In this document: one piece after another, positions 1 to 64,000 of the stretch
Layout of the letters: the number at the start of each line of letters is the position of its first letter
How positions within the stretch are numbered: position 1 is the stretch's first letter
DNA from: a virus
Direction: 5' to 3' (one strand)
DNA length: 64,000 bases
IMG/VR virus record: IMGVR_UViG_3300045988_183727
Translations under genes and position numbers: made by a program
Notes under the pieces: model-generated
Seen by the model: only the letters and a program-made list of their open reading frames with translations
Database searches by the model: none
Told to the model about the DNA's origin: nothing

Positions 1-3000
1 GAACCTATCAAGGCAGCACACGATTATATCTGGGACATGATTAACCAGCAGGCACAGATTCCAAGTTTCGCTGTTGGCAGACCTACTCAGACATATAACG
101 ATTTCGAGTTGGTATGGGACGGCACTTCTTGGTCGTTGACAAGAACCGACACCAACAGAGTCCTGAGAAATTTTGACGACTTCGAGTTCAGCCTGCCCGG
201 TGTGAGCACCTTCCAGAGTGGAAACAATCTTACGATTACAGCCACGCCGGAAGCCGCTAAGAGTATGTTGAACGGCATTGTATCGTACCCCACCGAGGGC
301 AATGTGATTGACCCTGATAGCGTCAACGCTTACCTTCTCGTCGCGGGTGGCAGCAAGCAGGATTGCGTTGCTCTTAACGGCACCCCCGACCCTGTTACTG
401 CCTACGTCCGCGCCAAGGTCACAAAGACTACCGGCGATTTGAACATTGCCAAGACCTCCGAGGATGGCAAGGTAGGCGGCGTGAGTTTCACGGTCACGGG
501 CCCCAACGGTTACAGCAAGACTGTGACCACTGGTGCAAACGGTAAGATTGCCATTACCGATTTGCAGCCCGGTACTTATACCGTAACGGAGAATACACCC
601 GACAATTACATCCCGACGCAGCCCCAGTCCGTAAACATCGCAATCGGCGATTTTAAGACGGTGAACTTCAGCAACGTGCTGAAGAAGGGCGCCGTAAAGG
701 TGACTAAGACCTCAGAGGATGGTCAGATTGCTGGTCACACCTTCCGGCTGTCCGGCACTTCCGCAGCAGGTACGGCTGTCAATATGACGGCTGTTACGGA
801 TGCCAACGGCGTGGCTACCTTCAATAATGTTCCTGTGGGCAACAACTATAAGCTGGAGGAAATCAACACCGCAGCGAAGTATGTTGTTCCTGCGGTGCAG
901 GCTGGCGTGGTGGTTGAGTACAACACCAGCACCCCCGCTCAGTTTGAGAACAAGCTGGCTCGCGGCAATCTGAAAATCACGAAGACCTCCGAGGATGGCT
1001 TCGTGGCAGGCATGACCTTCCGGCTGACCGGTACGTCTATCTCCGGTGCAGCAGTCAATGAAACTGCTTCTACCGACGAGAACGGTGTCGTCATGTTCAG
1101 AGAAATCCTTATCGGTAATAACTATACCGTACAGGAAATCAACACCGCCGAGCGGTACGTTGTTCCCGCTGTCCAGAGCAATGTGACCGTCACGCTCAAC
1201 AACACCACCAGCTTGAACTTCCATAATAAGCTGGCTCGCGGCGCCGTTGAGGTTAAGAAGACCTCCGAGGACGGCAAGGTCGCTGGTATCACGTTCCGCC
1301 TGTCCGGTACTGCTATCAACGGCGAGACGGTGGATATGACCGCCGTGACCAATGACGCCGGAGTTGCCACCTTCAACAACGTTCTGATTGGCAATAACTA
1401 CAGCGTTGAGGAAGTGAACACGGCTGCCAAGTATATCGTTCCCGCTGTGACAAACGGCGTGAAGGTTACTCTGGATAACACCACCCCCGTGAATGTCTAC
1501 AACAAGCTCAAGCGCGGCGACCTGCGCGTTACCAAGACCTCTGAGGACGGCATGGTCGAGGGCATCACCTTCCGGCTGCATGGCACTGCCATCTCCGGCG
1601 ATGCTGTTGACCTGACTGCTACCACCAACGCTGACGGTATTGCCATCTTCAAGGATGTCCTGATTGGCGACAACTACACGCTGGAGGAAGTCGATACGGC
1701 GGTGAAGTATGTTATTCCTGCCGTGCAGACAGGTCTCGTTGTGGAGTTCCAGAAAGTTACCGACACCGCTGTGACTAACGTACTGAAGAAGTGGAAGGTC
1801 ACTGTGGAAAAGACGGACGCCGAGACTGGCAACATCCCTCGCGGCGATGGTGTCTTTGAGGGTGCTGTGTACGGTCTCTATAAGGGTGACGAACTGGTGA
1901 AGGAGTACGTTATCGGCAGTGATGGCAAGTTCACCACTGACGAGTACATCTGCGGCTATGATTACACCATCCGTGAAATCAAGGCGCCCACTGGCTATCA
2001 GATTGATGAGGGCGTGTATCGCGTTGGCGCCGAGCCGGAGAACTACCGTATCGAACACAACGTTGCTCCCCAGATTACCTCTGTCGAGGTCATCAATCGC
2101 GGCACATTCGCCATCACCAAGTTCATCTCCGACGGAACCTCCGGTCCCGCTAAGTTCGAGGGCGGTGCAGAGTTCAAGTATTGGCTGCAGTCCGCCGGCT
2201 CTTACGAGAACGCTAAGGATGACGAGCGCGGTATCCTGACGACCAACGACTTGGGTTACAGCGGCAAGTCTATCGAGCTGCCCTACGGCACCTATGTGGT
2301 GCATCAGACCAAGGCCGGCGATAAGGGTGCGGGGCTCGCGCCTGAGTTCACCGTTCTGGTTGGCGAGGTTGACCACGACCATCACGACTTGGCTGTCAAC
2401 AACGGACCTATTACCGCGTATCTGCGCGTTGTGAAGGTCGATGAGCTTGACGGCGAGGTCATTCCTTGGGGTGGTGCAAAGTTCCAGATTTACGACCCTG
2501 ACGGGAACAAGGTGTCCCAGAAGGTCACTTACCCCACGGTAACTTATATTGATACATTCGAGACAAATGATGAGGGTTATTTTGTGACCCCGCTGGTTCT
2601 GCCTTACGGCGAGAACTATCATCTGGTCGAAATCGTACCCCCGAAGGGTTATGAGCTGATGGATACCCCGATTACCTTCAGCGTTACGCCCGATACCATT
2701 TCTTTGGATGCCGAGACCGGTCTGGTGACTGTGAATATCATCGCCGAGGACGAGGCGGTGACTCCCAAGGTCAAGACTACTGCAACCGACAAGGAAGGCA
2801 ACAAGGAAATCGTTCCGGCCACCACCGTCACTATCGTCGATAAGGTGGAATGCACCGACGTTATCCCCAACAAGACCTATACGGTCGAGGGATATCTGGT
2901 GGTTAAGTCCACCGGCGAGCCTCTGCTGGACGCCGAGGGTAATCGCATTACCGCCTCTAAGACCTTCAAGGCTGAGGCCGACTTCACTGGCTTTGTGGAG

Positions 3001-4800
3001 CTGGAGTTCACCTTTGATGCGTCTCTGCTGGGTGGCGAGTCCATCGTTGTTTTCGAGGACCTGAAGCGCGGAAACCGTGTCGTTGCTACCCATGCTGACA
3101 TCAACGATGTTGACCAGACCGTTGTAATCCTGAACCCCAAGATTGGCACCACGGCCAAGAACGCTGTTGGCGGTAAGGAGTTCATGCCTCTGGCTGATGT
3201 GATTCTGGTGGATACCATCTCCTACGAGAATATGCCCGTGGGTAAGGAGTTCATCGCTATCGGTACGCTGATGGATAAGGCCACCGGCAAGCCTGTTACC
3301 GATGCCAACGGCGACCCCGTCACCTCTTACAAGGTGTTCACTCCCGAAGCTGCCACTGGTACGGTGGATGTGAAGTTCGTCTTTGACGCTTCTAAGCTGG
3401 CCGGCAAGTCTCTGGTGGTATTCGAGCGTGTGTATCTGGGTAACGAGATTGTTCCCGGCGACTCCAATAAACCCGTGTTTGTGAGTCACGAGGATATCAA
3501 CGATGAGGGGCAGACCGTCACCATCGGCGTTCCCGAAATCGGTACAAAGGCCGTGAACAACGCCACCAACGGCAAGACCCTCGACCCCGAATCCCGCGCT
3601 GAAATCAAGGATACCGTGTCCTATAAGGGCCTGATTGCTGGAGAGAAGTACACTGTCTCCGGTAAGCTGATGAACAAGGCCACCAACGAGCCCCTGAAGG
3701 ATAAGGACGGAAAGGAAATTACCTCCTCCGTTACCTTCACCGCTGAGGCGTCCGATGGCACCGTTGACGTGTTCTTCGTGCTCGATGCATCTCTGCTGCG
3801 TGGCCAGTCTATCGTTGTATTCGAGTCCCTGCAGTACAAGGACATTGAAATCGCAGTTCATGCCGACATCAACGATGTTGACCAGACTGTGACTGTCAAC
3901 AGCCCTGAAATCAAGACCACCGCTAAGAACGCTGCTGATGGCAAGAAGGAATTCTGGGCCTACAGCAAGGTCGAGCTGGTCGATACCGTGTCCTATAAGG
4001 GCCTGATTGCCGGCAATAAGTACACCGTAATCGGTAAGCTGATGGACAAGGCGACAGGTGAGCCTGTTCTGGGCCGCAACAACAAGGAAATCACCGCCAC
4101 TACCGAGTTCGAGGCCAAATCCTCTGACGGTACTGTGGATGTGAGTTTCGTGTTCGATGCATCCATTCTGGGCGGTAAGACGCTGGTCGTGTTCGAGACC
4201 CTGACCCGCAATGGCACTACGGTCGCAACTCACGCCGACATCAACGATGTTGACCAGACTGTGACCATCAAGCGCATCCCGACCTATTCCGGTCCGAGCA
4301 TTTCCACCACCGCTACCTTCGATGGCAAGGAGAAGAAGAACTCCGTTGCTGGTAAGAACGTAAAAATCGTGGACACCGTCAACTATACCGGCCTGACTGT
4401 GGGCAAGACCTACGTACTGGTTGGTACGCTGATGGATAAGGATTCCGGTGTTGCCCTCAAGGACAATAAGGGTAATCTGGTAACTGCTACTACGACCTTT
4501 ACGCCCAAGTCCTCCAACGGTGCTGTGAATGTTACGTTCAAGTTCGACGCATCCAAGCTGAAGGACCATGCGCTCGTGGTGTTCGAGACTCTGTATGAGG
4601 GTCGTGCTGAGGCGGGTAATGTCATTGCTACCCACAACGACCTGATGGACGGTGCTCAGACGGTGTATTTCCGCGACAGTGTCCAGACTGGCGATGAGGG
4701 CATCGGCCTGTGGGCCATGCTGGGTACGTTCAGTGCCATTGCTTGCTGCGGCACTGCGGTGTTCATGTTCCGCCGCAAGAAGGAGTATGGCGCCGAGTAA
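1..4800 (+). CDS. Giant cell-wall-anchored adhesin (5' end outside the window): SpaA/Cna-B-like Ig repeats, then VaFE / Thr-Gln ester-bond repeats, then a C-terminal SVQTG sorting signal
   Basis: Frame 1 is open from base 1. The track M at 37 has no signal peptide, so the N-terminus lies upstream. Repeats carry TKTSEDGxxAGxTFRLxGT...NYxxEExNTAxKYVxPAV, and later repeats end in SLVVFExL...ATHADINDVDQTV (HxDxxDxxQ). The tail is SVQTGDEG, a hydrophobic helix, then RRKKE. Confidence 0.9.
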   Translation, partial: EPIKAAHDYIWDMINQQAQIPSFAVGRPTQTYNDFELVWDGTSWSLTRTDTNRVLRNFDDFEFSLPGVSTFQSGNNLTITATPEAAKSMLNGIVSYPTEGNVIDPDSVNAYLLVAGGSKQDCVALNGTPDPVTAYVRAKVTKTTGDLNIAKTSEDGKVGGVSFTVTGPNGYSKTVTTGANGKIAITDLQPGTYTVTENTPDNYIPTQPQSVNIAIGDFKTVNFSNVLKKGAVKVTKTSEDGQIAGHTFRLSGTSAAGTAVNMTAVTDANGVATFNNVPVGNNYKLEEINTAAKYVVPAVQAGVVVEYNTSTPAQFENKLARGNLKITKTSEDGFVAGMTFRLTGTSISGAAVNETASTDENGVVMFREILIGNNYTVQEINTAERYVVPAVQSNVTVTLNNTTSLNFHNKLARGAVEVKKTSEDGKVAGITFRLSGTAINGETVDMTAVTNDAGVATFNNVLIGNNYSVEEVNTAAKYIVPAVTNGVKVTLDNTTPVNVYNKLKRGDLRVTKTSEDGMVEGITFRLHGTAISGDAVDLTATTNADGIAIFKDVLIGDNYTLEEVDTAVKYVIPAVQTGLVVEFQKVTDTAVTNVLKKWKVTVEKTDAETGNIPRGDGVFEGAVYGLYKGDELVKEYVIGSDGKFTTDEYICGYDYTIREIKAPTGYQIDEGVYRVGAEPENYRIEHNVAPQITSVEVINRGTFAITKFISDGTSGPAKFEGGAEFKYWLQSAGSYENAKDDERGILTTNDLGYSGKSIELPYGTYVVHQTKAGDKGAGLAPEFTVLVGEVDHDHHDLAVNNGPITAYLRVVKVDELDGEVIPWGGAKFQIYDPDGNKVSQKVTYPTVTYIDTFETNDEGYFVTPLVLPYGENYHLVEIVPPKGYELMDTPITFSVTPDTISLDAETGLVTVNIIAEDEAVTPKVKTTATDKEGNKEIVPATTVTIVDKVECTDVIPNKTYTVEGYLVVKSTGEPLLDAEGNRITASKTFKAEADFTGFVELEFTFDASLLGGESIVVFEDLKRGNRVVATHADINDVDQTVVILNPKIGTTAKNAVGGKEFMPLADVILVDTISYENMPVGKEFIAIGTLMDKATGKPVTDANGDPVTSYKVFTPEAATGTVDVKFVFDASKLAGKSLVVFERVYLGNEIVPGDSNKPVFVSHEDINDEGQTVTIGVPEIGTKAVNNATNGKTLDPESRAEIKDTVSYKGLIAGEKYTVSGKLMNKATNEPLKDKDGKEITSSVTFTAEASDGTVDVFFVLDASLLRGQSIVVFESLQYKDIEIAVHADINDVDQTVTVNSPEIKTTAKNAADGKKEFWAYSKVELVDTVSYKGLIAGNKYTVIGKLMDKATGEPVLGRNNKEITATTEFEAKSSDGTVDVSFVFDASILGGKTLVVFETLTRNGTTVATHADINDVDQTVTIKRIPTYSGPSISTTATFDGKEKKNSVAGKNVKIVDTVNYTGLTVGKTYVLVGTLMDKDSGVALKDNKGNLVTATTTFTPKSSNGAVNVTFKFDASKLKDHALVVFETLYEGRAEAGNVIATHNDLMDGAQTVYFRDSVQTGDEGIGLWAMLGTFSAIACCGTAVFMFRRKKEYGAE
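454..1732 (+). repeat. In-frame tandem Ig-like (Cna-B/SpaA-type) domain repeats within the adhesin gene
   Basis: About five ~93-aa units, each opening with (T/K)KTSEDG and containing TFRLxGT, GNNY and NTAxKY(V/I)VPAV. Borders are approximate. Confidence 0.7.
2659..4672 (+). repeat. In-frame tandem VaFE / ester-bond (Cpe0147-like) domain repeats within the adhesin gene
   Basis: About seven ~100-aa units, each with TTA(K/T)..., VDTVSYxGL, GxLMDKATGEP, VxFxFDAS, LVVFE and HxDINDxxQTV. Borders are approximate. Confidence 0.7.
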
Positions 4801-4837
4801 GCAGCTCACCATGTGGTGAGTAAACCCCAAAGTGAAT

Positions 4838-4876
4838 GCAGAGGGCGCAGACCTTGTGCCTGCGCCCTCTGCTTTT
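4838..4876 (+). terminator. Rho-independent terminator after the adhesin gene
   Basis: The 13-bp perfect stem gcagagggcgcag / ctgcgccctctgc has a 9-nt loop and is followed by TTTT. Confidence 0.8.
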
Positions 4877-4926
4877 ACAAATATAACAGTAGGGGAGAGC
4901 ACCTCCCCGGAAAGAGAGAAAAGGAA

Positions 4927-5235
4927 ATGAAATACTGTAATAATTGTGGCAAAGAGGTCTCTGATAACGCTGTTGTCTGTCCTTTCTGCGGCTGCGCCGT
5001 GGCGAGCAAGAATGTCGAGGTGGACAAGCCTTCTACCGGTCTGAACATCCTGTCGTTCCTCATCCCGCTGGTTGGCCTGATTCTGTACCTGTCGTGGCAG
5101 AATTCGACCCCCATTAAGGCGAAGGCGGTGGGGAAGTGGGCACTGATTGGATTCTGTGTGGCAGTCGGTCTGAGCATCCTTGGCACCATCCTTTCCGGCG
5201 CACTGATTTCCAGTGCTATCGGAGCTCTCTATTAA
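4927..5235 (+). CDS. Zinc-ribbon membrane protein
   Basis: The internal ATG at 4927 follows gagaaaaggaa. The N-terminus has CNNCG...CPFCG, followed by two or three hydrophobic helices. The part of the ORF upstream of 4927 overlaps the terminator. Confidence 0.75.
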   Translation: MKYCNNCGKEVSDNAVVCPFCGCAVASKNVEVDKPSTGLNILSFLIPLVGLILYLSWQNSTPIKAKAVGKWALIGFCVAVGLSILGTILSGALISSAIGALY

Positions 5236-5293
5236 GAGTTAAAGAGGAGAAGGGGAAACCCTCTCCTCTTTCGACTTTACAGAAAGGTGAAAA

Positions 5294-6016
5294 ATGGGAA
5301 ATAAAACAAAACAAGACAAGGCGTTGTACGACAACAATGAAAACAAGGTCGAGGATGAAACGAGTGTCCTCCTGCGTTTTTTCGTGCTGGCTGTAGTTGT
5401 TCTCGCTGGAATTTTACTTATCCTTTTGGCCGACTGCTATGGATGGTTTGATTTCTTAGAAAAGCCCATGAATGCGGCAGGTCAGTTCTTGAAGGATAAT
5501 TGGATGAAGGTATGGATAGGGCTTATAATTGTAGCACTTCTGCTTTGTTATCTTTCTTTCGAAATAGGCGGTGCAGTTTTCGCCAAGAAGCGTCGTCTTG
5601 AAATTGAGGCAAATGTAGTGGGAAGTGTTCCAATTTCACGTAAAGACTTTCTGCGTGATTGGGATTCCGCGCCCAGCCGGAGGGGGATGAATGCGTGTTC
5701 CAATGGAGCTTTGTTTGGATATAAATATGTCTTCTGTTCAGGTGTGTATGTGATTGCGGAGGTGGATGAATTGAATCGTTGTCTCAATGCGGTTTTCATT
5801 GGTTCGTCCTCCGTCGGAGCGTGCTGCTCACGGGCGTATGCTCATCTTTCGTGCAAGGCTGCAGCTTCTGTCGCTGTGTGTGACGCTGTTCGGGCAGGAT
5901 GTGAGCTTTATGTTGTGTTCGTTCCGTGTCAAGCAGAGTATGTGAACGAAGTGAAAGGCGCTGTTAAAACATATCTTGAGAGCGCTTCTGAGCTCATAAG
6001 ATTTGAAAATAGGTAG
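5294..6016 (+). CDS. Hypothetical membrane protein
   Basis: ATG preceded by aaaggtga. There are two N-terminal TM helices. The C-terminal part (GVYVIAE-x10-VFIGSS) is only faintly GIY-YIG-like. Confidence 0.6.
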   Translation: MGNKTKQDKALYDNNENKVEDETSVLLRFFVLAVVVLAGILLILLADCYGWFDFLEKPMNAAGQFLKDNWMKVWIGLIIVALLLCYLSFEIGGAVFAKKRRLEIEANVVGSVPISRKDFLRDWDSAPSRRGMNACSNGALFGYKYVFCSGVYVIAEVDELNRCLNAVFIGSSSVGACCSRAYAHLSCKAAASVAVCDAVRAGCELYVVFVPCQAEYVNEVKGAVKTYLESASELIRFENR

Positions 6017-6125
6017 ACTCTTTATCGCGGATGACTTTTGGGATAAAAAAGTTTTCGCAAAACACGCTGGTTTTCCGACTTCTCACATGGTAGAATAATT
6101 AAAAACAAAGAAGAGGAGTTTTCAA

Positions 6126-7637
6126 ATGCCGATGGATGCCGATTACGCGCTCTTGAAAAAGTGGAGCAACTGGTTCGACCGGAAAAACGGCAGCGGTTAT
6201 GGGCCAGCAAACATATTGCAGCGGAGAACAATGAACACTGCAATCGTAACTGTGAGTACACTGCAAAATATTCCTTTTACTGAGTTATCTTCTTCGCTGT
6301 ACTTCTTTTGTAGTGATATAGATAGCAAGGAGTTCTCTCGTCTGTATGAGTCTCAGGTGGAGTTGGCCGGTGCCAACCCTGACAAGTTTATCAAGGGCCT
6401 TCACAGCTTTTTCAATTCCATGGCCAAGAGAATCAAGAACGAATCCGAATACGCCCTGTTCTTTGATTTTCTCATGGCTGCATCTCGCCTTCTTTTTACC
6501 GCAAAGGAAGAAAAACAATCTAACATCAACATTGATGTGGTGTACTGTTACTTCAGTATCCTCCTTCAGCAGACGGAATACCTGCGTCCCGATAAGTTCG
6601 ACTTAACCAAAGTCGTCTGCGGTTTGAAAACGACCGGCGAACTGTTGGTCATGGAAGATACCTACCCCTTCTTGGATAAGCCTGCTTTTGAGTTGGAGCG
6701 CCGGAATCTTGATGGAAAGGTTCGTTCCCCCATGGAGCTGGATGCTCAAATCAAGGAAATTTATAGCAAGTGGGGATATGGCTACATCCAAAATAAGGAG
6801 GATTTGGAGCGCTACACGCAGGTAGACAGGATTTTTTCCAACCAAATAGCGGGTATGGCTGCGCTCATCAATGAATACACCTTCGACATACTTCCACAGC
6901 ATTGCTTTTCTGCCATCGCAAATAAGTTCTTTTCCGTTGTTGCGCTGCCTCCGATGCTGCCTGATGAGATGCATGAGCTGCTGCGGACGAAACGAAGTTC
7001 AACGCTTCCTGCCAACGGCGCAGTGTTTGAGTTTACAAGCGACAAAGACATTATCCGGAAGGTCTTGCTCAAGGAAACTCTATACGGCGATTCCATCTAT
7101 ATGCTTTACCGTCTGGACACCTGTGAGGGAGACTTGAGCGGGTACTATGATACTAAGACAGGGTTCTTCTTTTCGGTTTTCCTCGATTCAGAGGACAGAG
7201 TCATCTACGGGAACATAAGGCGGCTCGTTTTAACTCTCTACGCCTGTGCCGTAACGCGCAAAGGCCCAAAACTGCTGTCGCAACTAAGCAGCCATGTCAA
7301 GTATCTGTCCCTCGACAATAAGGGCGTCCGGAAATTTGATGAGGTATCCATAAGCTACTACGGTCGCGGAGGACGCCTCAGGAACGCCTACGACGGCGCG
7401 GAAGCGGCAGGGAAGGATGGATACACCCGTAAGGGCGACGAAGCCTATGAGGAGGCTCCCAGAGCCATTCAGGGCTTTATCCGAAAGGTGGGCGAGGGGA
7501 GAACGCCGTCCCGTGAGGCGGTGGAGTACGCGGAGGCTCTTGGGTACTCCCTCGCGCCTGACGAAACCTATGTAAAGCCATTCATCCGTAGAGTTCTTCG
7601 CCTGAAGCAAAAGGAAGCTGAGAACACAAATGGATAA
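6126..7637 (+). CDS. Hypothetical protein (503 aa)
   Basis: Long ORF with RBS aagaggag. No family recognised. Confidence 0.7.
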   Translation: MPMDADYALLKKWSNWFDRKNGSGYGPANILQRRTMNTAIVTVSTLQNIPFTELSSSLYFFCSDIDSKEFSRLYESQVELAGANPDKFIKGLHSFFNSMAKRIKNESEYALFFDFLMAASRLLFTAKEEKQSNINIDVVYCYFSILLQQTEYLRPDKFDLTKVVCGLKTTGELLVMEDTYPFLDKPAFELERRNLDGKVRSPMELDAQIKEIYSKWGYGYIQNKEDLERYTQVDRIFSNQIAGMAALINEYTFDILPQHCFSAIANKFFSVVALPPMLPDEMHELLRTKRSSTLPANGAVFEFTSDKDIIRKVLLKETLYGDSIYMLYRLDTCEGDLSGYYDTKTGFFFSVFLDSEDRVIYGNIRRLVLTLYACAVTRKGPKLLSQLSSHVKYLSLDNKGVRKFDEVSISYYGRGGRLRNAYDGAEAAGKDGYTRKGDEAYEEAPRAIQGFIRKVGEGRTPSREAVEYAEALGYSLAPDETYVKPFIRRVLRLKQKEAENTNG

Positions 7638-7643
7638 GCGAAA

Positions 7644-7677
7644 AAGACCGGTGGTGAGCCCATCGGTCTTTTTTTTC
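7644..7677 (+). terminator. Rho-independent terminator; an adjacent second hairpin (7683-7707) serves the convergent gene
   Basis: aagaccg / cggtctt stem followed by T8. It is followed by the ggaagca...tgcttcc hairpin. Confidence 0.7.
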
Positions 7678-7766
7678 AAAAAAGGAAGCAACCCTTGGGC
7701 TGCTTCCTGAGAAATACTGTAAGTATCGAATATTTAATTTTGAAATGTATTTGTCTTTGCAGGTTG

Positions 7767-8333
7767 CTATGCGTCCAGCTCGTACACGATAAGCCCAATA
7801 CTATCAATAAACTGATAGTGGTTCGCATATTCACGCTGGATGAATTCCTCTCCCTTTGCCCTGCCCCACTTATTCTCATCACAGATATCCGTAATCATGT
7901 CGGACATGGATTCGTAGATACTGGCGATAGGGGTAACAATGACATTTTCGCGCCTAAACAACCACATCCGCAGCACCTCGCGGGGAGAGAAAGCCCGACA
8001 GAGACTCTGCTCTTCGGGGACAAGGTCGTGCGGCGCACGGGTGCCGTAAATTTCGTGCTGCTTCACAAGAGTCTTGAGGCGAAGCTCTGCCATGTCGAGA
8101 AGCCGCTTCGCTGTTTCGGGGTCGTCCCCTCCAAACTCCATAATGGATATCATCACATCCATAAGGGAAAGAGGGTCGTTGACTGCCATTTCTACAGACT
8201 TCCGGACAGCGTCGCTTGTGCTGCCTGTGAATTGGCAAACGTCATCAATGAGGTCGTCATTATCTTTCTTGTTCTGTTTTTCTTCGTTGCTGGTTCCGTG
8301 TTCATAGATTCTACTGTTCTGTTTTCGCTGCAT
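7767..8333 (-). CDS. Hypothetical protein (188 aa)
   Basis: ATG with RBS gaaggagg. No family recognised. Confidence 0.7.
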   Translation of the reverse strand: MQRKQNSRIYEHGTSNEEKQNKKDNDDLIDDVCQFTGSTSDAVRKSVEMAVNDPLSLMDVMISIMEFGGDDPETAKRLLDMAELRLKTLVKQHEIYGTRAPHDLVPEEQSLCRAFSPREVLRMWLFRRENVIVTPIASIYESMSDMITDICDENKWGRAKGEEFIQREYANHYQFIDSIGLIVYELDA

Positions 8334-8549
8334 TTCCCGTGACCTCCTTCTACGCTGCTACTTTTTCCTTTCTTCCTTTGAAAACGATGACAGTGGCGTG
8401 TTTTGTTCGCCATTCGAGATATTGCTCCCGCGTATTGGGCTGGCAAGAGTACATGGAAATAGCGCTGACAAGCCGCTGCTTCTATGCCGCAAAAGTGGAG
8501 TAAGTGCTTCCTGCGGCAGTGAAAGTCGTCTGCCAGCGCTTATGTTCCA

Positions 8550-8592
8550 TATTCAATATCACTCTACCACGATTACATAATTTTGTCAAGTT
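8550..8592 (-). promoter_or_regulatory. Sigma-A-type promoter (member of the conserved promoter family)
   Basis: The minus strand reads cTTGACAAAATTATGTAATCGTGGTAGAGT, about 220 nt upstream of the 7767-8333 start. Confidence 0.5.
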
Positions 8593-8839
8593 TACGACTT
8601 GTGAAAATTGGAACAATCATGTCTTTCGTGTTGACATTATTCCTAATATAAGCCGTGTTAATTTGTGGGATGTTACAGTTTCGTGTAACATCTTTTAATC
8701 ATTTGTGAAAGGATTCTGCTCGTTTTTGTGCTAAATGTAGATATTCTTACCAAATTTTACGTTTTTAGGCGTTTTGCTTTTCTCCCTTACGGCTTGAATG
8801 ATTTTGGCGTATGAGCCACCCTTTTTACGCCCTGCGTAC

Positions 8840-8869
8840 TTGACATTATTTTATGTTCGTGCTAATATG
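8840..8869 (+). promoter_or_regulatory. Sigma-A-type promoter of the conserved TTGACAttATTTTATGTTCGTG-TAATAT family
   Basis: TTGACA at 8840-8845, TGcTAATAT at 8861-8869. Nearly identical to the promoters at 17260 and 47961. Confidence 0.7.
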
Positions 8870-8890
8870 AAATCGAAGAAATAAGCCCTT

Positions 8891-11206
8891 TTGGGAGCTT
8901 TTAATGCCTGCTGTGAAAGGTCGTGTTTCCACATTAAACTAATACTGGCTGAAAAGAAACAGCTTGGCGATTTGATTGCCCAAGCTATTCCCGGTACAGC
9001 ACATTATGACCGTGGTGCAACCGTGAAAGGTGAATATGTAATCGTCTGTTCGCAAGGACATCTTCTTTCTCTGAAGGAGCCTGAGGACTATGATGTCGCG
9101 TTTGGAAAATGGGAGTTGTCTGCCTTGCCGATTTATTTTCCGAACTGGCAAACAAAGGTGAAAGAGTATAACGGGAGAGGCGTGAATCCCAACGAGCGCG
9201 TTTCGCGCATTGGGGAGCTTTTGAAGCAGTGTTCCTGTGTAATCCACGCAGGAGACCCTGATGAAGAGGGGCAGCTTCTTATTGACGAGCTGCTTCGCTG
9301 GCACGGTTATCGTGGACCCGTTTACCGTTTGGCGACGGGCGACACCTCTATCCCTGCGCTGCAGCGTGCGCTCAATAACCTCAAGGACAACCGTCTCTTT
9401 GAGAACATGGGGTGGTCTGCTTACGCACGGAGCGTTGCCGACCTTATGGTTGGTGTGAATATGAGCCGATATTATTCGCTGGTCAACAATGCTTCGCTGA
9501 CAGTTGGACGTGTGCAGTCTCCTACTCTTGGGCTTGTGGTCGAGCGTGATATGCTTATCGAAAACCACGTAAAAACTAAATACTATGAGGTCTCAGCGAA
9601 GACTTCTATTGAGGGTAAGGTCGTTGAGACGAAGTACAGGCCGAAGAAAGATGACCCGCATCTGACTGATGGGCTTATCTTGGATAGACCTTACGCGGAG
9701 AGCAAGTCTGTGATGATTTCCGGAAAACAGTTCTCAGGGGCTGCCGTTACAAAAAAGATTTCCAAAGAACAACCGCCTTTGCCGTTTGATATGCTGGAAT
9801 TGCAGGGCTACTGTTTGAAGAGTTTCGGCTACAAGCTGGACGACACCATGGAAATCACGCAGTCTTTACGCGATAACTACAACGCCATTACATATAACCG
9901 TACTCAGGTGCGATATCTCCCCGAAAACTACTTTGCGGAAGCTCCTGCCACCTCCCGTACTGTTATCGCAAACATAAACACGGTAGGAAAGGGAAATTTC
10001 AACCCTATTCTTGGTATGGACTTCAAGACGAAGGGGCGGTGCTTCGACGATTCTAAAATTGAAGCGCATTTTGGTATCATTCCTCAAAATGTGAGTCTCG
10101 ACCTCAACAAGATGACGGAGCGGGAACGAAACGTATATCTTGCCATTTGTAAGTATTATCTTATCCAGTTCTTTCCGCCCGCTGAGAAGGAAACAACAAA
10201 GCTGGTTGTCCCGCTGCCGGACGGCGCCACTTTAGAGGCGTCCAGCACTGGTGTGCTGAAACCCGGTTATCTCGTGATGATGCGCGAAGGTGTAGATACG
10301 CCCACAGCGTTGAGTATGATACCCGCCGGCAGTTACGGTGCTTTTGTTTCCGACGCTCAGGTCTTAGAGAAGGAAACAAATCCCCCTCCTCGTTACACAC
10401 AGTACACACTGGCGAAGGATATGAGCCGTATTGCCAAGTATGTTACCGACCCATTCATCAAGAGCACTCTGCTGAAGAAAGATGCCGACGTGGAAGAGAA
10501 TAACGGGGCTATCGGCACCAGCGCAACACGGGACCAGATAATCTCCGGTCTCATTTCAAGAGGGTTCTTGCAGGAAAAGGGGAAGTCCCTTATTTCCACT
10601 CCACTTGGACGCGAGTTGTATCGCATTCTCCCCGATTCCCTTCGTGGACCGGACCTCACCGCCTTGTGGTGGGTCATTCAAGAGGAGATACATGAGGGGA
10701 AGGCGACGCCGGAGAAGCTGGAACAAAACGTTCTGGCTATGCTCAAAGATTTCCTGCAGCAACCGCATCCTAAAGTGGACCCCAACATTGTCCCGACAAG
10801 GAAGGGATTCACGCCGATAGGAGTCTGTCCTCGCTGTGGTGGGAACATCATAGAGGGGAAAATGGGCTTTGGTTGTTCCAACTGGAAGAGTGGATGTAAG
10901 TTTACCATCTGGAAAAAGCCAAAACCGACTCTGTTCCAGCACATCACATTCACAGAGAAGGATGTCAAAAACTTTCTCGCTGGAAAGCCTGTCCATAAGA
11001 CGAAGCTGACCAAGAAGGACGGCGGTACATTTGCGGCAGACCTTGTGATGGATGACAGTCAGCGCAGTGATTGGGGCCCGAACTTTACGCTTCAGTTCAA
11101 CAGCACCAAACCCGCAGGAGCCTCCTCGCGCTCTGGTGGTGGTCGTTCCGGTAGTCGCAGTACGTCGCGTGGTTCTTCGCGGAGTCGGCGCTCTGGACGT
11201 CGGTGA
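8891..11206 (+). CDS. topB: DNA topoisomerase III (type IA) with a C-terminal zinc ribbon and an RS/RG-rich tail
   Basis: Toprim N-terminus (KLILAEKKQLG, DPDEEG), topoisomerase IA core, then CPRCGG...GCSNWKSGC and SRSGGGRSGSRSTSRGSSRSRRSGRR. The start is uncertain: the track uses TTG at 8891. Confidence 0.9.
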   Translation: MGAFNACCERSCFHIKLILAEKKQLGDLIAQAIPGTAHYDRGATVKGEYVIVCSQGHLLSLKEPEDYDVAFGKWELSALPIYFPNWQTKVKEYNGRGVNPNERVSRIGELLKQCSCVIHAGDPDEEGQLLIDELLRWHGYRGPVYRLATGDTSIPALQRALNNLKDNRLFENMGWSAYARSVADLMVGVNMSRYYSLVNNASLTVGRVQSPTLGLVVERDMLIENHVKTKYYEVSAKTSIEGKVVETKYRPKKDDPHLTDGLILDRPYAESKSVMISGKQFSGAAVTKKISKEQPPLPFDMLELQGYCLKSFGYKLDDTMEITQSLRDNYNAITYNRTQVRYLPENYFAEAPATSRTVIANINTVGKGNFNPILGMDFKTKGRCFDDSKIEAHFGIIPQNVSLDLNKMTERERNVYLAICKYYLIQFFPPAEKETTKLVVPLPDGATLEASSTGVLKPGYLVMMREGVDTPTALSMIPAGSYGAFVSDAQVLEKETNPPPRYTQYTLAKDMSRIAKYVTDPFIKSTLLKKDADVEENNGAIGTSATRDQIISGLISRGFLQEKGKSLISTPLGRELYRILPDSLRGPDLTALWWVIQEEIHEGKATPEKLEQNVLAMLKDFLQQPHPKVDPNIVPTRKGFTPIGVCPRCGGNIIEGKMGFGCSNWKSGCKFTIWKKPKPTLFQHITFTEKDVKNFLAGKPVHKTKLTKKDGGTFAADLVMDDSQRSDWGPNFTLQFNSTKPAGASSRSGGGRSGSRSTSRGSSRSRRSGRR

Positions 11207-11219
11207 TGGTGCATCATAG

Positions 11220-11249
11220 TTGACATTTTAACATAGTCTATGGTATAGT
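11220..11249 (+). promoter_or_regulatory. Sigma-A-type promoter upstream of the YdjM-like gene
   Basis: TTGACA at 11220-11225, and TGGTATAGT with TATAGT at 11244-11249. Confidence 0.6.
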
Positions 11250-11279
11250 ACAAGTGTTCTATTTAACAAAGATGTACCA

Positions 11280-11291
11280 GAACATTTGTTC
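11280..11291. promoter_or_regulatory. LexA (Cheo/SOS) box GAAC-N4-GTTC
   Basis: aGAACATTTGTTCa is a perfect Gram-positive SOS-box core, lying between the promoter and the YdjM-like start. Confidence 0.6.
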
Positions 11292-11384
11292 AAGATGCTT
11301 GTTATTTACCTGTGATTTCCGAGATAAATAACAAGAATCTTGTTATTGTGCTATACCCCGTTCAAAACATTAGGAGGTGAACCA

Positions 11385-11933
11385 TTGGACGGGCGAACCC
11401 ATACTTTTGCCGGATACACGGCAGGATTACTTCTTGTGCAGGCACAAATCTTCGGAGCATTTGGACTTCCGGCGCCGGACGGCATTCTTCCGTGTGTCGG
11501 AATGGTTGGACTGTCCATGGCGGGCTCCCTCGCGCCTGACATAGACCTTCCGCGTAGCAGAGCAGGACGACGCAATAGACCCGTGTCCGCTGCCGTAAAC
11601 GCTCTTTTTGGGCATAGGGGGATTACCCATGCGCCCTTCATTTGGGCGGCGCTGTACGCGGCTTTGAAGCTGCTTTTGGGTGCTGAATGGTTGACCTATA
11701 TCCTTGCGTTTGTTATTGGTGGAGCAACTCATATTTTGCTCGACCTTTTCAATAAAGCCGGCGTTCCTTTGCTTTGGCCGATATCCCATCGCTTCTGGAT
11801 ATTCGGTATAAGGACGGACAGTGCTGCTGGTCACGCATTTTCTTTTGTCTTGGCGTGTGTCGCAGTTCTTTGTACCATCAATTTTTTCTACGAAGCCGGC
11901 GACTACTTAAAGGAGGCGATTTGGTTTGTTTGA
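11385..11933 (+). CDS. YdjM-family membrane-bound metal-dependent hydrolase
   Basis: TTG start at 11385, 7 nt after AGGAGG. Multi-TM protein with DIDLPRS and GHRGITHAP motifs. Confidence 0.7.
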   Translation: MDGRTHTFAGYTAGLLLVQAQIFGAFGLPAPDGILPCVGMVGLSMAGSLAPDIDLPRSRAGRRNRPVSAAVNALFGHRGITHAPFIWAALYAALKLLLGAEWLTYILAFVIGGATHILLDLFNKAGVPLLWPISHRFWIFGIRTDSAAGHAFSFVLACVAVLCTINFFYEAGDYLKEAIWFV

Positions 11934-11976
11934 CGCTACAACAACAAAGTCTGAAAACGCACAATGGGGTGAGCGC

Positions 11977-12636
11977 ATGGCGACATATATTGCGCTGATG
12001 CGGTGGAACGGCTACTCTGTGCAGGAAATTGCTGATACCTTTGGCATTTCCCGGCAGCAGGTGTATCTGCATCTGCAGAAGATTCCTTTTCCTAATGATA
12101 AGGCCAAAAGGTATCCTCGTCCCGCACTGAATGAAGAGCAGGTGAGGGCTGTGGTCGGTTTTTTTGTCGCGAATAAGGACGCGCCCATATCCGCTGCTTC
12201 AGAGACAACGGGCATTCCTGTTGCGGATGTTGTGATGCTTTGCAACAATATCCGTGGCGCTCATTCGTGGTATTTCAGCGAGGGTTATCCTCTCATTGCG
12301 GATTATCTGAACAGGGAGGGAGTTACGCTTGATTATCTGGAACAGATGGCTGGCGTTCAGGGACTCGCACAGTATATTTTTTCCACATACCCCTACAAGG
12401 AGATGCCGAAGGCTCGTGCTGCTGCGGTAGCCGCAGTAATTGACGTTCCCGCAGACAAGCTGATGGAGGTGGCTGTTGCGTCCGGAAATATGGCCACAGG
12501 TGTGGCAACATCGGATGAAATGGCATTGGTCATCGGCTCAGTAACCGGACGCGAAGCGAACTCGCGGCTCTTTTTCCGTGGACGCCGTATCAAACCTTCT
12601 TTCTCTGCAACTGGAGGTGGTTCTTGTGGTGAATAA
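11977..12636 (+). CDS. Hypothetical HTH protein
   Basis: The ATG at 11977 is in frame with the TTG at 11926. The N-terminal YSVQEIADTFGISRQQVYLHL is helix-turn-helix-like. Confidence 0.6.
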   Translation: MATYIALMRWNGYSVQEIADTFGISRQQVYLHLQKIPFPNDKAKRYPRPALNEEQVRAVVGFFVANKDAPISAASETTGIPVADVVMLCNNIRGAHSWYFSEGYPLIADYLNREGVTLDYLEQMAGVQGLAQYIFSTYPYKEMPKARAAAVAAVIDVPADKLMEVAVASGNMATGVATSDEMALVIGSVTGREANSRLFFRGRRIKPSFSATGGGSCGE

Positions 12637-13159
12637 ATCTGGACCTGACCTCCAGAGCGATATCGTCGTCGATACTCGCGATTATCCTGAAGCTCTGCAG
12701 CGCCTCACGATGAAGGGCATCTTGATGGCCGGTGCCATTGTGGTTATCCTCATTGCAACGCTTTGCCTGCAGAAGTCCGAATTGAAGGCAATGCTTCCCT
12801 TTGCCGGCGTTATCCTCTTGCTGGCAGGATATGTTGTCTATTCTGCCCTACACTTGCGAACAGAATGGCAGAATGGGGACATCGTGTGTCATATTGCTTT
12901 GTGCCGCTCTGTGCGGTCTCGGTCATGGCCACGGGACAGCAAAGAGGTGGTTTTTGTAACAGGGGAAGACGAAGGTCAAGAGGCCCATGTGTTTAATCTT
13001 CCTGACCGCAAGAACAAAGACCTGTATCCCGGCTTTAAGTACACCATCTATGTTCGTGCAAGAGATAATACGCATCTCTTGGCCTACAAAGAAATCTATG
13101 TGCCTTCCGATGCGAAGGACACCGAAGAAGTCAAGTCGGAGCTTTCTTCAGAAAAGTGA
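12626..13159 (+). CDS. Hypothetical membrane protein
   Basis: GTG at 12626 lies 5 nt after GGAGGTGG and overlaps the upstream stop. An alternative ATG is at 12710. Two TM helices. Confidence 0.6.
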   Translation: MVNKSGPDLQSDIVVDTRDYPEALQRLTMKGILMAGAIVVILIATLCLQKSELKAMLPFAGVILLLAGYVVYSALHLRTEWQNGDIVCHIALCRSVRSRSWPRDSKEVVFVTGEDEGQEAHVFNLPDRKNKDLYPGFKYTIYVRARDNTHLLAYKEIYVPSDAKDTEEVKSELSSEK

Positions 13160-13188
13160 AAAAAGCCGGCCTACGGGCCGGTTTTTTT
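13160..13188 (+). terminator. Rho-independent terminator
   Basis: aaaagccggcc tac gggccgg followed by T7. A second hairpin at about 13196-13230 serves the convergent gene. Confidence 0.75.
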
Positions 13189-13240
13189 GCGTTAAGAAGA
13201 GGCCTTGCCTTGTGGCAAGACCTCTTTCGTGTTGTGAAAG

Positions 13241-13687
13241 TTAATTGAAAAAGAAGGGCCTTCCGATTTCTGCATCCTCCTGAGGTTCAGACTCTTCCGG
13301 AGTAAAGCCGTTTTCCGGCGTATTGGCCTCGTTCACAAGGCCATCATCGCTGTCCTCGTCTTCCGTGGCTTCCGCTGCAACAGGGGATACACCCCAGTTG
13401 AGAATAGCCTCATCCTCCTCGGACAGTGCAATACGCTGCCTTTCAGCGGTATCGCGGATTTTCTTGACCATTTTTTCGCGGAAGTTTTTCATGGCGGACT
13501 GGATGCGTGTCGCGGCCTGTTCATCTACAACGATAGCAGGCTTTTTACGGCTTTTTGCCGATACCGTAAAGGCGTTATCCTTTGCAGCGATATCTAACAT
13601 CGTATTGATGTCTGCGACTGCTTTCAGTCCGTCTGAGACCTGCTGGAGTGCCTGCTGCTGCTTGGAATCACTGATAATTGCGGGCAT
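13241..13687 (-). CDS. Hypothetical acidic protein (148 aa)
   Basis: ATG with RBS aaaggagag. Acidic C-terminus. Confidence 0.7.
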   Translation of the reverse strand: MPAIISDSKQQQALQQVSDGLKAVADINTMLDIAAKDNAFTVSAKSRKKPAIVVDEQAATRIQSAMKNFREKMVKKIRDTAERQRIALSEEDEAILNWGVSPVAAEATEDEDSDDGLVNEANTPENGFTPEESEPQEDAEIGRPFFFN

Positions 13688-13711
13688 GATTTATCTCTCC
13701 TTTTCTTTTTT

Positions 13712-14398
13712 TTAGTTAGCGGGTGAGGTATCTGTCTCAGTATCGGCGCCTTCAATGACCGCGCTCATATCTGCGAGGTAGTAAACATCCGCTGCCTTGT
13801 CGTAGTTGATGTGTGCGATAAAGCTGCCAAGGTCTTCGCCCGTAGCCTTATCACATACGCGGATTGTCAGCGTTTCATTGCCGTTATATCCATCCACAAG
13901 AATGGAGTCCTGCCACGCAACACCGAATTTGTTTACATCGCGGTAGGTCGCGTCAATTCCCAGCACATCGTCATACCAAGTAAAGGCTGCAATACTGTTG
14001 GTATCCATTGTGTAAAAATCTTGCCGCTTGACCGTTGCGTATTCTTCCGGCATAAAGTATAGGGGATATGTCGTACGCTCACACTTGATATAGAACGCCG
14101 CACCGTTGGGGTCGTTGCAGGTGGGGTTCAAGTAGATGGCGTTGACGCCGGCATCCTTATCGCCCATACCCAGCGTGACCTCATAGCCGGATTCCAGCGT
14201 ACAGCTCAACTTGATGTCGTTGCGGTACTTGCCATCCCCGATATATCCTTGGGAGTCCTCTTCACCGTCGGGGATGGGTTCGGGATTTTCGAGGTTGTAC
14301 TGAGGTTCGCCGGTGTCCTCATCTTTATCTTTCTTTCCACATCCCACAATGGTCAGAGCCATAAGCACGGCCAGAGTCAATGCGATGAACTTCTTCAT
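13712..14398 (-). CDS. Lipoprotein
   Basis: Signal peptide MKKFIALTLAVLMALTIVGC with a lipobox. RBS aaggagg. Confidence 0.8.
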   Translation of the reverse strand: MKKFIALTLAVLMALTIVGCGKKDKDEDTGEPQYNLENPEPIPDGEEDSQGYIGDGKYRNDIKLSCTLESGYEVTLGMGDKDAGVNAIYLNPTCNDPNGAAFYIKCERTTYPLYFMPEEYATVKRQDFYTMDTNSIAAFTWYDDVLGIDATYRDVNKFGVAWQDSILVDGYNGNETLTIRVCDKATGEDLGSFIAHINYDKAADVYYLADMSAVIEGADTETDTSPAN

Positions 14399-14421
14399 AC
14401 GGGATTCCTCCTTACTGATTT

Positions 14422-15915
14422 TTACTGTACGGGGCTTGCGTTCTGAGGTGTGGTATCGCCGCAGAGCACACGGTCTACAAATTGGCAGATGTTGAGCTGT
14501 GCGGCGCGTTCGGGAGTGTTGGCTTCCAGCTCCTCCAGCAGCTCCACGGTCGTAACCGTACCGCTTGTAAGTGTTGCATCTGCACCAGTGACCATGGTCG
14601 CGTCATACACGGTTGCAGCCTTTTCTGTCATGCGGAATCTTACGATGGAGGGAACCATTTTTGCGATGCTAACATGGTTCTTCACATACTGTGTCAACTC
14701 GCCCTGCGGGATTGCTCCCAGCTTGGCATAGACATCAAACAGCAGCGTTCCGTCGGCGTTCAGGAGGTCGCTTACCACCGCATTCAGCTTAATGGTTTCA
14801 TGCCTCCGGTTATGCTCGTCCTTATCGCTGATGGTGTACTCGATAGTGGGGTCATCCGCATAGAGTTCCTCGCGCAACGCGGGGTTGTTGTCGTCCACTG
14901 TGCGATTGATGGTAATGACAGCCTCGCGTCCAAACATGAGGAAGCTGGTATCCGTTTCCCACAGATAATCTCGCACATCTTCCTCATCAGCGGCCAGCCA
15001 AGGGTTGACGGCAACTGATGTTCCTCCTGTGCTGTTTACACTAAACTGGTCGATGCGGAGAATTTGACCGGCGCCGATATATTCAGTCGCGTATTTCCCC
15101 ACCACAGTGGATACCATGTCCACATTACACAGCTTGGAGCCAATGGCCACAGCGCAGTTGTAGACGTCGGCGGGAATGGTTGCTACGGCAAGATTATCCT
15201 TAGAGAACTGCGTTCCCGGCAGTATATCGTCTGTGACCTGAATCACCTGTACGCTATCTCCATGAACGTAGGACGTGGAAACTGTCGTTCCATCAGAACG
15301 CTGGAGCGTCGTGGGGTACTGAAACCCGATAGGTGCAGAGCGGTTGGCCAGCGTGGTGTAGACGCAGAAGACAACAGCGGCACCGGCAATGATAGCTGCA
15401 GCAGGATAAACGACCTTTTTCAGAAACCGCTTCCCTTTACTTACAGGGACCATGCTCGTTCCTGCCGCATCACTTGCGGATACGTTCTTTTCCGCCGGTT
15501 TGCGCTTCTGCTGCTTTTTCTGCTCCTTTTCCCGCAGCCTCTCGGCCTTCAGCCGTTCTTCCTCCTGCCGCTTGAGCTCGCGCCAGTCGGGGGTTTCTGC
15601 CGTGCCTGAGCTGGGCGTGTCGGTGCTGTGAGTGGGGGATTCCGTGCTCCGAGAGGCTTCCTTTTTCTCAGGTGCGGAAGGGGGCGCGTCATCGCCGCCG
15701 TTTGCAGCGGGAACAACGATAGTCGTCTGCTTCTTTGCGCTACCAACGCGGCCAGTCAGCTCTCCGTCCTCCCTGCACTCGTAGAAGCGACTATTGGCGT
15801 CATCGAAATATCCGGTACAGATATTCCCAGCACCCAGCTTAAACTGGCGCTTAGGCAGCTTTTTGATTTGTGCGACTTCCTCAGCAGTGAAAGTCCATGT
15901 GTTATCTCTCGCCAT
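14422..15915 (-). CDS. Hypothetical single-pass membrane protein with a K/E-rich linker; the extracytoplasmic part is possibly SAF/CpaB-like
   Basis: 497-aa ORF with a TM segment (VVYPAAAIIAGAAVVFCVYTTLA). The family call is weak. Confidence 0.6.
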   Translation of the reverse strand: MARDNTWTFTAEEVAQIKKLPKRQFKLGAGNICTGYFDDANSRFYECREDGELTGRVGSAKKQTTIVVPAANGGDDAPPSAPEKKEASRSTESPTHSTDTPSSGTAETPDWRELKRQEEERLKAERLREKEQKKQQKRKPAEKNVSASDAAGTSMVPVSKGKRFLKKVVYPAAAIIAGAAVVFCVYTTLANRSAPIGFQYPTTLQRSDGTTVSTSYVHGDSVQVIQVTDDILPGTQFSKDNLAVATIPADVYNCAVAIGSKLCNVDMVSTVVGKYATEYIGAGQILRIDQFSVNSTGGTSVAVNPWLAADEEDVRDYLWETDTSFLMFGREAVITINRTVDDNNPALREELYADDPTIEYTISDKDEHNRRHETIKLNAVVSDLLNADGTLLFDVYAKLGAIPQGELTQYVKNHVSIAKMVPSIVRFRMTEKAATVYDATMVTGADATLTSGTVTTVELLEELEANTPERAAQLNICQFVDRVLCGDTTPQNASPVQ

Positions 15916-15937
15916 AGGGCATCATCTTCCTTTCTGT

Positions 15938-16393
15938 TTAGCCCTCAAATCCCAATGCTTTCATCACCGCTATTGCAGCGATAATTGGGATAATATACAT
16001 AAGAAGTTTTGATGGGCTTGAACTTACATCAGCCTCCGAAAAAACTCTGCCGTTATCGTGGTAAAGAGTGATTTTCAAAGGTGGCATACTATTTGAGGTT
16101 ACAACCTTTTTTGTGTGCAATCCATTAAGCTCATATTCGTATGTGGCTACATAATTTCTTGCACCAGAGCTTTTTTCATAATAACGACATTTTACCTGTG
16201 TTGCAGAAAGCATATGCCCGCTTTCTTTTGCCTTCGCTATTTTTTTCTCGCCGCTCGAAAAAATGATTCCCTTTTTGTATAAAACGATTTCAATAGCAAA
16301 AACAACGATAGCAGTAAAAACTCCTATCCAGACAGCAGGGTCATACGCCAGCAACTGTTCCCACGCTTCTTTGAGTCCAATTTGATTGTTCAT
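15938..16393 (-). CDS. Hypothetical membrane protein (TM, beta-rich domain, TM; DUF3592-like architecture)
   Basis: 151-aa ORF with terminal TM helices. Confidence 0.6.
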   Translation of the reverse strand: MNNQIGLKEAWEQLLAYDPAVWIGVFTAIVVFAIEIVLYKKGIIFSSGEKKIAKAKESGHMLSATQVKCRYYEKSSGARNYVATYEYELNGLHTKKVVTSNSMPPLKITLYHDNGRVFSEADVSSSPSKLLMYIIPIIAAIAVMKALGFEG

Positions 16394-16411
16394 ACAACTC
16401 TCCCAATTCTA

Positions 16412-16843
16412 TCAACCTACAGTCTCATCAGCCTTGGCTGAAACAGGTTTTTTTAAGAATGGGTTCGGTCCGGGAAATTCGCCCTTGTACTCTGTGGCGT
16501 CAAAAGCCAGAATTGCAAGGACGATGAGCTGGAAGAAAATCATCCAAATAAAAAGTTTAGGGGTGTGGTAGCTGGTGCGACCTTGATATTCGACGCCAAG
16601 CATAGGTATGAACTTCACCCATATGATAATCCACATGATGAGGTTTACACCCGGTATGAGCATCAGCCATATATAGCGAAGGTTCCCAAAAACGGAATAG
16701 AATAGGCAAATGATGTTATACACGGGGATAAGCCCCGCCCAAATGGGATACTTGGCCTTTTTAAGAATAAAGGCAAGAAGTATGCAGGTGGCAACGGTTC
16801 GGCCTACAATCCAAAGCAGGCGAAGAGTTTCATAGTGATTCAT
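16412..16843 (-). CDS. Small multi-pass membrane protein (DUF5684-like motif)
   Basis: KAKYPIWAGLIPVYNIICLF resembles the K-x-G-x-x-x-W-x-x-LIP-x-YN signature. Four hydrophobic helices. Confidence 0.6.
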   Translation of the reverse strand: MNHYETLRLLWIVGRTVATCILLAFILKKAKYPIWAGLIPVYNIICLFYSVFGNLRYIWLMLIPGVNLIMWIIIWVKFIPMLGVEYQGRTSYHTPKLFIWMIFFQLIVLAILAFDATEYKGEFPGPNPFLKKPVSAKADETVG

Positions 16844-16898
16844 AGTTTTGTCCTTTCAGTGTGGAGGCGTAGTTGATAGCCTCAGTGGGTTTAGTAGG

Positions 16899-17132
16899 TT
16901 AAATGATGCTCGTGAGCCAACCGAGAACAGTGTAGAAGATGTTCGGTACGAGGAAATAGAGTCCGGCCAGAACAGCCAGAATGGTCAATACAACAGACAG
17001 TCCCTTTTTCACTACTTTCCGCGCCGCATACAGTGCGGCAATGAGAATCAGCAGACTCGCGATTTGTGCGGGGGTAAGGGTCAATACCCAAACTTTGATA
17101 CGTTCAAAAATATTGACAAGTTTTTCAAGCAT
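16899..17132 (-). CDS. Small membrane protein (77 aa)
   Basis: The internal ATG at 17132 is preceded by ggaggtatttt. Two TM helices. Confidence 0.55.
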   Translation of the reverse strand: MLEKLVNIFERIKVWVLTLTPAQIASLLILIAALYAARKVVKKGLSVVLTILAVLAGLYFLVPNIFYTVLGWLTSII

Positions 17133-17259
17133 AAAATACCTCCGTTGGCAGGTTCCCGCCACAGCCACATTCCCTAAAGACCGTGGCGGGACTTGCTTTT
17201 CTACATTTTCTATATTACCATATTCGAACATAATGTCAAGCGAAAAGCACCATGTAGAC

Positions 17260-17288
17260 TTGACATTATTTTATATTCGTGTTATAGT
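17260..17288 (+). promoter_or_regulatory. Sigma-A-type promoter of the conserved family
   Basis: cTTGACATTATTTTATATTCGTGTTATAGT, about 40 nt upstream of the nuclease gene. Confidence 0.7.
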
Positions 17289-17330
17289 CGAATTACGATA
17301 GAAACATAAAAGACTCGAAAGGAAAGCGTT

Positions 17331-18122
17331 ATGGTAAAGAATAATAACAAGAAAAACAACGGCACGAATGCCTTGCGAGGGCTCCTCGCTTTCCTTGTTG
17401 CCCTTGCTGTGTTTCTCGGAGTAGAGCTCATTCCGCAGCTCACAGAGAACCTTGGCCCCGACAACCATCCGTCGTATACAGAAGCGTCTGACGTCTACGA
17501 GGAGAGTTATAAGAGCTGGTTTTCGTTAGATGACATTGTTCCGTTTGAAGGGGAGCCATATGTCGTTGTAAACGGTAATGTTCCTTTCTTTACAGAAGTT
17601 GATATGACCACAGAGCCGTTCGAATTGTTTTCCGAGTTGGATGACCTTGGACGCTGCGGGACTGCCTACGCAAATGTGTGCCAAGAGCTGATGCCTACGG
17701 AAGAACGAGGGTCTATCGGTTCCGTGAAGCCGTCAGGCTGGCACCTGAACAAATACGACTGCGTGGATGGCAAGTACCTCTACAATCGTTGTCATCTGCT
17801 GGGCTATCAGCTTACAGGCGAGAACGCCAATGTCAAGAACCTCATCACCGGAACTCGCTACCTCAATGTAACTGGTATGCTGCCGTTTGAGAACGAGATT
17901 GCTGATTATGTTCACGAGACAAACAACCACGTTCTGTATCGTGTGACTCCCGTTTTTGAAGGCGACAACCTTGTAGCGAACGGTGTCTTGATGGAAGCCC
18001 TTTCTGTGGAAGATGATACCATTGAGTTCTGTGTGTTTTGCTATAATGTGCAGCCCGGTGTCAAGATTGATTACGGCACCGGCCTCAACTGGGCGGACGC
18101 GGAATACTCCGCTGAAAACTAA
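17331..18122 (+). CDS. Membrane-anchored or secreted DNA/RNA non-specific endonuclease (EndA/NucA-like)
   Basis: N-terminal TM or signal segment. NRCHLLGYQLTGENANVKNLITGTRYLNV...MLPFENEIADYV matches the DNA-entry-nuclease family signature. Confidence 0.85.
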   Translation: MVKNNNKKNNGTNALRGLLAFLVALAVFLGVELIPQLTENLGPDNHPSYTEASDVYEESYKSWFSLDDIVPFEGEPYVVVNGNVPFFTEVDMTTEPFELFSELDDLGRCGTAYANVCQELMPTEERGSIGSVKPSGWHLNKYDCVDGKYLYNRCHLLGYQLTGENANVKNLITGTRYLNVTGMLPFENEIADYVHETNNHVLYRVTPVFEGDNLVANGVLMEALSVEDDTIEFCVFCYNVQPGVKIDYGTGLNWADAEYSAEN

Positions 18123-18149
18123 ATTAGAAAGAATAAAGGAGAAAGAACT

Positions 18150-19586
18150 ATGTTTGACCTGCTCTTTGGGAACAAGGCCGTTCTCGTCCCCGCAATTATC
18201 GTGATTGCGGTCCTCATCATCTGTATTTTGGGGTATATCAAGGCGCCGCCCGATATGGCGTATATCATCTCCGGTCTTCGCAAGAAGCCCAAAATCCTCA
18301 TTGGTCGTGCCGGCGTTCGCGTTCCGTTTCTGGAGCGCGTCGATAAGCTAATTGTCCGTCAGATTTCCGTGGACATCAAATCCGATGGCTACATTCCCAC
18401 ACTGGACTTCATCGGCGTTGATGTGGATGCCGTTGCCAAGGTCCGTGTCAGGACAGATGACGAGGGCATTAAGCTGGCTATGCGGAACTTCCTGAACATC
18501 ACTGATGCCCGTGGCTTTGAGCAGGCGATTTCGGACTCTCTGCAGGGAAACATGAGAGAGATTATCGGGACTATAACGCTCAAGGAAATCTGCAATGACC
18601 GTAAGAAATTCGGTGATGAAATCCAGTCAAAGGCGCAGGTTGACATGAATGCGTTGGGTATCGAGATTATCTCCTGTAATATCCAGCGCGTGACCGACGA
18701 GAAGGGCCTTATCAATGCTCTGGGTCAGGATAATATGAGTCAAATCCAGAAAAATGCTTCTATCGCCAAGGCCGAAGCGGAGCGCGATATCCAGATTGCT
18801 CAGGCGGAGGCGGCTCGTCAGGCGAACGAGGCTCAGGTCGCATCCGATACACAGATTTCTATTCGTAAGACCGAACTGGCCGTGAAGCAGGCCGAGCTGA
18901 AGGAAACCTCCGACATCAAGAAGGCTGCTGCCGATGCTGCCTATAAGATTGAGGAACAGAAGCAGCGCCGGAGCCTCGATATTGCATCTACCGATGCCGA
19001 CATTGCGAAGCGCGAGAAGGAAGCAGAACTGGCAGAGCGTGAAATCACGCTGCAGGAGCGTCGGTTGGATGCTGATATTCGCAAGAAGGCAGATGCCGAT
19101 AAGTACGCTGCCGAAAAGAAGGCCGAAGCAGAGCTGTACGCCCGCAAGCAGGAAGCCGAGGCCAAGCGCTTCGAGCAGGAGCAGATTGCCGAAGGTATCA
19201 AGGCCGTCGGTGCCGCAGAAGCCGAGGCTATCAAGGCCAAGGCTCTGGCCGAAGCGGAAGGTATCGACCGTAAGGCTGAGGCCATGAAAAAGTACGGTGA
19301 AGCCGCAGTGGTCGAGATGATTATGAACGCACTGCCCGAAATTGCCAAGAACGTGGCCGCGCCTCTCACTAATGTGGATTCCATCACCATGTACGGCGAG
19401 GGTAACAGTACGAAGCTGATTGAGGACATCGTTTCTTCTACCACTCAGGTTTCCAACGGTATGCTGAACGGTTTGGGTATCGACCTGCGGAGCCTGCTGG
19501 CCGGCTTTGTCGGAGGCAAGGTCGCAGTTCCCGCATCTGCTCCCAGTGTTGAGCCTACCGCCGTCACTGAGGGCGAAGCCGAGTAA
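18150..19586 (+). CDS. Flotillin (SPFH domain, FloT/YuaG-like)
   Basis: N-terminal hairpin helix, SPFH domain, and a long A/E/K-rich coiled coil (AEAERDIQIAQAEAARQANEAQ...). Confidence 0.9.
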   Translation: MFDLLFGNKAVLVPAIIVIAVLIICILGYIKAPPDMAYIISGLRKKPKILIGRAGVRVPFLERVDKLIVRQISVDIKSDGYIPTLDFIGVDVDAVAKVRVRTDDEGIKLAMRNFLNITDARGFEQAISDSLQGNMREIIGTITLKEICNDRKKFGDEIQSKAQVDMNALGIEIISCNIQRVTDEKGLINALGQDNMSQIQKNASIAKAEAERDIQIAQAEAARQANEAQVASDTQISIRKTELAVKQAELKETSDIKKAAADAAYKIEEQKQRRSLDIASTDADIAKREKEAELAEREITLQERRLDADIRKKADADKYAAEKKAEAELYARKQEAEAKRFEQEQIAEGIKAVGAAEAEAIKAKALAEAEGIDRKAEAMKKYGEAAVVEMIMNALPEIAKNVAAPLTNVDSITMYGEGNSTKLIEDIVSSTTQVSNGMLNGLGIDLRSLLAGFVGGKVAVPASAPSVEPTAVTEGEAE

Positions 19587-19629
19587 AAACAATTACCCCA
19601 CCGTAGGCACTCCCTGCGGCGGGGAATAC

Positions 19630-19717
19630 GGAGAGGTGGCCGAGTGGTTGAAGGCACCGGTCTTGAAAACCGGCGATGCGAAAGCATCCGTGGGTTTGAA
19701 TCCCACTCTCTCCGCCA
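19630..19717 (+). tRNA. tRNA-Ser (anticodon TGA), CCA encoded
   Basis: Acceptor GGAGAGG/TCTCTCC, D-arm GTGGCCGAGTGG, anticodon loop CTTGAAA, long variable arm, T-loop GGTTTGAATCC. Confidence 0.9.
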
Positions 19718-19728
19718 AAAAAAAACAA

Positions 19729-19859
19729 GTACGGACGGTATAACCGGAATTAACGCCTGTGGAGATGCATGGTCGTCGCGGAAGCAGGAATACTCTGTTG
19801 GCTGGCAATCACGTGAGAGGTGACGACCAGCACCTTGGGGGAACTGAATACCTGTGCTG
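19729..19859 (+). ncRNA. Omega-RNA-like scaffold, copy A (structured RNA family, 5 copies)
   Basis: GTACGGACGGTATAACCGGAATTAACGCCTGTGGAGATGCATGG...GCTGG-CAA-TCAC-GTGAGAG-GTGA-CGA-CCAGC...GGGGGAAC plus the linker TGAATACCTGTGCTGG. The central hairpin covaries among copies. Confidence 0.7.
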
Positions 19860-20053
19860 GGTATACACCACCCAGAAATAGCAGGGTACTATACCACAAG
19901 ATGCCGCACGTTGAATTTGAGTGGCGGTATACACCACCCAGAAAAAAACAGGGTACTATACCATCTCATTGCACACTGGCATATACCCGTTATCGTAAAG
20001 GATATGTCACGGTTAGGGGTATACACCACCCCGAAATAACAGGGTTGTATACC
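19860..20053 (+). repeat. Hairpin-repeat mini-array A (3 repeats; CRISPR-like layout)
   Basis: Repeats at 19860-19895, 19926-19962 and 20018-20053 (GGTATACACCACCCnGAAATAACAGGGTTGTATACC). The spacers are 30 and 55 nt, and the latter contains a degenerate repeat. Confidence 0.7.
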
Positions 20054-20098
20054 TCGGTATGACGATTATATCCGAAGGAAGCTCATTATCCAAGGAAA

Positions 20099-20117
20099 GT
20101 GTGCAATGATTGCACAC
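20099..20117. repeat. Perfect palindrome GTGTGCAATGATTGCACAC preceding scaffold B (the same palindrome is at 50304-50322)
   Basis: Identical 19-nt palindrome upstream of scaffolds B and C. Confidence 0.8.
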
Positions 20118-20125
20118 TTAAAGAC

Positions 20126-20250
20126 GTACGGATGGTACAGCCGGAATTTACGCCTGTGGAGACGAACTCCGTCGTAGAAGCAGGAACTTCCCATGGCTGA
20201 ACACCGCGTGAGAGGCGGTACAGCACCGAGGTGAGAGCACCTTGGGGAAC
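20126..20250 (+). ncRNA. Omega-RNA-like scaffold, copy B (divergent, no hairpin array)
   Basis: GTACGGATGGTACAGCCGGAATTTACGCCTGTGGAGACG...GCT-GAACA-CCGC-GTGAGAG-GCGG-TAC-AGC...TTGGGGAAC. It ends 30 nt before the ATG at 20281. Confidence 0.65.
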
Positions 20251-20280
20251 AGCTTGAGTATCAAAATCGGTGGAAGGGCG

Positions 20281-20691
20281 ATGATTGTTTGTATGGCTGA
20301 TTACTTCAAAGTCGTATATTCGCGGGAGCTCTCCTCAGAATATGAACCGCGTTACATTGTCATACAGCCCAAGACTGGTGCGGTATTGGATGATGCCCAA
20401 GGTTTCGGCTACACGAGCCGCGAGAAGGCGGCAAAGGCATACACCTACAAGAAGATGCCGCATCCCGAACAGCGGTCTCTGGCGGCCCGCAAACGCCGCG
20501 TTGAGAAGTGGTGTCTGGAACACCTTGATGTGGTAGATGGTTATGCTGACATCTGCTTACAGCATATGAAGGCATCGGGAGATGGACGTATCAGTATGAG
20601 TTCTGCTGTTGTCTCCCGTTATTTGAAGGACTGCGGATACGATAATCTGCCGTTCTCGGCACAGGACTTTATCCGCTACTGTAAAACTTGA
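20281..20691 (+). CDS. Hypothetical protein (136 aa)
   Basis: The ATG at 20281 follows ggtggaaggg. The track ORF starts at an upstream TTG inside the RNA scaffold. Confidence 0.65.
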   Translation: MIVCMADYFKVVYSRELSSEYEPRYIVIQPKTGAVLDDAQGFGYTSREKAAKAYTYKKMPHPEQRSLAARKRRVEKWCLEHLDVVDGYADICLQHMKASGDGRISMSSAVVSRYLKDCGYDNLPFSAQDFIRYCKT

Positions 20692-20713
20692 ATTTTGGGC
20701 GAGGTGAAAGGAC

Positions 20714-22903
20714 ATGAAGAACACCATATTGGGGACGGTGCGCTTTAATGACATCGAGGCATACAAGAATGAGTGGGCGGCGAGAAGCCGTGAATGGCGC
20801 TTTGAAAAAGCCCGACAGGAGGAAACCCACATTATCAGGGAGAATGACAGAGACGATGCAACGCTCTTTTCTGGACTCACAGACCTGTCCAGTCTCTCGC
20901 GAGATAATAGTGACACCAATGAGAGATGGTGGCGGAAACGCATTGAGGACTACCTCAAGAACCTTTCTGAGTTCATCGACTACTGTAAGACCTATGAGCA
21001 GCCTGCCAACGTATATAGCATTTATGAGGGCATTGGTATGGTCGTCGGCCTCGGCAGTCGTAGGTTCTTTCTCTACCAGCCGGACTCTCTGGTGGCGGAG
21101 TATGTGCCGGTCAAGGACTATTCCGCAATGTCCGTGGGCGAGATGCGAGCCCTCGCAACGCACGGCGCTTCATCGACGCTGCCGGCATCCGTGCCTGAGT
21201 CTCTATCGGTCTCTCAGGTGCGCGAAGGTCTGTCCGACCGTGAGGCGGAGCTGAACGCCCTCAAAGCCAATATCGAAGATACCAAGAACGGAACCAGTGA
21301 TGAACTCCGCGCCCTCAAGGAAGAGGTCGAGCGTGCCATGGCCGCCTTGGAGAAGAAAAAGGACAAACTGATGGCAGAGCTGTCCGCCAAACGCGAGGCT
21401 CTGGAGGAACAGGTAGAAATGATGAACAATCAGATTTACCTGTTGGAATCTCAGATTTATGCTATCCGCTGCTACATGGGTGAGACAATCAACTTTACCC
21501 GTATCCGCACTGGCCGGAACGCACCGGAAAAGGAGCCGGTTGTCCTGTTCCAGAAGCTCCGTTTTCTCGATGAAGAGATGGGGCGTCTTGCTTCCATTTA
21601 CAACATGAAAGAAAGCAAGCTGAAGTATTTCGAGGAGTTTCTCGCAGCGTCTCCTGTTGCGCTGGATACCTTTGCTCCCAGTGAGAAGTGCGTGGCACTG
21701 GTTCGTCTCAGCAAGACCGGCAAACATTTCTTTGGGCATGAGATGTGGAGCAATATGCTGGACAGCTATAATATCTACCACGGGAACACCATTGGTATCA
21801 TTATCCGAAACGGAGAAAATGTCTATATCGGTTGGACTGACCCGGAGGAAGTCCATGTGACAGATGACTTCATTATGGAAGTAAATCCCAAGGATTTCCG
21901 CGTCAATACGGAGTATATCGGGCAGGAGGATGAATACCAGCGGAAGCAGCGTGTCAAAGAGGAGCGTTCACAGGCGCGAAGTATGGTCGTGGAAATGGTT
22001 TCCAGAATTTTCCTGTTCAATATCCTGCAGGGTGTGGTGGATAGCTCCAACATCCTTTCTCTGCCGGATGGTGTCAAAATCTCCAAGTCCTCCGAATATG
22101 TCGTGTTTTCCATGGCTGACCGCTGGTTGACCGACAACCGTTATGGCAGCTTTGTAGACATCGTGAAGCGATGCAATAAGCCTGATGCAAAGAAAGGTGA
22201 TAGTATCTTGACCGTCCTTTCTTTGACTCCGGGGAGAGAATACAGGTATAGGCCTTACTGGAATGACCGTGGCAGGGGAGACCGCAACCGTACCCATGAC
22301 TGTTCCGTTGATGACTGCGCCATCTATCCCATCAATCTGGTGGAGTATGACGCACCGGAGCAGCGCACCTATTATCTCTTTAATGGCATTCGCTACTCCA
22401 CATATGGCGATGGCAGTAATCTCGGCGATGACGCTGAAATCATCGAAACCGTTATGGAGACTAAGCCGCATTTCTTCGTATCTGTGGAGAAAGGCGAGTC
22501 CATAAACCGCCGTTGGTATGCTGACGAGGGCAAGAAATGCGCCCGTTCCAACTTCGAGGTGTTCCGCGACGAATATATCAACCTCGCTTTTATGAACTCC
22601 GAGTGGCTGACTTACGCCATCAATACCAAGAACCTCGGTGGATGGATTATCGGCGGTAAGTGCGTGGATTACGCCTACGGTATCAAGTACCTGAATGTGG
22701 CACTGCAGCACATCCGCCAGCGCGAGGCATCCGAGAAAGAGCACCTTGACCGCTCTTGCCCCGGCTTTACGGAGAAGTACCCTTCTTGGATGGTAGACCT
22801 GTCAGAATGGAAGCTCGCCGAAGATGTCCATAGCCTCCATTCCCGCAATGTATCGAGATTCTTAAAATGGTTTGCTGAGAAAGCGGAAAGAGGTGAGGTG
22901 TAA
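20714..22903 (+). CDS. Hypothetical large protein with a central coiled coil (729 aa)
   Basis: RBS gaggtgaaagg. Coiled-coil segment around EAELNALKANIEDTK...LLESQIYAIRCY. No family recognised. Confidence 0.75.
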   Translation: MKNTILGTVRFNDIEAYKNEWAARSREWRFEKARQEETHIIRENDRDDATLFSGLTDLSSLSRDNSDTNERWWRKRIEDYLKNLSEFIDYCKTYEQPANVYSIYEGIGMVVGLGSRRFFLYQPDSLVAEYVPVKDYSAMSVGEMRALATHGASSTLPASVPESLSVSQVREGLSDREAELNALKANIEDTKNGTSDELRALKEEVERAMAALEKKKDKLMAELSAKREALEEQVEMMNNQIYLLESQIYAIRCYMGETINFTRIRTGRNAPEKEPVVLFQKLRFLDEEMGRLASIYNMKESKLKYFEEFLAASPVALDTFAPSEKCVALVRLSKTGKHFFGHEMWSNMLDSYNIYHGNTIGIIIRNGENVYIGWTDPEEVHVTDDFIMEVNPKDFRVNTEYIGQEDEYQRKQRVKEERSQARSMVVEMVSRIFLFNILQGVVDSSNILSLPDGVKISKSSEYVVFSMADRWLTDNRYGSFVDIVKRCNKPDAKKGDSILTVLSLTPGREYRYRPYWNDRGRGDRNRTHDCSVDDCAIYPINLVEYDAPEQRTYYLFNGIRYSTYGDGSNLGDDAEIIETVMETKPHFFVSVEKGESINRRWYADEGKKCARSNFEVFRDEYINLAFMNSEWLTYAINTKNLGGWIIGGKCVDYAYGIKYLNVALQHIRQREASEKEHLDRSCPGFTEKYPSWMVDLSEWKLAEDVHSLHSRNVSRFLKWFAEKAERGEV

Positions 22904-23113
22904 ATGTCTGCGGTAAAGAAGAACAGTTCCGGAATTCTCAAATACGTCGTGTTTTGCAGTGCCTGCGGGCAGACTGCTCCCTTAACTGACAAGGTTGATG
23001 TTGACGGCCATCTTATGTACGATTGGCACCGCCCTTGTCCGCGCTGTGGTAAGGAAGACTGGGCAACTCGCTTCATTGAACCTCTCGGAGCTGCAAAGAA
23101 AACGCAAACTTGA
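22904..23113 (+). CDS. Small zinc-ribbon protein (69 aa)
   Basis: The start overlaps the upstream stop (TAAATG). Contains CSACG...CPRCG. Confidence 0.6.
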   Translation: MSAVKKNSSGILKYVVFCSACGQTAPLTDKVDVDGHLMYDWHRPCPRCGKEDWATRFIEPLGAAKKTQT

Positions 23114-23211
23114 GTTTGCTTATCTCTTTGCTTATTCACCCAATCTCTTAGCTTTTTCCTTGAAATTTAGTTTGGTTTGTCGCAAGTTGGTTGCAACCTT
23201 GAAAAATAAGC

Positions 23212-23245
23212 AAAAAGCACCTCTCAAGAGAGAGGTGCTTTTGTG
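23212..23245. terminator. Bidirectional rho-independent terminator
   Basis: agcacctctc aaga gagaggtgct, flanked by an A-run and a T-run. Confidence 0.8.
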
Positions 23246-23246
23246 T

Positions 23247-24611
23247 TTAGAATTTGAGTTGCTCTTCAGTTATTTTTGCGATTTGCGGCAACTTGCGAGC
23301 TTCTTCGGTACGGAGCTGGAACATATCCAGCTCATAATTGCCGAGCCGAACGCGGTCAAGCCCATCAGCGTCTTTGAAAATATCAAAGAGTGCTTTGACG
23401 CGCAGCGCATCCTGCCTATCCCTCCAGTGTTCCGAGATGAAGTCGTAGCCTTCCTTATCGGGGCGGCAGTGATACTCCATCAGAAACAGAGTGATGGGGT
23501 CCGTATCAGGATATGCTTCCTGCAGCATCCTTGCGCTCTCGCCACCGTGGGTATTATCCTCGGAATCGCTACGCCTGCCTGTGTCGTGATACAGTGCAGC
23601 CTCAATCAGAATTTCCTTGTCTTCCAAGTCCAGACCCTTCATATATGCCAGCAGCATACACATGAATAGGACACGGCCAGCGTGAGCCTTTCCATGCAGT
23701 TTGCCTGCCATCTGGAATGGAACGGCGTCATAGTCAGCAGTCTTCTGATAGAGCCAGAAGTCGTCTATCGCACCGTCATCCGCTGCCTCGTTGAGCCAGT
23801 CGATACCATAGAAGGGGAAGTCTTCAACCTCCTTGATGTCATCGGGAGATACAATAACTTCAGCCTCCACGCCTTCGAAATACTCAATGACAGAGGCTTT
23901 TTCGACTGTAGCCCGATATACCTTTGCATGGTCAGACGGAAAGCGCGTGGCGAAGAACACGGCTACGGCAGGGTCCAGCGTCCAAGAGAACGCTTCCTCC
24001 AGACTTGCGCTTTCATCGCCGGTGCCACGGTAAACCGTCAGTGTGTCAGGATACTTCCTGAGCCCCTTCTCCGTTGCCTGAACCTGTTCCGGCGTTTTCA
24101 TGCTTTTGAGCTTCAGTATACCATCCCGTCCGAGTGCGGAGCATCCGTAATCGGAAAAGGGGTAGACATTGTAGAACAGTTTGTAAGCACCATCAAAGCC
24201 CTCATCAACGAGTTTCTTCAGATACTCTATCCGCATCCGGTCGTTGAGTGCCGTGATGATGAAGTTACAGTTGCCGGAGGCAATTTTCTCCTTCAGTTGC
24301 TCAACAGCCCCTCGGATTTCAGGCGTTTTATCTTCACCGTCGGCTGCCATTGTAAGACTGTTGCAGGGGAATATGACCTTATCCTTATCCCAGTAATAAA
24401 ACGGGGTAAAGCCGCAGCCGTAGTAGAGGTTCTCAATGATGTCGTCGGTTAGATGAAACTTCTTCCGCAGTTCATCGGCTGTATAGGGCGCCATATATCC
24501 GTTCCGACTGGCAACTGCCTTTGATTTCTCTGATGTGACAGATGTAACAGGGAGGAGGTTGTTGAACGATTCAACATTGCGGGACTTCATCACCACATCA
24601 GTGATGTTCAT
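23247..24611 (-). CDS. Fusion protein: ADP-ribosyltransferase-like central domain plus a C-terminal HD phosphohydrolase domain
   Basis: An R-S-E-like triad is present: TVYRGT, FSWTLD, EAEVIV. The C-terminus has HGKAHAGRV...ALYHDTGR (HD motif). ATG at 24611; the track TTG at 24620 sits too close to the RBS. Confidence 0.6.
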   Translation of the reverse strand: MNITDVVMKSRNVESFNNLLPVTSVTSEKSKAVASRNGYMAPYTADELRKKFHLTDDIIENLYYGCGFTPFYYWDKDKVIFPCNSLTMAADGEDKTPEIRGAVEQLKEKIASGNCNFIITALNDRMRIEYLKKLVDEGFDGAYKLFYNVYPFSDYGCSALGRDGILKLKSMKTPEQVQATEKGLRKYPDTLTVYRGTGDESASLEEAFSWTLDPAVAVFFATRFPSDHAKVYRATVEKASVIEYFEGVEAEVIVSPDDIKEVEDFPFYGIDWLNEAADDGAIDDFWLYQKTADYDAVPFQMAGKLHGKAHAGRVLFMCMLLAYMKGLDLEDKEILIEAALYHDTGRRSDSEDNTHGGESARMLQEAYPDTDPITLFLMEYHCRPDKEGYDFISEHWRDRQDALRVKALFDIFKDADGLDRVRLGNYELDMFQLRTEEARKLPQIAKITEEQLKF

Positions 24612-24807
24612 ACTTCTCAATCTCCTTCAATAATTTTTCTATCACATCGGCAGCATCCGCTTCAATGTCGTTGATGTTACAGGCACCGTCCACATCACGG
24701 TACTTGCACCGCTTATCGCCGCAGCCAAGGTTGTCTTCAGCGTCCGTGCCGTAGCAGCGGAGCTTCTTGATAACTCTCAGCGCATCGCTTTTCAGCTTTG
24801 CAGTCAT
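24598..24807 (-). CDS. Small Cys-containing hypothetical protein (69 aa)
   Basis: RBS aaaggagaaaac. Overlaps the downstream start. Confidence 0.6.
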   Translation of the reverse strand: MTAKLKSDALRVIKKLRCYGTDAEDNLGCGDKRCKYRDVDGACNINDIEADAADVIEKLLKEIEKYEHH

Positions 24808-24895
24808 TATGTTTTCTCCTTTCTACGGGTTCTTTTTGCATATCATTATATATTCTTATATGCAGAAACTCAACTCCTTTCTGCAGCAAACAGAA

Positions 24896-25132
24896 TCAAA
24901 GGGTCTCATCGGCAATGACTTCCTTGGAAACCGTGTTATTCCACATCCGCACACTCTTCCTGATACTGCTGGCATAGATTTTTGTGCCGGCATAGGTCTT
25001 CAGGTTTGCGTGGAACGGAAACCCCTTTTTGCAACTCTGACATACAGCCTTACAATCGGGCTTGCCACAGTGGGAATACAGCTTGATTTTGCCACCACAC
25101 ACGGGGCAGGGAGCAATGTAACCTAAATCCAT
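24896..25132 (-). CDS. Lar-family-like restriction-alleviation zinc-ribbon protein
   Basis: CPVCGG...CQSC followed by SIRKSVRMWNN, resembling Lar CPFCGG...AWNRR. ATG at 25132 follows AAAGGAG; the track TTG start lies inside the RBS. Confidence 0.5.
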   Translation of the reverse strand: MDLGYIAPCPVCGGKIKLYSHCGKPDCKAVCQSCKKGFPFHANLKTYAGTKIYASSIRKSVRMWNNTVSKEVIADETL

Positions 25133-25152
25133 AGCATTATCTCCTTTCAAAG

Positions 25153-25179
25153 AGAGCCACCCCGAAAGGTGGCTCTTTA
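25153..25179. terminator. Bidirectional terminator hairpin
   Basis: agagccacc ccgaaa ggtggctct, followed by TTTAA. Confidence 0.6.
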
Positions 25180-25186
25180 ATTGTTG

Positions 25187-27409
25187 TTAGACCTTCAACC
25201 GCTTCTTGACGATTTTGACCATTGCCTTGGGGAAGGTGGACAGGTCAGTAATGTCAAGGAACTGGTCGCCGTAAATCTTCTTGAGGTACTCTTTGTCGTC
25301 GCCAATAGCTGCTGCGACAATCTCAACACCGCGCCGGCGATTGCGGGCTACGATGTCTTTGATGTCCTTCGCCGCAGAATCTCCACCATAGGAATCATCA
25401 TTCGGCTTACCATCCGAAATGATAATGAGGAGCTTCGTGCGCTCAGGTCTCGCATTCAGCAGGTTCGCAACGACCTCCAGTGCTGCACCGTCACGGTTAC
25501 AGCCGCCAGTGGAGAGCTTGGCAAGACGGTACTTGTCACGCTTACCGGCCTTCAGGAAGTCTGTGTAGACGAACAGGTTGACCCTACCATGCATGGTCAC
25601 ATTGTGACCGTACACAGCGACAGGAACATGAACACGCTCTGCAAAGTCATGCAGGAGCATGGTAGCCTTCATAGCGGCGCCCATGCGCTGTCCGTACATC
25701 GAGCCAGACTGGTCAACCAGCACGGAAACTGCCATATCGGGCAGGTCCTGCGGCAACTTTGTGTCGCTGAAGAACCGGCAATCCGGACGCCACATTTCGC
25801 TTGCAACGATATCTCTACCGTACATTCGGTTTCTGCGGACATCGCCGTCCTGCAGGTCCTTCAACTCCTGCTGCATCAACTTTGCCAGACGCTTGGAATA
25901 CTGCGACACATCCTCCATCATTTCACCGTAGAGCTTGATGTTGGAAGGTGTTACTTCAACCTCGCGTTTGACGTCGATGCTATGGCCCTTGTGCGTAGAG
26001 CTACGGTCCATGATGTCAACATCAGCGATGATTTGAGACTTCAAATCCTGCTCCATCTGTGCTTCGGCCATGTTTCCGGCAACGGAGGAAATAATGGTCT
26101 GCAGGACATTCGCCAACATACTGTCGGCTTGCTCCTGCTTTCCGTTTTTATCCTGTCCATCGCCGCTCTTGCCGGCCACAGCAGCGGGGATGTTGCCCTT
26201 ATTGGCATCATTCCCGCCGGAACCACTACCGCTGTCGTTTTTCTTACCCTTCTTCTTGTCGGCAGACTGGGCATCCTTGGTAGCTTGCTTGGCTACGTTG
26301 GATGCCTTCTGGTTCTGAGGCATCTGAGAACCACCTCCATTCTGTGCGCCCTGAGCAATTTGCTGGAGCACCTGCTGAATGGCATTGGCGCTGGGCTGGG
26401 AGATACCTCCGCCGCCCTGCTGGTTCTGACTGCCTTGACCACCGCTGGAAGCGGGCTGTCCTTGCTGCCCGCCCTGACCGTTCTGGTCGGAGCCGGACTG
26501 CTGACCTTGCCCCTGCTGGCCTTGGCCTGCCTGAGAGCTCTGCTGCTTGTCACACTTCTCAATCGCGTCCTTAATGTAAGGCCACATAAAGAGAAGCATC
26601 ACATTGATTTGGGAATACAGCTCCTTCGGGTTATCCGTGTTGGTGGCAAGCTCAATGGTCTGCGAGATGTCTGTCAGCTTTTTGGCGTACTCATTGGTAT
26701 AGAGCGTCTGCTCATCCGCAACGAGAATTTCACCAAATCGTGCGAACTGGAGAACGAGGCTTGTCATAATAGACAGCGGCTCCTTCTTGTTGTTCGTATA
26801 GCCTTCCAGCGTGTGAAGCTGCCCCTGAAGGGAAGATGCTGCCATCTCAATACCACGAGCGACAATGCCGCCGTAGTAGTCGCTCATACGTTCCTCGTCG
26901 TGTGCGTCGATGATGCAGTTGACGAGTTCGTCTCGCAGCGACTTGAACACCTTGCGGTATTCAGGATGCTTCAGCGCCTCCTTCATCTCATCCAGCTCTG
27001 TCTCATCGTCCGGTTCAGGCATCCGTCCATAGAGTGTGCCGTTCTCTTCCAGTTCCTTGTCTGCCAGCGCATCGGCGCGAAAGTCGTGGAATCGGATGTG
27101 GGCCAACTCGTGATAGACAATACCCATGACCGTTGCGAATCGGGAGGAGGGGAGCTTATACCATGTGATGACACTGTTTGCCGTATTCTGACAAAGACTA
27201 TTCCCGTCAGTACAGGCGGTGATGTCGGATTTGGGGTTATGCATCAGAGAAACGGAGATGTGCTTGTCAAGGTCTTTCGTCATCGAATCGACCGTTGCCT
27301 GCACATGACTCCGAAACGCTTCACTGGTGTAGATGTCAGCATCTGTGAGTTTTTCGCTCATTTCCTTGGCGCCTACGCGGATTTGCCTCCAGATAGATTT
27401 CTGGTCCAT
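25187..27409 (-). CDS. CobT-like VWA-domain protein with an N-terminal HExxH motif and a Q/G-rich linker
   Basis: C-terminal MIDAS motif VLVDQSGSM...GGCNRDGAAL...IIISDGKPND. N-terminal YHELAHIRF. Low-complexity GQGQQGQGQQSGSDQNGQGGQQGQ. Confidence 0.8.
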   Translation of the reverse strand: MDQKSIWRQIRVGAKEMSEKLTDADIYTSEAFRSHVQATVDSMTKDLDKHISVSLMHNPKSDITACTDGNSLCQNTANSVITWYKLPSSRFATVMGIVYHELAHIRFHDFRADALADKELEENGTLYGRMPEPDDETELDEMKEALKHPEYRKVFKSLRDELVNCIIDAHDEERMSDYYGGIVARGIEMAASSLQGQLHTLEGYTNNKKEPLSIMTSLVLQFARFGEILVADEQTLYTNEYAKKLTDISQTIELATNTDNPKELYSQINVMLLFMWPYIKDAIEKCDKQQSSQAGQGQQGQGQQSGSDQNGQGGQQGQPASSGGQGSQNQQGGGGISQPSANAIQQVLQQIAQGAQNGGGSQMPQNQKASNVAKQATKDAQSADKKKGKKNDSGSGSGGNDANKGNIPAAVAGKSGDGQDKNGKQEQADSMLANVLQTIISSVAGNMAEAQMEQDLKSQIIADVDIMDRSSTHKGHSIDVKREVEVTPSNIKLYGEMMEDVSQYSKRLAKLMQQELKDLQDGDVRRNRMYGRDIVASEMWRPDCRFFSDTKLPQDLPDMAVSVLVDQSGSMYGQRMGAAMKATMLLHDFAERVHVPVAVYGHNVTMHGRVNLFVYTDFLKAGKRDKYRLAKLSTGGCNRDGAALEVVANLLNARPERTKLLIIISDGKPNDDSYGGDSAAKDIKDIVARNRRRGVEIVAAAIGDDKEYLKKIYGDQFLDITDLSTFPKAMVKIVKKRLKV

Positions 27410-27426
27410 GCGTCAACTCTCCTTTC

Positions 27427-27846
27427 TTACTTTTTCCGGTTCTTGAAAATTTCAACGGTAAATTCAAGGCAGAAGTCTGCCACCTGCAGGCGGTCGGTGG
27501 AATCTCCGGTAAAAATCGGACTGATTCCGTTTGCTGCCGCCATCCGGTTAATGACATTGCAGCTATTGCAAGCAACGTCATGGTAGCATTTACGGAGCCT
27601 GTCGATGGTCTGCAATGCGTCGCGGAGGTCTTCGCCCTCAAGACGGTTGTGAGCAATGATGATGCGGGTCTCACCCATATCAACTGTGTTCACATAGTCG
27701 AGGAAGGCAGAGCATCGCTCTTCAAGGCTCTCAAGCAGCTTATCTGCATTGGGAATACCCTTCTTGACGCATTCGCCGACCTTGGCGCAGAGCGCGTTGT
27801 AATTTTCACGATTGAAAAAGTTGATGTTGTTATAGTTCTGAGTCAT
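27427..27846 (-). CDS. Hypothetical protein (139 aa)
   Basis: The internal ATG at 27846 follows aaggagaaaaaaacacc. The upstream part of the track ORF crosses a hairpin. Confidence 0.65.
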   Translation of the reverse strand: MTQNYNNINFFNRENYNALCAKVGECVKKGIPNADKLLESLEERCSAFLDYVNTVDMGETRIIIAHNRLEGEDLRDALQTIDRLRKCYHDVACNSCNVINRMAAANGISPIFTGDSTDRLQVADFCLEFTVEIFKNRKK

Positions 27847-27922
27847 GGTGTTTTTTTCTCCTTTCTTTCTTATCCGAAAAGAAAGAAAAGAGGCACCATG
27901 CCTCTTTTCTCCTTTCGGACCC

Positions 27923-29788
27923 TTATGCCACCTTGCTGATGACTTGTGCTGCGTTGGAACGAATTTCGTTCTGTTCAACGGGGTCGTTCGTGCATTTCGA
28001 GATGAGGCACGTGTCAATATACTTTTCAAGATTCGCCAGATAGCGGTCATCACACTGCACGCAGCACACGAGGGATTCGAGCTCACAGATGGTGCAAGAA
28101 CCCTCGGTGATTTCCTTGTCCGCACAGTAGCTGCGAATCTGCTCGTACACATCGTAGAGCGCGTACAGGGTTCTGTCATCGCGACTCCAGCCGGTGTTGT
28201 ATTTGATGCGCTCCAGCATGGCTTTCTTCTCGATTTCCGTACTGTCGAAAATCATGCGGCAGCGACGGAGAACCGACTGGTCAATGGGACGGCAGGAAGC
28301 ATATCCGACGTTATCTGTGAATACCACAACGGCGTCCTTCTGCCGATAGGTAAATCCACCATCTACCAGAGGAATCATAGCTCCCGGCAAATCGTACTGG
28401 TTCAGCGCGACCATAACACCGGAATCCTTGATTCGGCTGACCTCCTGAATCTCGCAGATGTATCCGCGAGAAACAGCCTTCACAAAAGCGGATTCAACCA
28501 CTTTCACGGGGGAAGTGCAGCCGGCACGTGCAACCAACAGCTCGGAATACTTTGCAAAGCACTCCTCGGAGGTAATGCCCGTGCCATCTTCTCCTGTCAT
28601 GTTGTTCCACGCGGATTCGGGGTCGAAGGAAATTTCCTCAAAGGAGGGGAGTTCTCCTCGTGCCGCATCCACAGGATTGCAGGGAACGAACTCGGAAATC
28701 AAGTCCTTTGCCAACATATCAGTATGACAGGTCAGCTCCAAACGGGGGGTGTGCAGGATGCACGCCAACACCTTCGTACCGGTAGACTTGCCGTAACCGG
28801 TAATGCCGCGCCACAGGAAGTTGCGGAACGGAACGCGCATATTAGACGTTGCGACGATTTTATCTGCGATTTCGATTACCTCCGGCTGGACCTTGAAGTC
28901 GTCGTCAAAGGTGGGAATCAGCAGTTCTTCGTCTTGCGTCCACGTATGTGTTTTTGTCCATGCAGCATATCTGAGTTTGGCATCCTTCACGGTCATGCTC
29001 TTTTCAGACGAGCCGGTGCTTGAGGCCATGGTTCCACCGATAATGGTCGGGGAGCCAACGATGACGGTGCCATTAAAGGCTCCACTGTTTACCTTCTGCC
29101 GGGTCAGGGTATCCAGATTGCCGTTCTGGATGTTGAGAGGGATTTTTCCGTCTTCACAACCGTAGTAGAGAATGTCGCTGAATGTGTAGAGGAAGTCTCT
29201 TGCATCAGGAATCTCATCCATATGGTTGCCCCAGTCGGCGGGGTACTTGGCACTCAGGTCAAGGATGTCCGTCTGTACCTGCTTGAGCTCCACATTGTTT
29301 GCGACAACAGCCAGTTCAGGTGCGCCGTAATACGTTGCGAGGGTGAACGGGGTCATCGCAAGGAGAGCACCGCTCAGGTCGAGAGTGTCCGACTCCGAGC
29401 CAATAGACGGGGTTCCCGCCCACTGTCCGGAAGGTGCCGCTGACGCAGCCGCCAGCTTACCTACTGCCGGCGCATTCGTTTGAATGACCGTCTTGTAGGT
29501 GAAAAGATACGTCCTCGATTCCGTGGCGTCTCGATATTCCGCGCTCCACAGGTTATCAGAAACCTGCAAAAGAGCGTAGTCATCGACAAAATTGGGAATT
29601 CCCAGATACGCCAAAAGAGCTCTGGTCGCATAGTTGTGAAGGGTAGAATACCCCTTTGCAGAGGGGCGCTTGGGAGCACTCCATTTGGACACCGTACTTG
29701 TGTTTCTATTGGGAAGCGAGTTCAGCCCGTACGGAAGGGTGCTGATATCGAACCCTTTCTTCCCTCGGAAGAGTACACAGTTTGCCAT
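27923..29788 (-). CDS. AAA+ ATPase (CobS/MoxR/AAA_5-like), partner of the VWA protein
   Basis: Walker A RGITGYGKSTG, Walker B YICEIQE. The ~330-aa N-terminal domain is unknown. Confidence 0.75.
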   Translation of the reverse strand: MANCVLFRGKKGFDISTLPYGLNSLPNRNTSTVSKWSAPKRPSAKGYSTLHNYATRALLAYLGIPNFVDDYALLQVSDNLWSAEYRDATESRTYLFTYKTVIQTNAPAVGKLAAASAAPSGQWAGTPSIGSESDTLDLSGALLAMTPFTLATYYGAPELAVVANNVELKQVQTDILDLSAKYPADWGNHMDEIPDARDFLYTFSDILYYGCEDGKIPLNIQNGNLDTLTRQKVNSGAFNGTVIVGSPTIIGGTMASSTGSSEKSMTVKDAKLRYAAWTKTHTWTQDEELLIPTFDDDFKVQPEVIEIADKIVATSNMRVPFRNFLWRGITGYGKSTGTKVLACILHTPRLELTCHTDMLAKDLISEFVPCNPVDAARGELPSFEEISFDPESAWNNMTGEDGTGITSEECFAKYSELLVARAGCTSPVKVVESAFVKAVSRGYICEIQEVSRIKDSGVMVALNQYDLPGAMIPLVDGGFTYRQKDAVVVFTDNVGYASCRPIDQSVLRRCRMIFDSTEIEKKAMLERIKYNTGWSRDDRTLYALYDVYEQIRSYCADKEITEGSCTICELESLVCCVQCDDRYLANLEKYIDTCLISKCTNDPVEQNEIRSNAAQVISKVA

Positions 29789-29855
29789 GATGTTTTCTCC
29801 TTTCTCCCAGCCTGTGATAAGGACTTACGGGAAACCAAAATAAAATGTATATATA

Positions 29856-29992
29856 GAAAAAGACAATCACTGCCCGAAAAGGGAAGTGATTGTCTGAATT
29901 TATGATGTGACTTGAAAAACGGAGATAAAACTCCTTATAAAAATATCTTCGTAATTATACTATTATACTACCACGTTTCGCTATTTTGTCAA
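29856..29992 (-). promoter_or_regulatory. Promoter-leader-terminator cassette 1
   Basis: Minus strand: TTGACA (29992-29987), 16 nt, TAGTAT (29970-29965), then TATAAT-like (29959-29954), GGAG-n6-CTCC GTTTTT, and the terminator AGACAATCACTTCCC/GGGCAGTGATTGTCT + T5 (29895-29856). Confidence 0.75.
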
Positions 29993-30004
29993 CAGCAGCA
30001 ACGT

Positions 30005-30035
30005 AAAAAAAGAAGCTCCCGAAGGAGCTTCTTTT
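30005..30035. terminator. Bidirectional terminator ending the upstream (-) operon
   Basis: A6 agaagctcc cgaa ggagcttct TTT. Confidence 0.75.
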
Positions 30036-30061
30036 GAAATTTAGTTTTTTTTATCTTGCTT

Positions 30062-30703
30062 TTAGCATTCCCTTTTAACCATGCGCTCCTGATACTCCTT
30101 CAGAACCCTTTGGCCGCACCCATCAGCGTCGTTGCGATAATCCAAGGAAAACGCTGCGAAGGCGTCTCGCAGTACGGCGGCGCTTCTGGAAATGGTCTGG
30201 AGCAGTTCATCTTCCTGATGGCTCATTGCGGAGAGCGTGTTGTCGAAATCATCATGGTACTGAGCCGTCCAAGCGGTCGTAAATGTACCATCATCATCCC
30301 AAATCCACAAAGGGTCATTATGCTGCCCTTTTGCCTTGTAGAGTATATCCGTGCAATGTGACACATGGACGATATACTCGCACAGCGCAAAGTACAACTC
30401 GTGGTACGCTTTGATGGATTTCTGCTTACTCTCACAGTCGCTGTGGAACAGAATACCGGAAATCAGGAGATGGGCGTAGTTCTGTTCAACGAAGCCGTAT
30501 AACTCAGCCAGTTCGCGCTTCCGCAGAACCAGTTCCGCCGCGTCTTGCGGCAGGTCAGACAGCTTCGGACGAACCTGTAAGGACGCACCCATCCCGACGA
30601 TTGCGGCAATGGCTTCAGCCGCTTTCTCATAGCGGTTGATATACAGAATGGTCTCTCTTATCTTCGGTATAACAAAATGGCGAATGTCGGAAGTATCCAG
30701 CAT
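30062..30703 (-). CDS. Hypothetical protein (213 aa)
   Basis: The internal ATG at 30703 follows aaggagggacaaacgaaa. The track N-terminal extension overlaps the upstream gene. Confidence 0.65.
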   Translation of the reverse strand: MLDTSDIRHFVIPKIRETILYINRYEKAAEAIAAIVGMGASLQVRPKLSDLPQDAAELVLRKRELAELYGFVEQNYAHLLISGILFHSDCESKQKSIKAYHELYFALCEYIVHVSHCTDILYKAKGQHNDPLWIWDDDGTFTTAWTAQYHDDFDNTLSAMSHQEDELLQTISRSAAVLRDAFAAFSLDYRNDADGCGQRVLKEYQERMVKREC

Positions 30704-30728
30704 TTTCGTTTGTCCCTCCTTTCGTGGC

Positions 30729-31775
30729 TTAAATGGCGCAAGTAAATGTGTCATTGCAGCCAGACTTTTCCGTCTCTTTTTCCCATGCCTCAGTAATCTT
30801 GTTGCTGGGAGCGCCGGATGCCTTCTTCCATACAATAGCATCACCGCTGACTTCCAGCGCATCATCGCAAAAGACAAGCGAATTAAAGGTATGCTCGTCT
30901 TCATAGAGTGCCAAATGCATCGGGTTCAGCATGACTGCGCCTTCCGTCAGCAGCATACGGGCCCAGAGCTGGTATTCAAGCGACCAGCGGGACGTTTCTG
31001 TCGGCAGGTCGCCATACAGCTCGTCCAGCTTTCGCAGGATGGAGGCGCAAATCACGCAGCCTGCGGGAGTTCCGTGATGCGTACCGAGATACGGCAGCTT
31101 GGCGAAGAATAGGGGACTCTCAGCATACTCGTCTTCCGCATAGGCGTAAAACGTTAGCTCCATGTCCGCTGCTGCGAAGAACCGGTCGGGAAGGATATCC
31201 TTCACTTTACAGTTGCTCCAGACAACATCATCCGAAAGGAATCTGAAGCCAAGAGGCTCCGTCCTATCAGGTGTGAGGTACTTCCGTGCCATATGTCGGA
31301 CGAGGGCAACGAAACCCAGCTCATGCCGCAGCGTCGGCACATCGTCAAAGATTCTGTGAATGTTTGCCCACAGCTTCTCTTCGCTTCGTTCCACGCACTC
31401 GAAAAAGAGTTTGCAGGACGACCCGTGTGTGAAAGCGACACTCAGGGTCACGAGCCAAGGTGCGAAATCATCAGGCTTCAGAACATACTCTTTCTGCCCA
31501 GTACAGGCGACCGGCACAAACCAACCACCCGCACGAGCTTCGCTATACGAAGCGTCCTCCGCAGCATAGGCGGTTGTTCTGAAGGCATCGTCGGTGTCCT
31601 TATCAGGAATATCAATGGCATCGCCCTTGCAGATATACTTGAAGGGGACATACATTTCCACCTCTCTAATGCCGTCGCCATCTGCATCATCCGTATCACG
31701 GCAGTAACGCACGATATGGACCAATACGTTCTCGTCGCAATGCAGCTTTCGCTTGTTCGAAATCAGATTATCCAT
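30729..31775 (-). CDS. Hypothetical protein, paralogue of 31793-32830
   Basis: ATG at 31775 follows AAAGGAGAA; the track TTG lies inside the RBS. Both paralogues contain the FFAKLP motif and share a near-identical EYQLWARMLL(T/A)EGAVMLNP block. Confidence 0.7.
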   Translation of the reverse strand: MDNLISNKRKLHCDENVLVHIVRYCRDTDDADGDGIREVEMYVPFKYICKGDAIDIPDKDTDDAFRTTAYAAEDASYSEARAGGWFVPVACTGQKEYVLKPDDFAPWLVTLSVAFTHGSSCKLFFECVERSEEKLWANIHRIFDDVPTLRHELGFVALVRHMARKYLTPDRTEPLGFRFLSDDVVWSNCKVKDILPDRFFAAADMELTFYAYAEDEYAESPLFFAKLPYLGTHHGTPAGCVICASILRKLDELYGDLPTETSRWSLEYQLWARMLLTEGAVMLNPMHLALYEDEHTFNSLVFCDDALEVSGDAIVWKKASGAPSNKITEAWEKETEKSGCNDTFTCAI

Positions 31776-31792
31776 GTTTTCTCCTTTCAACG

Positions 31793-32830
31793 TCAGCCAG
31801 TTACGATGCAGGTAAAAGCCTCATCGCCGGACTCACTCATGTCATTCTCCCACGCCTCGGCGATTACGCTGATAGGTGTTTTGACAGCCTTTGCCCACGC
31901 AATACCGTCACCGCTGTCTTTCAGCATTTTATTACCGAAAGCCAGCGTTTTGAATTCGTAGGCGCAGTCGGGGAGGTCGAGGTGCTTCGGATTCAGCATG
32001 ACCGCACCTTCTGCCAGCAGCATACGAGCCCAAAGCTGATACTCCAGAGCCCATTTTGTTGTGTCTTCAGGCAGGTCGCCGTACATCTCATCCAGCTTCT
32101 GCAGCAGTTCTGCGATTGCAGCACGTCCCTCAGGCTTGTTGTACCGTTCGCCCAAATCGGGCAGTTTGGCAAAGAACAGGGGGGACGCTGAATACTCGCC
32201 GTCGGAATAGGCGAAGAACGTCAGCTCCATGGCAGGGGAATTGAAGAACTTCTCAGAGAGAATGTCCTTCACACCGCACTGGGTGAAGTTTACGCTGTCC
32301 GAAATGAGGCGGAAGCCGAACTGCTCCGTCCACTCGCGGGTAAGGTCTCTCTTCGCCATGGCCGCAACCGTGTCAGAATGCCGCCCGCAGGTGTTTTCCG
32401 GAGCCACACGCGGCTCGAATCTCGCCCGCATATTGTTGACGATAGCTTCAGTATCGTTGAGGACACTCTCAAAAAGCAGCCGGCAGCCGCGCCAATCTCC
32501 TTCGTCGGTGACGGAAAGGCTGATGATATAGGGCGCAAAATCTGCAGGATGGAGAATCAATACCGTCTTGCCAGCATCCTCAGTGACCTTAACAGACCAG
32601 CCGCACTCATTCCCGTATCGCTCGTCCTTCTCGAAAGAAGCATTTGTGAGAACGGAAAAGTGCAGTTCGTGACCGTCGCTGAAGACGCTCACAGAATCGC
32701 TCTTGCGGATGTCCTTGAAAGGAACGAATGTGGTCTCGAATCTGTCGTGCTTAGGGTTGTTGCGGGAGACCTTAACCAGCGTGTTCTCGTCGCAGAAAGC
32801 TGCGGCGGCTTTGATAGATACATTGTTCAT
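31793..32830 (-). CDS. Hypothetical protein, paralogue of 30729-31775
   Basis: The internal ATG at 32830 follows aaaggagaaaaat. Collinear similarity to the downstream gene. Confidence 0.7.
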   Translation of the reverse strand: MNNVSIKAAAAFCDENTLVKVSRNNPKHDRFETTFVPFKDIRKSDSVSVFSDGHELHFSVLTNASFEKDERYGNECGWSVKVTEDAGKTVLILHPADFAPYIISLSVTDEGDWRGCRLLFESVLNDTEAIVNNMRARFEPRVAPENTCGRHSDTVAAMAKRDLTREWTEQFGFRLISDSVNFTQCGVKDILSEKFFNSPAMELTFFAYSDGEYSASPLFFAKLPDLGERYNKPEGRAAIAELLQKLDEMYGDLPEDTTKWALEYQLWARMLLAEGAVMLNPKHLDLPDCAYEFKTLAFGNKMLKDSGDGIAWAKAVKTPISVIAEAWENDMSESGDEAFTCIVTG

Positions 32831-32895
32831 ATTTTTCTCCTTTCTTTTTTGGGAAAGCAGGGGAGAGGCAGAGTGCCTCTCCCGCTGGCTTTGAT

Positions 32896-33063
32896 TTAAC
32901 CGGTTATGACCGCCACAATAACCAAAACAATGGTGAGCGCAATAGTACCAAAGGCAGCCGGAAGCATTTCTGGCTGGTCTGATTTTTTTGCGGCTATGAC
33001 TGAGACGACCATTGCGGCGATGATGAGAACGACATAGGCTATAAACAAGGGGTTCGTCAGCAT
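32896..33063 (-). CDS. Small two-TM membrane protein (55 aa)
   Basis: MLTNPLFIAYVVLIIAAMVVSVIAAKK...IALTIVLVIVAVITG. Confidence 0.5.
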   Translation of the reverse strand: MLTNPLFIAYVVLIIAAMVVSVIAAKKSDQPEMLPAAFGTIALTIVLVIVAVITG

Positions 33064-33083
33064 TTTGAACACGTCCTTCTCCG

Positions 33084-33245
33084 TTAATACCACCGAACAA
33101 GTGCGAACAGTTCCACCATAATAACGCCCACAGAAACGCTGCAGACGATTGGCGGCAAGAGGTCCTGTGTGTCCAGTCTCCTTATGCCAAGGAATATGCC
33201 GCACATCACGAGAATGGTCAGAGCGAAGTAAAGAATAATCGACAT
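33084..33245 (-). CDS. Small two-TM membrane protein (53 aa)
   Basis: MSIILYFALTILVMCGIFLGIRR...VSVGVIMVELFALVRWY. Confidence 0.5.
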   Translation of the reverse strand: MSIILYFALTILVMCGIFLGIRRLDTQDLLPPIVCSVSVGVIMVELFALVRWY

Positions 33246-33250
33246 TAGAG

Positions 33251-33892
33251 TTACTCCACCTCGCTCTTTTCCAGCTCGGAAAGGTTGTCGCATTCAAATC
33301 CGCAGGTCATGCAGTGATATGGACCGTAGGGGTCAGACGACTCGTAGATGTTAGATTCGATTTCGTCGTTGATATTTCCGAGGAAATCTCCCGTTTCGAT
33401 GTCAACCAACACATCAATGTGGAGGACCTGATGACCAGAGAAAGATACGCCACCACAGTTGGGGCAGCAGCGGGTATACACCTTCTGCTCCCGCTCTGAT
33501 GCACCAGATTCGATGTCTTCAAACGCTTCGGCGAGTGTGAGAAGCATCTCATTGATTTCCTTGGCGTCCTCGACAAGCACTGACAGTTTCGGAACGCCTG
33601 ACGTGCCCTTTACGGAAGCCTCCGCAAACAGAGCGACGTGCTCGTCAACGTCGAAGTCCTCGTAGACGCGGCGCACAGCAGCGGCTACTCCATCGCCGAA
33701 ATCATCGTCGGCGTACAGGTCGAAGGAGTAGTCCTCGCCGGCAGGCGACCCCTGTCTGAACGTGAACACACCACAGACCTTGTCCTCGTCGATGACCCAG
33801 CCCAACGCTTCTGCCTTTTCGCGGTAGTTGGCCGGAAGCAGGTCAGGAACACTGGTCTGGACCTCCGCAGCGTTTTTTTGGTTATTCTCCAT
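33251..33892 (-). CDS. Hypothetical acidic protein with a C-terminal zinc ribbon (213 aa)
   Basis: The internal ATG at 33892 follows aaaggagaaaatc. Contains CCPNCGG...CMTCGFEC. Confidence 0.65.
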   Translation of the reverse strand: MENNQKNAAEVQTSVPDLLPANYREKAEALGWVIDEDKVCGVFTFRQGSPAGEDYSFDLYADDDFGDGVAAAVRRVYEDFDVDEHVALFAEASVKGTSGVPKLSVLVEDAKEINEMLLTLAEAFEDIESGASEREQKVYTRCCPNCGGVSFSGHQVLHIDVLVDIETGDFLGNINDEIESNIYESSDPYGPYHCMTCGFECDNLSELEKSEVE

Positions 33893-33914
33893 GATTTTCT
33901 CCTTTCTTTTTTCG

Positions 33915-34694
33915 TTAGGCTTCGGCGCCGAACACCTTTTTGCAGATAGAGTGAATAGCCACGAACTGTTCCTGAAGCTGTGCCGGCACAAGGGAGATGG
34001 AGAGACCGGCATCACGCCATACACTATGGCCTGCGAATGCTTTGTCCCACAGTTCTCCACGTTCGTGCTGGGCCTCCAAGAGCCTCTCATAGCGTTCTTC
34101 TTCCGTCTTTGCAGCGCCAATGTACTGCCGTGTGTACTCGTTGAAGTCTGAAATATTCATCTCCGTCTGGTCGGTGTACTCAAAGCGGGGATATTGGGAG
34201 TCGATGAAAGGGGCCGCTTCTCTGGTGAGATTGAACCCTTTCATGTAGGTACTGCCATTATCGCCCCTGAGGAACAGCAGTGACGCCTGCCAATCACGGG
34301 AGACGATTTCGTAGATTTCAGTGATAACGTCGAGCAGATTTCTCTTCTGCTCTACTGTCAATGAAATCTTCCGTTTCTGCGCCTCCTTCTGCAGAATCTG
34401 TTCCGCAGAGCTTTTGGCGCTATCCGTCATCGTAAAAGACGGCGTCCAGTCGTACATCAGAACACACTTATGGACGACGTTTGCGGCGATTGAAGCAAAA
34501 ACAGGTCTGAGCTCCTCAATATCCTCTACAGACTTCTTGGCGAAGATGATGGCGAGCTGGCAGAAATCGAGCGAGTTGTAGACAGCGTCCACAAAGGACT
34601 TCTGCTGCACTTCCCGAATCTCACTGCCGAGCTTGACCAACTCCCCGATGTCGGTAGAGTTGATGCGCCAAGCATCAAAGATTTTTGTGCTCAT
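33915..34694 (-). CDS. Hypothetical protein (259 aa)
   Basis: ATG at 34694 overlaps the upstream stop (ATGA). RBS aaggaagg. Confidence 0.65.
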   Translation of the reverse strand: MSTKIFDAWRINSTDIGELVKLGSEIREVQQKSFVDAVYNSLDFCQLAIIFAKKSVEDIEELRPVFASIAANVVHKCVLMYDWTPSFTMTDSAKSSAEQILQKEAQKRKISLTVEQKRNLLDVITEIYEIVSRDWQASLLFLRGDNGSTYMKGFNLTREAAPFIDSQYPRFEYTDQTEMNISDFNEYTRQYIGAAKTEEERYERLLEAQHERGELWDKAFAGHSVWRDAGLSISLVPAQLQEQFVAIHSICKKVFGAEA

Positions 34695-35059
34695 TTCAGG
34701 CACCCGCCTTCCTTGAGAATGTCCATGACCTTCTCCAACACGGTCAACGGGGCGTTGAAGCCGAAGTCGCCAACGGCTCTGCGAAGAGCCATGAGCAATT
34801 CCGCCTGCCGGTGATAGTCCTTGGCAGCCTGTTCCGTCTGATACAGCCGGTAATCTGTACTCCAGTACATGGAGTTTTGCTGGAAGTAGGGATTTCTGTT
34901 CGCATCTTCGGAAGGAGCCTTGTAGTATCGACAGTCTCTATTGTCTGTCAGCCACTTGGTTCCAACCTTGACCGTGACCTCATCCACCACCTTTCCGTGC
35001 CGCCGTTCGGCATTACTACCGATAATAGGTACGCGGTAGAGTCTCATCTCAGTGGCCAT
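34691..35059 (-). CDS. Hypothetical protein, tandem paralogue Y2 (122 aa)
   Basis: About 75% identical to the N-terminal 105 aa of 35049-35501. Confidence 0.65.
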   Translation of the reverse strand: MATEMRLYRVPIIGSNAERRHGKVVDEVTVKVGTKWLTDNRDCRYYKAPSEDANRNPYFQQNSMYWSTDYRLYQTEQAAKDYHRQAELLMALRRAVGDFGFNAPLTVLEKVMDILKEGGCLK

Positions 35060-35501
35060 TGTTCTTACTCCTTTCTTCGTCTGTCAGCCCACCATCCACA
35101 GCCATGTCCATCAGCGTATTGAAGACGCTGGTGAGACGCTGTGCGAACGGGGTGTATTTCAGCGTATCCATGACCTTCTCCAGCACAGGCAGGGGAGCGT
35201 TGAAGCCGAAATTGCTCACCGCCCTGCAAAGCGCCACACGCAGTTCCGCTTGCCGAAGGTAATCCTTGGCGGTCTGCTCTGTCTGATACAGTCGGTAGTC
35301 CATGCAGTACATGGTGTTGAGCTGGAAGTAAAGGTTTCGGTTTGCGTCCTCAAGCGGCACCTTGTAGTAGCGACGACCGTTATCGTCCGTCAGCCACTTG
35401 GTTCCGACCTTGACTGTGACCTCATCCACCACTTTTCCACGCTGCCTCTCGGCATTGCTGCCGACAACCGTTACGCGGTAAAGTCTCATCTCAACAGCCA
35501 T
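35049..35501 (-). CDS. Hypothetical protein, tandem paralogue Y1 fused to an X-like C-terminus (150 aa)
   Basis: The N-terminus resembles 34691-35059. The C-terminal YTPFAQRLTSVFNTLMDMAVDGGLTDEERSKNNGH nearly equals the C-terminus of 35491-35700. Confidence 0.65.
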   Translation of the reverse strand: MAVEMRLYRVTVVGSNAERQRGKVVDEVTVKVGTKWLTDDNGRRYYKVPLEDANRNLYFQLNTMYCMDYRLYQTEQTAKDYLRQAELRVALCRAVSNFGFNAPLPVLEKVMDTLKYTPFAQRLTSVFNTLMDMAVDGGLTDEERSKNNGH

Positions 35502-35700
35502 TGTTCTTGCTCCTTTCTTCGTCCGTCAGCCCGCCATCCACAGCCATGTCCATCAGTGTATTGATGACGCTGGTTAGACGCTGTGCGAACGGGGTGTAGG
35601 GGTTCGACAACTCACTGCGGCGCTCCATCAGAATCGCCATAGCAAACTTAGCGTCATTGACGCTCTTCAGCTCTTCGATTGTCCAGCGATGCTTACTCAT
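35491..35700 (-). CDS. Hypothetical small protein X (69 aa)
   Basis: ATG with overlapping operon organisation. Its C-terminus is duplicated in the downstream gene. Confidence 0.6.
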   Translation of the reverse strand: MSKHRWTIEELKSVNDAKFAMAILMERRSELSNPYTPFAQRLTSVINTLMDMAVDGGLTDEERSKNNGC

Positions 35701-36005
35701 GCTCTTTCACCCCCTTCCATAACAGGCCGGTCGGCATAAGCCGACTGCAACGCGAACTCCATAGCGGAGATGACCTGTGCGATTGAGGGCGTAGGCTTAC
35801 TCAAATCGCGGGCATATCCGCACCTGTCGTTCAGGTGGGTAGTCAGGGTGTCCCTGACCTTTCCCTGTATTCCCGTTATTTCCAGCAGCCGCCTCAGAGC
35901 GTCGTTGACGTCTTTTGCGGGCAACTTCTTGCGGGGGTGGAACAACAACTCGTTCCGATACTGAGACAATGTGCTGTCAATAAAGTGCAGCGAAGATGTA
36001 TCCAT
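35697..36005 (-). CDS. Hypothetical protein (102 aa)
   Basis: ATG with RBS agaaaggagaataaa. Confidence 0.6.
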   Translation of the reverse strand: MDTSSLHFIDSTLSQYRNELLFHPRKKLPAKDVNDALRRLLEITGIQGKVRDTLTTHLNDRCGYARDLSKPTPSIAQVISAMEFALQSAYADRPVMEGGERA

Positions 36006-36020
36006 TTTATTCTCCTTTCT

Positions 36021-36197
36021 CTAAATCTGCTTGTAAGGCCCAAGTGTGATAGACAGGTTGTAGATATAATTACCACAACGCACACATTCGTCGTTCTTTC
36101 CCCACAAGCCGCTTGCTTTCATACCGCGCACGCTGCCTGTATAATGGATAGACGGGTGTGTATCGCACTCGTGCTGGGTAAGCTCCTTTTGTTTCAT
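36021..36197 (-). CDS. Small hypothetical protein (58 aa; below the ORF-track cutoff)
   Basis: My own translation is MKQKELTQHECDTHPSIHYTGSVRGMKASGLWGKNDECVRCGNYIYNLSITLGPYKQI. RBS aaaggagtaaacgc. It is the first gene after cassette 2. Confidence 0.5.
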   Translation of the reverse strand: MKQKELTQHECDTHPSIHYTGSVRGMKASGLWGKNDECVRCGNYIYNLSITLGPYKQI

Positions 36198-36235
36198 GCG
36201 TTTACTCCTTTCGTTTTTACTTGTTCTGAATATAT

Positions 36236-36368
36236 AAAAAGACAGTCGTTCCCAAATGAGAACAACTGTCTTGAATATGATGATGTGACTGAAAACGGAG
36301 ATAAATCTCCTTATAAAAATATCTTCGTAATTATACTACTATACTACCACAATTCTTTATAATGTCAA
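36236..36368 (-). promoter_or_regulatory. Promoter-leader-terminator cassette 2
   Basis: TTGACA (36368-36363), 16 nt, TAGTAT (36346-36341), TATAAT-like (36335-30), GGAGATTTATCTCC GTTTTC, and the terminator AAGACAGTTGTTCTC/GGGAACGACTGTCTT + T5 (36272-36236). Confidence 0.75.
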
Positions 36369-36380
36369 CGGAAACGGTAC

Positions 36381-36413
36381 AAAAAAAGAAGCCCCCGAAA
36401 GAGCTTCTTTTTA
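36381..36413. terminator. Bidirectional terminator ending the upstream (-) operon
   Basis: A7 gaagccc ccgaaa gagcttc T5. Confidence 0.65.
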
Positions 36414-36421
36414 AGTTAAGG

Positions 36422-36925
36422 TTATTCGTTCTTTGCAGTCTTATCGGCGATACCATCGAAGATGTTGCCAACAACACGGATTTCGGTGCCGAGCAGCTTA
36501 CAAAACGGAACAAAATGTCCGTTGTCGTAAGCCTCGTCCATCAGCTCTGCTGCCGTTTTTGTTTTCAAAGACTCACTAACCAGCAGGCCAAAAGAACCAT
36601 TTCGGAACACAACCGTGTTCTCGTTGAAGAGAGGAGTGGGGCGGAATCCTTCAAAGGTCTCCACGATGTCTCCTTCGAACACCTTTGCGCCGTCCTTGTC
36701 GATGATGCCGGTGTACTGCGTTACGGTATCCGCGTAGACACCGCAAACGTCGCGGCTTTCAGCCGTGTCGGACAAGTACGTGTAGATGATGGCGAAGTCC
36801 TTCGGGCTATTATGGGGACGTGCGGCGCCCCCGTAGACCCAAATTCCCGGCAGGGGTGCTCCGGTTGCCATGCGAACTTTCTCGCCATGCCGCCGAACCT
36901 GACCACGAAACAGGATTTCTTTCAT
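36422..36925 (-). CDS. YopX-family protein
   Basis: ILFRGQ...GIWVYGG...DTVTQYTGIIDKDGAKVFEGDIVE is the typical YopX signature. Confidence 0.8.
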   Translation of the reverse strand: MKEILFRGQVRRHGEKVRMATGAPLPGIWVYGGAARPHNSPKDFAIIYTYLSDTAESRDVCGVYADTVTQYTGIIDKDGAKVFEGDIVETFEGFRPTPLFNENTVVFRNGSFGLLVSESLKTKTAAELMDEAYDNGHFVPFCKLLGTEIRVVGNIFDGIADKTAKNE

Positions 36926-36946
36926 TGTTTTTTTCTCCTTTCATTT

Positions 36947-37246
36947 TCAATGCAGTCCGTGGAGCTTTTTCCACTGGGCCTTGTCCATCCAAGGTCCGTC
37001 AAAGCTGTCGTCCACACACTCTGTTCTGAGACAGTTAGGGCAGACGAGACAGTCCACAGCCCGCCGGACACGACCGGTCTTGAACCGCACACCATGTTGG
37101 ATGATTTCTTCCTCCTCCACGAAGTAGCTCGGTTCAAGCTCGCAGCCACAGGTGCCGCAGATGCCAAACGGGTTTGCATTGGACTCGTAGGTGCCGTTCT
37201 GTTTTTGGATATTCTCCTGAATCACTGCATGGTAATCCGTCGCCAT
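36947..37246 (-). CDS. Small zinc-ribbon protein (99 aa)
   Basis: Contains CGTCGC...CLVCPNC. Confidence 0.6.
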   Translation of the reverse strand: MATDYHAVIQENIQKQNGTYESNANPFGICGTCGCELEPSYFVEEEEIIQHGVRFKTGRVRRAVDCLVCPNCLRTECVDDSFDGPWMDKAQWKKLHGLH

Positions 37247-37983
37247 CAGAACTTCACCTCCTCAAATTCAATGACCCATACCCACGGGTTTCCGGCCCAC
37301 TTTGACAGGGCCTTGTGTTCGGGAATCGTGCTGTCCCACAGCTCGATAAACTTCTCCTGAAGGGACATGGTGTTCTCGCCGGAGGTACTGTCACAGGTGA
37401 TGCCCTCCTTAGTGAAGTCCTCGTCCTTCATGTCATTCAAATGTTCCAACCGCACATCCGTCACACGCAGGAAAATGCGTGCCGCCTCTTTGGGCATATG
37501 AATGGACGGTGTCCAGTGAATGAGGGAACTCACCTCAGGGGAGTTTTTCAAATCCTCATCCGAATAATCGGCCTTATAGAGCCAGCGGTTCTCGGCGCAG
37601 GCACAGGTCGTTTCGCGAACATACAGGACGTCTCCCTTGTCAAACGGAGCACAGAAGCTGCGAATGACGGTGTTCTCATCAGCGAAAGCGGCCACGAGAC
37701 GTCCGTCTCCGTCGCGATACAGTCCATCCACTTTCTTTCCCGCGAAGTGAAACGCACCACGGCGTGTTACCATCTTGCGCCCCTCGCGGATGGCACGTAC
37801 CATCTCGCCGTTGAACAGGATAGGCTTCGGCTTCTTGTCCTTGAAGATGTCGGGGTCAAAATGGATGCCGGCTTTCTCGCGCAGTTCCTTGCAACGAGAG
37901 CCACGATAGATGTCTGTGTCGCACTCTTTGACAGGACAATGTGAGAGGCAGATTCGCCGCTCATAAGGTTCCTTTCTGGGCAT
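37246..37983 (-). CDS. Hypothetical protein, ASCH-like N-terminal core
   Basis: KPILFNGEMVRAIREGRKMVTRR resembles the ASCH / phage morphogenetic-protein motif. The family call is tentative. Confidence 0.55.
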   Translation of the reverse strand: MPRKEPYERRICLSHCPVKECDTDIYRGSRCKELREKAGIHFDPDIFKDKKPKPILFNGEMVRAIREGRKMVTRRGAFHFAGKKVDGLYRDGDGRLVAAFADENTVIRSFCAPFDKGDVLYVRETTCACAENRWLYKADYSDEDLKNSPEVSSLIHWTPSIHMPKEAARIFLRVTDVRLEHLNDMKDEDFTKEGITCDSTSGENTMSLQEKFIELWDSTIPEHKALSKWAGNPWVWVIEFEEVKF

Positions 37984-38011
37984 ATGTTTTTTCTCCTTTC
38001 TTTTCCGGGGG

Positions 38012-38464
38012 TCACTCGTATTCCTGACAACAAAGGTCGTAGACCTTATGCAGCGCAGCTAACGCCGCCTCAGGAATATCCTGAGTGTCCATATCAAACC
38101 ATTCGCCGAGCAATCCGGTAACATCTCCAAGAAACAGGAACTCGTCGAACACTTCCGACGGCGTACCGGAACCTTTTTTGCTTACCTTGCGCCGCTTATG
38201 TGGTGCAGTTCCGCGACAGGCATCCAGTGCGTCCTGCAGGAGCGATATCGCACCCTTGGGAATTTCACCGGTATCCATTTTCAGCCAATTCGCCAGAGTC
38301 TCGATAACATCATCGAGGAACACATAATTGCACTCGCAGATAATTCTCGCCATCTGCAAGTGTCGAATTGCGTCCGTTGGGATGTCGTTAATGTCACACT
38401 CGGTGAGTTGTCTCTTCAGGTTCTTTACAACCTCATCGCGGGACAAAACCTTGTTTCTTCCCAT
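38012..38464 (-). CDS. Hypothetical protein with three internal repeats (150 aa)
   Basis: The repeating unit is (D/T)xxDIPxxA(I/L)xxLxxA. Confidence 0.6.
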   Translation of the reverse strand: MGRNKVLSRDEVVKNLKRQLTECDINDIPTDAIRHLQMARIICECNYVFLDDVIETLANWLKMDTGEIPKGAISLLQDALDACRGTAPHKRRKVSKKGSGTPSEVFDEFLFLGDVTGLLGEWFDMDTQDIPEAALAALHKVYDLCCQEYE

Positions 38465-38491
38465 GTTGTCTCCTTTCTTTTTTTGCGGATT

Positions 38492-39010
38492 TCAACTGCT
38501 CTGCCTCAGCGTATCAGGCACGGCACCGAAGCTCTGCGCGGCTGGGTAGGCGGGAGGGAAGGGGATAGCCCCTCCTCTCGCTACCTGAGCCACCACGAGG
38601 GTGCTAATGCCGCCAGAGGGCGTTTTGTATTGCTGAACGCTTGGCGTGTAGAGAAACCCATCTACCGCTTGTCTCACGGTCATTGTGGGGTATTTTGGCG
38701 CCCGCCAACGATGCTCCTTAGAATAGTAGATTTCCCTGACCCGACACGTTGCAACTGTGACGGGAATGAGGGGATTGTCTACCGTATGTTCACACACGAT
38801 GGCGATAGATGTCTTTCCAATTCTGGAAGCATCCTCCACCATGCGCTGGAGCGCGAGTCTCTGACCATAAGGCATTGCGGCATTACGATGCTTCACCTCA
38901 AAGAAAACATACCCCTTGTCGTGATACTCAATGAGTCCGTCGATGTCGGTAGGATAACAGTTACCCTTGTTTTCAATAGTCATGCCCGTGAAGCTGACGA
39001 GCTGTTTCAT
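38492..39010 (-). CDS. Hypothetical protein, possible PD-(D/E)xK fold (172 aa)
   Basis: The internal ATG is at 39010. TDIDGLIEY...VFFEVKH suggests a D...ExK motif. Tentative. Confidence 0.5.
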   Translation of the reverse strand: MKQLVSFTGMTIENKGNCYPTDIDGLIEYHDKGYVFFEVKHRNAAMPYGQRLALQRMVEDASRIGKTSIAIVCEHTVDNPLIPVTVATCRVREIYYSKEHRWRAPKYPTMTVRQAVDGFLYTPSVQQYKTPSGGISTLVVAQVARGGAIPFPPAYPAAQSFGAVPDTLRQSS

Positions 39011-39071
39011 CCTTGCGGGAAATCTAATGTAGTCCTTCCTCACGGGAGCCTCCTTTCTGCAGGCATCCCCC

Positions 39072-39404
39072 TCAGCGGGGGATGCCTTTGCCGTTTTTGA
39101 GCATGGAAATGACTTTTGCGGCCAAGAAATCGTCGGCCACAAACTGGTTATAGCCGTTTTTCAGACCGTTGCTGGAGAAATCCTCTGTGTCCTTGGCATA
39201 GCGGCACATGGATTTGTCGGAAATAGGTCCATAGCAAGAGTGCTCGGTGGTTACATAGACGCAACTCTCTCTGCAAGTCACGAAGCCAGAGCAGCCGCGC
39301 TTCTGTCCGTTGACTGTGATGTTCTTCAGGTGCGTGGTAATGTCCATGCCCATCTGTTCTGCCAAAGAGGTAAGTCCGTTTTTCAGCTTTACAGAAAGCA
39401 ACAT
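39072..39404 (-). CDS. Hypothetical protein (110 aa)
   Basis: The internal ATG at 39404 follows aaaggcggtgtaaga. Confidence 0.55.
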   Translation of the reverse strand: MLLSVKLKNGLTSLAEQMGMDITTHLKNITVNGQKRGCSGFVTCRESCVYVTTEHSCYGPISDKSMCRYAKDTEDFSSNGLKNGYNQFVADDFLAAKVISMLKNGKGIPR

Positions 39405-39406
39405 TC

Positions 39407-40159
39407 TTACACCGCCTTTCTTTCTACCCAGACATCGCCCAACTTGGCGCACTCGCCGTGGTAAGGGCAGTCGTGATAGGTTTCGCAACCCTCATCAACG
39501 AAGGTCTGGCAGGTGCCACAGTCCAAATTGTGATGCAGAAGACGCTGGATAACATCCCGCGCATTTTCGGTCTCTACCGCGAGGTAGGAAAAAGCTCTCG
39601 CCTTGACGCTTGCATCGTACTCATCCGTGTAGTAGAGGGAAGACGCACAGAGAACCTTTGCGCCGAACACACGGCGGCACTCCTCATCGGAGAGCATTTC
39701 ACCGGCAAACGGGAAAAGACCGCGTCTGCCTCTGAGCTGGTTGCTGACGTGTGTGTGCGCGTTCTTTGCCAACTTAACGCCCTCACGAGCCTCATCCAGT
39801 GTGTCGAAGGACAACGCACACACATCCACAAGAGAACCTTCGCCGATAGGGGAGTGGTTCACAAAAAGCATCGCGTATCTTCTGCTGGGAAGGGTTGCAG
39901 TTCTCGCTGCATCCTCGCCTTCGAGACACACGTAACGCGCCACTTTGTCGTCCCACACATACTTCTCACAGGAGGTGCAGGTGTTCTCTGCCTTATCACA
40001 TCCGGATTTCGACGCAACGACCTTCAGCTCGGCTGCTTTTTTTTCTGCCTCGCACTTATCCACAGCGGCAAAGCACACTTTTCGTCCCTTTTCCTCATCG
40101 AAACGATAGTGCTCACATAACGCACAGGAACCAGCAGGCTTTTCACAGATATATGCCAT
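39407..40159 (-). CDS. Cys-rich hypothetical protein (250 aa)
   Basis: The internal ATG at 40159 follows gagaaaggagaaaaat. It has multiple CxxC pairs at both termini and is the first gene after cassette 3. Confidence 0.65.
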   Translation of the reverse strand: MAYICEKPAGSCALCEHYRFDEEKGRKVCFAAVDKCEAEKKAAELKVVASKSGCDKAENTCTSCEKYVWDDKVARYVCLEGEDAARTATLPSRRYAMLFVNHSPIGEGSLVDVCALSFDTLDEAREGVKLAKNAHTHVSNQLRGRRGLFPFAGEMLSDEECRRVFGAKVLCASSLYYTDEYDASVKARAFSYLAVETENARDVIQRLLHHNLDCGTCQTFVDEGCETYHDCPYHGECAKLGDVWVERKAV

Positions 40160-40222
40160 ATTTTTCTCCTTTCTCCCAGCCTGTGTTAAGGTCTTATGGG
40201 AACAAAAATGTAGTGAATATAT

Positions 40223-40355
40223 AAAAAGACAGTCGTTCTCAAAAGAGAACAACTGTCTTGAATGTGATGATGTGACTGAAAACGGAGACAAAGCTCCTTA
40301 TAAAAATATCTTCGTAATTATACTACTATACTACCACATTTCCTTATAATGTCAA
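40223..40355 (-). promoter_or_regulatory. Promoter-leader-terminator cassette 3
   Basis: TTGACA (40355-40350), 16 nt, TAGTAT (40333-28), TATAAT-like, GGAGCTTTGTCTCC GTTTTC, and the terminator AAGACAGTTGTTCTC/GAGAACGACTGTCTT + T5 (40259-40223). The post-terminator 5'UTR is shared with cassette 1. Confidence 0.75.
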
Positions 40356-40367
40356 CGGTTTCGACGC

Positions 40368-40400
40368 AAAAGAAAAGAGCCGCACAGCGGCTCTTTTCTT
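40368..40400. terminator. Bidirectional terminator ending the upstream (-) operon
   Basis: aaaagagccgc aca gcggctctttt. Confidence 0.75.
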
Positions 40401-40412
40401 TAGGCTTGTTGT

Positions 40413-41372
40413 TCACGCTTCTACGTAAACTGGTTTAAGATACTGTGCGCTGAGAAATTTGCCTCGCAAGGAAGAAATCTTTGCCTCAGCGTCTTTCTCA
40501 CTGATAAACCTCTGAGCATCATCCACGGAGGACGTGTACTGGAGGTTGTTCTTCACGGATTTCTTCACATACTTCCCTGCGTATGCCTTTTCCGTACACA
40601 TAACGACATAGGGCCGAGGCGCCGTCATCTTGCGCGTTACGGTCTTGAACTCAAGTCCCATTACGCTGATAACCTCTCCCATTGCTGCCGTAGCTGCTTC
40701 CGCAGACGGGTAGTGAATGGCATCTCTGACATCCTTTGTGAAATGCACAGTTATTCTTCCAATCACATTATCAAATGCACGCACATAGCCCGCGTTGCGC
40801 TTTTGAACTACAAGCGGACCCTTTACATCCCGCGCTCTGGCAGGTCGCAGGCGCTCGCCGCGCTGTGTTCCGCTGAACGACATGAAGATGTAGTGGTCCT
40901 TGTGTTCTTTTACCAGTTCCCGTGCCTCATCCAGCCAGACTTCCAGCTCATCCGTTGTTCTGACATACCTCCACAGCAGATGGTCGCCGGACGTATAGGG
41001 CATCAGCCCTACATTCAGGTCGTTGACGCCGGGATTGGCGGCGAGGATGTCCTCCAGCGTGGCGGCATCCTTTGCGGCGCGAGCAAACCATTTCCGTGCC
41101 TGAGAGCAAGTGACCCACTTGCTGTTCATCTTCCAGCACTCATCATCGGTGTCGGGGAAGGTGGTATTCACCTTCGCCACAAATTCGTCCTCAGGAAGTT
41201 CCAGAAGATTGATTCCTCCCAGCAAGAACCAGTGGCGCTCGCGAACCTCTCGCGGCTTGAAATTCCTGTCGTAGATGAACTCGGAGCAGTTGTTGCTGCC
41301 ACCCAAGGCAAGGGGAATGATACCACGAGTTGTCTTGATGAAAGAGCGGGCATCAATGATAGTGTATCCCAT
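40413..41372 (-). CDS. Hypothetical protein (319 aa)
   Basis: ATG at 41372 follows aaaggagatgtaaaa. Confidence 0.65.
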   Translation of the reverse strand: MGYTIIDARSFIKTTRGIIPLALGGSNNCSEFIYDRNFKPREVRERHWFLLGGINLLELPEDEFVAKVNTTFPDTDDECWKMNSKWVTCSQARKWFARAAKDAATLEDILAANPGVNDLNVGLMPYTSGDHLLWRYVRTTDELEVWLDEARELVKEHKDHYIFMSFSGTQRGERLRPARARDVKGPLVVQKRNAGYVRAFDNVIGRITVHFTKDVRDAIHYPSAEAATAAMGEVISVMGLEFKTVTRKMTAPRPYVVMCTEKAYAGKYVKKSVKNNLQYTSSVDDAQRFISEKDAEAKISSLRGKFLSAQYLKPVYVEA

Positions 41373-41388
41373 TTTTACATCTCCTTTC

Positions 41389-41658
41389 TTACATCTCGCC
41401 ATCCTCGGCAGCGGTTATAATACCGAATCTGAGGTTGTTGTTGATGTCGTAGATACTTAATCCGCTATCAAAGTCCTTGCGGAGCTGCGTCGCAGCGGCC
41501 TCTACGGAGTCTTCGCCGTACTCAAACGTCTCGGACTCGACGCAGGTTGCCACAAGCTCCTTCAGCTTTGCGCGGGAAGTCGTCGCAGAAACCAGACGCA
41601 TAGAGTCTGTTGCTTTCCAAGCGTCACAGGCAAACACGATGAAGATAGGATTACTCAT
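41389..41658 (-). CDS. Hypothetical protein (89 aa)
   Basis: The internal ATG at 41658 overlaps the end of the upstream gene. Confidence 0.55.
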   Translation of the reverse strand: MSNPIFIVFACDAWKATDSMRLVSATTSRAKLKELVATCVESETFEYGEDSVEAAATQLRKDFDSGLSIYDINNNLRFGIITAAEDGEM

Positions 41659-42229
41659 TTTCGGCTTGCTCCTTTCTTCTTCCAACGGTGGCTGCGGGGT
41701 ACGGTGTGGCCCGCTTGTTGTTGCTGTCCATGATTCGCATAACATGGACAAGCATCTCGGAATATGCCCTGTGCATGGTTTCATACCGCGCACGCCATGT
41801 ATTATCATCATTGTCGTTCACGCGAGCACTCAGCCCCATGCTGTAGTACAGCGCGGCGTCGATGTCTACCAGCTCCGCTTCAGTCAGGTGGCAGATATAG
41901 GCTCCCAGCTCATTGACAGAAACTGCCATCGGCTGCTCGCACAGTGCTGTGCTGGGGCGGCTCGTGCTCGTGATGAGTACATGGGAGGGCTGCTGCATCT
42001 TTGGAGATGATGTCGTAAATACGACCTCCACTACACTGCTGTAGCGGTTCAGGTCATCCGAAGATACAACGATTGCGGGACGATGCCCTCTGATAACAGA
42101 GCTATTGGAAGGATGTCCGTCTTTATCGCGGAACTGGCTTCCTTCCGGGGCCCAAGGGGAAAAGATTTCGATTTCTTTCGCATTGACCCAAAAAACATCG
42201 CCCCTGCGGATGTTTCCATTTCTACCCAT
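41651..42229 (-). CDS. PemK/MazF-family toxin-like protein with a ~70-aa C-terminal extension
   Basis: RRGDVFWV...GHRPAIVVSSDDLN...VVEVVFTTSS...PSHVLI...STALCEQPMAVSVNELG matches the MazF/PemK pattern. Confidence 0.7.
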   Translation of the reverse strand: MGRNGNIRRGDVFWVNAKEIEIFSPWAPEGSQFRDKDGHPSNSSVIRGHRPAIVVSSDDLNRYSSVVEVVFTTSSPKMQQPSHVLITSTSRPSTALCEQPMAVSVNELGAYICHLTEAELVDIDAALYYSMGLSARVNDNDDNTWRARYETMHRAYSEMLVHVMRIMDSNNKRATPYPAATVGRRKEQAENE

Positions 42230-42437
42230 AGATTCTTGTCTCCTTTCCTTCAGAATTGGTTACACACGACGGAATGCCGAAAAAAGACAGAACCGCTTTA
42301 AGCGGCTCTGTCTCCATGCAGTCGATATGACACTGTTTGTTTTCGTAGGGTGCCTCGACAAATTCTTCGCCAACCTCAATGGGTTCGTGGCAAATGCAGC
42401 ATTCGCCGGCGTAACGAATTTCCTTTTTTGCTTTCAC
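42222..42437 (-). CDS. Small Cys-containing protein (71 aa), candidate cognate antitoxin by position only
   Basis: GTG start after aaaggag. Overlaps the MazF-like start by 8 nt. Confidence 0.5.
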   Translation of the reverse strand: MKAKKEIRYAGECCICHEPIEVGEEFVEAPYENKQCHIDCMETEPLKAVLSFFGIPSCVTNSEGKETRIYG

Positions 42438-42458
42438 AATGAATTTACTCCTTTCTTT

Positions 42459-42662
42459 TCAAAGTTGCCGAGACAGTGTTACGGCTGCCTGCTGGCGTCG
42501 TCTTTCGCAGTTTCTTCGCTGCACTTCGATAGCTTCGCGAGCCTCCGCAATACACTGCTTCGCACGCCTATCCTGTTCAGAAGAGAAAGATGCGTAGCGC
42601 TCAGAGTAGACGGAATCCATACGCTCGGCTCTCTCAATTAACTCATACAGCGGTGTAGACAT
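42459..42662 (-). CDS. Small hypothetical protein (67 aa)
   Basis: ATG with RBS gaggaggag. Confidence 0.55.
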   Translation of the reverse strand: MSTPLYELIERAERMDSVYSERYASFSSEQDRRAKQCIAEAREAIEVQRRNCERRRQQAAVTLSRQL

Positions 42663-42678
42663 AGCTTCTCCTCCTCGT

Positions 42679-42951
42679 TTATTGAATGTTCATGCCTACG
42701 GCGCGAGGACCTTCTTTGGACCAAGTTTCCTTGAGCCAGTGATAGGTGATTGTGCTATCTTCGGGACTCTTGTCTGGGTAGCAGGGAAGGTATGCTGCGG
42801 AGTACAAGTCTCTGCACTGACTGAAGTACACATGATTCCAGTCAGCCCACACATCACCAAGAGAACGGATAGCTCGCTTGAACGACCGAAAGCTCTGTGG
42901 CGTGTGAACTACGATGGCATTTGCTCCGTTCCACTTTCCATTCCACATCAT
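42679..42951 (-). CDS. Hypothetical protein (90 aa)
   Basis: ATG overlapping the upstream stop. Confidence 0.55.
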   Translation of the reverse strand: MMWNGKWNGANAIVVHTPQSFRSFKRAIRSLGDVWADWNHVYFSQCRDLYSAAYLPCYPDKSPEDSTITYHWLKETWSKEGPRAVGMNIQ

Positions 42952-43217
42952 TGCACTTCACCTCCCTGATACGTCGGGCGGCTGCGTCTGTTACGGAACG
43001 GAGGCATCACCGGTGCGGTGTAGCTGGTCAGCTCACCCGTCATTTTGACAGGCACACACTGGAGCAATCCGCGCTGTTTTCGATACTGGTGAGCCAAGTT
43101 GTTGCGAGCCTGTTTCTCAGAAACCGCCATAGTCGTCCCGCCCCACTTATTTGTGGTAATGTCGTCATAGACACGAACGGGTCCGAGATAGCTGAAAACC
43201 ATTTTTGCCTGTGCCAT
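42948..43217 (-). CDS. Hypothetical protein (89 aa)
   Basis: ATG follows aagaaaggagaaaacaca. It is the first gene after cassette 4. Confidence 0.6.
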   Translation of the reverse strand: MAQAKMVFSYLGPVRVYDDITTNKWGGTTMAVSEKQARNNLAHQYRKQRGLLQCVPVKMTGELTSYTAPVMPPFRNRRSRPTYQGGEVQ

Positions 43218-43262
43218 TGTGTTTTCTCCTTTCTTATTGTGTTGTAATGTAAAAAAATATAT

Positions 43263-43394
43263 AAAAAGACAGCTATCCCTGTCTTGGGATAACTGTCTTG
43301 AATACTTGGTGTGACTGGAAGCGGAGATAAGTCTCCTTATAAAAATATCTTCGTAATTATACTATTATACTACCACAATTATTTATAATGTCAA
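43263..43394 (-). promoter_or_regulatory. Promoter-leader-terminator cassette 4
   Basis: TTGACA (43394-43389), 16 nt, TAGTAT (43372-67), TATAAT-like, GGAGACTTATCTCC, and the terminator AAGACAGTTATCCC/GGGATAGCTGTCTT + T5 (43299-43263). Confidence 0.75.
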
Positions 43395-43404
43395 CAATGG
43401 CAGA

Positions 43405-43439
43405 GAAAAAAGAGGCGGCTTTCGCCTGCCTCTTTTTTT
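43405..43439. terminator. Bidirectional terminator ending the RecG operon
   Basis: A6 gaggcgg ctttcg cctgcctc T7. Confidence 0.7.
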
Positions 43440-44610
43440 ACCTTATTTCCTCGGAGTATTGTGCCATCCAGCAGTCGCAAAGGGCTTCCGCTACGACCTC
43501 ACTTCTATCGTTATCGTCAGAAATCATCAGGATTGAAGAAAGGGCTGACCGCATACCTTCATCGAGCGTAAACTCCCTCTCGTTTCCACTTTTATCTGGG
43601 ACATTTGTTCGAGCAAGCAGCGTCGAATATTTCGTATAATCGGGGGAAATGAAATAGTCCACAGCCGTGTCGAGTCCAATACTCAGCATCATAAGATTGC
43701 CGGTCGTTCCCATTGGTTCTTTCTTTCCGGACTTCTTCTCCGGTCTCATAAGAGTTCCGTTCTTGTCAAAGAATATTGCCCTATCTGACTTTTCAAATGT
43801 GTCTACAGGAACGCTAAAGCATCTGATTGCCATGTTCTTAAAAGGAGCACTGGCGTCTTCGCCGAACAGTGAGGAAGCATTACAGCAGTCATTTTCCATC
43901 TTCTCGTTAAGCCGCTTTATATAAAGCTCCTGAAAATCAATGGGAGCACCTGCGCTGTCCGCGTATACGTAGTTTTCTGGCTTTTTGCCGTCTGCCGTTT
44001 CCCTTACCATGTACTGCTCGTACTGCTTGCACATTTCTTTAATCTTAACTTGTATCCGCAAGGAATCGGAAAACGGAACTGCTGAGATTTGGGAGAAAAG
44101 GGAGGAGTAGTTGTGAGGGAGGTGGATGGGCGCACACTCATCTCCGAATAAGACTTTTTCGCAGGACTTGTCAAGGAAAAAGTATGAGGTTTTGTAAAGA
44201 CCTTCAACAGACGCATAAAACCCTTCAGGCAGCCGTCGCGTCTGCTTGCCGTCTGCTGGAGGCGAAATGCGTAACTCAAACGGGCCCACAGAGGTAAGCG
44301 CACCGTCCTCAGGCTCCTTGAGGCGCGACATTTTAGTTGCGTCCATGCCGATTTCTGCGCCAATTTGCTTCACATTCCATTCTCCATAGACACGTGGCAT
44401 TTTGGTAATGGCAAACAGCTCTTCGTACACTCTCGCGGAAACAAGCCTGCGTACCAAAGTGAGCTCATCGCTGAATTCGGCATATATTCCGAGCATTTCC
44501 TTGTAATTCAATTTTTCCGACTTCTCGGCGGAAGAGAACCGCGTATTGAGTTTTGTCGCCCATTTATTGCAGTCGATATATGCGTTGACTGCACTATCCT
44601 TTTTTCTCAT
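43438..44610 (-). CDS. Hypothetical protein (390 aa) with a possible HTH
   Basis: ATG with translational coupling to the upstream gene. VKQIGAEIGMDATKMSRL is HTH-like. The stretch is visibly AT-richer. Confidence 0.65.
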   Translation of the reverse strand: MRKKDSAVNAYIDCNKWATKLNTRFSSAEKSEKLNYKEMLGIYAEFSDELTLVRRLVSARVYEELFAITKMPRVYGEWNVKQIGAEIGMDATKMSRLKEPEDGALTSVGPFELRISPPADGKQTRRLPEGFYASVEGLYKTSYFFLDKSCEKVLFGDECAPIHLPHNYSSLFSQISAVPFSDSLRIQVKIKEMCKQYEQYMVRETADGKKPENYVYADSAGAPIDFQELYIKRLNEKMENDCCNASSLFGEDASAPFKNMAIRCFSVPVDTFEKSDRAIFFDKNGTLMRPEKKSGKKEPMGTTGNLMMLSIGLDTAVDYFISPDYTKYSTLLARTNVPDKSGNEREFTLDEGMRSALSSILMISDDNDRSEVVAEALCDCWMAQYSEEIR

Positions 44611-45575
44611 TTGTTTTCCTCCTTAAAGTGTTCAAGTCTTTCGGAAAACTTTTGCAGCGCTTTTCTAAACTCAATTTTGCAGGTGGTTGACATGAAATAA
44701 TAGGCGGAAACAATATCTTCTGTCGTAGAGTTTTTCGCATAAAGTCGCATTGTGCTTGGCATCCCCATGAGCCAGTGTAAAGAGACGCCAAAGGCAGCCG
44801 CTATATGCGGCAGAATTCTTTCGTTGCTTGTGGAGCAGGAGGGTCTCACCAACATGATATTCGCCAACTCGTGAATGACATCCTTTTGTTTATCATCTAA
44901 TTCAAAATTGCCTTTTCCGGACTGAATCAATTCATCCAAATCGAGAATATCCTGTCGCTTAAATGAACATCTGTGGGAAAAAACGTACTGTACTCGCGCA
45001 GAAGGGCGCAGCAATAAGCTGCGTTTTTTATCATCCCAGAATTGATGTATCCACATCGTATCAATCATGCCGAGAGCGGACTCTCTTATGCATCCGTCTC
45101 TTATCGTTTCTGGAAAGCTATCTACAAGATTATAGACTTCTTGAACATCTGGCGGTAGGCTGCTGAAAGCTGGAAAGTTTTTATCTCCGAATCGAATCAT
45201 TTCCTCGTAAGATATGTCCAACTCGGCAAGAATCCGAAAAACGATTTGCCAGTTAAATCCCTGCCAGCCTATAAATCGCTGTGTTTCTCCGTTTGTAACG
45301 GGAGTTTTATCAAATAAAAGGGCTGGCAGCTTTTCTTCTGGACAATTAAGCTGTTCGGCTAACCGCAGCTTTTTCATTTCTGCCCTGTATGGCGTGGTGT
45401 CTGTGATAATGTTGTTTACTCTTGCCATGTTGCCTGCATCCTCCGCAATTCTTAATTTGCGGAGGAGCAGGACTATAGAGGTATAGACAGTTGTTGAGAC
45501 GTTTTCTCCGTACCTTATATCGTCTCCAGCTCGTGCCGGCTTTGTAGGATTTGTTCTTTTATAAATAGCACTCAT
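44607..45575 (-). CDS. Hypothetical protein (322 aa) with XRE-like HTH segments
   Basis: ILPHIAAAFGVSLHWLMG and FRILAELDISYEEMIRFG are HTH-like. Overlaps the recG stop. Confidence 0.65.
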   Translation of the reverse strand: MSAIYKRTNPTKPARAGDDIRYGENVSTTVYTSIVLLLRKLRIAEDAGNMARVNNIITDTTPYRAEMKKLRLAEQLNCPEEKLPALLFDKTPVTNGETQRFIGWQGFNWQIVFRILAELDISYEEMIRFGDKNFPAFSSLPPDVQEVYNLVDSFPETIRDGCIRESALGMIDTMWIHQFWDDKKRSLLLRPSARVQYVFSHRCSFKRQDILDLDELIQSGKGNFELDDKQKDVIHELANIMLVRPSCSTSNERILPHIAAAFGVSLHWLMGMPSTMRLYAKNSTTEDIVSAYYFMSTTCKIEFRKALQKFSERLEHFKEENK

Positions 45576-47647
45576 TTTCTTGATGCCTCCTTTGCGGTAT
45601 TGTCGGTCTCCTGACCTCCCGCGATTATGGAATCGACCATTTTGCAGGAACCTTTTCCTCTGTTCAAAAGTGTCTTTGCGTCCTCCTTTGCCTGTTCGTA
45701 CTCAGCGGGGTATGCCATCATAAGGGTCATATATCGGTTCCATCCGGATTGTTCTGTGCCGAGGAAATCTCCGGCACCTCTAATGCGGAGGTCCGCCTCT
45801 GCAATTTCAAACCCGTTATTGGTCTGTACCATGGCGTTCAGTCTCTCCATCGCAGCCGGCGTGGGCGACGCGCCTGCTTCCAGCACACAATAGGACTGTA
45901 CGCTGCTCCGCCCTACACGCCCTCTCAACTGGTGCAGACTGGAAAGCCCGAAACGGTCCGCGTTTACAATGACCATCATTGTCGCGGTAGGGACATTTAC
46001 GCCAACCTCCACAACGGTTGTACTGACAAGCACATCTACTTGACCATCCTTGAATCGCGAGAGAATGTCCTCCGTTTCTGTCTTTCCCATCTTGCCTGTT
46101 ACTGTTTCGATGCGGACGCCATACGGCTCCAGAACAGAACGGTATTCTGCGCTGACCTCCTCGACAGACTGTACGCCTTCCAGTTTTTCGCTTCTATCAA
46201 TAAGCGGACAGACAACATAGGTTTGATACCCCTTTTGTTTCTGCAGCAGAATGAAGCGAAAGATTTTTTCTTTACTTGTGGCAATACCGGTAATAACTGG
46301 AAGACGTCCGTCCGGCATCGTTTTAATGGTGTGGAGCTGCACGGTATCCCCATAAATTACCTGAGCCAGACTGCGGGGGATGGGGGTGGCAGACATAGTA
46401 ATAGAATGAACACCGCCTGAAGCCTTTTCGATGAGCGCTGTACGCTGGTCAACGCCAAACTTGTGTTCCTCATCCGTTACGGTTAAGGCGAGATTTTTAT
46501 ACTCCACATCTTCTCCAATGATGGACTGTGTTCCAACAATGAGCTGTGCCTTGCCTTCCTTGATGGCGGCCAAGGCTTTTTTCTTTTCGCTCGTCTTCAA
46601 ATCGCTGCCAAGCCAAACAACACTTACGTCAAACGGTTCCGCCAGAGCAGAGAGGTCCTCGTAGTGCTGACGCGCCAACACCAGCGTTGGAGCCATCACC
46701 GCTGCCTGATACCCATTCTCAGCCATGGTCATCATAAGGCAAAAGGCAACGATGCTCTTTCCACAACCGACATCACCCTGCACAAGCGCGTTGATGCGAT
46801 GCCCGTCTGCTGCAAATTGAGTCATGCTCTCAATCGCGTCCATCTGGTCTTTTGTGAGAGAATAGGGCAGGGACTTCTTAATCTTTTCAATCCAGCCGTT
46901 TGTTTTGACGGAGAATTGGCTACCTTTAGAAATCTTTCGTGCGGCCCATTCGTTAGCCATAGCAAAATATACGAGGTCTTCCTGAAGGAGTCGGGATTGA
47001 CCATCCTTAATATCCTGCTCGGAAACGGGGAAGTGCAGCTTCTTGAGTGAAGTCCAAAGGCTTGAAAGACCTTTTTTGTCGAGGAAATCATTGGGAAGCG
47101 TTTCAATAAGTCCGATAGTTCTGTCGGAAGCCTCCTGAATCTTTTCTCTCAGGTAGGCATCGCTCACGCCTCCGATTTGAGCGTACACAGGACGAATGCC
47201 CGGTGCCTGCCCATAGGCAGGCTCGAAAATCTCCGGTGCCGTCATGGTGTAGTTGTTGTATTTCTCGCTGTATCCGACCTTTCCAGCCACATAAACCTCC
47301 TGCCCTGTGCAAGTGGAAATCTTGCGGAAGAGGTAGTTTTGCCGGAACCATGTAATAACGAGTTTTTCTCCGCTTGGAAGCACCGTGCAGTGTGCGATAA
47401 TCATAGGGACATGAGAGGAAGTCTGCACATAAGAACCCTTATAGCGCAGTTCTTGGCCGAAGGACTTCACTTCGTCTACACGTACAAGACAAGCCTGCTC
47501 CGCACCATCTATGAGATGCGTTGCAAGCTGCCGGTAGTCCTTATAGCTTTTTGGGATATAACGCAGAAGGTCTTCTGCTGAGTGGATACCTTTTTTCTCG
47601 AAACGCTTTTCCTTTTGTGCGTTTACTCCAATGACGGATAGCTTCAT
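45572..47647 (-). CDS. recG: ATP-dependent DNA helicase RecG
   Basis: Wedge domain plus SF2 helicase: GDVGCGKS (Walker A), VTDEEHKFGV (DEEH), QLRGRVGR. The internal ATG at 47647 follows ggaggtgagaacatat. Confidence 0.9.
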   Translation of the reverse strand: MKLSVIGVNAQKEKRFEKKGIHSAEDLLRYIPKSYKDYRQLATHLIDGAEQACLVRVDEVKSFGQELRYKGSYVQTSSHVPMIIAHCTVLPSGEKLVITWFRQNYLFRKISTCTGQEVYVAGKVGYSEKYNNYTMTAPEIFEPAYGQAPGIRPVYAQIGGVSDAYLREKIQEASDRTIGLIETLPNDFLDKKGLSSLWTSLKKLHFPVSEQDIKDGQSRLLQEDLVYFAMANEWAARKISKGSQFSVKTNGWIEKIKKSLPYSLTKDQMDAIESMTQFAADGHRINALVQGDVGCGKSIVAFCLMMTMAENGYQAAVMAPTLVLARQHYEDLSALAEPFDVSVVWLGSDLKTSEKKKALAAIKEGKAQLIVGTQSIIGEDVEYKNLALTVTDEEHKFGVDQRTALIEKASGGVHSITMSATPIPRSLAQVIYGDTVQLHTIKTMPDGRLPVITGIATSKEKIFRFILLQKQKGYQTYVVCPLIDRSEKLEGVQSVEEVSAEYRSVLEPYGVRIETVTGKMGKTETEDILSRFKDGQVDVLVSTTVVEVGVNVPTATMMVIVNADRFGLSSLHQLRGRVGRSSVQSYCVLEAGASPTPAAMERLNAMVQTNNGFEIAEADLRIRGAGDFLGTEQSGWNRYMTLMMAYPAEYEQAKEDAKTLLNRGKGSCKMVDSIIAGGQETDNTAKEASRK

Positions 47648-47770
47648 ATATGTTCTCACCTCCGTGTGGTGGGAAAATGTTAGGGTGTCGGGGTGCTTTT
47701 CGTGAACTACTCGGCAATAAATCACCGAGGATTCTTGCTTACTTCTTATAAAGAGGGCTTACACACCCTT

Positions 47771-47800
47771 ATTATAAACACGAACATAAAATTTTGTCAA
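47771..47800 (-). promoter_or_regulatory. Promoter of the recG operon (conserved family)
   Basis: The minus strand reads cTTGACAAAATTTTATGTTCGTGTTTATAAT. Confidence 0.7.
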
Positions 47801-47960
47801 GTGTGTTAGAGAGAAAATTTACTGGATGTCAACCTTTTTTCTTTTGCATATTCGTTATTATTGCCAACTATTTTTCCGTAAAATACAGCTTGCTTTAGTT
47901 TGCGCGGCACGCTTTGCGGCGTATAAACTCGCGGTATAGCTTTTTTTTCTGATAATTAGA

Positions 47961-47989
47961 CTTGACATTTTTATATGTTCGTGTTAGTA
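47961..47989 (+). promoter_or_regulatory. Promoter of the conserved family driving the leader and tRNA cluster
   Basis: cTTGACATTTTTATATGTTCGTGTTAGTAT. Divergent from the recG promoter. Confidence 0.7.
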
Positions 47990-48300
47990 TAACAGCGTGG
48001 ACAGGGCAAGAAAGGCTCGTTCGAAGGGCTCGTGCCTAAAATGACAATATTCTTGCGATTGTAAGAATAAGCGCCTAAATTGCCCGTCCCGTTTTCTTCT
48101 TTCTTTAATTACACTCATAAGCACAATAAAGTCAGCTCCCTGAGGGAAGTGTGCGGGAGTTGCTTCGACTTTCGCGTTGTTCTCCATGCGGGGAGGTTCT
48201 GGCGGTTCGAGTCCGCACGACGCGCCTTCTGTTTTCGCTGCTTCTATCTTCACCTCCGTCTTTTTAACGAGCAGCGGACACAGAAACATCTCTCAATATG

Positions 48301-48379
48301 ATAGCGTAGCATAACTGGTAATGCCGTACCTCTCTCACAGGTAACGATATGTTGGTTCAACTCCAGCCGCTATTGCCAG
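48301..48379 (+). tRNA. Atypical tRNA-like gene, probable anticodon CTC (Glu), CCA encoded
   Basis: Acceptor GATAGCG/CGCTATT, D-arm GCAT-AACTGGTA-ATGC, anticodon stem TACCT/AGGTA with loop CTCTCAC, T-arm GTTGG-TTCAACT-CCAGC. There is one extra nt between the D and anticodon stems and a 7-nt variable loop. Confidence 0.5.
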
Positions 48380-48484
48380 CCGGCGTTCTACCCACCCCGC
48401 CGACATCAACTCTCTTCGGCGCTGGCGGCCTCCGTGCAGACGGGATTACACGTGATAAGCGGAGGCTGCCAGCACCACCAAAAT

Positions 48485-48560
48485 GCTGGTGTAGCTCAGT
48501 AGGCAGAGCGGCGCACTCGTAACGCGCAGGTCGTGGGTTCGACCCCCACCGTCAGCTCCA
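48485..48560 (+). tRNA. tRNA-Thr (anticodon CGT), CCA encoded
   Basis: GCTGGTG...TAGCTCAGTAGG...anticodon loop CTCGTAA...GGTTCGACCCC...CGTCAGC-T-CCA. Confidence 0.85.
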
Positions 48561-48652
48561 TTCCATACTCATTCTCCTTCAAGTGAAGCCCCCGTGTAAC
48601 AGGTCTTTTGAAAAGTGCTTTCAGCCTCGTTGTGCGGGGGCTTCACGACTAT

Positions 48653-48728
48653 GCTGATGTAGCTCAGTTGGCAGAGCGGCGGATTTGTAAACCGCAGGTC
48701 GGGGGTTCAAGGCCCTCCATCAGCTCCA
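48653..48728 (+). tRNA. tRNA-Thr (anticodon TGT), CCA encoded
   Basis: GCTGATG TAGCTCAGTTGG...anticodon loop TTTGTAA...GGTTCAAGGCC...CATCAGC-T-CCA. Confidence 0.85.
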
Positions 48729-48763
48729 TTAAAACCATGTGCTTTTGTGGTGTTTTTATATGC

Positions 48764-48840
48764 GCGGATGTCGTCTAATTTGGTGAGACACCAGCCTTCC
48801 AAGCTGGTCATTGCGGGTTCGAGTCCCGTCGTCCGCTCCA
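48764..48840 (+). tRNA. tRNA-Gly (anticodon TCC), CCA encoded
   Basis: GCGGATG...anticodon stem CCAGC/GCTGG with loop CTTCCAA...GGTTCGAGTCC...CGTCCGC-T-CCA. Confidence 0.85.
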
Positions 48841-48867
48841 AGGACACCGTAAAGTGTGTCCTTTTTT
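48841..48867 (+). terminator. Rho-independent terminator after the tRNA cluster
   Basis: aggacac cgtaaagt gtgtcct followed by T6. Confidence 0.8.
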
Positions 48868-49229
48868 CTTTATCTGCTTATTTGTCCTGTGTTTTTCGGA
48901 CAACATCGGTGAGCGCAAAAGTCGCCTGAAGCGTGAGAAGCGAGCTGCCTGCATCTGTTTTGCGGGCGGTGGCGTGATAAGGGTGAAACTCTGCGCTTTC
49001 AGTAGCCGTAAGCAGGTGAGCAAAAGTCTCTGCGAACGCCTGCATGGTTCGCGGGACAAGGGAAGCCGGAAAAATAAGTAAACGCGGGCCGAGCGCAGAG
49101 GTTGTTGGCGTATTCCAGACGTGGGTGCTGCCTTTTATGCTGTGCTTGTTTGCGTGGGGTCCGGTGTTCTCGCAGTCTGGATGGTTGCTGCGAGAGGTGC
49201 CAAAACTTATTGCGAAAGGACGGAGTTCT

Positions 49230-50288
49230 ATGCCAACTACATTTCAAGCGTTTAAGTATCGCATTTACCCGACTGATGAGCAGGTCGAAATCATTGAAAA
49301 GACTTTCAAGTGCTGCCGGTTTGTGTGGAACCATTTCCTTGAGCGAACCTCCAAAATCTATGACCGTCGGCAGGAAAAGATGACGACCTTCGACTGTATG
49401 AAGGTTCTCACGGAGATGCGGGAGCGCTGGCCTTGGCTTGCGGACTGCGGCTGTACGGCAGAGAGATATGCCATCATTGATTTGTTTGAGGCGCGAAAGG
49501 CGTTCTTCCGCCGCATTAAAGCGGGGGAGAAGCCCGGTTATCCCAAATTTAAGGGCGCGTCCCATCCGACACAGAGTTTTACGACCGCTGGTACTATCTA
49601 TGTGACGGACGATTACATTCAGGTTCCGTTTGGAGGACAGTATCAGAAAATCAACAAGCTCAGGCGAGGGACGGGGCGCCCCATCGAAGGGTCTCCCCGC
49701 GAGGTCACTATTTCTCGGTCTGCTACCGGAAAATACTGGGCATCTGTCTGCTGTAAAGTAGAGCGAGACACGCTGCCTATTGTGGACGGCGAGGTGGGAA
49801 TCAGTCTCGGCCTGAAGGAGTTGGCTATTGACAGCAACGGCGTTCACTATGAGAACCCGAAGCATCTGAGCAAGTCTGCAAAGCGGTTGGCACGTGAGCA
49901 GCGGCGTCTATCCCGCAAGAAGAAGGGCTCTGTCAACTACGAGAAGCAGCGGCGCAAGGTAGCCGGCGTCCATGAGCATATTGCCAATCAGCGCAATGAC
50001 TACCGGCATAAAATCAGCCGTGAACTTGTCAACGCAAACCAGCTTATTGCCGTTGAGAAGGTGGCCGTTAAGCCCTTAGTTGAGGGCAATGAGCAGGCTA
50101 AAAGCATCCTCGATGCCGGCTGGTCTGAACTTACCGGTATGATAAAGTATAAGGCGGACTGGGCTGGACGCACTCTGGTGGACGTAGATACCGCCACCGT
50201 AGCACCGGAAGCCAAGCATGATGAGGCACTGGCACAGGTCGTGCTGTCCGAAGGTCAGCGCATGGCTTCCGAGCAGAAGCCTGCCTAA
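49230..50288 (+). CDS. TnpB-like protein, predicted nuclease-dead and C-terminally truncated (TldR-like); could alternatively be a decaying tnpB
   Basis: N-terminal FKYRIYPTDEQ (OrfB/TnpB). RuvC-I reads VGISLGLK where the family consensus has GIDLG (D to S). RuvC-II has IAVEKV. The ORF stops after KADWAGRTLVDVD, before the zinc finger and RuvC-III. ATG at 49230 follows aaaggacgg. Confidence 0.8.
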   Translation: MPTTFQAFKYRIYPTDEQVEIIEKTFKCCRFVWNHFLERTSKIYDRRQEKMTTFDCMKVLTEMRERWPWLADCGCTAERYAIIDLFEARKAFFRRIKAGEKPGYPKFKGASHPTQSFTTAGTIYVTDDYIQVPFGGQYQKINKLRRGTGRPIEGSPREVTISRSATGKYWASVCCKVERDTLPIVDGEVGISLGLKELAIDSNGVHYENPKHLSKSAKRLAREQRRLSRKKKGSVNYEKQRRKVAGVHEHIANQRNDYRHKISRELVNANQLIAVEKVAVKPLVEGNEQAKSILDAGWSELTGMIKYKADWAGRTLVDVDTATVAPEAKHDEALAQVVLSEGQRMASEQKPA

Positions 50289-50303
50289 AGCCGAGCGAGG
50301 AAA

Positions 50304-50322
50304 GTGTGCAATGATTGCACAC
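50304..50322. repeat. Palindrome GTGTGCAATGATTGCACAC (second copy)
   Basis: Identical to 20099-20117. It lies between the tnpB-like stop and scaffold C. Confidence 0.8.
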
Positions 50323-50344
50323 ATTGCCAAGGAAATAAAAACGA

Positions 50345-50473
50345 GTACGGACGGTATAGCCGGAATTAACGCCTGTGGAGATGCATGGTCGTCGTGGAAG
50401 CAGGAATACTCTGTTGGCTGGTAGTCACGTGAGAGGTGGCACCAGCGCTTTGGGGAACTGAATACCTGTGCTG
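50345..50473 (+). ncRNA. Omega-RNA-like scaffold, copy C (cognate position 57 nt downstream of the TnpB-like gene)
   Basis: Same family as A, B, D and E. Central hairpin GCTGG-TAG-TCAC-GTGAGAG-GTGG-CA-CCAGC, ending GGGGAAC plus TGAATACCTGTGCTGG. Confidence 0.75.
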
Positions 50474-50563
50474 GGTATACACCACCCGGAAATAACAGGG
50501 TTGTATACCAATTCATGGCGTCTCCTTTTGGTATACACCACCCGGAAATAACAGGGTTTTACC
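50474..50563 (+). repeat. Hairpin-repeat mini-array C (2 repeats, 20-nt spacer)
   Basis: Repeats at 50474-50509 and 50530-50563. The spacer is AATTCATGGCGTCTCCTTTT. Confidence 0.7.
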
Positions 50564-50663
50564 ATTCGTAATTATAGTTCTTCCCTCCGCTGTGTGGAGC
50601 GTTTTGTCGAAATGACAAAACATTCCTCTTAAATTCTTAAAAACAAGAAAGGAAATAAAGAAT

Positions 50664-51242
50664 ATGGAACCTTCTATCAACAGAACTCTCACCGTCAGCG
50701 TCGTCAGCTATGGCGTCGTATCTGTCGTCAATGGAGTCATCAACGTTGACAACCAGAACCCCATCGAGTTTCCCGCCGTGCTGGACGAGGCATCCGCTGC
50801 CAAGCTGCTGAAGAGCAGATACGGCGGCAAGCTGTTCCCCGTGGATGCAAATATCGTCGTGTCTTCCATCCGGCATGAGAAGTGGAAGTTCTCTATGGAC
50901 CTGAGCCAGTTCGTCGCTACCGCTGCCCGCAGCCGTGTGGACGGCACCGCATCCGAGGCCGACGATGCCCCCGCAGAGGACATCCCCGCCACTGAACCTG
51001 CTGTTCCCGCGCCTGAGACGACTCCCGCTGCTTCTCCTACTATCCCCATGCCTCTGGTCTCTGAGCCTGAGGAGGATTTTGCGCCTGCTACTCCCGAAGC
51101 GCCTGCTCCCACCGGTGGTTTCGCTCCTGAGACTCCCACTCCTGCACCTGATGCTCCCGCCAAGGAAGTTCCCTATGGTGGTAACTTCAATTTCCCCTCT
51201 GACTTCGGTGGCGACTTCGGTTCCGGCTTTTTCGGCGGTTAA
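50664..51242 (+). CDS. Hypothetical protein with a Pro/Ala/Glu-rich disordered tail (192 aa)
   Basis: ATG follows agaaaggaaataaagaat. The tail ends ...GGNFNFPSDFGGDFGSGFFGG. Confidence 0.65.
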   Translation: MEPSINRTLTVSVVSYGVVSVVNGVINVDNQNPIEFPAVLDEASAAKLLKSRYGGKLFPVDANIVVSSIRHEKWKFSMDLSQFVATAARSRVDGTASEADDAPAEDIPATEPAVPAPETTPAASPTIPMPLVSEPEEDFAPATPEAPAPTGGFAPETPTPAPDAPAKEVPYGGNFNFPSDFGGDFGSGFFGG

Positions 51243-51248
51243 TAACCG

Positions 51249-51416
51249 ATGGATGTCGTGAACGTTGGACGTGGATGCCTTGATTGCATCAATAAGGAAA
51301 CTCCGACGAATAAAGAACCCTGTAAGAGCTGTTCCCGCTGGAATAGGTGGGAACCTGACGAAAAGTGTAAGGAAAAGATGGCGGTCAAAGCCGCACGTGA
51401 AAGGACGAAGAAATGA
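51249..51416 (+). CDS. Small Cys-rich protein (55 aa; below the ORF-track cutoff)
   Basis: My own translation is MDVVNVGRGCLDCINKETPTNKEPCKSCSRWNRWEPDEKCKEKMAVKAARERTKK. Its stop overlaps the next ATG (ATGA). Confidence 0.4.
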   Translation: MDVVNVGRGCLDCINKETPTNKEPCKSCSRWNRWEPDEKCKEKMAVKAARERTKK

Positions 51417-51730
51417 GCAACACCAATACACCTGAAAAGCCCGTCGTCGTATTCATCAGTAATGACCACGATACCGTCATTGGTGTGATGGTCATTAAGA
51501 ACGACGATGAAAACCTGCAGAACAATCTCGAAATCATTGAGAAAAACTGGGTTGCTGCTCGTAACGAGTTGCTCCAGCGGGCTCGTGAGGACGATAGCAT
51601 TGAAGCAGACGAGGACGAGCTTCACATCGCATTCATCGCACACGAGTTGGGGATGTTCGACGAGCCCTATGAGACTATCGACATCTCCGGCGTTTACTCC
51701 GTCTCCAATGGGAATGTGGACCGCATCTAA
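51413..51730 (+). CDS. Hypothetical acidic protein (105 aa)
   Basis: ATG coupled to the upstream small ORF. Confidence 0.6.
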   Translation: MSNTNTPEKPVVVFISNDHDTVIGVMVIKNDDENLQNNLEIIEKNWVAARNELLQRAREDDSIEADEDELHIAFIAHELGMFDEPYETIDISGVYSVSNGNVDRI

Positions 51731-51754
51731 GTTGGTCTTGGCAGCAGACACACA

Positions 51755-51791
51755 GCGGCGCAGGCCCTACTCCGGCGGCTGCGCCGCTTTT
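51755..51791 (+). terminator. Rho-independent terminator
   Basis: gcggcgcag ... ctgcgccgc followed by TTTT. Confidence 0.7.
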
Positions 51792-51811
51792 CGCTAAATA
51801 CCTAAAAGCAA

Positions 51812-51942
51812 GTACGGACGGTATAACCGGAATTAACGCCTGTGGAGATGCATGGTCATCGTGGAAGCAGGAATGCTCTGTTAGCTGGTTTTCATGTGAG
51901 AGATGATGCCAGCAGCTAAGGGAACTGAATATGCCTGTGTTG
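51812..51942 (+). ncRNA. Omega-RNA-like scaffold, copy D
   Basis: Central hairpin GCTGG-TTT-TCAT-GTGAGAG-ATGA-TG-CCAGC (TCAT/ATGA covaries with TCAC/GTGA). Linker TGAATATGCCTGTGTTGG. Confidence 0.7.
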
Positions 51943-52155
51943 GGTGTATGAGGCCCTGAAATGACAGGGGTGTATACCATATAATCTGTCGCTTGAGGAG
52001 ACAGGCGTATAGAGCCCAGAAATAACAGGGTTGTATACCCCTTAACCGCGCTCCAACTTTCAATCCTAAGGTGTATAAGGGCCTGAAATAACGGGGTGAT
52101 ACCTCAGTTATTCCTTTTAGGTACATAACGGGCTAAAACAACAGGGTAGTGTACC
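51943..52155 (+). repeat. Hairpin-repeat mini-array D (4 repeats)
   Basis: Repeats at 51943-51978, 52005-52039, 52071-52103 and 52121-52155. Spacers are 26, 31 and 17 nt. The 3' arm CAGGGTTGTATACC is conserved while the 5' arm varies but keeps pairing. Confidence 0.7.
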
Positions 52156-52221
52156 AGATTATATATGATATGGGTGTAGGTATTCGTTTAGGACAACTTG
52201 AAGTTGAAAGGAGGTCTCTGG

Positions 52222-52743
52222 ATGGCCTCAAAAAAGATATATAGTTCCCCTGAACTCTATGAGGACAAGTTGGTGCGCGTAATGGCGCGGCTTGGTATCG
52301 AAGAAGGCGACTACAACTACGACTGGAGTCGTCAGGAGTGTTGGGTTGAGTTCAGGTACAAGGGTGAGCTTTACCGCTTCTCCCATAGCGTGAAGAACGC
52401 CCAAGAGCACGGCATCTCCCTGCAGTACGGCTCCGATGCCTTCGCACAGGTCGTGCTTTCTTTGGAAGACCTCGCCCGTATGGTCGAACGTGGCATCTAC
52501 GACCTGTCCACATGGGTGGCCGGAATGAGAGCTCTGCCGGAGCGCTCAAAGTCCTTGGATGCCTGTTTCATTGCTCTCGGCTTTGTAGAGCCGCCCACAT
52601 CCAAAGAAGAAATCACACTCCACTACCGCCGGTTGGCGAAGGTGTATCACCCTGATGCCGGTGGCGATAGCTCCTCATTTGATGCGCTGTCTAACAACTA
52701 TGCGAAATGTATGGAGATTTTCGAGGAGGTTGCCAACAAATAA
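52222..52743 (+). CDS. J-domain (DnaJ-like) protein
   Basis: ATG at 52222 follows aaaggagg. The C-terminal LHYRRLAKVYHPDAGGD carries the HPD motif. Confidence 0.75.
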   Translation: MASKKIYSSPELYEDKLVRVMARLGIEEGDYNYDWSRQECWVEFRYKGELYRFSHSVKNAQEHGISLQYGSDAFAQVVLSLEDLARMVERGIYDLSTWVAGMRALPERSKSLDACFIALGFVEPPTSKEEITLHYRRLAKVYHPDAGGDSSSFDALSNNYAKCMEIFEEVANK

Positions 52744-53252
52744 TGTATATGTCTCAGAAAGAGTTCAACGCTATGATGAAGAAAAACCCCCGCCTCCGTG
52801 TTCACGGTGCAAATAACAATACCCGCGAACATCGCTCCAAAGCGAATAAGGCGGCAAAATATAGAAATGTAAAGGTCTACGAGTATGCCGATGGGCTGGC
52901 TTTTTTCGGTAAGCCCCGCAATAATGGTGAAATCCCTATCGCTGTCTTTGACAGCAAGAAGGAGTACCACCGCTGGAAAGAGCTTCAGATTTTGGAGCGC
53001 GGCGGACATATCCACGACCTTCGCCGGCAGGTGCCTTTGACCATCATTACCGAGTTCGAGTATCGTGGTCAGAAGGTCTCCGGTATTACTTACAAAGCCG
53101 ACGCCGTCTATGTGCGCGACGGCAAGTGTGTGGTAGAGGACGTGAAGCCCTTCGATACCACAACGCAGAAGTATCGAACTACAAAGGATTTCAACCTCAA
53201 GTGGAAGCTGCTCAAGGCTGAATATCCTACTTGGTCTTTTGAAATCTATTAA
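52743..53252 (+). CDS. DUF1064-family protein (phage-type, nuclease-fold)
   Basis: KYRNVKVYEYADGLAFFGKPRN..., FDSKKEYHRWKELQILERGGHI..., ITYKADAVYVRDGKCVVEDVKP... follows the DUF1064 pattern. The start overlaps the upstream stop (TAATG). Confidence 0.65.
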   Translation: MYMSQKEFNAMMKKNPRLRVHGANNNTREHRSKANKAAKYRNVKVYEYADGLAFFGKPRNNGEIPIAVFDSKKEYHRWKELQILERGGHIHDLRRQVPLTIITEFEYRGQKVSGITYKADAVYVRDGKCVVEDVKPFDTTTQKYRTTKDFNLKWKLLKAEYPTWSFEIY

Positions 53253-53258
53253 AAACGA

Positions 53259-53390
53259 GTACGGATGGTATAACCGGAATTAACGCCTGTGGAGATGCAT
53301 GGTCGTCGTGGAAGCAGGAATACTCTGTTGGCTGGTAATCATGTGAGAGATGATACCGGCACCTTTGGGGAACTGAATATGCCTGTGTCG
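53259..53390 (+). ncRNA. Omega-RNA-like scaffold, copy E
   Basis: Central hairpin GCTGG-TAA-TCAT-GTGAGAG-ATGA-TA-CCGGC, whose U-G pair is only allowed on the + strand RNA. Linker TGAATATGCCTGTGTCGG. Confidence 0.7.
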
Positions 53391-53533
53391 GGTATATAGA
53401 ACCCTGAAACGACAGGGTTGTGTATCACAGAATAACTGCGGCAGCGGCATATATGGCTCTGAAACAACAGGGTTGTATACCGCATAAAAAAGGCTATGGT
53501 GTGTAATACCCTGAAATAACAAGGTTGTGTACC
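53391..53533 (+). repeat. Hairpin-repeat mini-array E (3 repeats)
   Basis: Repeats at 53391-53426, 53447-53481 and 53499-53533. Spacers are 20 and 17 nt. Confidence 0.7.
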
Positions 53534-53718
53534 CCATAACATATTGTTTCTGAAAGTGGTGGACGGCAAGTGGAAAATCTGAGCAACATCCGGTGGCGAG
53601 TTCATCTGTAAGACCTGCTACGGTGGAGGGAGCGGTATTTTCCTTGCCTACTTCGACCTCGTGCAGTGAGTGATTGCAGGGCTTTCGACGGTTCCGCAAA
53701 TTTGTTCGTTCCAAGAAC

Positions 53719-53796
53719 TTGACAAAATATCGAATTATAGTAGTATAGAATTATAAGGAAGGACAGTCTAACACAGACTGTCCTTCCGCTTTTTTA
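53719..53796 (+). promoter_or_regulatory. Promoter immediately followed by an intrinsic terminator (cassette 5, + strand, short leader)
   Basis: TTGACA (53719-24), 16 nt, TAGTAT (53741-46), then GGAAGGACAGTCT-AACAC-AGACTGTCCTTCC GCTTTTTT (53757-53796), 25 nt before the TTG start at 53821. Confidence 0.7.
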
Positions 53797-53820
53797 TGCT
53801 CAGAAAGGGGATGACAATTT

Positions 53821-54615
53821 TTGGGAAACACAAGCAAAAAGCACGTAAAATGGGGGATTTTCAAGACTGCACTTTTTACGTTCCTGTTCGTCGCAGTATC
53901 CGTTTTCTACTTTCTCTCCACCAACGTGACACTCGCACAGGCCGAAGAACGCTCGAACCACGAATCACCTCCTGCAGCAGAGGTTGCCGCCCAGATGGAC
54001 GACACCAAGCTGTCAGAAGAAGCGCAGCAAGATGTTTTGGTGCTGAAGGAAGGAATCCTCGACCCGCTTTCCGACATCACGGAAGCAGAGAACTCTGAAG
54101 ATGACCCCGACGCCGTGGAGGAAGTACAGGAAGTCGTTCCGACAGTCTGTTCCTACTGCGGCTCTGAGAACCATAGTTCCTCAATCTGTGCAAAGAGGTC
54201 TATCGCCAATGGTGCCTATGGGCGCTGGGTGATTCCGTCTGTTGGCTGTAATGTAGCGGCCTACTCGTGTAACTGGGATGCAGACCAATCCTATGTTCAG
54301 GAAATTACTGACAGTTCCGACAGTGCAGCTTTCTTGACTTGCGGCGGCGTTGGTGTTCTTGCGGACCACAATAACCAAGGTTTCTGTGGACTTTCCAATA
54401 TTTCTGTTGGCGCAAAAGCCTACATGGATTTTGGTGATGGTGCAACTTACTACGAGTGCTATCAGGTTGAATATGGACACAATACCGGCGAAAAGATGCT
54501 CGATGGAAATGGAAACATAATGAGCTACAGCAACTATTCTTCCGGCACCGTGATTTGCTACACCTGCCTTGACCACTGGACCAACATTTACATCACTTAC
54601 TGGACGCCGGTATAA
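53821..54615 (+). CDS. Sortase-like membrane-anchored protein, paralogue 1
   Basis: N-terminal TM, acidic linker, CSYCGSENHSSSIC. Sortase-type strands are WVIPSVGCNVAAY, LADHNNQGF and VICYTC. No obvious catalytic Arg. TTG start follows aaagggga. Confidence 0.55.
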   Translation: MGNTSKKHVKWGIFKTALFTFLFVAVSVFYFLSTNVTLAQAEERSNHESPPAAEVAAQMDDTKLSEEAQQDVLVLKEGILDPLSDITEAENSEDDPDAVEEVQEVVPTVCSYCGSENHSSSICAKRSIANGAYGRWVIPSVGCNVAAYSCNWDADQSYVQEITDSSDSAAFLTCGGVGVLADHNNQGFCGLSNISVGAKAYMDFGDGATYYECYQVEYGHNTGEKMLDGNGNIMSYSNYSSGTVICYTCLDHWTNIYITYWTPV

Positions 54616-54654
54616 GCGCCAGACACCCACTCTACTCTAAGAAAGGACAAAACC

Positions 54655-55455
54655 GTGAAAACGAAATTCAAAATCCCTCGGTGGGCACTCTTCACCGTTA
54701 TCATTCTGTCCTTTATCGGTGGTCTCTTTGCCATCTCCATGCTGCCTGCTTTCGCATCACGTGAAAGCTCTCCGCCTTTGGCAGTAGCAGAAGCCGCGCA
54801 GAACGAGGAAAAGGACGCAAATTCTGATGCTCAGACTCCCGAAGCAAACGAGACATCCGATGAGCATGGAAGCACTGAAACTCCCGTAGAGGACGAGCCT
54901 CAGGCAGACGATGCTGTCGTCGTTGAAGTGACTCCCTCCGAAGAGCCTGTTCAGGAAACTCCAACCACCTGTTCCTACTGCGGCAGCGTAGAACACACCA
55001 AAGACTACTGTGCCGTCCGTGCCGTGGACAATGGCGCCATTGGACGGCTCCGGATTCCCTCTGTCGGTGTTGACGTGGCTGTTTACGACGTCACTTGGTA
55101 CTCTCTGCAGCACACCACCGAAGGCGATAACTACGCGCAGGCCGTTACAGATGCATGGGACAGCGCCGCACAAATCGTCTATCTCGGCCAGACCGTTATT
55201 GGCGACCATAATAATCAGGGCTTCTCCGCCATCAACAACTGTGCCGAGGGCACTTACTCCTACATCGACATAGGCGACTCTGTCCTGACCTATGTTTGTA
55301 CCGGCATCCAGCATGGTCGCAACCCCGGTGGCTATCTTACCGGAGCCGATGGCGATAGCATCTATACCTCTTACTTCAATCCCAATGGTCTGACGCTGTA
55401 TACCTGTCTCGACCACAACTTCAATGTTGCCCTTGTGACATTCCAGCCTGCTTAG
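54655..55455 (+). CDS. Sortase-like membrane-anchored protein, paralogue 2
   Basis: GTG start follows aagaaagga. Contains CSYCGSVEHTKDYC, LRIPSVGVDVAVY, IGDHNNQGF and LTLYTC. Confidence 0.55.
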   Translation: MKTKFKIPRWALFTVIILSFIGGLFAISMLPAFASRESSPPLAVAEAAQNEEKDANSDAQTPEANETSDEHGSTETPVEDEPQADDAVVVEVTPSEEPVQETPTTCSYCGSVEHTKDYCAVRAVDNGAIGRLRIPSVGVDVAVYDVTWYSLQHTTEGDNYAQAVTDAWDSAAQIVYLGQTVIGDHNNQGFSAINNCAEGTYSYIDIGDSVLTYVCTGIQHGRNPGGYLTGADGDSIYTSYFNPNGLTLYTCLDHNFNVALVTFQPA

Positions 55456-55457
55456 GC

Positions 55458-55489
55458 TATTTAAGATTTGATGTGGGAAACCCACAAAA
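55458..55489. repeat. Left terminal inverted repeat (contains the GTGGG-AAA-CCCAC hairpin)
   Basis: Perfect 32/32 match to the reverse complement of 57153-57184. Confidence 0.9.
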
Positions 55490-55659
55490 AGTCTTATAGC
55501 CACAGCCACACCGACGTGTGTAAGTCTTCTCTCAGGTAGAGGCGACGGATGCACCTGCGGGTTTTCCCAGCTCGCAGCTCTGCCAAGCATACGCCGAGGT
55601 AAGGGAGACATTACCGCCTCCTCCGGAGGCGAGACACTACTGAAAGGAGATGAGCGCAC
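55490..55659 (+). ncRNA. Candidate IscB omega-RNA (HEARO-like) scaffold
   Basis: Non-coding, GC-rich and hairpin-rich (CACAC-CGAC-GTGTG; CGCCTCC-TCC-GGAGGCG) stretch directly upstream of iscB, which is the canonical omega-RNA position. The exact ends are unknown. Confidence 0.5.
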
Positions 55660-57144
55660 ATGACGATGGTCTATGTGCAAAATAAAGACGGTAAACCTTT
55701 GATGCCGACAACTCGCTATTGTTATGTGCGCCTTCTCCTGAAGGAGAAGAAAGCACGAGTTGTTTGCACTACCCCGTTTACCATCCAGTTGAACTATGAT
55801 ACCCCAGACATCACCCAAGACTTGATTCTTGGCATCGACCCCGGCAGAACGAACATTGGTGTCGCTGTCGTCAAGGAGGACGGCCAATGCGTGTTCTCCG
55901 CACATCTGGAGACGCGCAATAAGGACGTACCTCTTCTGATGCAGAAGCGTGCCGGTTTCCGTAAGCAGCATCGCACGTTGGACCGGCGCCGCAAGCGCCA
56001 GCGTCGTGCGAAGGCTGCTGGGACCACCGTTGCCGGGGGTTCTGTCGAGAGATTGCTCCCCGGCTATGAGAAGCCCATTGTGTGCCACCATATCCGCAAT
56101 AAGGAGGCGCGGTTCAATAACCGTAGCCGCCCTGTGGGATGGTTGACACCTACAGCAAATCACCTGCTGCAAACCCACATCAACCTGATTGCAAAGGTTG
56201 CGAAGTTCTTACCTATCACGAAAGTGGTGGTGGAGCTGAACCGCTTTGCATTCATGGCGATGGATAATCCCAATATCCGTCGGTGGGAGTACCAGCAGGG
56301 GCCGTTGTACGGACTGGGTTCCGTGGAGGATGCGGTGTACGCACAGCAGGATGGACATTGCCTGTTCTGCAAGAAGCCCATTGACCATTACCATCATGTT
56401 GTTCCACGCCACAAGGGTGGAAGTGAGACGCTGGCTAACCGGTGTGGGCTTTGTGCGAAGCATCACGACCTCGTCCATAAGGACAAGGCGTGGGCGGATA
56501 AGCTGGTCACACGCAAGGAAGGTATGAATAAAAAGTACCACGCCTTGAGTGTTCTGAACCAGATTATCCCGCATCTCATGGAGTATCTCGGAGGCGAGAC
56601 TCTCTACGATGTCTATGCCACGGATGGTAAGTCCACCAAGGGCTTCCGCGTTGCCAAGAACGTGCCGAAAGAACATTACACGGATGCCTACTGTATCGCC
56701 TGTTCCATTTTGGATGCGAATACGAAGGTCTCCACACCTGCCGAACCCTTTAAGCTGAAGCAGTTCCGTCGGCACGACCGGCAATCCTGCATCCGCCAAA
56801 TGGTTGACCGGAAGTACCTTCTGGATGGCAAGGTCGTTGCAGCAAACCGGCATAAGGCCATTGAGCAAAAGTCCGATAGCCTGCAGGAGTTCCGTGAGGC
56901 TTACGGCGATGCTGCGGTATCGCAGCTCACCGTGAAACCTCACTCGCCCCAGTACAAGGACATGACTCGTATCATGCCGGGGGCGGTGATGGATTTCGGT
57001 GGCGCTGTCGGGATTCTTCAGGGGTCGGAAGGCTTCCATAACGGCAAGCCGGACTACTATAAATCTACGAAAGGAGAACGGGTTTTAACGAGGAGATGTG
57101 CGCTTCTCGCACAGAACGCAGGCATGGTTTTCATTCCCGCCTGA
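55660..57144 (+). CDS. iscB: IscB RNA-guided nuclease (PLMP, RuvC, bridge helix and HNH)
   Basis: DGKPLMPT (PLMP), [14 protein letters not shown] (RuvC-I), Arg-rich [25 protein letters not shown]...[38 protein letters not shown] (RuvC-III). 494 aa. Confidence 0.9.
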
Positions 57145-57152
57145 AAACAAAG

Positions 57153-57184
57153 TTTTGTGGGTTTCCCACATCAAATCTTAAATA
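57153..57184. repeat. Right terminal inverted repeat (contains the GTGGG-TTT-CCCAC hairpin)
   Basis: Perfect reverse complement of 55458-55489. Confidence 0.9.
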
Positions 57185-57199
57185 TCCGGTGCAGCTTTA

Positions 57200-57973
57200 A
57201 TGAAAACAAAGAAAATTTCCCGCCGCGCCGTTACGCTGGCTGCCTTTTTGCTGGTAAGTGCATCATCTTTACATATGGCTTGTGCAGAGGCTTCGGTGCC
57301 TTTCGATTACTTTACTGATGACCTCTCTGTGTCCACTGACGCCGTTGCGAAGGAAGATAAATACCGGCCTCCTGAGTGGTTCACAAAAGAAAATGTTGTA
57401 AGTGAAGTGGACTCAGACACGCCTCCGGGGGAGACTCCTACCCCTGCGGGCGAACCTTCTGTGGCGACCCCCGTGCCTGAGCCCGCACCGGAAACCGCAG
57501 CAGCCTGCAGCTATTGCGGCAGCGCAGGGCACTCGCAGAATAGGTGTGCCGTTTACGCTGTCGAACAGCGAGGTGCCGTTGGGCGTTGGTCTATCCCTTC
57601 TATTGGAATAGATGTCGCTTGCTTCACCTATGTGCTTGGAAGCGATTCCTTCGAGTACGGACAGGCAATTTGTGACGCTGCCGATAGTGCCGGCTACAGT
57701 GCGTATGGGAGCCAGTATCTCATTGCAGACCACAACTATCAGGGCTTTTCTGCCATAGCCAACTGCGCGGTCGGTGCGGTGGGATATATGGATTACGGAA
57801 ACAGTCGAACAGAATATGTTTGTACTGGGGTGGAGTATGGGCACAATGAAGGCACGGAACTGACTGATAATGACGGAAACGATGTTGCGTACAACAACAG
57901 TGGAGGAATTACCCTTTACACCTGTTACAACGGCTGGCAAAACGTCGTCATAGCGTATTTTACTCCGGTTTAA
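57200..57973 (+). CDS. Sortase-like membrane-anchored protein, paralogue 3
   Basis: CSYCGSAGHSQNRC, WSIPSIGIDVACF, IADHNYQGF, ITLYTC. There is no convincing RBS; the IscB element abuts its 5' end. Confidence 0.5.
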   Translation: MKTKKISRRAVTLAAFLLVSASSLHMACAEASVPFDYFTDDLSVSTDAVAKEDKYRPPEWFTKENVVSEVDSDTPPGETPTPAGEPSVATPVPEPAPETAAACSYCGSAGHSQNRCAVYAVEQRGAVGRWSIPSIGIDVACFTYVLGSDSFEYGQAICDAADSAGYSAYGSQYLIADHNYQGFSAIANCAVGAVGYMDYGNSRTEYVCTGVEYGHNEGTELTDNDGNDVAYNNSGGITLYTCYNGWQNVVIAYFTPV

Positions 57974-58066
57974 CCGCTGGCCGCTGATGCTGAAGGATAT
58001 TTGAGGTTGGTTGTGCGGCGGCGCATCCAATCTTACATATCCCAGTTCTGAAAGGAAATGATAAAA

Positions 58067-58255
58067 ATGGCACGTCCCGTTGAAACCATAGACCCCAAGT
58101 TAGAAACGAGCAGATATATAACTGTTGATGGGGAGTATGAAGAACGAGAATCCTTTGCCGGAATGGTTTACAGCGACTCTTTACTGCAATCATTCTTCAG
58201 GAGGACTTGGAAGCGGCTTGAAGACGCCGCAAATGCCCATCAGGATACTCCCTGA
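58067..58255 (+). CDS. Small hypothetical protein upstream of the recombinase (possible directionality factor, by position only)
   Basis: ATG at 58067, 9 nt after gaaagga. The track start at 58058 is too close to the RBS. Confidence 0.45.
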   Translation: MARPVETIDPKLETSRYITVDGEYEERESFAGMVYSDSLLQSFFRRTWKRLEDAANAHQDTP

Positions 58256-58282
58256 TGGGCATTTTTCCCAAGAACTTACGAC

Positions 58283-58311
58283 TTGTCATTTTTTTATGTG
58301 GGTTGTATAAT
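58283..58311 (+). promoter_or_regulatory. Sigma-A-type promoter of the recombinase gene
   Basis: TTGTCA (58283-88), 17 nt, TGTATAAT (58304-11). Confidence 0.6.
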
Positions 58312-58359
58312 ATAGGTGAACGTCTTTGCAGAGGGCGTAACTTATAGGAAAGGGGACTT

Positions 58360-59937
58360 ATGCCTACAGAAAGAAAGAAGAAAACAACAAAAGAAGAAAA
58401 CGCAAAAAATAACTCAACAAAAAACACAATAAAAAAACCAAGAAACTCAACAAGTAACACGAAAAGCAAGAAAGAAAGCAAGTCTCTTTTGGGGTTAAAG
58501 GACCTGATGGAAGATACGTCTCCAGAAAAAGTCGTCGGCTGTTATGTTCGTGTATCTACCGATGCACAGGCGGAGCAGGGATATTCTATACCTGACCAAA
58601 CAGCCAAATTGCAGGCCTTTTGTACCGTAAAAGGCTGGGAGAACGCGAAATTCTACACGGACCCCGGATTCAGCGGCAGCAACTTAAATCGACCGGCAAT
58701 GCAGGAAATGATATCCGATGCGATGGAAGGGAAGCTGAAGGCGGTTGTCGTCTTCAAGCTGGACCGTCTCTCCAGAAGTCAGAAGGATACTCTTTATTTA
58801 ATTGAGGATGTGTTTCTTCCGAACGAAGTGGATTTTGTAAGCATTTCCGAGGCCCTTGACACTACCACTCCATATGGACGAGCGATGATAGGTATTTTGA
58901 GCGTCTTCGCCCAGTTGGAACGCGAGAATATCTATATGCGAACCCGTATTGGAATGATGGGTCGTGTAAGCGCGGGGTATTGGCGTGGCGGCGGAAACGT
59001 TCCGTTTGGCTATGATTATGACAAGACAAGCAAATCCCTTATCCCAAATGCTGACGCGCCAAAAGTGCCACAGGCTTACGACCTCTACATCAAGGGCTAT
59101 AGTTGCCAGAAAATTGCGGATATGCTCGGACTAAGTAGCGAACAGCTCGTGAGGAATATTCTCACCAAGCGCACATATTGCGGCTACATCAACTACAAAG
59201 GCAAAGACTACAAGGGTTTCCACGAGCCTTTGATTGATGAAGAGCGGTTCATGCTCGTGGCTGCAGAAATGGAACGCCGTGGGAAGGAAAACCTCGCAGT
59301 CTGCGGCAACAATAAATATTATCTTCTTACCGGGCTTGTTTTCTGCGGAGATTGTGGCGCCAGAATGCGGTACATGAAGTGGGGGAAGTATATCCGTATC
59401 GTCTGCTACTCGCACACGTGTAAAAAGAACATGGTTAAGGACCCCGATTGTCCAAACAAGGGCGTTCGCGCAGATGAACTTGAGAAGGTTGTTATCTCAA
59501 AACTTTTTGACATTGGTACTGACATTTCTCTCGACGATTTTGACGACACCCACGTGCCTGCAAGTGCAGCAGAAATCCTGACGAACCGGATAGATGAGCT
59601 GAAGGAGTCTCTCAGGCGCCTATATGGGCTCTATGCCGACATCGGAGACCCCATGGTGTACGAGCGCATTGAGGATGTGCGAGGACAGCTCCACGTATTG
59701 CAGAGACAGCTTGCAAGCGAGGAAACGCAGAAACTCAAGGAAGAGCACATCAACTACGTCCGTGAGAAAATTCAGACTATTGGAGACCTCTGGCCCCATC
59801 TTACTCCTATGGAGCGCCAAACTCTTGTTCGTGATTGTGTTGAGAAGGTTATTTTGCATCACAACGGACGTGTTGAGGTTTACTACACTTTCCATACTGA
59901 GAAAGATAGTAAAATTCTCAAAAGGAAAGGCGCATAA
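58360..59937 (+). CDS. Large serine recombinase with a Lys-rich N-terminal extension
   Basis: Resolvase catalytic CYVRVSTDAQAEQGYSIPDQ, recombinase domain, zinc ribbon CGDCGARM...CYSHTC, and a coiled-coil C-terminus. An alternative start is at 58507. Confidence 0.9.
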   Translation: MPTERKKKTTKEENAKNNSTKNTIKKPRNSTSNTKSKKESKSLLGLKDLMEDTSPEKVVGCYVRVSTDAQAEQGYSIPDQTAKLQAFCTVKGWENAKFYTDPGFSGSNLNRPAMQEMISDAMEGKLKAVVVFKLDRLSRSQKDTLYLIEDVFLPNEVDFVSISEALDTTTPYGRAMIGILSVFAQLERENIYMRTRIGMMGRVSAGYWRGGGNVPFGYDYDKTSKSLIPNADAPKVPQAYDLYIKGYSCQKIADMLGLSSEQLVRNILTKRTYCGYINYKGKDYKGFHEPLIDEERFMLVAAEMERRGKENLAVCGNNKYYLLTGLVFCGDCGARMRYMKWGKYIRIVCYSHTCKKNMVKDPDCPNKGVRADELEKVVISKLFDIGTDISLDDFDDTHVPASAAEILTNRIDELKESLRRLYGLYADIGDPMVYERIEDVRGQLHVLQRQLASEETQKLKEEHINYVREKIQTIGDLWPHLTPMERQTLVRDCVEKVILHHNGRVEVYYTFHTEKDSKILKRKGA

Positions 59938-59944
59938 AAATTAG

Positions 59945-59976
59945 AAACGCGCCTCTTCTGAGGCGCGTTTGCTTTT
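59945..59976 (+). terminator. Rho-independent terminator
   Basis: aaacgcgcctc ttct gaggcgcgttt gctttt. Confidence 0.8.
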
Positions 59977-60094
59977 CTAAAAACTAAAATCCAATTCCAG
60001 CAAAAGGGTCGTTTTTTCTCCTTTCCAACACTATGCCGATGGTGTTGTGAAGATGAAAAAACTCTGAGGCTGGTATTCCGAGGAGCGTGTTTTC

Positions 60095-61186
60095 GTGAAA
60101 ACCAAACTCTACCTCCTACAAAACGAAGCATTTGACGTAATTCTTGATTATTTCAAGAACAATTCTAACTCATGTTCTATGAGCGACGACCTCTGCCTTG
60201 CTTTGAAAAAATTGGAGGAAATCAAGCAAAATAACCAGTCCCTTACGTGGAAGCAGCTCGGTATAATTGCTTCTGTTGAGAGCTACCTCGCAAACAGTGG
60301 AGGTAAACCTCTAACGAGGCAAAGTTTCCTTGAAAACCATTCACTTCCGTCTGCGGACGTTTTTAAGAACTCGTTCGATAAGACATCTTTCAAATGGCTA
60401 TTGGAAAGATATCCTTATCATACGAAAAAATCTTCCACAGATTTAATTTATGGTGGAAAGGCGTATGACGATGTGGATGAAGTAAAGGATGCTTTTATAA
60501 AAGAGTATTACAGAATAAGGCCTGCAACGCAGCACGAGTTCAACTCAAAGAAAAGTAAAACTATCCCATACTGGGAGTCCTTAGCCGCACGATTTGGCGT
60601 TGTGTCATGGATAGCCCTTATCGACCTCTTGGAGCTGCCGAGGTACAACAAGCGTGGTGACAATCCACTGAGAGTTATAGAAACTAATTTGTGCATAACG
60701 GACGATAGGGTGTCCTTCGCAGGGAGGAAAAGACCTCATGTGTTTAGACGAACATTTTGGACAAAAGAGCTTATTCGTCAGCGTGTCGAAGGGTTCATTA
60801 TTCAAAATGGACGTATCCCAAGCAGGGAAGACCTCCTTGGCACCCCTGAGTTGCCTTCGCCGGAGACATTCAATAATGTTGTGAAGATGAATTGGCGGCT
60901 TTGGATTAAAGAAACATTTCCTGACTGTGTTCCCGATAACTGGCGATATGACCTGTTATCCAGCAAGAAAATAGACAAAAAGAAGTGGCTGGAACTATTC
61001 AAAAAGGAATACAAGAGAATTAAGCCGTCAACGGGCAATCAATACAATCAGCAACGCACTCAAGGAACGCCAACATGGAACACAATCGCAAAACTCATAG
61101 GAGAAAGCGAACACAAATGGAGCAACATGAAAAAGGTTGCAGGGGTAGAGGATGTTCCCATTTCCAGCAAAAAGCCGTCCACGTAA
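60095..61186 (+). CDS. Hypothetical protein with four homing-endonuclease-associated-type repeats
   Basis: GTG start follows gaggag. The repeated pattern (P/T)xxx(F/Y)...(L/I)PSxxT(F/I)...W... resembles the HNH-associated repeat. AT-rich gene. Confidence 0.6.
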   Translation: MKTKLYLLQNEAFDVILDYFKNNSNSCSMSDDLCLALKKLEEIKQNNQSLTWKQLGIIASVESYLANSGGKPLTRQSFLENHSLPSADVFKNSFDKTSFKWLLERYPYHTKKSSTDLIYGGKAYDDVDEVKDAFIKEYYRIRPATQHEFNSKKSKTIPYWESLAARFGVVSWIALIDLLELPRYNKRGDNPLRVIETNLCITDDRVSFAGRKRPHVFRRTFWTKELIRQRVEGFIIQNGRIPSREDLLGTPELPSPETFNNVVKMNWRLWIKETFPDCVPDNWRYDLLSSKKIDKKKWLELFKKEYKRIKPSTGNQYNQQRTQGTPTWNTIAKLIGESEHKWSNMKKVAGVEDVPISSKKPST

Positions 61187-61218
61187 AAAAAGACCACCGT
61201 AAGGTGGTCTTTTTTTTG
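61185..61218. terminator. Bidirectional terminator
   Basis: A6 agaccacc gtaa ggtggtct T8. Confidence 0.85.
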
Positions 61219-61230
61219 TATTTTGTGGTT

Positions 61231-61782
61231 CTAAATTGACTCGTCCTCCGTCTCATCCAAACGTTTGATGCGTTGAAAGCCATTTGCAGAGACCTTCTTT
61301 CGACTGCCATCTGCTCTATGGAAAAAATCGCCGATAATAATGCCTTCTTCAACGTATCGTTTTGAACTGGGATGGTTTCGAGTTCCGCCCCACACCAAGA
61401 AAGAACAAAGCCATCTTTCAGGAACGGTTCGGTTGTTCTTCACCTGAGACTGTTCCTTCCTGCATTTTTCAACGTCCTCATTGATTCTCTTGTCTGTAAG
61501 AGAAGCAAGATAATCAATATCTAAAGAGTAGAAGTCGGTTCCGTTGAAATACTTGCTCGTATGGTGCCATGACGCATACTGCAGAACCTTTGTCCGCAAG
61601 AAAGAAAGCGGGGCCTGCTTGAGCTTTTCAATGTTGCATTGAAGAGACAGCGTTCCGTTCAAAATCTCGGCCTCGATTGCGTTCAGTATGGCTGCTTTCG
61701 TCCACTTTGAACGCGGTTTTTCGCCGGATTCATAAGCATCCACAGCGTTGTTGCTCATCGAGTAGCCGGAATACCCGGCCAT
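61231..61782 (-). CDS. Hypothetical protein (183 aa)
   Basis: ATG overlaps the upstream stop. Confidence 0.65.
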   Translation of the reverse strand: MAGYSGYSMSNNAVDAYESGEKPRSKWTKAAILNAIEAEILNGTLSLQCNIEKLKQAPLSFLRTKVLQYASWHHTSKYFNGTDFYSLDIDYLASLTDKRINEDVEKCRKEQSQVKNNRTVPERWLCSFLVWGGTRNHPSSKRYVEEGIIIGDFFHRADGSRKKVSANGFQRIKRLDETEDESI

Positions 61783-62717
61783 TACACATTCCCTCCGTCA
61801 TCGGAGATACCCTGCAGAAGCAGGTTCTCGTCGATATATGTAGCTGTTTCATCTGCGCGATGCAGAAGAAAAGCCAGAGGATAGCGCGTAAAGGCCGCTG
61901 AGGTATTCTTATCTGTGGAATACTCTCCCATGTGGAAACGGATTGCAAAAGCCTCCGGCATCGTCAGGCGAATATAGCGTTCTGCAAGAAACACAGATTT
62001 ATCGCCGTGGCTGCCGAACGGGAGCTTCTCGTCATAGGAAATCCAAGGCACCTTCTTCCACTGTCCGGTTTTGGGGTCCTTCACATTTCTGCTGTCCCAT
62101 TTATAGAAATCGGCCTTGCAGATATCGTGAAGAAGTGCGGAGATGGCAATGCTATCATTGACCATCTTCCTCTCCCCCTCGGAAAGCGTCTTTCCATTCC
62201 GCTCAATTTCCGTGAAGTATGTGTCGTTCAGACGCATAAATACGTTGACTGAGTGGTCCAGAAGCCCGCCGCAGTAGCTTGAGTGATACTTAGCACTTGC
62301 GGGCGCCGTGAAGAAATCCGTCTTCTCCAGCAGCCACAGCACAAGGTCTCTGATGCCTTTGCGTCCCGTACTGACAAGTGCGCCAATGAACGCGATGGCT
62401 TTAGATTCATACTCCTTATCGGGAGTTGTGCCGGCAGGGTCCTCTACCGTAGGGCGGTAGTCCCCGCCGTGCGCCGTGTACTTTGCGAGCGCCTGAGCTG
62501 CTGCCCATTTAATGAAGTCTTCCAATCTGTCGGGGTCGCCATTGTTAGACTGCTCGACAGTGCGGGAGAAGGCGTCATAGTCATCGAGGGCAGCTTGGCA
62601 GACGTCATCGTGACAAGCTCCCTTTTCAAACTGTCCGGAAATAGCTATCAACGCAGCTTCAGCACGCTCGTGCAGCTTTTGAATCCTCTCGAATTCAGGG
62701 GGGTAGTTGTAACCCAT
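61782..62717 (-). CDS. HD-domain phosphohydrolase
   Basis: AKYHSSYCGGLLDHSVNV...LLHDICK...HGDKSV (HD superfamily motifs). Confidence 0.7.
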   Translation of the reverse strand: MGYNYPPEFERIQKLHERAEAALIAISGQFEKGACHDDVCQAALDDYDAFSRTVEQSNNGDPDRLEDFIKWAAAQALAKYTAHGGDYRPTVEDPAGTTPDKEYESKAIAFIGALVSTGRKGIRDLVLWLLEKTDFFTAPASAKYHSSYCGGLLDHSVNVFMRLNDTYFTEIERNGKTLSEGERKMVNDSIAISALLHDICKADFYKWDSRNVKDPKTGQWKKVPWISYDEKLPFGSHGDKSVFLAERYIRLTMPEAFAIRFHMGEYSTDKNTSAAFTRYPLAFLLHRADETATYIDENLLLQGISDDGGNV

Positions 62718-62719
62718 AG

Positions 62720-63259
62720 TTATTCTCCTTTCTTGATGAAGTCCTCAGCCCTGATAGTACCGGAAGTCCATGCGCTTGTAGGGAAGCTGATTTCGGGGAC
62801 TCTCTCCAGCATAGCATCCCTCAAAGCGTCTCTATAACGCTCGAAATGCCGTTTCTGGAAGCCGAGAATTCTTTCGTCATACTTTACTTCCTTCTGAAGA
62901 AGTTCAACGGCAAGAGAGTTCTCGTTGTCCTCGACCGCGATGGCGAAAAGCTCGTTTTCCATAATCACCCGCTGTGTTCTGGAAACCCACTTTTCGCCCA
63001 ACACAGGCGTCATGCTGCGGAAGCGGTGTCCCAGTGTATCAACGATACACTCCAACACATCGGCCTCCTCATTCATAGAGCCCTCCTCATCGAATAGCCA
63101 CCGGCAGGTGTCCAGTTCAAAGTAGGGGATGTCGTTCAGCAGACGAACTTCCGGTTCCTCTTTATAGGGCTCATCTTCTCGATAGACATGAAGGAAGCTG
63201 TTGGAAATGTAGTAGACGGCCTCGTAAGGTCCATGAACAGAAACATTACCTTTGCCCAT
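62720..63259 (-). CDS. Hypothetical protein (179 aa)
   Basis: ATG follows aaaaagaaaggagaaacgaatc. Confidence 0.65.
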   Translation of the reverse strand: MGKGNVSVHGPYEAVYYISNSFLHVYREDEPYKEEPEVRLLNDIPYFELDTCRWLFDEEGSMNEEADVLECIVDTLGHRFRSMTPVLGEKWVSRTQRVIMENELFAIAVEDNENSLAVELLQKEVKYDERILGFQKRHFERYRDALRDAMLERVPEISFPTSAWTSGTIRAEDFIKKGE

Positions 63260-63291
63260 GATTCGTTTCTCCTTTCTTTTTTTGCGACCTT

Positions 63292-63483
63292 TCAGGTGCG
63301 GCTGACGGTGTGGAGCTTCTGCTCCAGCAGCTCTGCCTTCTCACGGGTCGCTCCACAGGTACACATCTGCGGACAAACAAGAGGGTCGTAGTAGTCCTCG
63401 TTCTTCTCAGGGAAGAATGGCTTTCCGCCCTCATTTACACGCACCACATTAGGGCGCGGGCAGTTGTGACAGGGGTTATACAT
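63292..63483 (-). CDS. Small Cys-rich protein (63 aa)
   Basis: ATG follows aaaggagaacctacag. Contains CHNC...CPQMCTC. Confidence 0.55.
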   Translation of the reverse strand: MYNPCHNCPRPNVVRVNEGGKPFFPEKNEDYYDPLVCPQMCTCGATREKAELLEQKLHTVSRT

Positions 63484-63498
63484 CTGTAGGTTCTCCTT

Positions 63499-63759
63499 TC
63501 AAATGAGTGTTTTGTGGCGTCCTGTTTCTTTGCGAAAGCGCAAAATACTGAAGTATGCATCAGCAGGGTGCTGTGGCAAATCAGCAACTGCCTTAAACAC
63601 CTCATCAATGCAATGTACGGCGAGTTCACGCTCACGAAGCAGGAAAGAAAGCATCTCCGCTGCGGCCAGCAGTTCAGTGCTGCCGGAGGCAGCACCGGAC
63701 CGCTGAAGGCGGACGACCATTGATTTTACGTCTTCGCTTGGAATGTAGGTCTTTTCCAT
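63499..63759 (-). CDS. Hypothetical protein (86 aa)
   Basis: ATG at 63759 lies 6 nt after GGTGGAGGA. The track GTG at 63789 lacks an RBS. Confidence 0.55.
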   Translation of the reverse strand: MEKTYIPSEDVKSMVVRLQRSGAASGSTELLAAAEMLSFLLRERELAVHCIDEVFKAVADLPQHPADAYFSILRFRKETGRHKTLI

Positions 63760-63776
63760 GTCGTCCTCCACCGCAA

Positions 63777-64000
63777 TTACGGTCTCCACGGTGAATTGTG
63801 GAGTTCTTCATTGATTTGCTTTATTGTTTTTTCCTGCCACCGGTTGACGTGCTTCGTCCTTGTGAGATTAAGCTCACCAACCTTGTGAAGAGTGATACCA
63901 ACTGAGCCAAAGTGCAGCCACGTACCCTCGGAAACGGATACTGTGCAGCCTTTTTTCGCACCCTTCAGCCGCTTCTTCACCGACGCGACCATTGCTTGCG
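63777..64000 (-). CDS. Hypothetical protein, possibly 5'-truncated by the window edge
   Basis: The ORF is open to the window end. The ATG at 63992 has no clear RBS. Confidence 0.4.
   Translation of the reverse strand, partial: QAMVASVKKRLKGAKKGCTVSVSEGTWLHFGSVGITLHKVGELNLTRTKHVNRWQEKTIKQINEELHNSPWRP

What the first reader, a model, noticed from the sequence alone, without database searches (positions are those of the whole stretch)
29856..43394. Four near-identical promoter-leader-terminator cassettes heading consecutive minus-strand operons (lambda PR'/tR'-like logic)
The same module occurs at 29856-29992, 36236-36368, 40223-40355 and 43263-43394. It consists of TTGACA, 16 nt, and TG-n-TAGTAT, followed by a second -10-like TATAAT 5 nt downstream. 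It continues with the conserved CGAAGATATTTTTATAAGGAG-n6-CTCC-GTTTTC and GTCACATCATC..ATTCAAGACAG. It ends with a strong intrinsic terminator whose stem sequence differs between copies (AGACAATCACTTCCC, AAGACAGTTGTTCTC, AAGACAGTTATCCC) but always pairs and ends in T5. The first gene follows within ~40-70 nt. Each cassette is itself preceded by the terminator of the previous operon. A promoter, a promoter-proximal -10-like element and a terminator before the genes is the design of lambdoid late promoters, which need Q-type antitermination and produce a short 6S-like RNA. No antiterminator gene is recognisable. Alternatively the ~105-nt product is a multicopy sRNA.
Basis: partly seen in the sequence, partly recalled or inferred. 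Interest (0 to 1): 0.8.

Follow-up and report, generated by a model that had tools for sequence, protein, structure and literature searches.

The report
Repeated promoter-leader-terminator gates before operons
A roughly 190-kb conjugative DNA element from human-gut Clostridia places the same strong promoter, short conserved leader and transcription stop signal in front of at least 14 of its operons, which looks like one shared switch, with an unknown key, for turning those genes on together.

Summary
The four minus-strand cassettes are real (0 expected by chance). They belong to a family of over 200 copies in related 180-192 kb elements from human-gut metagenomes, with at least 14 co-oriented copies per element.

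Each copy has:
- a TTGACA / TRTG-extended TAGTAT promoter;
- a perfect second TATAAT 5 nt downstream;
- an invariant initial transcribed region;
- a GGAGN/N'CUCC hairpin;
- a 13-17 bp intrinsic terminator.

Eleven of the 15 terminator stem pairs covary. Genes follow 38-68 nt later with no other promoter.

The element is not a lambdoid phage. It carries T4SS, ParAB and RepL-like genes and inserts into host sigG through a serine recombinase. The gated operons hold conjugation, DNA-metabolism and establishment-type genes, not late genes.

No alternative antiterminator fold exists. No Q, N, NusG-paralog or ConAn1 gene was found among about 130 proteins scanned.

Best reading (about 0.5): a regulon-wide promoter-proximal gate that needs a factor acting on RNA polymerase or the leader. 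Q/AlpA-type loading at a sigma-dependent pause is the favoured sub-mechanism. Rivals are a fixed attenuator and a multicopy sRNA. I rate it a new variant of a known kind.

The parts
29857..29992 (-). Cassette c1. -35 at 29987-29992; -10 TAGTAT at 29965-29970; second TATAAT at 29954-29959; invariant 23-mer at 29931-29953; hairpin P1 at 29921-29934; terminator hairpin at 29861-29895; T-run at 29857-29861.
36236..36368 (-). Cassette c2. -35 at 36363-36368; -10 at 36341-36346; second TATAAT at 36330-36335; 23-mer at 36307-36329; P1 at 36297-36310; terminator hairpin at 36239-36272; T-run at 36236-36240.
40223..40355 (-). Cassette c3. -35 at 40350-40355; -10 at 40328-40333; second TATAAT at 40317-40322; 23-mer at 40294-40316; P1 at 40284-40297; terminator hairpin at 40226-40259; T-run at 40223-40227.
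43263..43394 (-). Cassette c4. -35 at 43389-43394; -10 at 43367-43372; second TATAAT at 43356-43361; 23-mer at 43333-43355; P1 at 43323-43336; terminator hairpin at 43266-43299; T-run at 43263-43267.
30004..30035 (-). End-of-operon terminator just upstream of c1. Equivalent terminators lie at about 36381-36410, 40368-40401 and 43406-43439.
   Evidence: a T-rich block at -50 to -44 is seen in most of the 135 unique copies
23247..29788 (-). Operon gated by c1: a 621-aa unknown protein, a DUF3232 protein, a VWA/CobT-like protein and an HD-domain protein.
30062..36197 (-). Operon gated by c2: eleven mostly unknown genes, including two paralogs with a weak ProQ_C-like hit.
36422..40159 (-). Operon gated by c3, from a zinc-finger-like 250-aa protein to a YopX protein.
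40413..43217 (-). Operon gated by c4: small basic proteins, a MazF/PemK-like toxin and a 329-aa protein.
53719..53795 (+). Leaderless mini-cassette. TTGACA, 16 nt, TAGTAT, AGAAT, TATAAG, then directly a 13-bp hairpin (53757-53787) and T6 (53790-53795). It heads the operon 53821-59937, which ends with the serine recombinase.
   Evidence: conserved in L258-L262
47771..47800 (-). Plain TTGACA-18-TATAAT promoter with no leader or terminator. It drives the RecG-like operon 43438-47725, the only operon in the minus-strand block 23-48 kb that is not gated.
29804..29831 (-). Second conserved 5'UTR motif, CCC(R)TAAGNCCTTATCACAGGCTGGGAG, just before the ribosome-binding site. It is also present at 40173-40200.
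   Evidence: 72 of 135 unique copies
61231..64000 (-). 3' part of a further cassette-gated operon (SSB-like to HD/TraI_2-like). Its cassette lies about 2.7 kb beyond the right end of the window.
   Evidence: L253 6570-6681

Best explanation
The cassette is a cis-regulatory gate that all major co-oriented operons of the element share.

Inferred sequence of events:
1. Host sigma-A RNA polymerase starts at a near-consensus promoter (TTGACA, 16 nt with a TRTG motif, TAGTAT).
2. It transcribes an invariant initial region that begins with a perfect second -10 hexamer.
3. It makes a small GGAGN/N'CUCC hairpin.
4. About 100 nt from the start it meets a long-stemmed intrinsic terminator.

By default most transcripts would end there, giving a roughly 100-nt RNA. 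The downstream operon is expressed only by read-through.

The leader has no alternative fold that could disrupt the terminator. Read-through must therefore be set by a factor that acts on the polymerase or binds the conserved leader or promoter DNA. One factor could then switch at least 14 operons together, including the conjugation operon.

The sub-mechanism I favour, at about 0.2 to 0.25 of the total, is Q/AlpA-like: a protein loads onto a sigma-dependent paused complex at the second hexamer. Next comes an N- or LoaP-like protein that recognises the hairpin.

Shown here: the anatomy, its conservation, the covariation, the absence of another promoter, and the absence of an alternative fold.
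Inferred only: termination in vivo, pausing, and the existence of a factor.
For: - Copy number and orientation: four copies in the window, 0 expected by chance. More than 200 copies in related contigs, all on one strand per contig. At least 14 copies, 3-8 kb apart, in the 192-kb contig 3300029310_000398.
- Promoter and initial region: in 135 unique copies, positions -13 to +17 are essentially invariant, including both hexamers, while the spacer, linker and terminator top vary.
- Terminator: every unique copy has one, with dG -15 to -24 kcal/mol, a 13-17 bp stem, U5-8, and a T-run starting 96-102 nt from the start of the covariance-model match (the A two nt before the second TATAAT).
- Covariation on 68 distinct sequences: the terminator helix is 97.5% paired and 11 of 15 pairs show compensatory changes. 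No shuffle out of 500 reached the observed score, and versions with the partner slid by 1-3 columns scored far lower.
- Hairpin P1: 97% paired, and the fifth pair switches from A-U to C-G in the diverged copies.
- No alternative structure: the nascent leader folds at -7.6 kcal/mol against -28.9 kcal/mol for the full leader with terminator, and the alternative pairings are inconsistent between copies.
- No other promoter: only 38-68 nt separate the terminator from the start codon and no sigma-A-like promoter lies there. A separate terminator precedes each cassette.
- The design matches the published Q cassette (10.1101/651190) and AlpA (PMC9371919).
- A leader hairpin followed by a terminator matches LoaP (PMC12691694).
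- Promoter-proximal attenuators and antitermination are common on Gram-positive conjugative elements (PMC8191782, PMC11658703, PMC13401043).
Against: - No antiterminator-type family was found among about 130 proteins scanned. That means no Q, no Phage_AlpA, no NusG/KOW and no PF17362. Only part of the element was covered, and Q-like proteins are not recognisable by sequence.
- The leader terminators have 13-17 bp stems. Stems of 14 bp or more resisted conAn-type processive antitermination in B. subtilis (PMC10325885).
- A fully processive factor would also read through the end-of-operon terminators, which would make per-operon cassettes redundant.
- The P1 loop is not conserved, unlike lambda boxB.
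- The mini-cassette has an imperfect second hexamer (TATAAG) and no leader.
- There are no expression data. Sigma-dependent pausing is established for E. coli sigma-70, not for Clostridia; that statement rests on my own knowledge.
- The copies come from closely related elements, so part of the invariance reflects shared ancestry.
Confidence: 0.5

Rival explanations
1. Fixed attenuator or insulator. The terminator is a constitutive partial stop that scales a very strong promoter down to a low, uniform level and blocks stray transcription. The conserved leader serves mRNA stability or processing, for example as a 5' structure or an SD-like stabiliser. No dedicated factor is involved.
For: - The U-tract is only 5 U followed by AUAUAU, a distal interruption typical of leaky or NusA-dependent terminators (PMC12691694).
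- AAGGAG lies near the 5' end with no start codon after it.
- Terminator-laden operons that damp spurious transcription are described for Gram-positive conjugative elements (PMC8955417, abstract seen).
- No regulator was found.
Against: - A weaker promoter would achieve low expression more simply.
- The AAGGAG is sequestered in P1.
- This reading does not explain the invariance of the second TATAAT and of +6 to +17.
- An upstream terminator already insulates each promoter.
Confidence: 0.2
2. Multicopy small RNA. The roughly 100-nt terminated transcript is itself the product. It is made from at least 14 strong promoters and acts in trans, for example by titrating a host or element RNA-binding protein. 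Operon expression by read-through is secondary.
For: - The 5' 65 nt are conserved, a terminator hairpin follows, and the length is tightly fixed.
- The lower stem AGACAG/CUGUCU and the 3' U-tail are conserved, as in RNAs bound by FinO/ProQ-type proteins; that comparison rests on my own knowledge.
- There is a weak, sub-threshold ProQ_C-like hit at 34691-35059.
Against: - Every copy sits in sense orientation directly in front of an operon that has no promoter of its own.
- No complementary target or antisense copy exists in the window (searched both strands).
- No Rfam family matches.
- The conserved part has very little structure.
Confidence: 0.15
3. DNA-level operator array. The conserved sequences are binding sites for a global repressor of the element. 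Candidates are the tandem TAGTATA repeats over the -10 region and the GGAGA-N3-4-TCTCC palindrome at about +30. The terminator is only a back-up lock.
For: - Direct and inverted repeats overlap the promoter and the early transcribed region.
- XRE-type HTH and LexA-type DNA-binding proteins are encoded in the cassette zone.
- XRE-like stretches occur in the 322-aa and 390-aa proteins just upstream of c4.
- A symmetric operator would also show paired changes of the kind seen in P1.
Against: - The palindrome spacing varies between 3, 4 and 6 nt, which suits an RNA loop better than a dimeric operator.
- This reading does not explain why the terminator is obligatory and strongly covarying.
- It is compatible with, rather than exclusive of, the best explanation.
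Confidence: 0.1

Closest known systems
Lambdoid Q cassette (PR', sigma-dependent pause element, tR') and Pseudomonas AlpA / PalpB-tB
   Same: A promoter, a -10-like hexamer at the start of the transcribed region, and an intrinsic terminator ahead of the genes, which yields a short terminated RNA by default (10.1101/651190; PMC9371919).
   Different: - At least 14 copies per element instead of one.
- Host is a Gram-positive Clostridium-type bacterium and the element is conjugative.
- The gated genes are not late or lysis genes.
- An additional conserved RNA hairpin is present.
- No Q- or AlpA-like gene was found.
- Pausing and a DNA binding element are not demonstrated.
LoaP (NusG paralog) with the dfn leader in Bacillus velezensis
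   Same: A Firmicute system in which a small leader RNA hairpin is followed by an intrinsic, NusA-dependent terminator that a dedicated factor overrides (PMC12691694).
   Different: No NusG/KOW protein was detected among about 130 proteins. This cassette is multicopy and sits on a mobile element, and its hairpin sequence is unrelated.
Lambda N/nut
   Same: A conserved linear segment plus a small hairpin in the nascent RNA upstream of a terminator, present at more than one operon.
   Different: The hairpin stem is conserved rather than the loop. No small arginine-rich N-like gene was identified. Here every operon has its own promoter and site.
conAn (pLS20 family), canT (Tn916) and zipper-type attenuators of Gram-positive conjugative elements
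   Same: Conjugative elements of Firmicutes that gate conjugation genes with terminators and antitermination or attenuation (PMC8191782, PMC11658703, PMC13401043). Here too a cassette heads the T4SS operon.
   Different: - Those RNAs are 260-600 nt (conAn2), about 340-450 nt (canT) or a 456-nt leader, and are single-copy.
- Here only about 60 nt precede the terminator.
- There is no ConAn1 (PF17362) hit.
- There is no zipper-like alternative fold.
HK022 put and Bacillus EAR cis-acting antiterminator RNAs
   Same: Promoter-proximal RNA elements that could license only those polymerases that started at the cognate promoter.
   Different: As I recall them, put has two structured stem-loops and EAR is a larger structured RNA. 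Here there is only one 4-5 bp hairpin, and Rfam gives no match.

Membership tests
Q / AlpA-type antitermination cassette | A promoter-proximal -10-like element (SDPE) in the initial transcribed region | tested here: met
   A perfect TATAAT lies 5 nt after the TAGTAT -10 hexamer. Each of its six positions is identical in at least 134 of 135 unique copies. This is sequence-level evidence only.
Q / AlpA-type antitermination cassette | RNA polymerase actually pauses with sigma bound at that element | not testable with these tools
   Needs in vitro transcription or NET-seq.
Q / AlpA-type antitermination cassette | An intrinsic terminator between the promoter and the regulated genes | tested here: met
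   All 135 unique copies have one, with dG -15 to -24 kcal/mol and U5-8. Eleven of 15 stem pairs covary.
Q / AlpA-type antitermination cassette | A DNA binding element for the antiterminator next to the pause element | tested here: inconclusive
   The invariant TTACGAAG(A/C)TAT lies just downstream of the second hexamer, but nothing ties it to a protein. The -35/-10 spacer is variable.
Q / AlpA-type antitermination cassette | A Q- or AlpA-like protein encoded by the element, classically just upstream | tested here: inconclusive
   No Q or AlpA Pfam family was hit among about 130 proteins. Only part of the element was scanned, and the Q families share no sequence similarity (PMC9371919).
Lambda N / nut | A boxB-type hairpin with a conserved loop, plus boxA | tested here: not met
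   The P1 stem GGAG/CUCC is conserved, but the loops vary: UUUA, UUA, GUA, AUAA, AAAA, AGAA and the hexaloops. No boxA-like sequence is present.
LoaP / NusG-paralog systems | A NusG paralog (NGN plus KOW domains) encoded with the target | tested here: not met
   No NusG or KOW hit among about 130 proteins. The scan covers only part of the element.
LoaP / NusG-paralog systems | A small leader hairpin upstream of a factor-dependent intrinsic terminator | tested here: met
   P1 followed by a terminator with U5 and a distally interrupted tract. NusA dependence is untested.
conAn (pLS20-type) | ConAn1 protein (Pfam PF17362) and a 260-600 nt conAn2 RNA | tested here: not met
   No PF17362 hit (same Pfam calls). 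Only about 60 nt precede the terminator (PMC8191782).
Riboswitch or zipper-type attenuator | Mutually exclusive antiterminator and terminator structures | tested here: not met
   The nascent leader folds at -7.6 kcal/mol against -28.9 kcal/mol for the full leader. Only 25% of 5'-arm bases pair in the alternative folds, and the pairings differ between copies.
Any Rfam family | A match at the family's gathering score | tested here: not met
   Only tRNAs in the window reach their gathering score. The best sub-threshold hit on a cassette is sbrA at 23 bits against a cut-off of 45, and it falls on the upstream terminator.

The most novel reading that the evidence does not exclude
This would be a genome-wide Q/AlpA-style, or hairpin-dependent, antitermination regulon in a Gram-positive host. 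One still-unknown factor would load at an identical promoter-proximal site in front of at least 14 operons of a roughly 190-kb, sigG-interrupting conjugative element. It would switch on conjugation, DNA-metabolism and establishment genes together. That would make it the first sigma-pause-loaded antitermination system outside Proteobacteria and a new family of antiterminator.
Probability: 0.2. Interest if true: 0.85.

Novelty: new variant of a known kind. Interest (0 to 1): 0.62.

Why it matters
If the gate is factor-controlled, it is a compact and portable unit of about 135 bp that places a whole 190-kb mobile element under one transcription-elongation switch. Known systems use one or two such sites per element; this one uses at least 14 identical sites.

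It would extend promoter-proximal, sigma-pause-type antitermination to Firmicutes and to conjugative elements of the human gut, and it would point to an unrecognised antiterminator family.

It is directly testable. The cassette is short, uses a consensus sigma-A promoter, and could be assayed in B. subtilis or in vitro.

It also gives a handle on how a very widespread but uncultured gut element controls transfer and establishment genes. The recombinase sequence is listed in 727 blocks of the assembly collection.

Tried and rejected
- Lambdoid or other phage identity. PHROGs and Pfam gave no structural, lysis or Q genes. No nucleotide match was found in GenBank phages or PLSDB. Instead I found T4SS, ParAB, RepL-like and sortase-pilus genes.
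- Leader peptide. No ATG, GTG or TTG follows the AAGGAG at a usable distance, and indels between copies break any reading frame.
- Second promoter between the terminator and the gene. Read by eye from the sequences: the TATATAT after the T-run has no usable -35 at 16-18 nt. The promoter scan of 23000-42999 lists only one weak 9-of-12 site in that interval (40189-40160, TTAACA-18-AAAAAT, before the c3 gene) and none before the c1 or c2 genes.
- Antisense or trans copy of the leader. Both strands were searched with up to 3 mismatches, and only the 4 cassettes were found.
- Outer helix P0 (GAAGAU/GUUUUC). Only 83% paired, and one pair is unpaired in 38 of 64 sequences, so it is not supported.
- Fixed-phase direct repeat UCAAGNCA. 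The linker length varies from 23 to 27 nt and my motif script failed, so this was not pursued.
- Host assignment. Two scans of one genome per GTDB species found no copy.
- Homologous cassette in the nearest cultured-host plasmid, Vescimonas pMM35_02. None was found.
- PDB sequence searches with four candidate proteins gave nothing.
- I did not run structure prediction. No candidate had a prior high enough to justify it.


Full report

Reading the four sites on the minus strand shows the same module each time. An alignment puts an almost invariant block from the -35 hexamer to about +45. The 23-mer TACGAAGATATTTTTATAAGGAG occurs exactly four times, against none expected in shuffles.

Each copy has this order:
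- the A-tract/hairpin/T-tract terminator of the previous operon;
- TTGACA;
- a 16-nt spacer ending in the Firmicute TRTG-type extended -10 motif;
- TAGTAT;
- 5 nt;
- a perfect TATAAT;
- TACGAAGATATTTTTATAA;
- a GGAG-loop-CUCC hairpin;
- a linker containing AGUCAC;
- a 14-15 bp hairpin with U5 followed by AUAUAU.

A ribosome-binding site and start codon follow 38-68 nt later. Single-sequence folding gives the small hairpin plus the terminator, with z-scores of -5.2 to -6.2. An HMM and a covariance model find no further full copy in the window.

**2. How widespread is it?**

The core 29-mer has exact matches in 77 stretches of IMG/VR contigs. A promoter-only pattern (TTGACA-N16-TAGTAT-N5-TATAAT) brings in further contigs of up to 192 kb that carry a second leader subtype. 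A looser pattern finds many human-gut metagenome contigs.

An HMM finds 206 copies in the IMG/VR loci. In every contig all copies lie on one strand. The 192-kb contig 3300029310_000398 has at least 14 copies, 3-8 kb apart. That is a lower bound, because only part of the contig is held.

GenBank phages, PLSDB plasmids and one genome per GTDB species contain no copy.

**3. What is conserved?**

In 135 unique copies the promoter and the first 17 transcribed bases are essentially invariant. This includes both -10-type hexamers. The -35/-10 spacer, the linker and the upper terminator stem vary.

Every unique copy keeps a terminator:
- dG from -15 to -24 kcal/mol;
- a T-run of 5-8;
- the T-run starting 96-102 nt from the start of the covariance-model match, which is the A two nt before the second TATAAT.

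The stems are 13-17 bp, and 51 distinct hairpins all pair.

I built a covariance model and searched 100 sources with it, which gave 146 hits, 68 of them distinct. Pair counts on that alignment were:
- Terminator helix: 97.5% of cells paired, 11 of 15 pairs with changes on both sides. No shuffle out of 500 reached the observed score, and the slid controls scored far lower.
- Hairpin P1: 97% paired. Its fifth pair changes from A-U to C-G in the diverged copies.
- Proposed outer helix GAAGAU/GUUUUC: not supported, at 83% paired.

One caveat applies. That alignment was fitted to the model, and the elements are closely related. Even so, paralogous cassettes within one element already differ throughout the upper stem.

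**4. What the leader is not.**

- Rfam gives only tRNAs at gathering score and nothing meaningful below it.
- There is no leader ORF.
- The nascent leader has no consistent alternative pairing that could sequester the 5' arm of the terminator (-7.6 against -28.9 kcal/mol). Riboswitch-type and zipper-type attenuation (PMC13401043) are therefore unlikely.
- No sigma-A-like promoter lies between the terminator and the gene (sequences, read by eye). The scan lists only one weak 9-of-12 site in that interval, before the c3 gene.
- No antisense copy exists in the window.

**5. What is the element?**

It is not a lambdoid phage. The window holds the following:
- the C-terminal 1587 aa of a TQ/SpaA adhesin;
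- a topoisomerase;
- two sortase-like genes;
- a TnpB;
- an RRXRR protein;
- a large serine recombinase;
- five tRNA genes;
- RecG-like, YopX, DUF1064, MazF-like, VWA and HD proteins.

Just left of the window, related contigs carry ParA, ParB, two RepL-like genes, two TrbC/VirB2-type pilins, a CHAP hydrolase and a VirD4/TraG-type coupling protein. A diverged cassette heads that operon.

Right of the window lie a YqaJ exonuclease, a RecD2-like helicase and an SSB-like operon that is headed by another cassette.

A further 58 ORFs were scanned: 45 from the cassette zone of contig 183785 and 13 remaining window ORFs. They add a DNA methylase, DUF3846, DUF4942, PBECR4, MazE, XRE-type and LexA-type DNA-binding proteins, and a radical-SAM protein.

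The nearest relatives of the primase-like protein sit on 120-250 kb plasmids of Clostridia and Oscillospiraceae.

In several metagenome contigs the element is integrated inside the host sigG gene, with a 98-aa N-terminal fragment at one end. NCBIfam matches that fragment to the SigG equivalog at E = 6e-49. The region-3/region-4 fragment lies directly after the recombinase at the other end. The window carries the joined, circular form.

The cassettes therefore gate conjugation, DNA-metabolism and establishment-type operons of a large conjugative, integrative, plasmid-like element.

**6. Mechanism.**

The anatomy means that the downstream genes can be transcribed only by polymerases that start at the cassette promoter and pass the leader terminator. 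The terminator has no built-in competitor structure. Read-through is therefore either a fixed leak or is set by a factor.

The region of strongest conservation runs from -13 to +17 and contains a perfect -10 hexamer at the transcription start. It coincides with what a sigma-dependent pause and loading site would need in the Q and AlpA systems (10.1101/651190; PMC9371919).

The conserved hairpin followed by a terminator with a distally interrupted U-tract resembles the LoaP target (PMC12691694).

I commit to a factor-dependent, regulon-wide read-through gate at about 0.5, with Q/AlpA-like loading as the leading sub-mechanism.

Points against this reading:
- No antiterminator-type family was found among about 130 proteins.
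- The stems are 13-17 bp, and stems of 14 bp or more resisted conAn antitermination (PMC10325885).
- A processive factor would make the end-of-operon terminators and the per-operon cassettes partly redundant.
- The P1 loop is variable.
- The leaderless mini-cassette at 53719-53795 has an imperfect second hexamer.

**7. Rivals.**

- A fixed attenuator or insulator (0.2).
- A multicopy sRNA (0.15).
- A DNA-level operator array for a global repressor (0.1), which could coexist with the gate.

None of these is excluded by sequence alone. Read-through measurements would separate them.

**8. Comparison with known systems.**

The cassette works like a Q/AlpA or LoaP target, but I do not file it as a member of any family:
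- The protein partner is missing.
- Pausing is untested.
- The features that define N/nut, conAn, put/EAR and canT were tested and not met.

What is new is the combination: a Firmicute host, a conjugative element, and at least 14 identical gates, one of which controls the T4SS operon.

**9. Verdict.**

I rate the finding a new variant of a known kind, with interest 0.62.

Noticed in passing
window 58360-61186 (attP core 60025-60052); L254/L255 13100-13510; L258-L262 5570-6170: The roughly 190-kb element is inserted inside the host sporulation sigma factor gene sigG by a large serine recombinase. A 98-aa N-terminal sigG fragment (NCBIfam SigG equivalog, E = 6e-49) flanks one end. A 161-164 aa region-3/region-4 fragment follows the recombinase at the other end, in at least three different host contexts. 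The window holds the excised, circular junction. This resembles the skin element in sigK, but sigG is forespore-specific and the element also carries plasmid replication and partition genes.
   Followed up: partly
window 53719-53795 (+): A leaderless mini-cassette. It has the same promoter type (TTGACA-16-TAGTAT-AGAAT-TATAAG), followed at once by a 13-bp hairpin and T6. It heads the operon that ends with the serine recombinase and is conserved in five other contigs.
   Followed up: partly
window 29804-29831 and 40173-40200 (-): A second portable 5'UTR motif, CCC(R)UAAGNCCUUAUCACAGGCUGGGAG, lies just upstream of the ribosome-binding site in 72 of 135 unique cassette copies. The genes that follow it are unrelated. 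It forms a weak hairpin of -4 to -7 kcal/mol, and one variant changes CCU/AGG to CCG/CGG.
   Followed up: partly
L127 7401-7521; L256 about 7200-7930; L078, L080, L095: A diverged cassette ortholog has P1 GGAGC-AAAA/AUAA-GCUCC and a GAGACC...GGUCUC terminator. It sits alone between divergent RepL-like genes and the T4SS operon (primase-like protein, TrbC x2, CHAP hydrolase, VirD4-like).
   Followed up: partly
window 43438-47800 (-): The RecG-like helicase operon is the only operon in the minus-strand block 23-48 kb with a plain TTGACA-18-TATAAT promoter and no leader or terminator. Its two downstream proteins (322 aa and 390 aa) have no family hit but contain XRE-like HTH-looking stretches. 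They are candidate regulators located just upstream of cassette c4.
   Followed up: partly
window 37-4800 (+); L256 1-1060: The window starts inside a 3789-aa TQ ester-bond/SpaA adhesin. It ends in VQTGD plus a membrane helix and a basic tail, not a canonical LPXTG. Two sortase-like genes lie at 54655-55455 and 57200-57973.
   Followed up: no
window 48300-48840 and 19630-19717 (+); 49044-50288 (+); 55660-57144 (+): The element carries five tRNA genes (Glu, Thr, Thr, Gly, Ser), an IS605-type TnpB and an RRXRR protein. The RRXRR gene is absent from the otherwise identical region in L258-L262, so it is a variable insertion.
   Followed up: no
window 34691-35059 and 35049-35501 (-): Two adjacent paralogous genes share an N-terminal domain (MA(T/V)EMRLYRV...). 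The first has a weak, sub-threshold hit to a phage ProQ C-terminal-like domain.
   Followed up: no
L252 (Vescimonas fastidiosa plasmid pMM35_02) 31700-31900 and 43900-44050: Upstream of the conjugation and pilus genes of this distantly related plasmid there are repeated sigma-54-like motifs (TGGCAC-N5-TTGC), each followed by a TG-extended TATACT and a terminator-like hairpin. This is a different repeated promoter-hairpin design on another Oscillospiraceae plasmid.
   Followed up: no
window 17150-17241 (-): A promoter of the same type (TTGACA-16-TAATAT) is followed by a GC-rich hairpin (GTCCCGCCACGG...CTGTGGCGGGAAC) and has no cassette leader. I did not examine what it drives.
   Followed up: no

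Follow-up and report, generated by a model that had tools for sequence, protein, structure and literature searches.

Four tRNA genes, a pseudoknotted leader and a tRNA-shaped element without an anticodon arm lie at positions 47962-48873 (plus strand) of the window, which is the whole 64,000-nt stretch of DNA analysed here. They are bracketed by one promoter-like and one terminator-like site, both conserved. Our best explanation, to which we give about even chances as a whole, is that this region is a single, strongly promoted and purely non-coding transcription unit, whose precursor RNA begins with a regulatory or stable leader and then carries the tRNA-like element and several hairpins as processing and stability signals. 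The analysis shows the anatomy of the region, its conservation and covariation, the tRNA genes and the motifs of promoter and terminator; transcription as one unit, each cleavage and any function of the leader are inferred. The features that the initial annotation had described at 47990-48652 were confirmed with small corrections.

Layout of the unit and its relatives

The related loci fell into three clades from human gut metagenomes, in which the flanking helicase is 99% (clade A, to which the window belongs), 87% (clade B) and 67% (clade C) identical. These were the only clades in the searched databases, and thus the covariation described below represents few independent events. The helicase cluster has more than 1000 member sequences, and every related contig with a named sample came from a human gut metagenome; no relative of the helicase was found among 185,579 species genomes. 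A degenerate pseudoknot pattern gave 12 matches in these species genomes, all of them rejected as chance, being located in coding regions and without the pairing. Contigs L044 and L065 were also discarded as chance matches. In addition, megablast against phage and E. coli collections found no close DNA match, and the tRNAs were the sole matches in a distant blastn search against phages and plasmids.

The element resembles a conjugative element more closely than it does a phage. A Gram-positive gut host is suggested, solely on the basis of its sortase/SpaA/TQ adhesin genes and encoded CCA ends. The same element carries a MazF-family toxin gene at 41651-42229. On its minus strand, near 29855-29975 and 43265-43376, operons start with a promoter followed by a terminator-like hairpin and a U-run.

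The promoter that the initial annotation had placed near 47961 is a conserved sigma-70-type site at 47962-47990 (plus strand; TTGACA-17-TAGTAT with a TG extension, 10/12 matches). Clades A and B share it, and equivalent promoters with TTGACA are present in clade C. Furthermore, this promoter and the divergent helicase promoter form an inverted-repeat pair with arms at 47777-47817 and 47945-47985 (I1). The promoter is followed by about 310 nt without a conserved ORF, which agrees with the earlier view that no credible ORF is present there. The leader has ORFs of 101 aa (minus strand) and 73 aa (plus strand), but in 99%-identical relatives 1-nt indels at 48091 and 48260 interrupt them, as does an indel of about 340 nt in the 87% clade, and the coding potential of the leader was therefore rejected. 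A GUG following the GAGGGA loop was also considered as a start; it is too near the loop, and a stop follows after 8 codons in clade C.

Beyond the leader the gene order is tRNA-Glu(CUC), tRNA-Thr(CGU), tRNA-Thr(UGU), tRNA-Gly(UCC) and an intrinsic terminator, with one very stable hairpin after tRNA-Glu(CUC) and another as the spacer that separates the two tRNA-Thr genes. The terminator at 48840-48873 (plus strand), in which the terminator scan placed a terminator-like hairpin and T-run at 48840-48863, consists of AAGGACAC..GUGUCCUU and a U-run. In clade B it reads GGACGCC..GGCGUCC plus a U-run, so that the hairpin is kept through changes on both strands.

The leader RNA

The leader begins with a structured domain at 47994-48093 (plus strand), which has a long closing helix and two inner hairpins. 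Its minimum free energy is -41.2 kcal/mol (z = -4.3 / -4.0), and 0/200 shuffles were as good. Clades B and C are predicted to have an equivalent 5′ closing helix, in clade C with a different sequence. Immediately 3′ of this domain is a pyrimidine (CU) tract at 48092-48106 (plus strand, UUUUCUUCUUUCUUU), which has the same letters in clades A and B and reads UUAUCUUCUUUC or UUUUCUCUUUUC in clade C. The tract could be a terminator tail or the partner of a purine-rich loop. Pairing between the tract and the GAGGGAAG loop is feasible in all clades, though it depends on G-U wobbles and a shifted register in C2; this pairing is not claimed here because it shows no covariation.

An H-type pseudoknot motif follows at 48113-48162 (plus strand; lead-in ACUCAUAA). 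Its 5′ strand GCACA (48121-48125) pairs with the 3′ strand UGUGC (48150-48154), its hairpin stem is formed by CAGCUCCC (48133-48140) and GGGAGUUG (48155-48162), and its loop is UGAGGGAAG (48141-48149), all on the plus strand. The motif contains the conserved purine loop GAGGGAAG. All 13 pairs are formed in all six distinct sequences from the three clades (100% paired, compared with 22-55% in slid controls), and 5/13 pairs are altered on both sides. In addition, a covariance model (R1) matched the window at a single place (99 bits) and each related locus once. The conservation and covariation of the pseudoknot, which the initial annotation had not noticed, indicate that the leader is more than spacer.

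Searches of the leader (47990-48300) against Rfam 15 gave chance-level matches only in clades A, B and C (E up to 10), and no riboswitch or antiterminator family of Rfam matched it. T-box elements, riboswitches, ROOL/GOLLD and small ribozymes were considered and set aside, having no Rfam support. The leader pseudoknot is a previously unclassified motif with no Rfam family. Small H-type pseudoknot RNAs include the preQ1-I/II, SAM-II and guanidine-III riboswitches. Our motif is like them in its size of about 50 nt and in its arrangement, with a 5′ strand, a hairpin stem, a loop whose 3′ part pairs back and an A-rich connecting loop. However, it has no sequence or Rfam model match to preQ1, SAM-II or guanidine-III, it carries the purine loop, and it precedes tRNAs or an HU gene.

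In every clade the pseudoknot lies directly 3′ of the promoter. Clade C1 has no tRNAs; there the pseudoknot lies ahead of an HU gene, with U5 behind its stem. In clade C2 it is followed by U4, then by a tRNA-like element and then by TnpB. The window has no HU gene 3′ of the tRNAs. Clades A and B lack a U-run behind the pseudoknot, and the tRNA-shaped element TLE-1 starts 10-11 nt later. These two alternative modes of ending the RNA, by a U-run or by TLE-1, fit a discrete leader RNA. The pseudoknotted leader may be an autonomous module that the element would set before differing cargos, and it would serve as a stable small RNA or else as a regulatory element close to the promoter.

A possible alternative, which we entertain tentatively, is that the leader acts in cis on transcription as an attenuator or antiterminator, by a riboswitch-like or a protein-dependent mechanism, and gates whatever lies downstream, the tRNA-like element being incidental. 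This alternative is compatible with our best explanation and places the emphasis elsewhere. It would account for a leader right after the promoter of any cargo, be it tRNAs (A and B), HU (C1) or TnpB (C2), and the other operons of the element near 29855-29975 and 43265-43376 begin in a comparable way, with promoter, terminator-like hairpin and U-run. The U4-U5 behind the pseudoknot stem of clade C is terminator-like, but clades A and B have no U-run at this place. Similarly, the U/C-rich tract 3′ of the 5′ domain suits attenuation, whereas the order of aptamer before terminator that is usual in riboswitches is not evident for that domain. The lack of any Rfam riboswitch or antiterminator match also speaks against it.

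The tRNA-like element, the tRNA genes and the spacer hairpins

TLE-1 spans 48173-48226 (plus strand). It has a 7-bp acceptor (48173-48179 / 48218-48224), a 4-bp D stem, CUCC / GGAG, with GG in the loop (48182-48185 / 48192-48195), and a 4-5-bp T stem (48201-48205 / 48213-48217) with the T loop UUCGAGU (48206-48212), all on the plus strand. A 5-nt linker joins the D and T parts; with just 5-6 nt between these arms, the anticodon arm is absent. The initial annotation had reported a T-arm-like sequence closed by an acceptor-like helix at 48182-48230, without D or anticodon arms; the element is there and indeed has no anticodon arm, but a D-arm-like hairpin exists and the span had to be shifted. 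Two acceptor registers both fit, 7/5 with discriminator C, or 7/4 with G/A + CCA (clade B). An 8-bp acceptor with a 4-bp T stem can also be drawn, as one of several fitting registers. The 3′ end is GCCA or ACCA in clade B and GCCU in the window.

The 16 pairs of TLE-1 are 95.5% paired over 11 distinct variants, with four pairs changed on both sides, while slid controls gave 35-63%. The fold is no stabler than shuffles (z = -0.45); the support for TLE-1 consists of its conservation and covariation. These indicate that TLE-1 is under structural selection and is maintained by compensatory changes. ARAGORN did not call the element in the window or in related loci, and Rfam gave no tRNA match to it in the window; the only match was a 16.9-bit tRNA-Sec hit in contig L011 (E = 3.6). 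In four related contigs (L008, L010, L027 and L033), TLE-1 is split by a 1.4-kb insertion, and because this insertion is tolerated the element must be dispensable at least in the short term. The tRNA-like elements also turn over between clades: TLE-2 occurs in clade B only, TLE-C occurs in C2 only and C1 has none. An 89-nt tRNA-Trp(cca) called by ARAGORN for TLE-2 (L084 and L086) was considered unreliable, since its "anticodon arm" is a 7-bp stem round a 22-nt branched insert.

The ARAGORN check proposed in the initial annotation, tmRNA included, returned four tRNA genes, and no tmRNA was found by ARAGORN in the window and related loci or by Rfam. The genes, all on the plus strand, are tRNA-Glu(CUC) at 48300-48378 (Rfam 43.2 bits), tRNA-Thr(CGU) at 48485-48560 (60.3 bits), tRNA-Thr(UGU) at 48653-48728 (63.1 bits) and tRNA-Gly(UCC) at 48764-48840 (60.2 bits). 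All four encode CCA, and their order is unchanged in clades A, B and B-like Logan contigs. They would be functional decoders of GAG, ACG, ACA and GGA, which make up 54% of the Glu codons (GAG), 25% and 21% of the Thr codons (ACG and ACA) and 24% of the Gly codons (GGA) in the ORFs of the window.

The atypical member is tRNA-Glu(CUC), previously described as a 79-nt tRNA-like gene with anticodon CTC and now called as tRNA-Glu(ctc) by ARAGORN. It was missed by the fast filters of Rfam, and its score of 43.2 bits compares with a gathering score of 29 for the Rfam tRNA family (RF00005). Its cloverleaf has a 7-bp acceptor, a D arm, a T arm and a T loop that fits the pattern UUCRANY, and is 98.6% paired over six variants with two compensatory pairs. 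The anticodon loop CUCUCAC is invariant and has 7 nt, U33 and a purine at 37. In addition, the gene has G1-U72. It departs from the standard cloverleaf (5-bp anticodon stem, a single nucleotide 26 and a variable loop of 4-5 nt) in that cmscan inserts 1 nt after position 26 and 4 nt in the variable region; alternatively, two further pairs, C-G and G-C, lengthen the anticodon stem and leave an A bulged. From these features tRNA-Glu(CUC) would be a genuine though atypical tRNA.

Several hairpins occupy the spacers. Between TLE-1 and tRNA-Glu, a hairpin with a pyrimidine-rich loop lies at 48227-48285 (plus strand; inverted repeat I3, z = -2.8); its stems are kept, and its loop varies within clade A and between clades A and B. 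A small hairpin, CCGGCG / CGCCGA, at 48380-48403 (plus strand) has a conserved C-rich 12-nt loop, UUCUACCCACCC, and is almost unchanged across clades A and B. The sequence at 48383-48408 has a likeness to a decayed tRNA 3′ half (D2, 65% identity).

Hairpin 1 (48421-48477, plus strand) has a 14-bp GC-rich stem, a 25-nt loop and ACCA at 48474-48477, and its part at 48421-48473 folds at -37.9 kcal/mol (z = -6.6, 0/200 shuffles as good). The earlier reading as a tRNA minihelix was right about the hairpin and its ACCA. However, a conserved acceptor minihelix should keep an acceptor/T-type helix of about 12 bp followed by a discriminator and CCA, and clade B has neither the outer pairs nor the CCA. 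Clade B keeps the core stem GGCGGCCUCC / GGAGGCCGCC but neither the outer GCUG / CAGC pairs nor the loop or the ACCA tail; its tails are AACUACCAAAAC or AUCGACCCAAAAU, the loop is deleted or replaced, and a reduced form of the hairpin has 13 bp and a 5-nt loop. Judged from the aligned variants, the ACCA is specific to clade A and only the GC-rich stem is conserved.

Hairpin 2 (48583-48646, plus strand) is the perfect-stem hairpin that had been noticed between the tRNA-Thr genes. Its 12-bp perfect outer stem can be extended to about 22 bp, and it folds at -37.8 kcal/mol (z = -6.2, 0/200 shuffles as good). Clade B retains the stem, though its inner pairs differ (GAAGCCCCCG.. vs GAAGCCCUCACAG..). 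The recombinant contig L066 has lost hairpin 2 and, with it, half of each Thr gene. Both hairpins keep their place and their stem between clades, and loops and tails vary. The tails of hairpins 1 and 2 are ACCACCAAAAU and GACUAUG, and neither hairpin was listed by the terminator scan; they are not terminators because they lack U-runs. Dispersed repeats of the REP, MITE or PATE kind were also rejected, since both stems are single-site in the 64-kb window. A 168-nt duplication (D1) is clear for the tRNA-Thr genes and about 9 nt upstream, and the alignment of hairpin 1 with hairpin 2, which bears on the idea of a duplicated hairpin plus tRNA-Thr unit, is ambiguous.

We consider it unlikely that the tRNA-like elements and hairpins are functionless array remnants, degraded as spacer, and that only the four tRNAs matter. 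The high turnover of TLE-2 and TLE-C, their absence from C1 and the tolerated insertion within TLE-1 in four contigs would be expected of such decay. However, TLE-1 has many substitutions between clades A and B, and yet 95.5% of its cells are paired, with the four doubly changed pairs and wobble intermediates; under random loss the T loop and stems would go first. Hairpin 2 is gone in L066, the apical part of hairpin 1 is swapped or lost between variants, its ACCA is clade-specific, and 48383-48408 is still like a tRNA 3′ half, but compensatory change is also found in the hairpin stems and the terminator. Furthermore, the pseudoknot is conserved across the deeper split, to the clade with the 67% identical helicase. 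Because the pseudoknot covaries and TLE-1 appears to be under structural selection, "only spacer" is too weak a description. The initial annotation had allowed that these parts may be just processing signals or decayed tRNAs. We favor a version of this, in which acceptor, D and T parts are kept and the elements turn over, but with a leader and a TLE-1 that seem to be structurally selected.

Very unlikely is a reading in which the TLEs and the CCA-ending hairpin mature to free tRNA mimics that sponge host factors binding or attacking tRNAs (defence nucleases, acceptor-end toxins or tRNA-binding regulators): the full acceptor/D/T "elbow" of TLE-1 seems to be under selection, its clade B ends are GCCA or ACCA as in CCA-encoding tRNAs, clade A hairpin 1 (GCUG..CAGC-ACCA) copies the first four acceptor pairs of the adjacent tRNA-Thr, the element has the MazF-family gene (41651-42229) and mobile-element tRNAs can counter tRNA-targeting defences (PMC10264068), but the CCA ends are not conserved (GCCU in clade A TLE-1, no CCA in clade B hairpin 1), TLE-1 can be disrupted by insertion, the operon has no linked defence or toxin partner, and no element has an anticodon loop with which known anticodon nucleases would be titrated. 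The tethered decoys against anticodon nucleases that were first suggested find no support here, since tRNA-like elements without anticodon loops cannot be such decoys and the ACCA is clade-specific.

Processing, comparison with known systems and significance

In our best explanation, one polycistronic precursor would contain the leader (5′ domain, CU tract and pseudoknot), TLE-1, a hairpin, tRNA-Glu, the Thr section with GC-rich hairpins flanking its two tRNA-Thr genes, tRNA-Gly and the terminator. TLE-1, TLE-2 and TLE-C may be what is left of former tRNA genes. RNase P, RNase Z and the CCA-adding enzyme recognise a tRNA by its acceptor, D and T parts, and we propose that the TLEs were retained because this "top half" is the target of these enzymes. 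They could then act as punctuation that detaches the leader RNA from the tRNA part and defines its 3′ end, and we infer processing at TLE-1. The GC-rich spacer hairpins would be folding insulators, exonuclease barriers or sites of double-strand-specific cleavage and not minihelices.

The tRNA region of phage T4 includes two small stable RNAs of unknown function. Our locus is like such phage and mobile-element clusters in that several tRNAs are predicted to come from one precursor with an element-borne promoter, and extra structured non-tRNA RNAs are embedded among the tRNAs. As in those clusters, the tRNAs presumably aid decoding or replace targeted host tRNAs (PMC10264068). Unlike in T4-type clusters, the extra RNAs comprise a leader with a pseudoknot and a tRNA shape that has no anticodon arm, and the window has no DNA similarity beyond the tRNAs in the phage, plasmid and E. 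coli collections.

A tRNA-shaped fold recruits RNase P and RNase Z to free a neighbouring RNA in mitochondrial punctuation, in MALAT1-mascRNA and in the tRNA-miRNA units of MHV68. The same mechanism is proposed here for TLE-1 and the leader. However, these cases come from eukaryotes, organelles or herpesviruses, and mascRNA retains a small anticodon-like stem where TLE-1 has none. We know of no case of punctuation by an anticodon-less element in a bacterial mobile element. In E. coli, 3′ETS-leuZ and the internal spacer of metZWV are tRNA-precursor spacers that outlast processing and then work as sponges or regulatory RNAs. Our hairpins, including the one with the C-rich loop at 48380-48403, may have a similar fate; the E. 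coli spacer RNAs are Hfq-dependent and enterobacterial.

The bacterial Y RNA YrlA of M. smegmatis, which has a 7-bp acceptor, is cut by RNase P and receives CCA (PMC4201824). Like the YrlA module, TLE-1 combines D and T arms with an acceptor-like stem and does without a decoding anticodon arm (PMC4201824). However, YrlA has a permuted arrangement, its acceptor-like stem-loop being placed between the T arm and the D arm, and the module is joined to a Ro60-binding helix beside the rsr gene (PMC4201824), while TLE-1 has the normal tRNA order. The Y-RNA family of Rfam gave no match, and no TROVE/Ro60 domain was found in the subset of window ORFs scanned. On these three points TLE-1 was rejected as a bacterial Y RNA. 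Other tRNA-derived RNAs off the canonical cloverleaf are tRNA-Other of B. cereus, a pseudo-tRNA with a non-translational role (PMC3399842), and the allo-tRNAs, with unusual cloverleaves and 8/4 or 9/3 acceptor branches (PMC5389517). TLE-1 resembles them, and an 8/4 register is possible; both keep the anticodon arm (PMC3399842, PMC5389517), which TLE-1 does not.

Adjacent to the operon, at about 49230-50288, there is a truncated TnpB gene. Its product aligns to ISDra2 TnpB over residues 7-326 only and lacks the zinc finger and the region of the third Asp. It has a Ser at what we take to be the position of the first RuvC Asp. The clade B protein (about 86% identity) has equal length, the same Ser and an identical C-terminus. 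This TnpB is conserved and truncated and probably nuclease-dead, and its predicted features (TnpB fold, disrupted RuvC site, C-terminal truncation and maintenance by selection) are those of a TldR, a TnpB-like nuclease-dead repressor. A conserved scaffold of about 150 nt and 2-3 hairpin repeats follow 3′ of it, and three further copies occur in the window, giving four related RNA-scaffold arrays at 19728-20053, 50340-50565, 51811-52105 and 53250-53535. The only candidate guide-target match was a 12-mer, TTCGTAATTATA, in the tail of the array beside TnpB and common to four repeated promoters. By our own estimate about 2-3 such matches are expected by chance in a region of that size, so the 12-mer is not evidence of a guide target.

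A bolder and quite improbable idea is that the operon represents an undescribed class of mobile-element ncRNA, in which a pseudoknotted leader and anticodon-less tRNA mimics with CCA or CCA-like ends are excised by the RNase P/CCA machinery and act in trans. If this were true, they might be sponges or decoys for host factors that bind the tRNA elbow or acceptor end, or might be tied to the conserved nuclease-dead TnpB and the scaffold RNAs. The domesticated-looking, nuclease-dead TnpB with its four scaffold-RNA arrays may outweigh the tRNA-operon finding.

The tRNA clusters of mobile elements are usually read solely as a codon supplement or as counter-defence, and here non-tRNA parts also appear to be under structural selection. 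To our knowledge, tRNA-type punctuation is so far a matter mainly of organelles, eukaryotes and herpesviruses, and an anticodon-less tRNA shape used in this way would be its bacterial form. Furthermore, the pseudoknot of about 50 nt that heads different cargos is a candidate for a new regulatory RNA motif.

Carrier of the operon and its relatives

Relatives of the locus were retrieved with the helicase and with DNA patterns from the locus, and they fell into three clades, which supply the comparative evidence for the operon. Clade A (helicase 99% identical) comprises many contigs in addition to the window, clade B (87%) includes the Logan contigs L084-L087, and clade C (67%) consists of C1 (L049-L054) and C2 (L055). 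This RecG-like helicase (45572-47725, with a minus-strand promoter) belongs to a cluster of 1044 member sequences. The sample source was human gut metagenome for every related metagenome contig with a sample named in its record. We found no close relatives of the window among annotated phages, plasmids, and E. coli genomes, and helicase and pseudoknot-pattern searches of 185,579 species genomes found no host genome.

The other flanking genes encode a MazF-type toxin, topoisomerase III, a large serine recombinase, an RRXRR (IscB-like) protein, TnpB, a 1587-aa SpaA/TQ adhesin, and a sortase (weak match). IMG/VR classes related contigs of 30-190 kb as viral. However, none of the ORFs scanned matched phage structural families, and the plasmid relatives of the topoisomerase are overwhelmingly on conjugative plasmids. 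Thus, the carrier of the operon is termed an uncharacterised mobile element. In addition, clades A and C share a syntenic MazF/PemK-family toxin gene downstream of the helicase (window 41651-42229; L049 6763-7299), and a 494-aa protein (55660-57144) matches the RRXRR domain PF14239 strongly (2.4e-49); this domain typically forms the N-terminus of IscB-type RNA-guided nucleases.

The leader and its pseudoknot

The operon (47962-48873) is enclosed by a sigma-70-type promoter (47962-47990, plus strand; TTGACA-17-TAGTAT with a TG extension) and a terminator-like hairpin with a T-run (48840-48863, plus strand), found by promoter and terminator scans, respectively. The 311-nt leader was more structured than shuffled sequences (z = -3.1), with the 5' domain at 47994-48093 (100 nt, z about -4) contributing most of this excess. 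Within the 99% clade, the leader is the main site of substitutions and 1-nt indels (48091, 48260), and in clade B it is longer by ~340 nt. The ORFs predicted in the leader were therefore rejected.

A compact pseudoknot motif at 48113-48162 emerged when clades A, B, and C were compared. In the window it reads, from 5' to 3', ACUCAUAA, the pentamer GCACA, AUAAAGU, the stem strand CAGCUCCC, the loop UGAGGGAAG, UGUGC, and the stem strand GGGAGUUG. The upstream pentamer pairs with the 3' part of the hairpin loop, and both covary in step (GCACA/UGUGC in clade A, GCGCA/UGCGC in clade B, and GCACG/CGUGC in clade C). The 5' and 3' strands of the hairpin stem are CAGCUCCC and GGGAGYUG in clade A, CAGCCUCC and GGAGGCUG in clade B, CAGACGCC and GGCGUCUG in C1, and CAGGCGCC and GGCGUCUG in C2. 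All 78 of 78 cells were paired, with 5 of the 13 pairs changed on both sides; slid controls gave 22-55% pairing. A covariance model of the pseudoknot hit the window once (99 bits) and each related locus once, and no Rfam family matched the motif in any of the three clades.

The promoter, a 5' closing-helix domain, and a CU-rich tract always lie upstream of the pseudoknot. What lies downstream differs: TLE-1 (a tRNA-shaped element) and then the tRNAs in clades A and B; U5, ~170 nt, and then an HU gene in C1; U4, a tRNA-like element, and a TnpB gene in C2. Since this content changes behind a constant arrangement, the leader is a module in its own right and not a by-product of the tRNA cluster. 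The HU-family DNA-binding protein gene of C1 (L049 1142-1417) takes the place of the tRNAs behind the leader and pseudoknot; no HU homologue was found in the window.

The helicase promoter (47800-47771, minus strand) is a perfect consensus and points away from the operon promoter. The two promoters form a 41-nt inverted repeat with 73% complementarity (arms 47777-47817 and 47945-47985), and the sequence ATGTTCGTGTTA, comprising spacer and extended -10, is common to both. In the relatives, two to three tandem TTGTCAAG motifs lie between them, and these could be tandem promoters, operators, or iterons.

tRNA-like elements, tRNA genes, and neighbouring features

The initial annotation described a T arm closed by an acceptor-like helix, lacking D and anticodon arms. 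Such an element is present about 9 nt from the position first given (TLE-1, 48173-48226), and the anticodon arm is indeed missing; the D arm had been overlooked. The 5' half consists of the acceptor CGCGUUG, UU, a D arm (stem CUCC/GGAG, loop AUGCGG), and then G, UUCU(G), the only link between the D and T arms. The 3' half consists of the T stem (G)GCGG, the loop UUCGAGU, CCGC(A), and the acceptor CGACGCG. TLE-1 is a tRNA minus the anticodon arm only.

Many positions of TLE-1 differ in clade B, and 95.5% of cells over 11 distinct variants were paired, against 35-63% in slid controls. Four pairs were changed on both sides, with wobble intermediates present. The fold energy of TLE-1 is unremarkable (z = -0.45), so the case for it rests on conservation. 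The 3' tail in clade B is GCCA or ACCA when the helix is read one nucleotide shorter, and GCCU at the same position in the window.

In another element, TLE-2 of clade B, the acceptor, D, and T arms are normal and a 7-bp 'anticodon' stem surrounds a 22-nt branched insert. ARAGORN called it an 89-nt tRNA-Trp in two contigs, a call that we do not trust because of this insert. TLE-C of C2 scored 29.6 bits against tRNA-Sec, under the threshold of 47, and C1 has no tRNA-like element. Furthermore, in four clade A contigs (L008, L010, L027, and L033) TLE-1 is split just before the T arm, at the equivalent of window 48201-48202, by a 1.4-kb insertion carrying a second TnpB that is 51% identical to the resident one. 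Thus, the tRNA-like elements derive from tRNAs and turn over rapidly as modules, and TLE-1 is maintained as a tRNA 'top half'.

ARAGORN, with a tmRNA run included, found no tmRNA and four tRNAs in the cluster, all on the plus strand: tRNA-Glu(ctc) at 48300-48378, tRNA-Thr(cgt) at 48485-48560, tRNA-Thr(tgt) at 48653-48728, and tRNA-Gly(tcc) at 48764-48840. All four encode the CCA end, and clades A and B share them in unchanged order. At gathering thresholds, Rfam reported only both Thr genes and the Gly gene in the cluster. The Glu-like gene, first noticed as an atypical tRNA-like gene, is atypical: it has a G1-U72 pair, cmscan inserts one nucleotide following position 26 and another four in the variable region, and an alternative drawing lengthens the anticodon stem by two pairs with a bulged A. 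Yet it scored 43.2 bits with permissive filters (tRNA gathering score 29), and its cloverleaf is kept over six variants, in which 98.6% of cells are paired, two pairs are changed on both sides (e.g. A4-U69 to G4-C69), and the anticodon loop CUCUCAC is invariant. A functional tRNA, with charging predicted, is the best reading of this gene. In a human gut contig (L066, OROK01000373.1), the Thr genes are fused, joining the CGU anticodon half to the 3' half of the UGU gene with loss of the 168 nt between them, hairpin 2 included; this chimera could be a natural recombination or an assembly collapse.

The two spacer hairpins noticed initially are real, and none of 200 shuffles was as good in either case. 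Hairpin 1 (48421-48473 plus ACCA) folds at -37.9 kcal/mol (z = -6.6), and hairpin 2 (48583-48646), between the Thr genes, at -37.8 kcal/mol (z = -6.2). In clade A, hairpin 1 starts with GCUG and ends with CAGC-ACCA, reproducing the four outermost acceptor pairs of the neighbouring tRNA-Thr. Clade B retains the inner stem GGCGGCCUCC/GGAGGCCGCC only; its variants have either exchanged the apical 25 nt or deleted them, the deletion giving a 13-bp stem closed by a 5-nt loop, and the tails are AACUACCAAAACUU or AUCGACCCAAAAU. The proposed minihelix ending in CCA is thus a trait of one clade and not a conserved property. Hairpin 2 keeps its outer stem, with inner pairs changed on both strands between clades. 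Neither hairpin is a terminator, since both lack a U-run, or a dispersed palindromic repeat, since each stem is unique within the window. Meanwhile, a small C-rich-loop hairpin at 48380-48403 is almost invariant and keeps a resemblance to a tRNA 3' half, and at 48227-48285 there is a hairpin whose stems are conserved and whose pyrimidine-rich loop varies.

Downstream of the tRNA operon lies a 352-aa TnpB/OrfB_IS605 homologue (listed as ORF 49044-50288; the actual start is near 49230). A recent insertion is excluded by its synteny in clades A and B (about 86% identity) and by a divergence that keeps pace with the helicase. Its N-terminus was also found in C2. The alignment to ISDra2 TnpB covers residues 7-326 only; GISLGL stands against GVDVGI, with Ser in place of what we take to be the first RuvC aspartate, and the protein ends before the zinc finger and third catalytic residue. 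The length, Ser, and C-terminus are identical in clade B. From these features TnpB looks domesticated and nuclease-dead. In this it resembles the TnpB-like nuclease-dead repressors reportedly described in 2024.

Four scaffold arrays were found, at 50340-50565 (directly after the truncated TnpB), 19728-20053 (starting ~10 nt after tRNA-Ser(UGA), 19630-19717), 51811-52105, and 53250-53535. Each has a conserved RNA-scaffold-like segment of ~150 nt and then two to three divergent copies of a 36-nt hairpin unit (GGYRTAYA..CCNGAAAYAACAGGGTTGTATACC) separated by 20-55-nt spacers. The arrays matched no Rfam family, and no statistically meaningful guide-target match was found for the array next to TnpB.

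Possible roles of the leader and TLE-1

The comparisons establish the anatomy of the operon, its conservation and covariation, and the promoter and terminator motifs at its ends. Recognition by RNase P, RNase Z, and the CCA-adding enzyme depends on the acceptor/T-arm stack and the D/T elbow and does not involve the anticodon arm. We propose that the whole unit would be transcribed as one precursor, in which TLE-1 may be retained as a processing handle that separates the leader from the tRNA part and sets the leader's 3' end. In clade C, the U-run after the pseudoknot stem would replace TLE-1 in this role. The GC-rich hairpins may serve as folding insulators, exonuclease blocks, or cleavage sites, and the leader may be a stable small RNA and/or a promoter-proximal regulator. 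A variant in which the leader acts as an attenuator has some support, because other operons of the same element also begin with a promoter and then a terminator-like hairpin. The idea that the tRNA-like elements are decoys is weak, since they lack an anticodon loop, conservation does not extend to their CCA ends, and TLE-1 tolerates disruption. The compensatory changes contradict pure neutral decay of the tRNA-like elements and spacer hairpins.

Mobile-element tRNA operons, pseudo-tRNAs, and spacer-derived RNAs are already known kinds. To our knowledge, there is no described counterpart of an anticodon-less tRNA shape conserved in a bacterial element, or of the pseudoknot leader motif (no Rfam family). 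The promoter module TTGACA-17-TAGTATAAT is also repeated on the minus strand at 29921-29975 and 43322-43376, and near 36324 and 40311, together with a conserved transcribed start. At both sites read (29921-29975 and 43322-43376), a terminator-like hairpin and a U-run precede the first gene. This element may rely on promoter-proximal attenuation in general.
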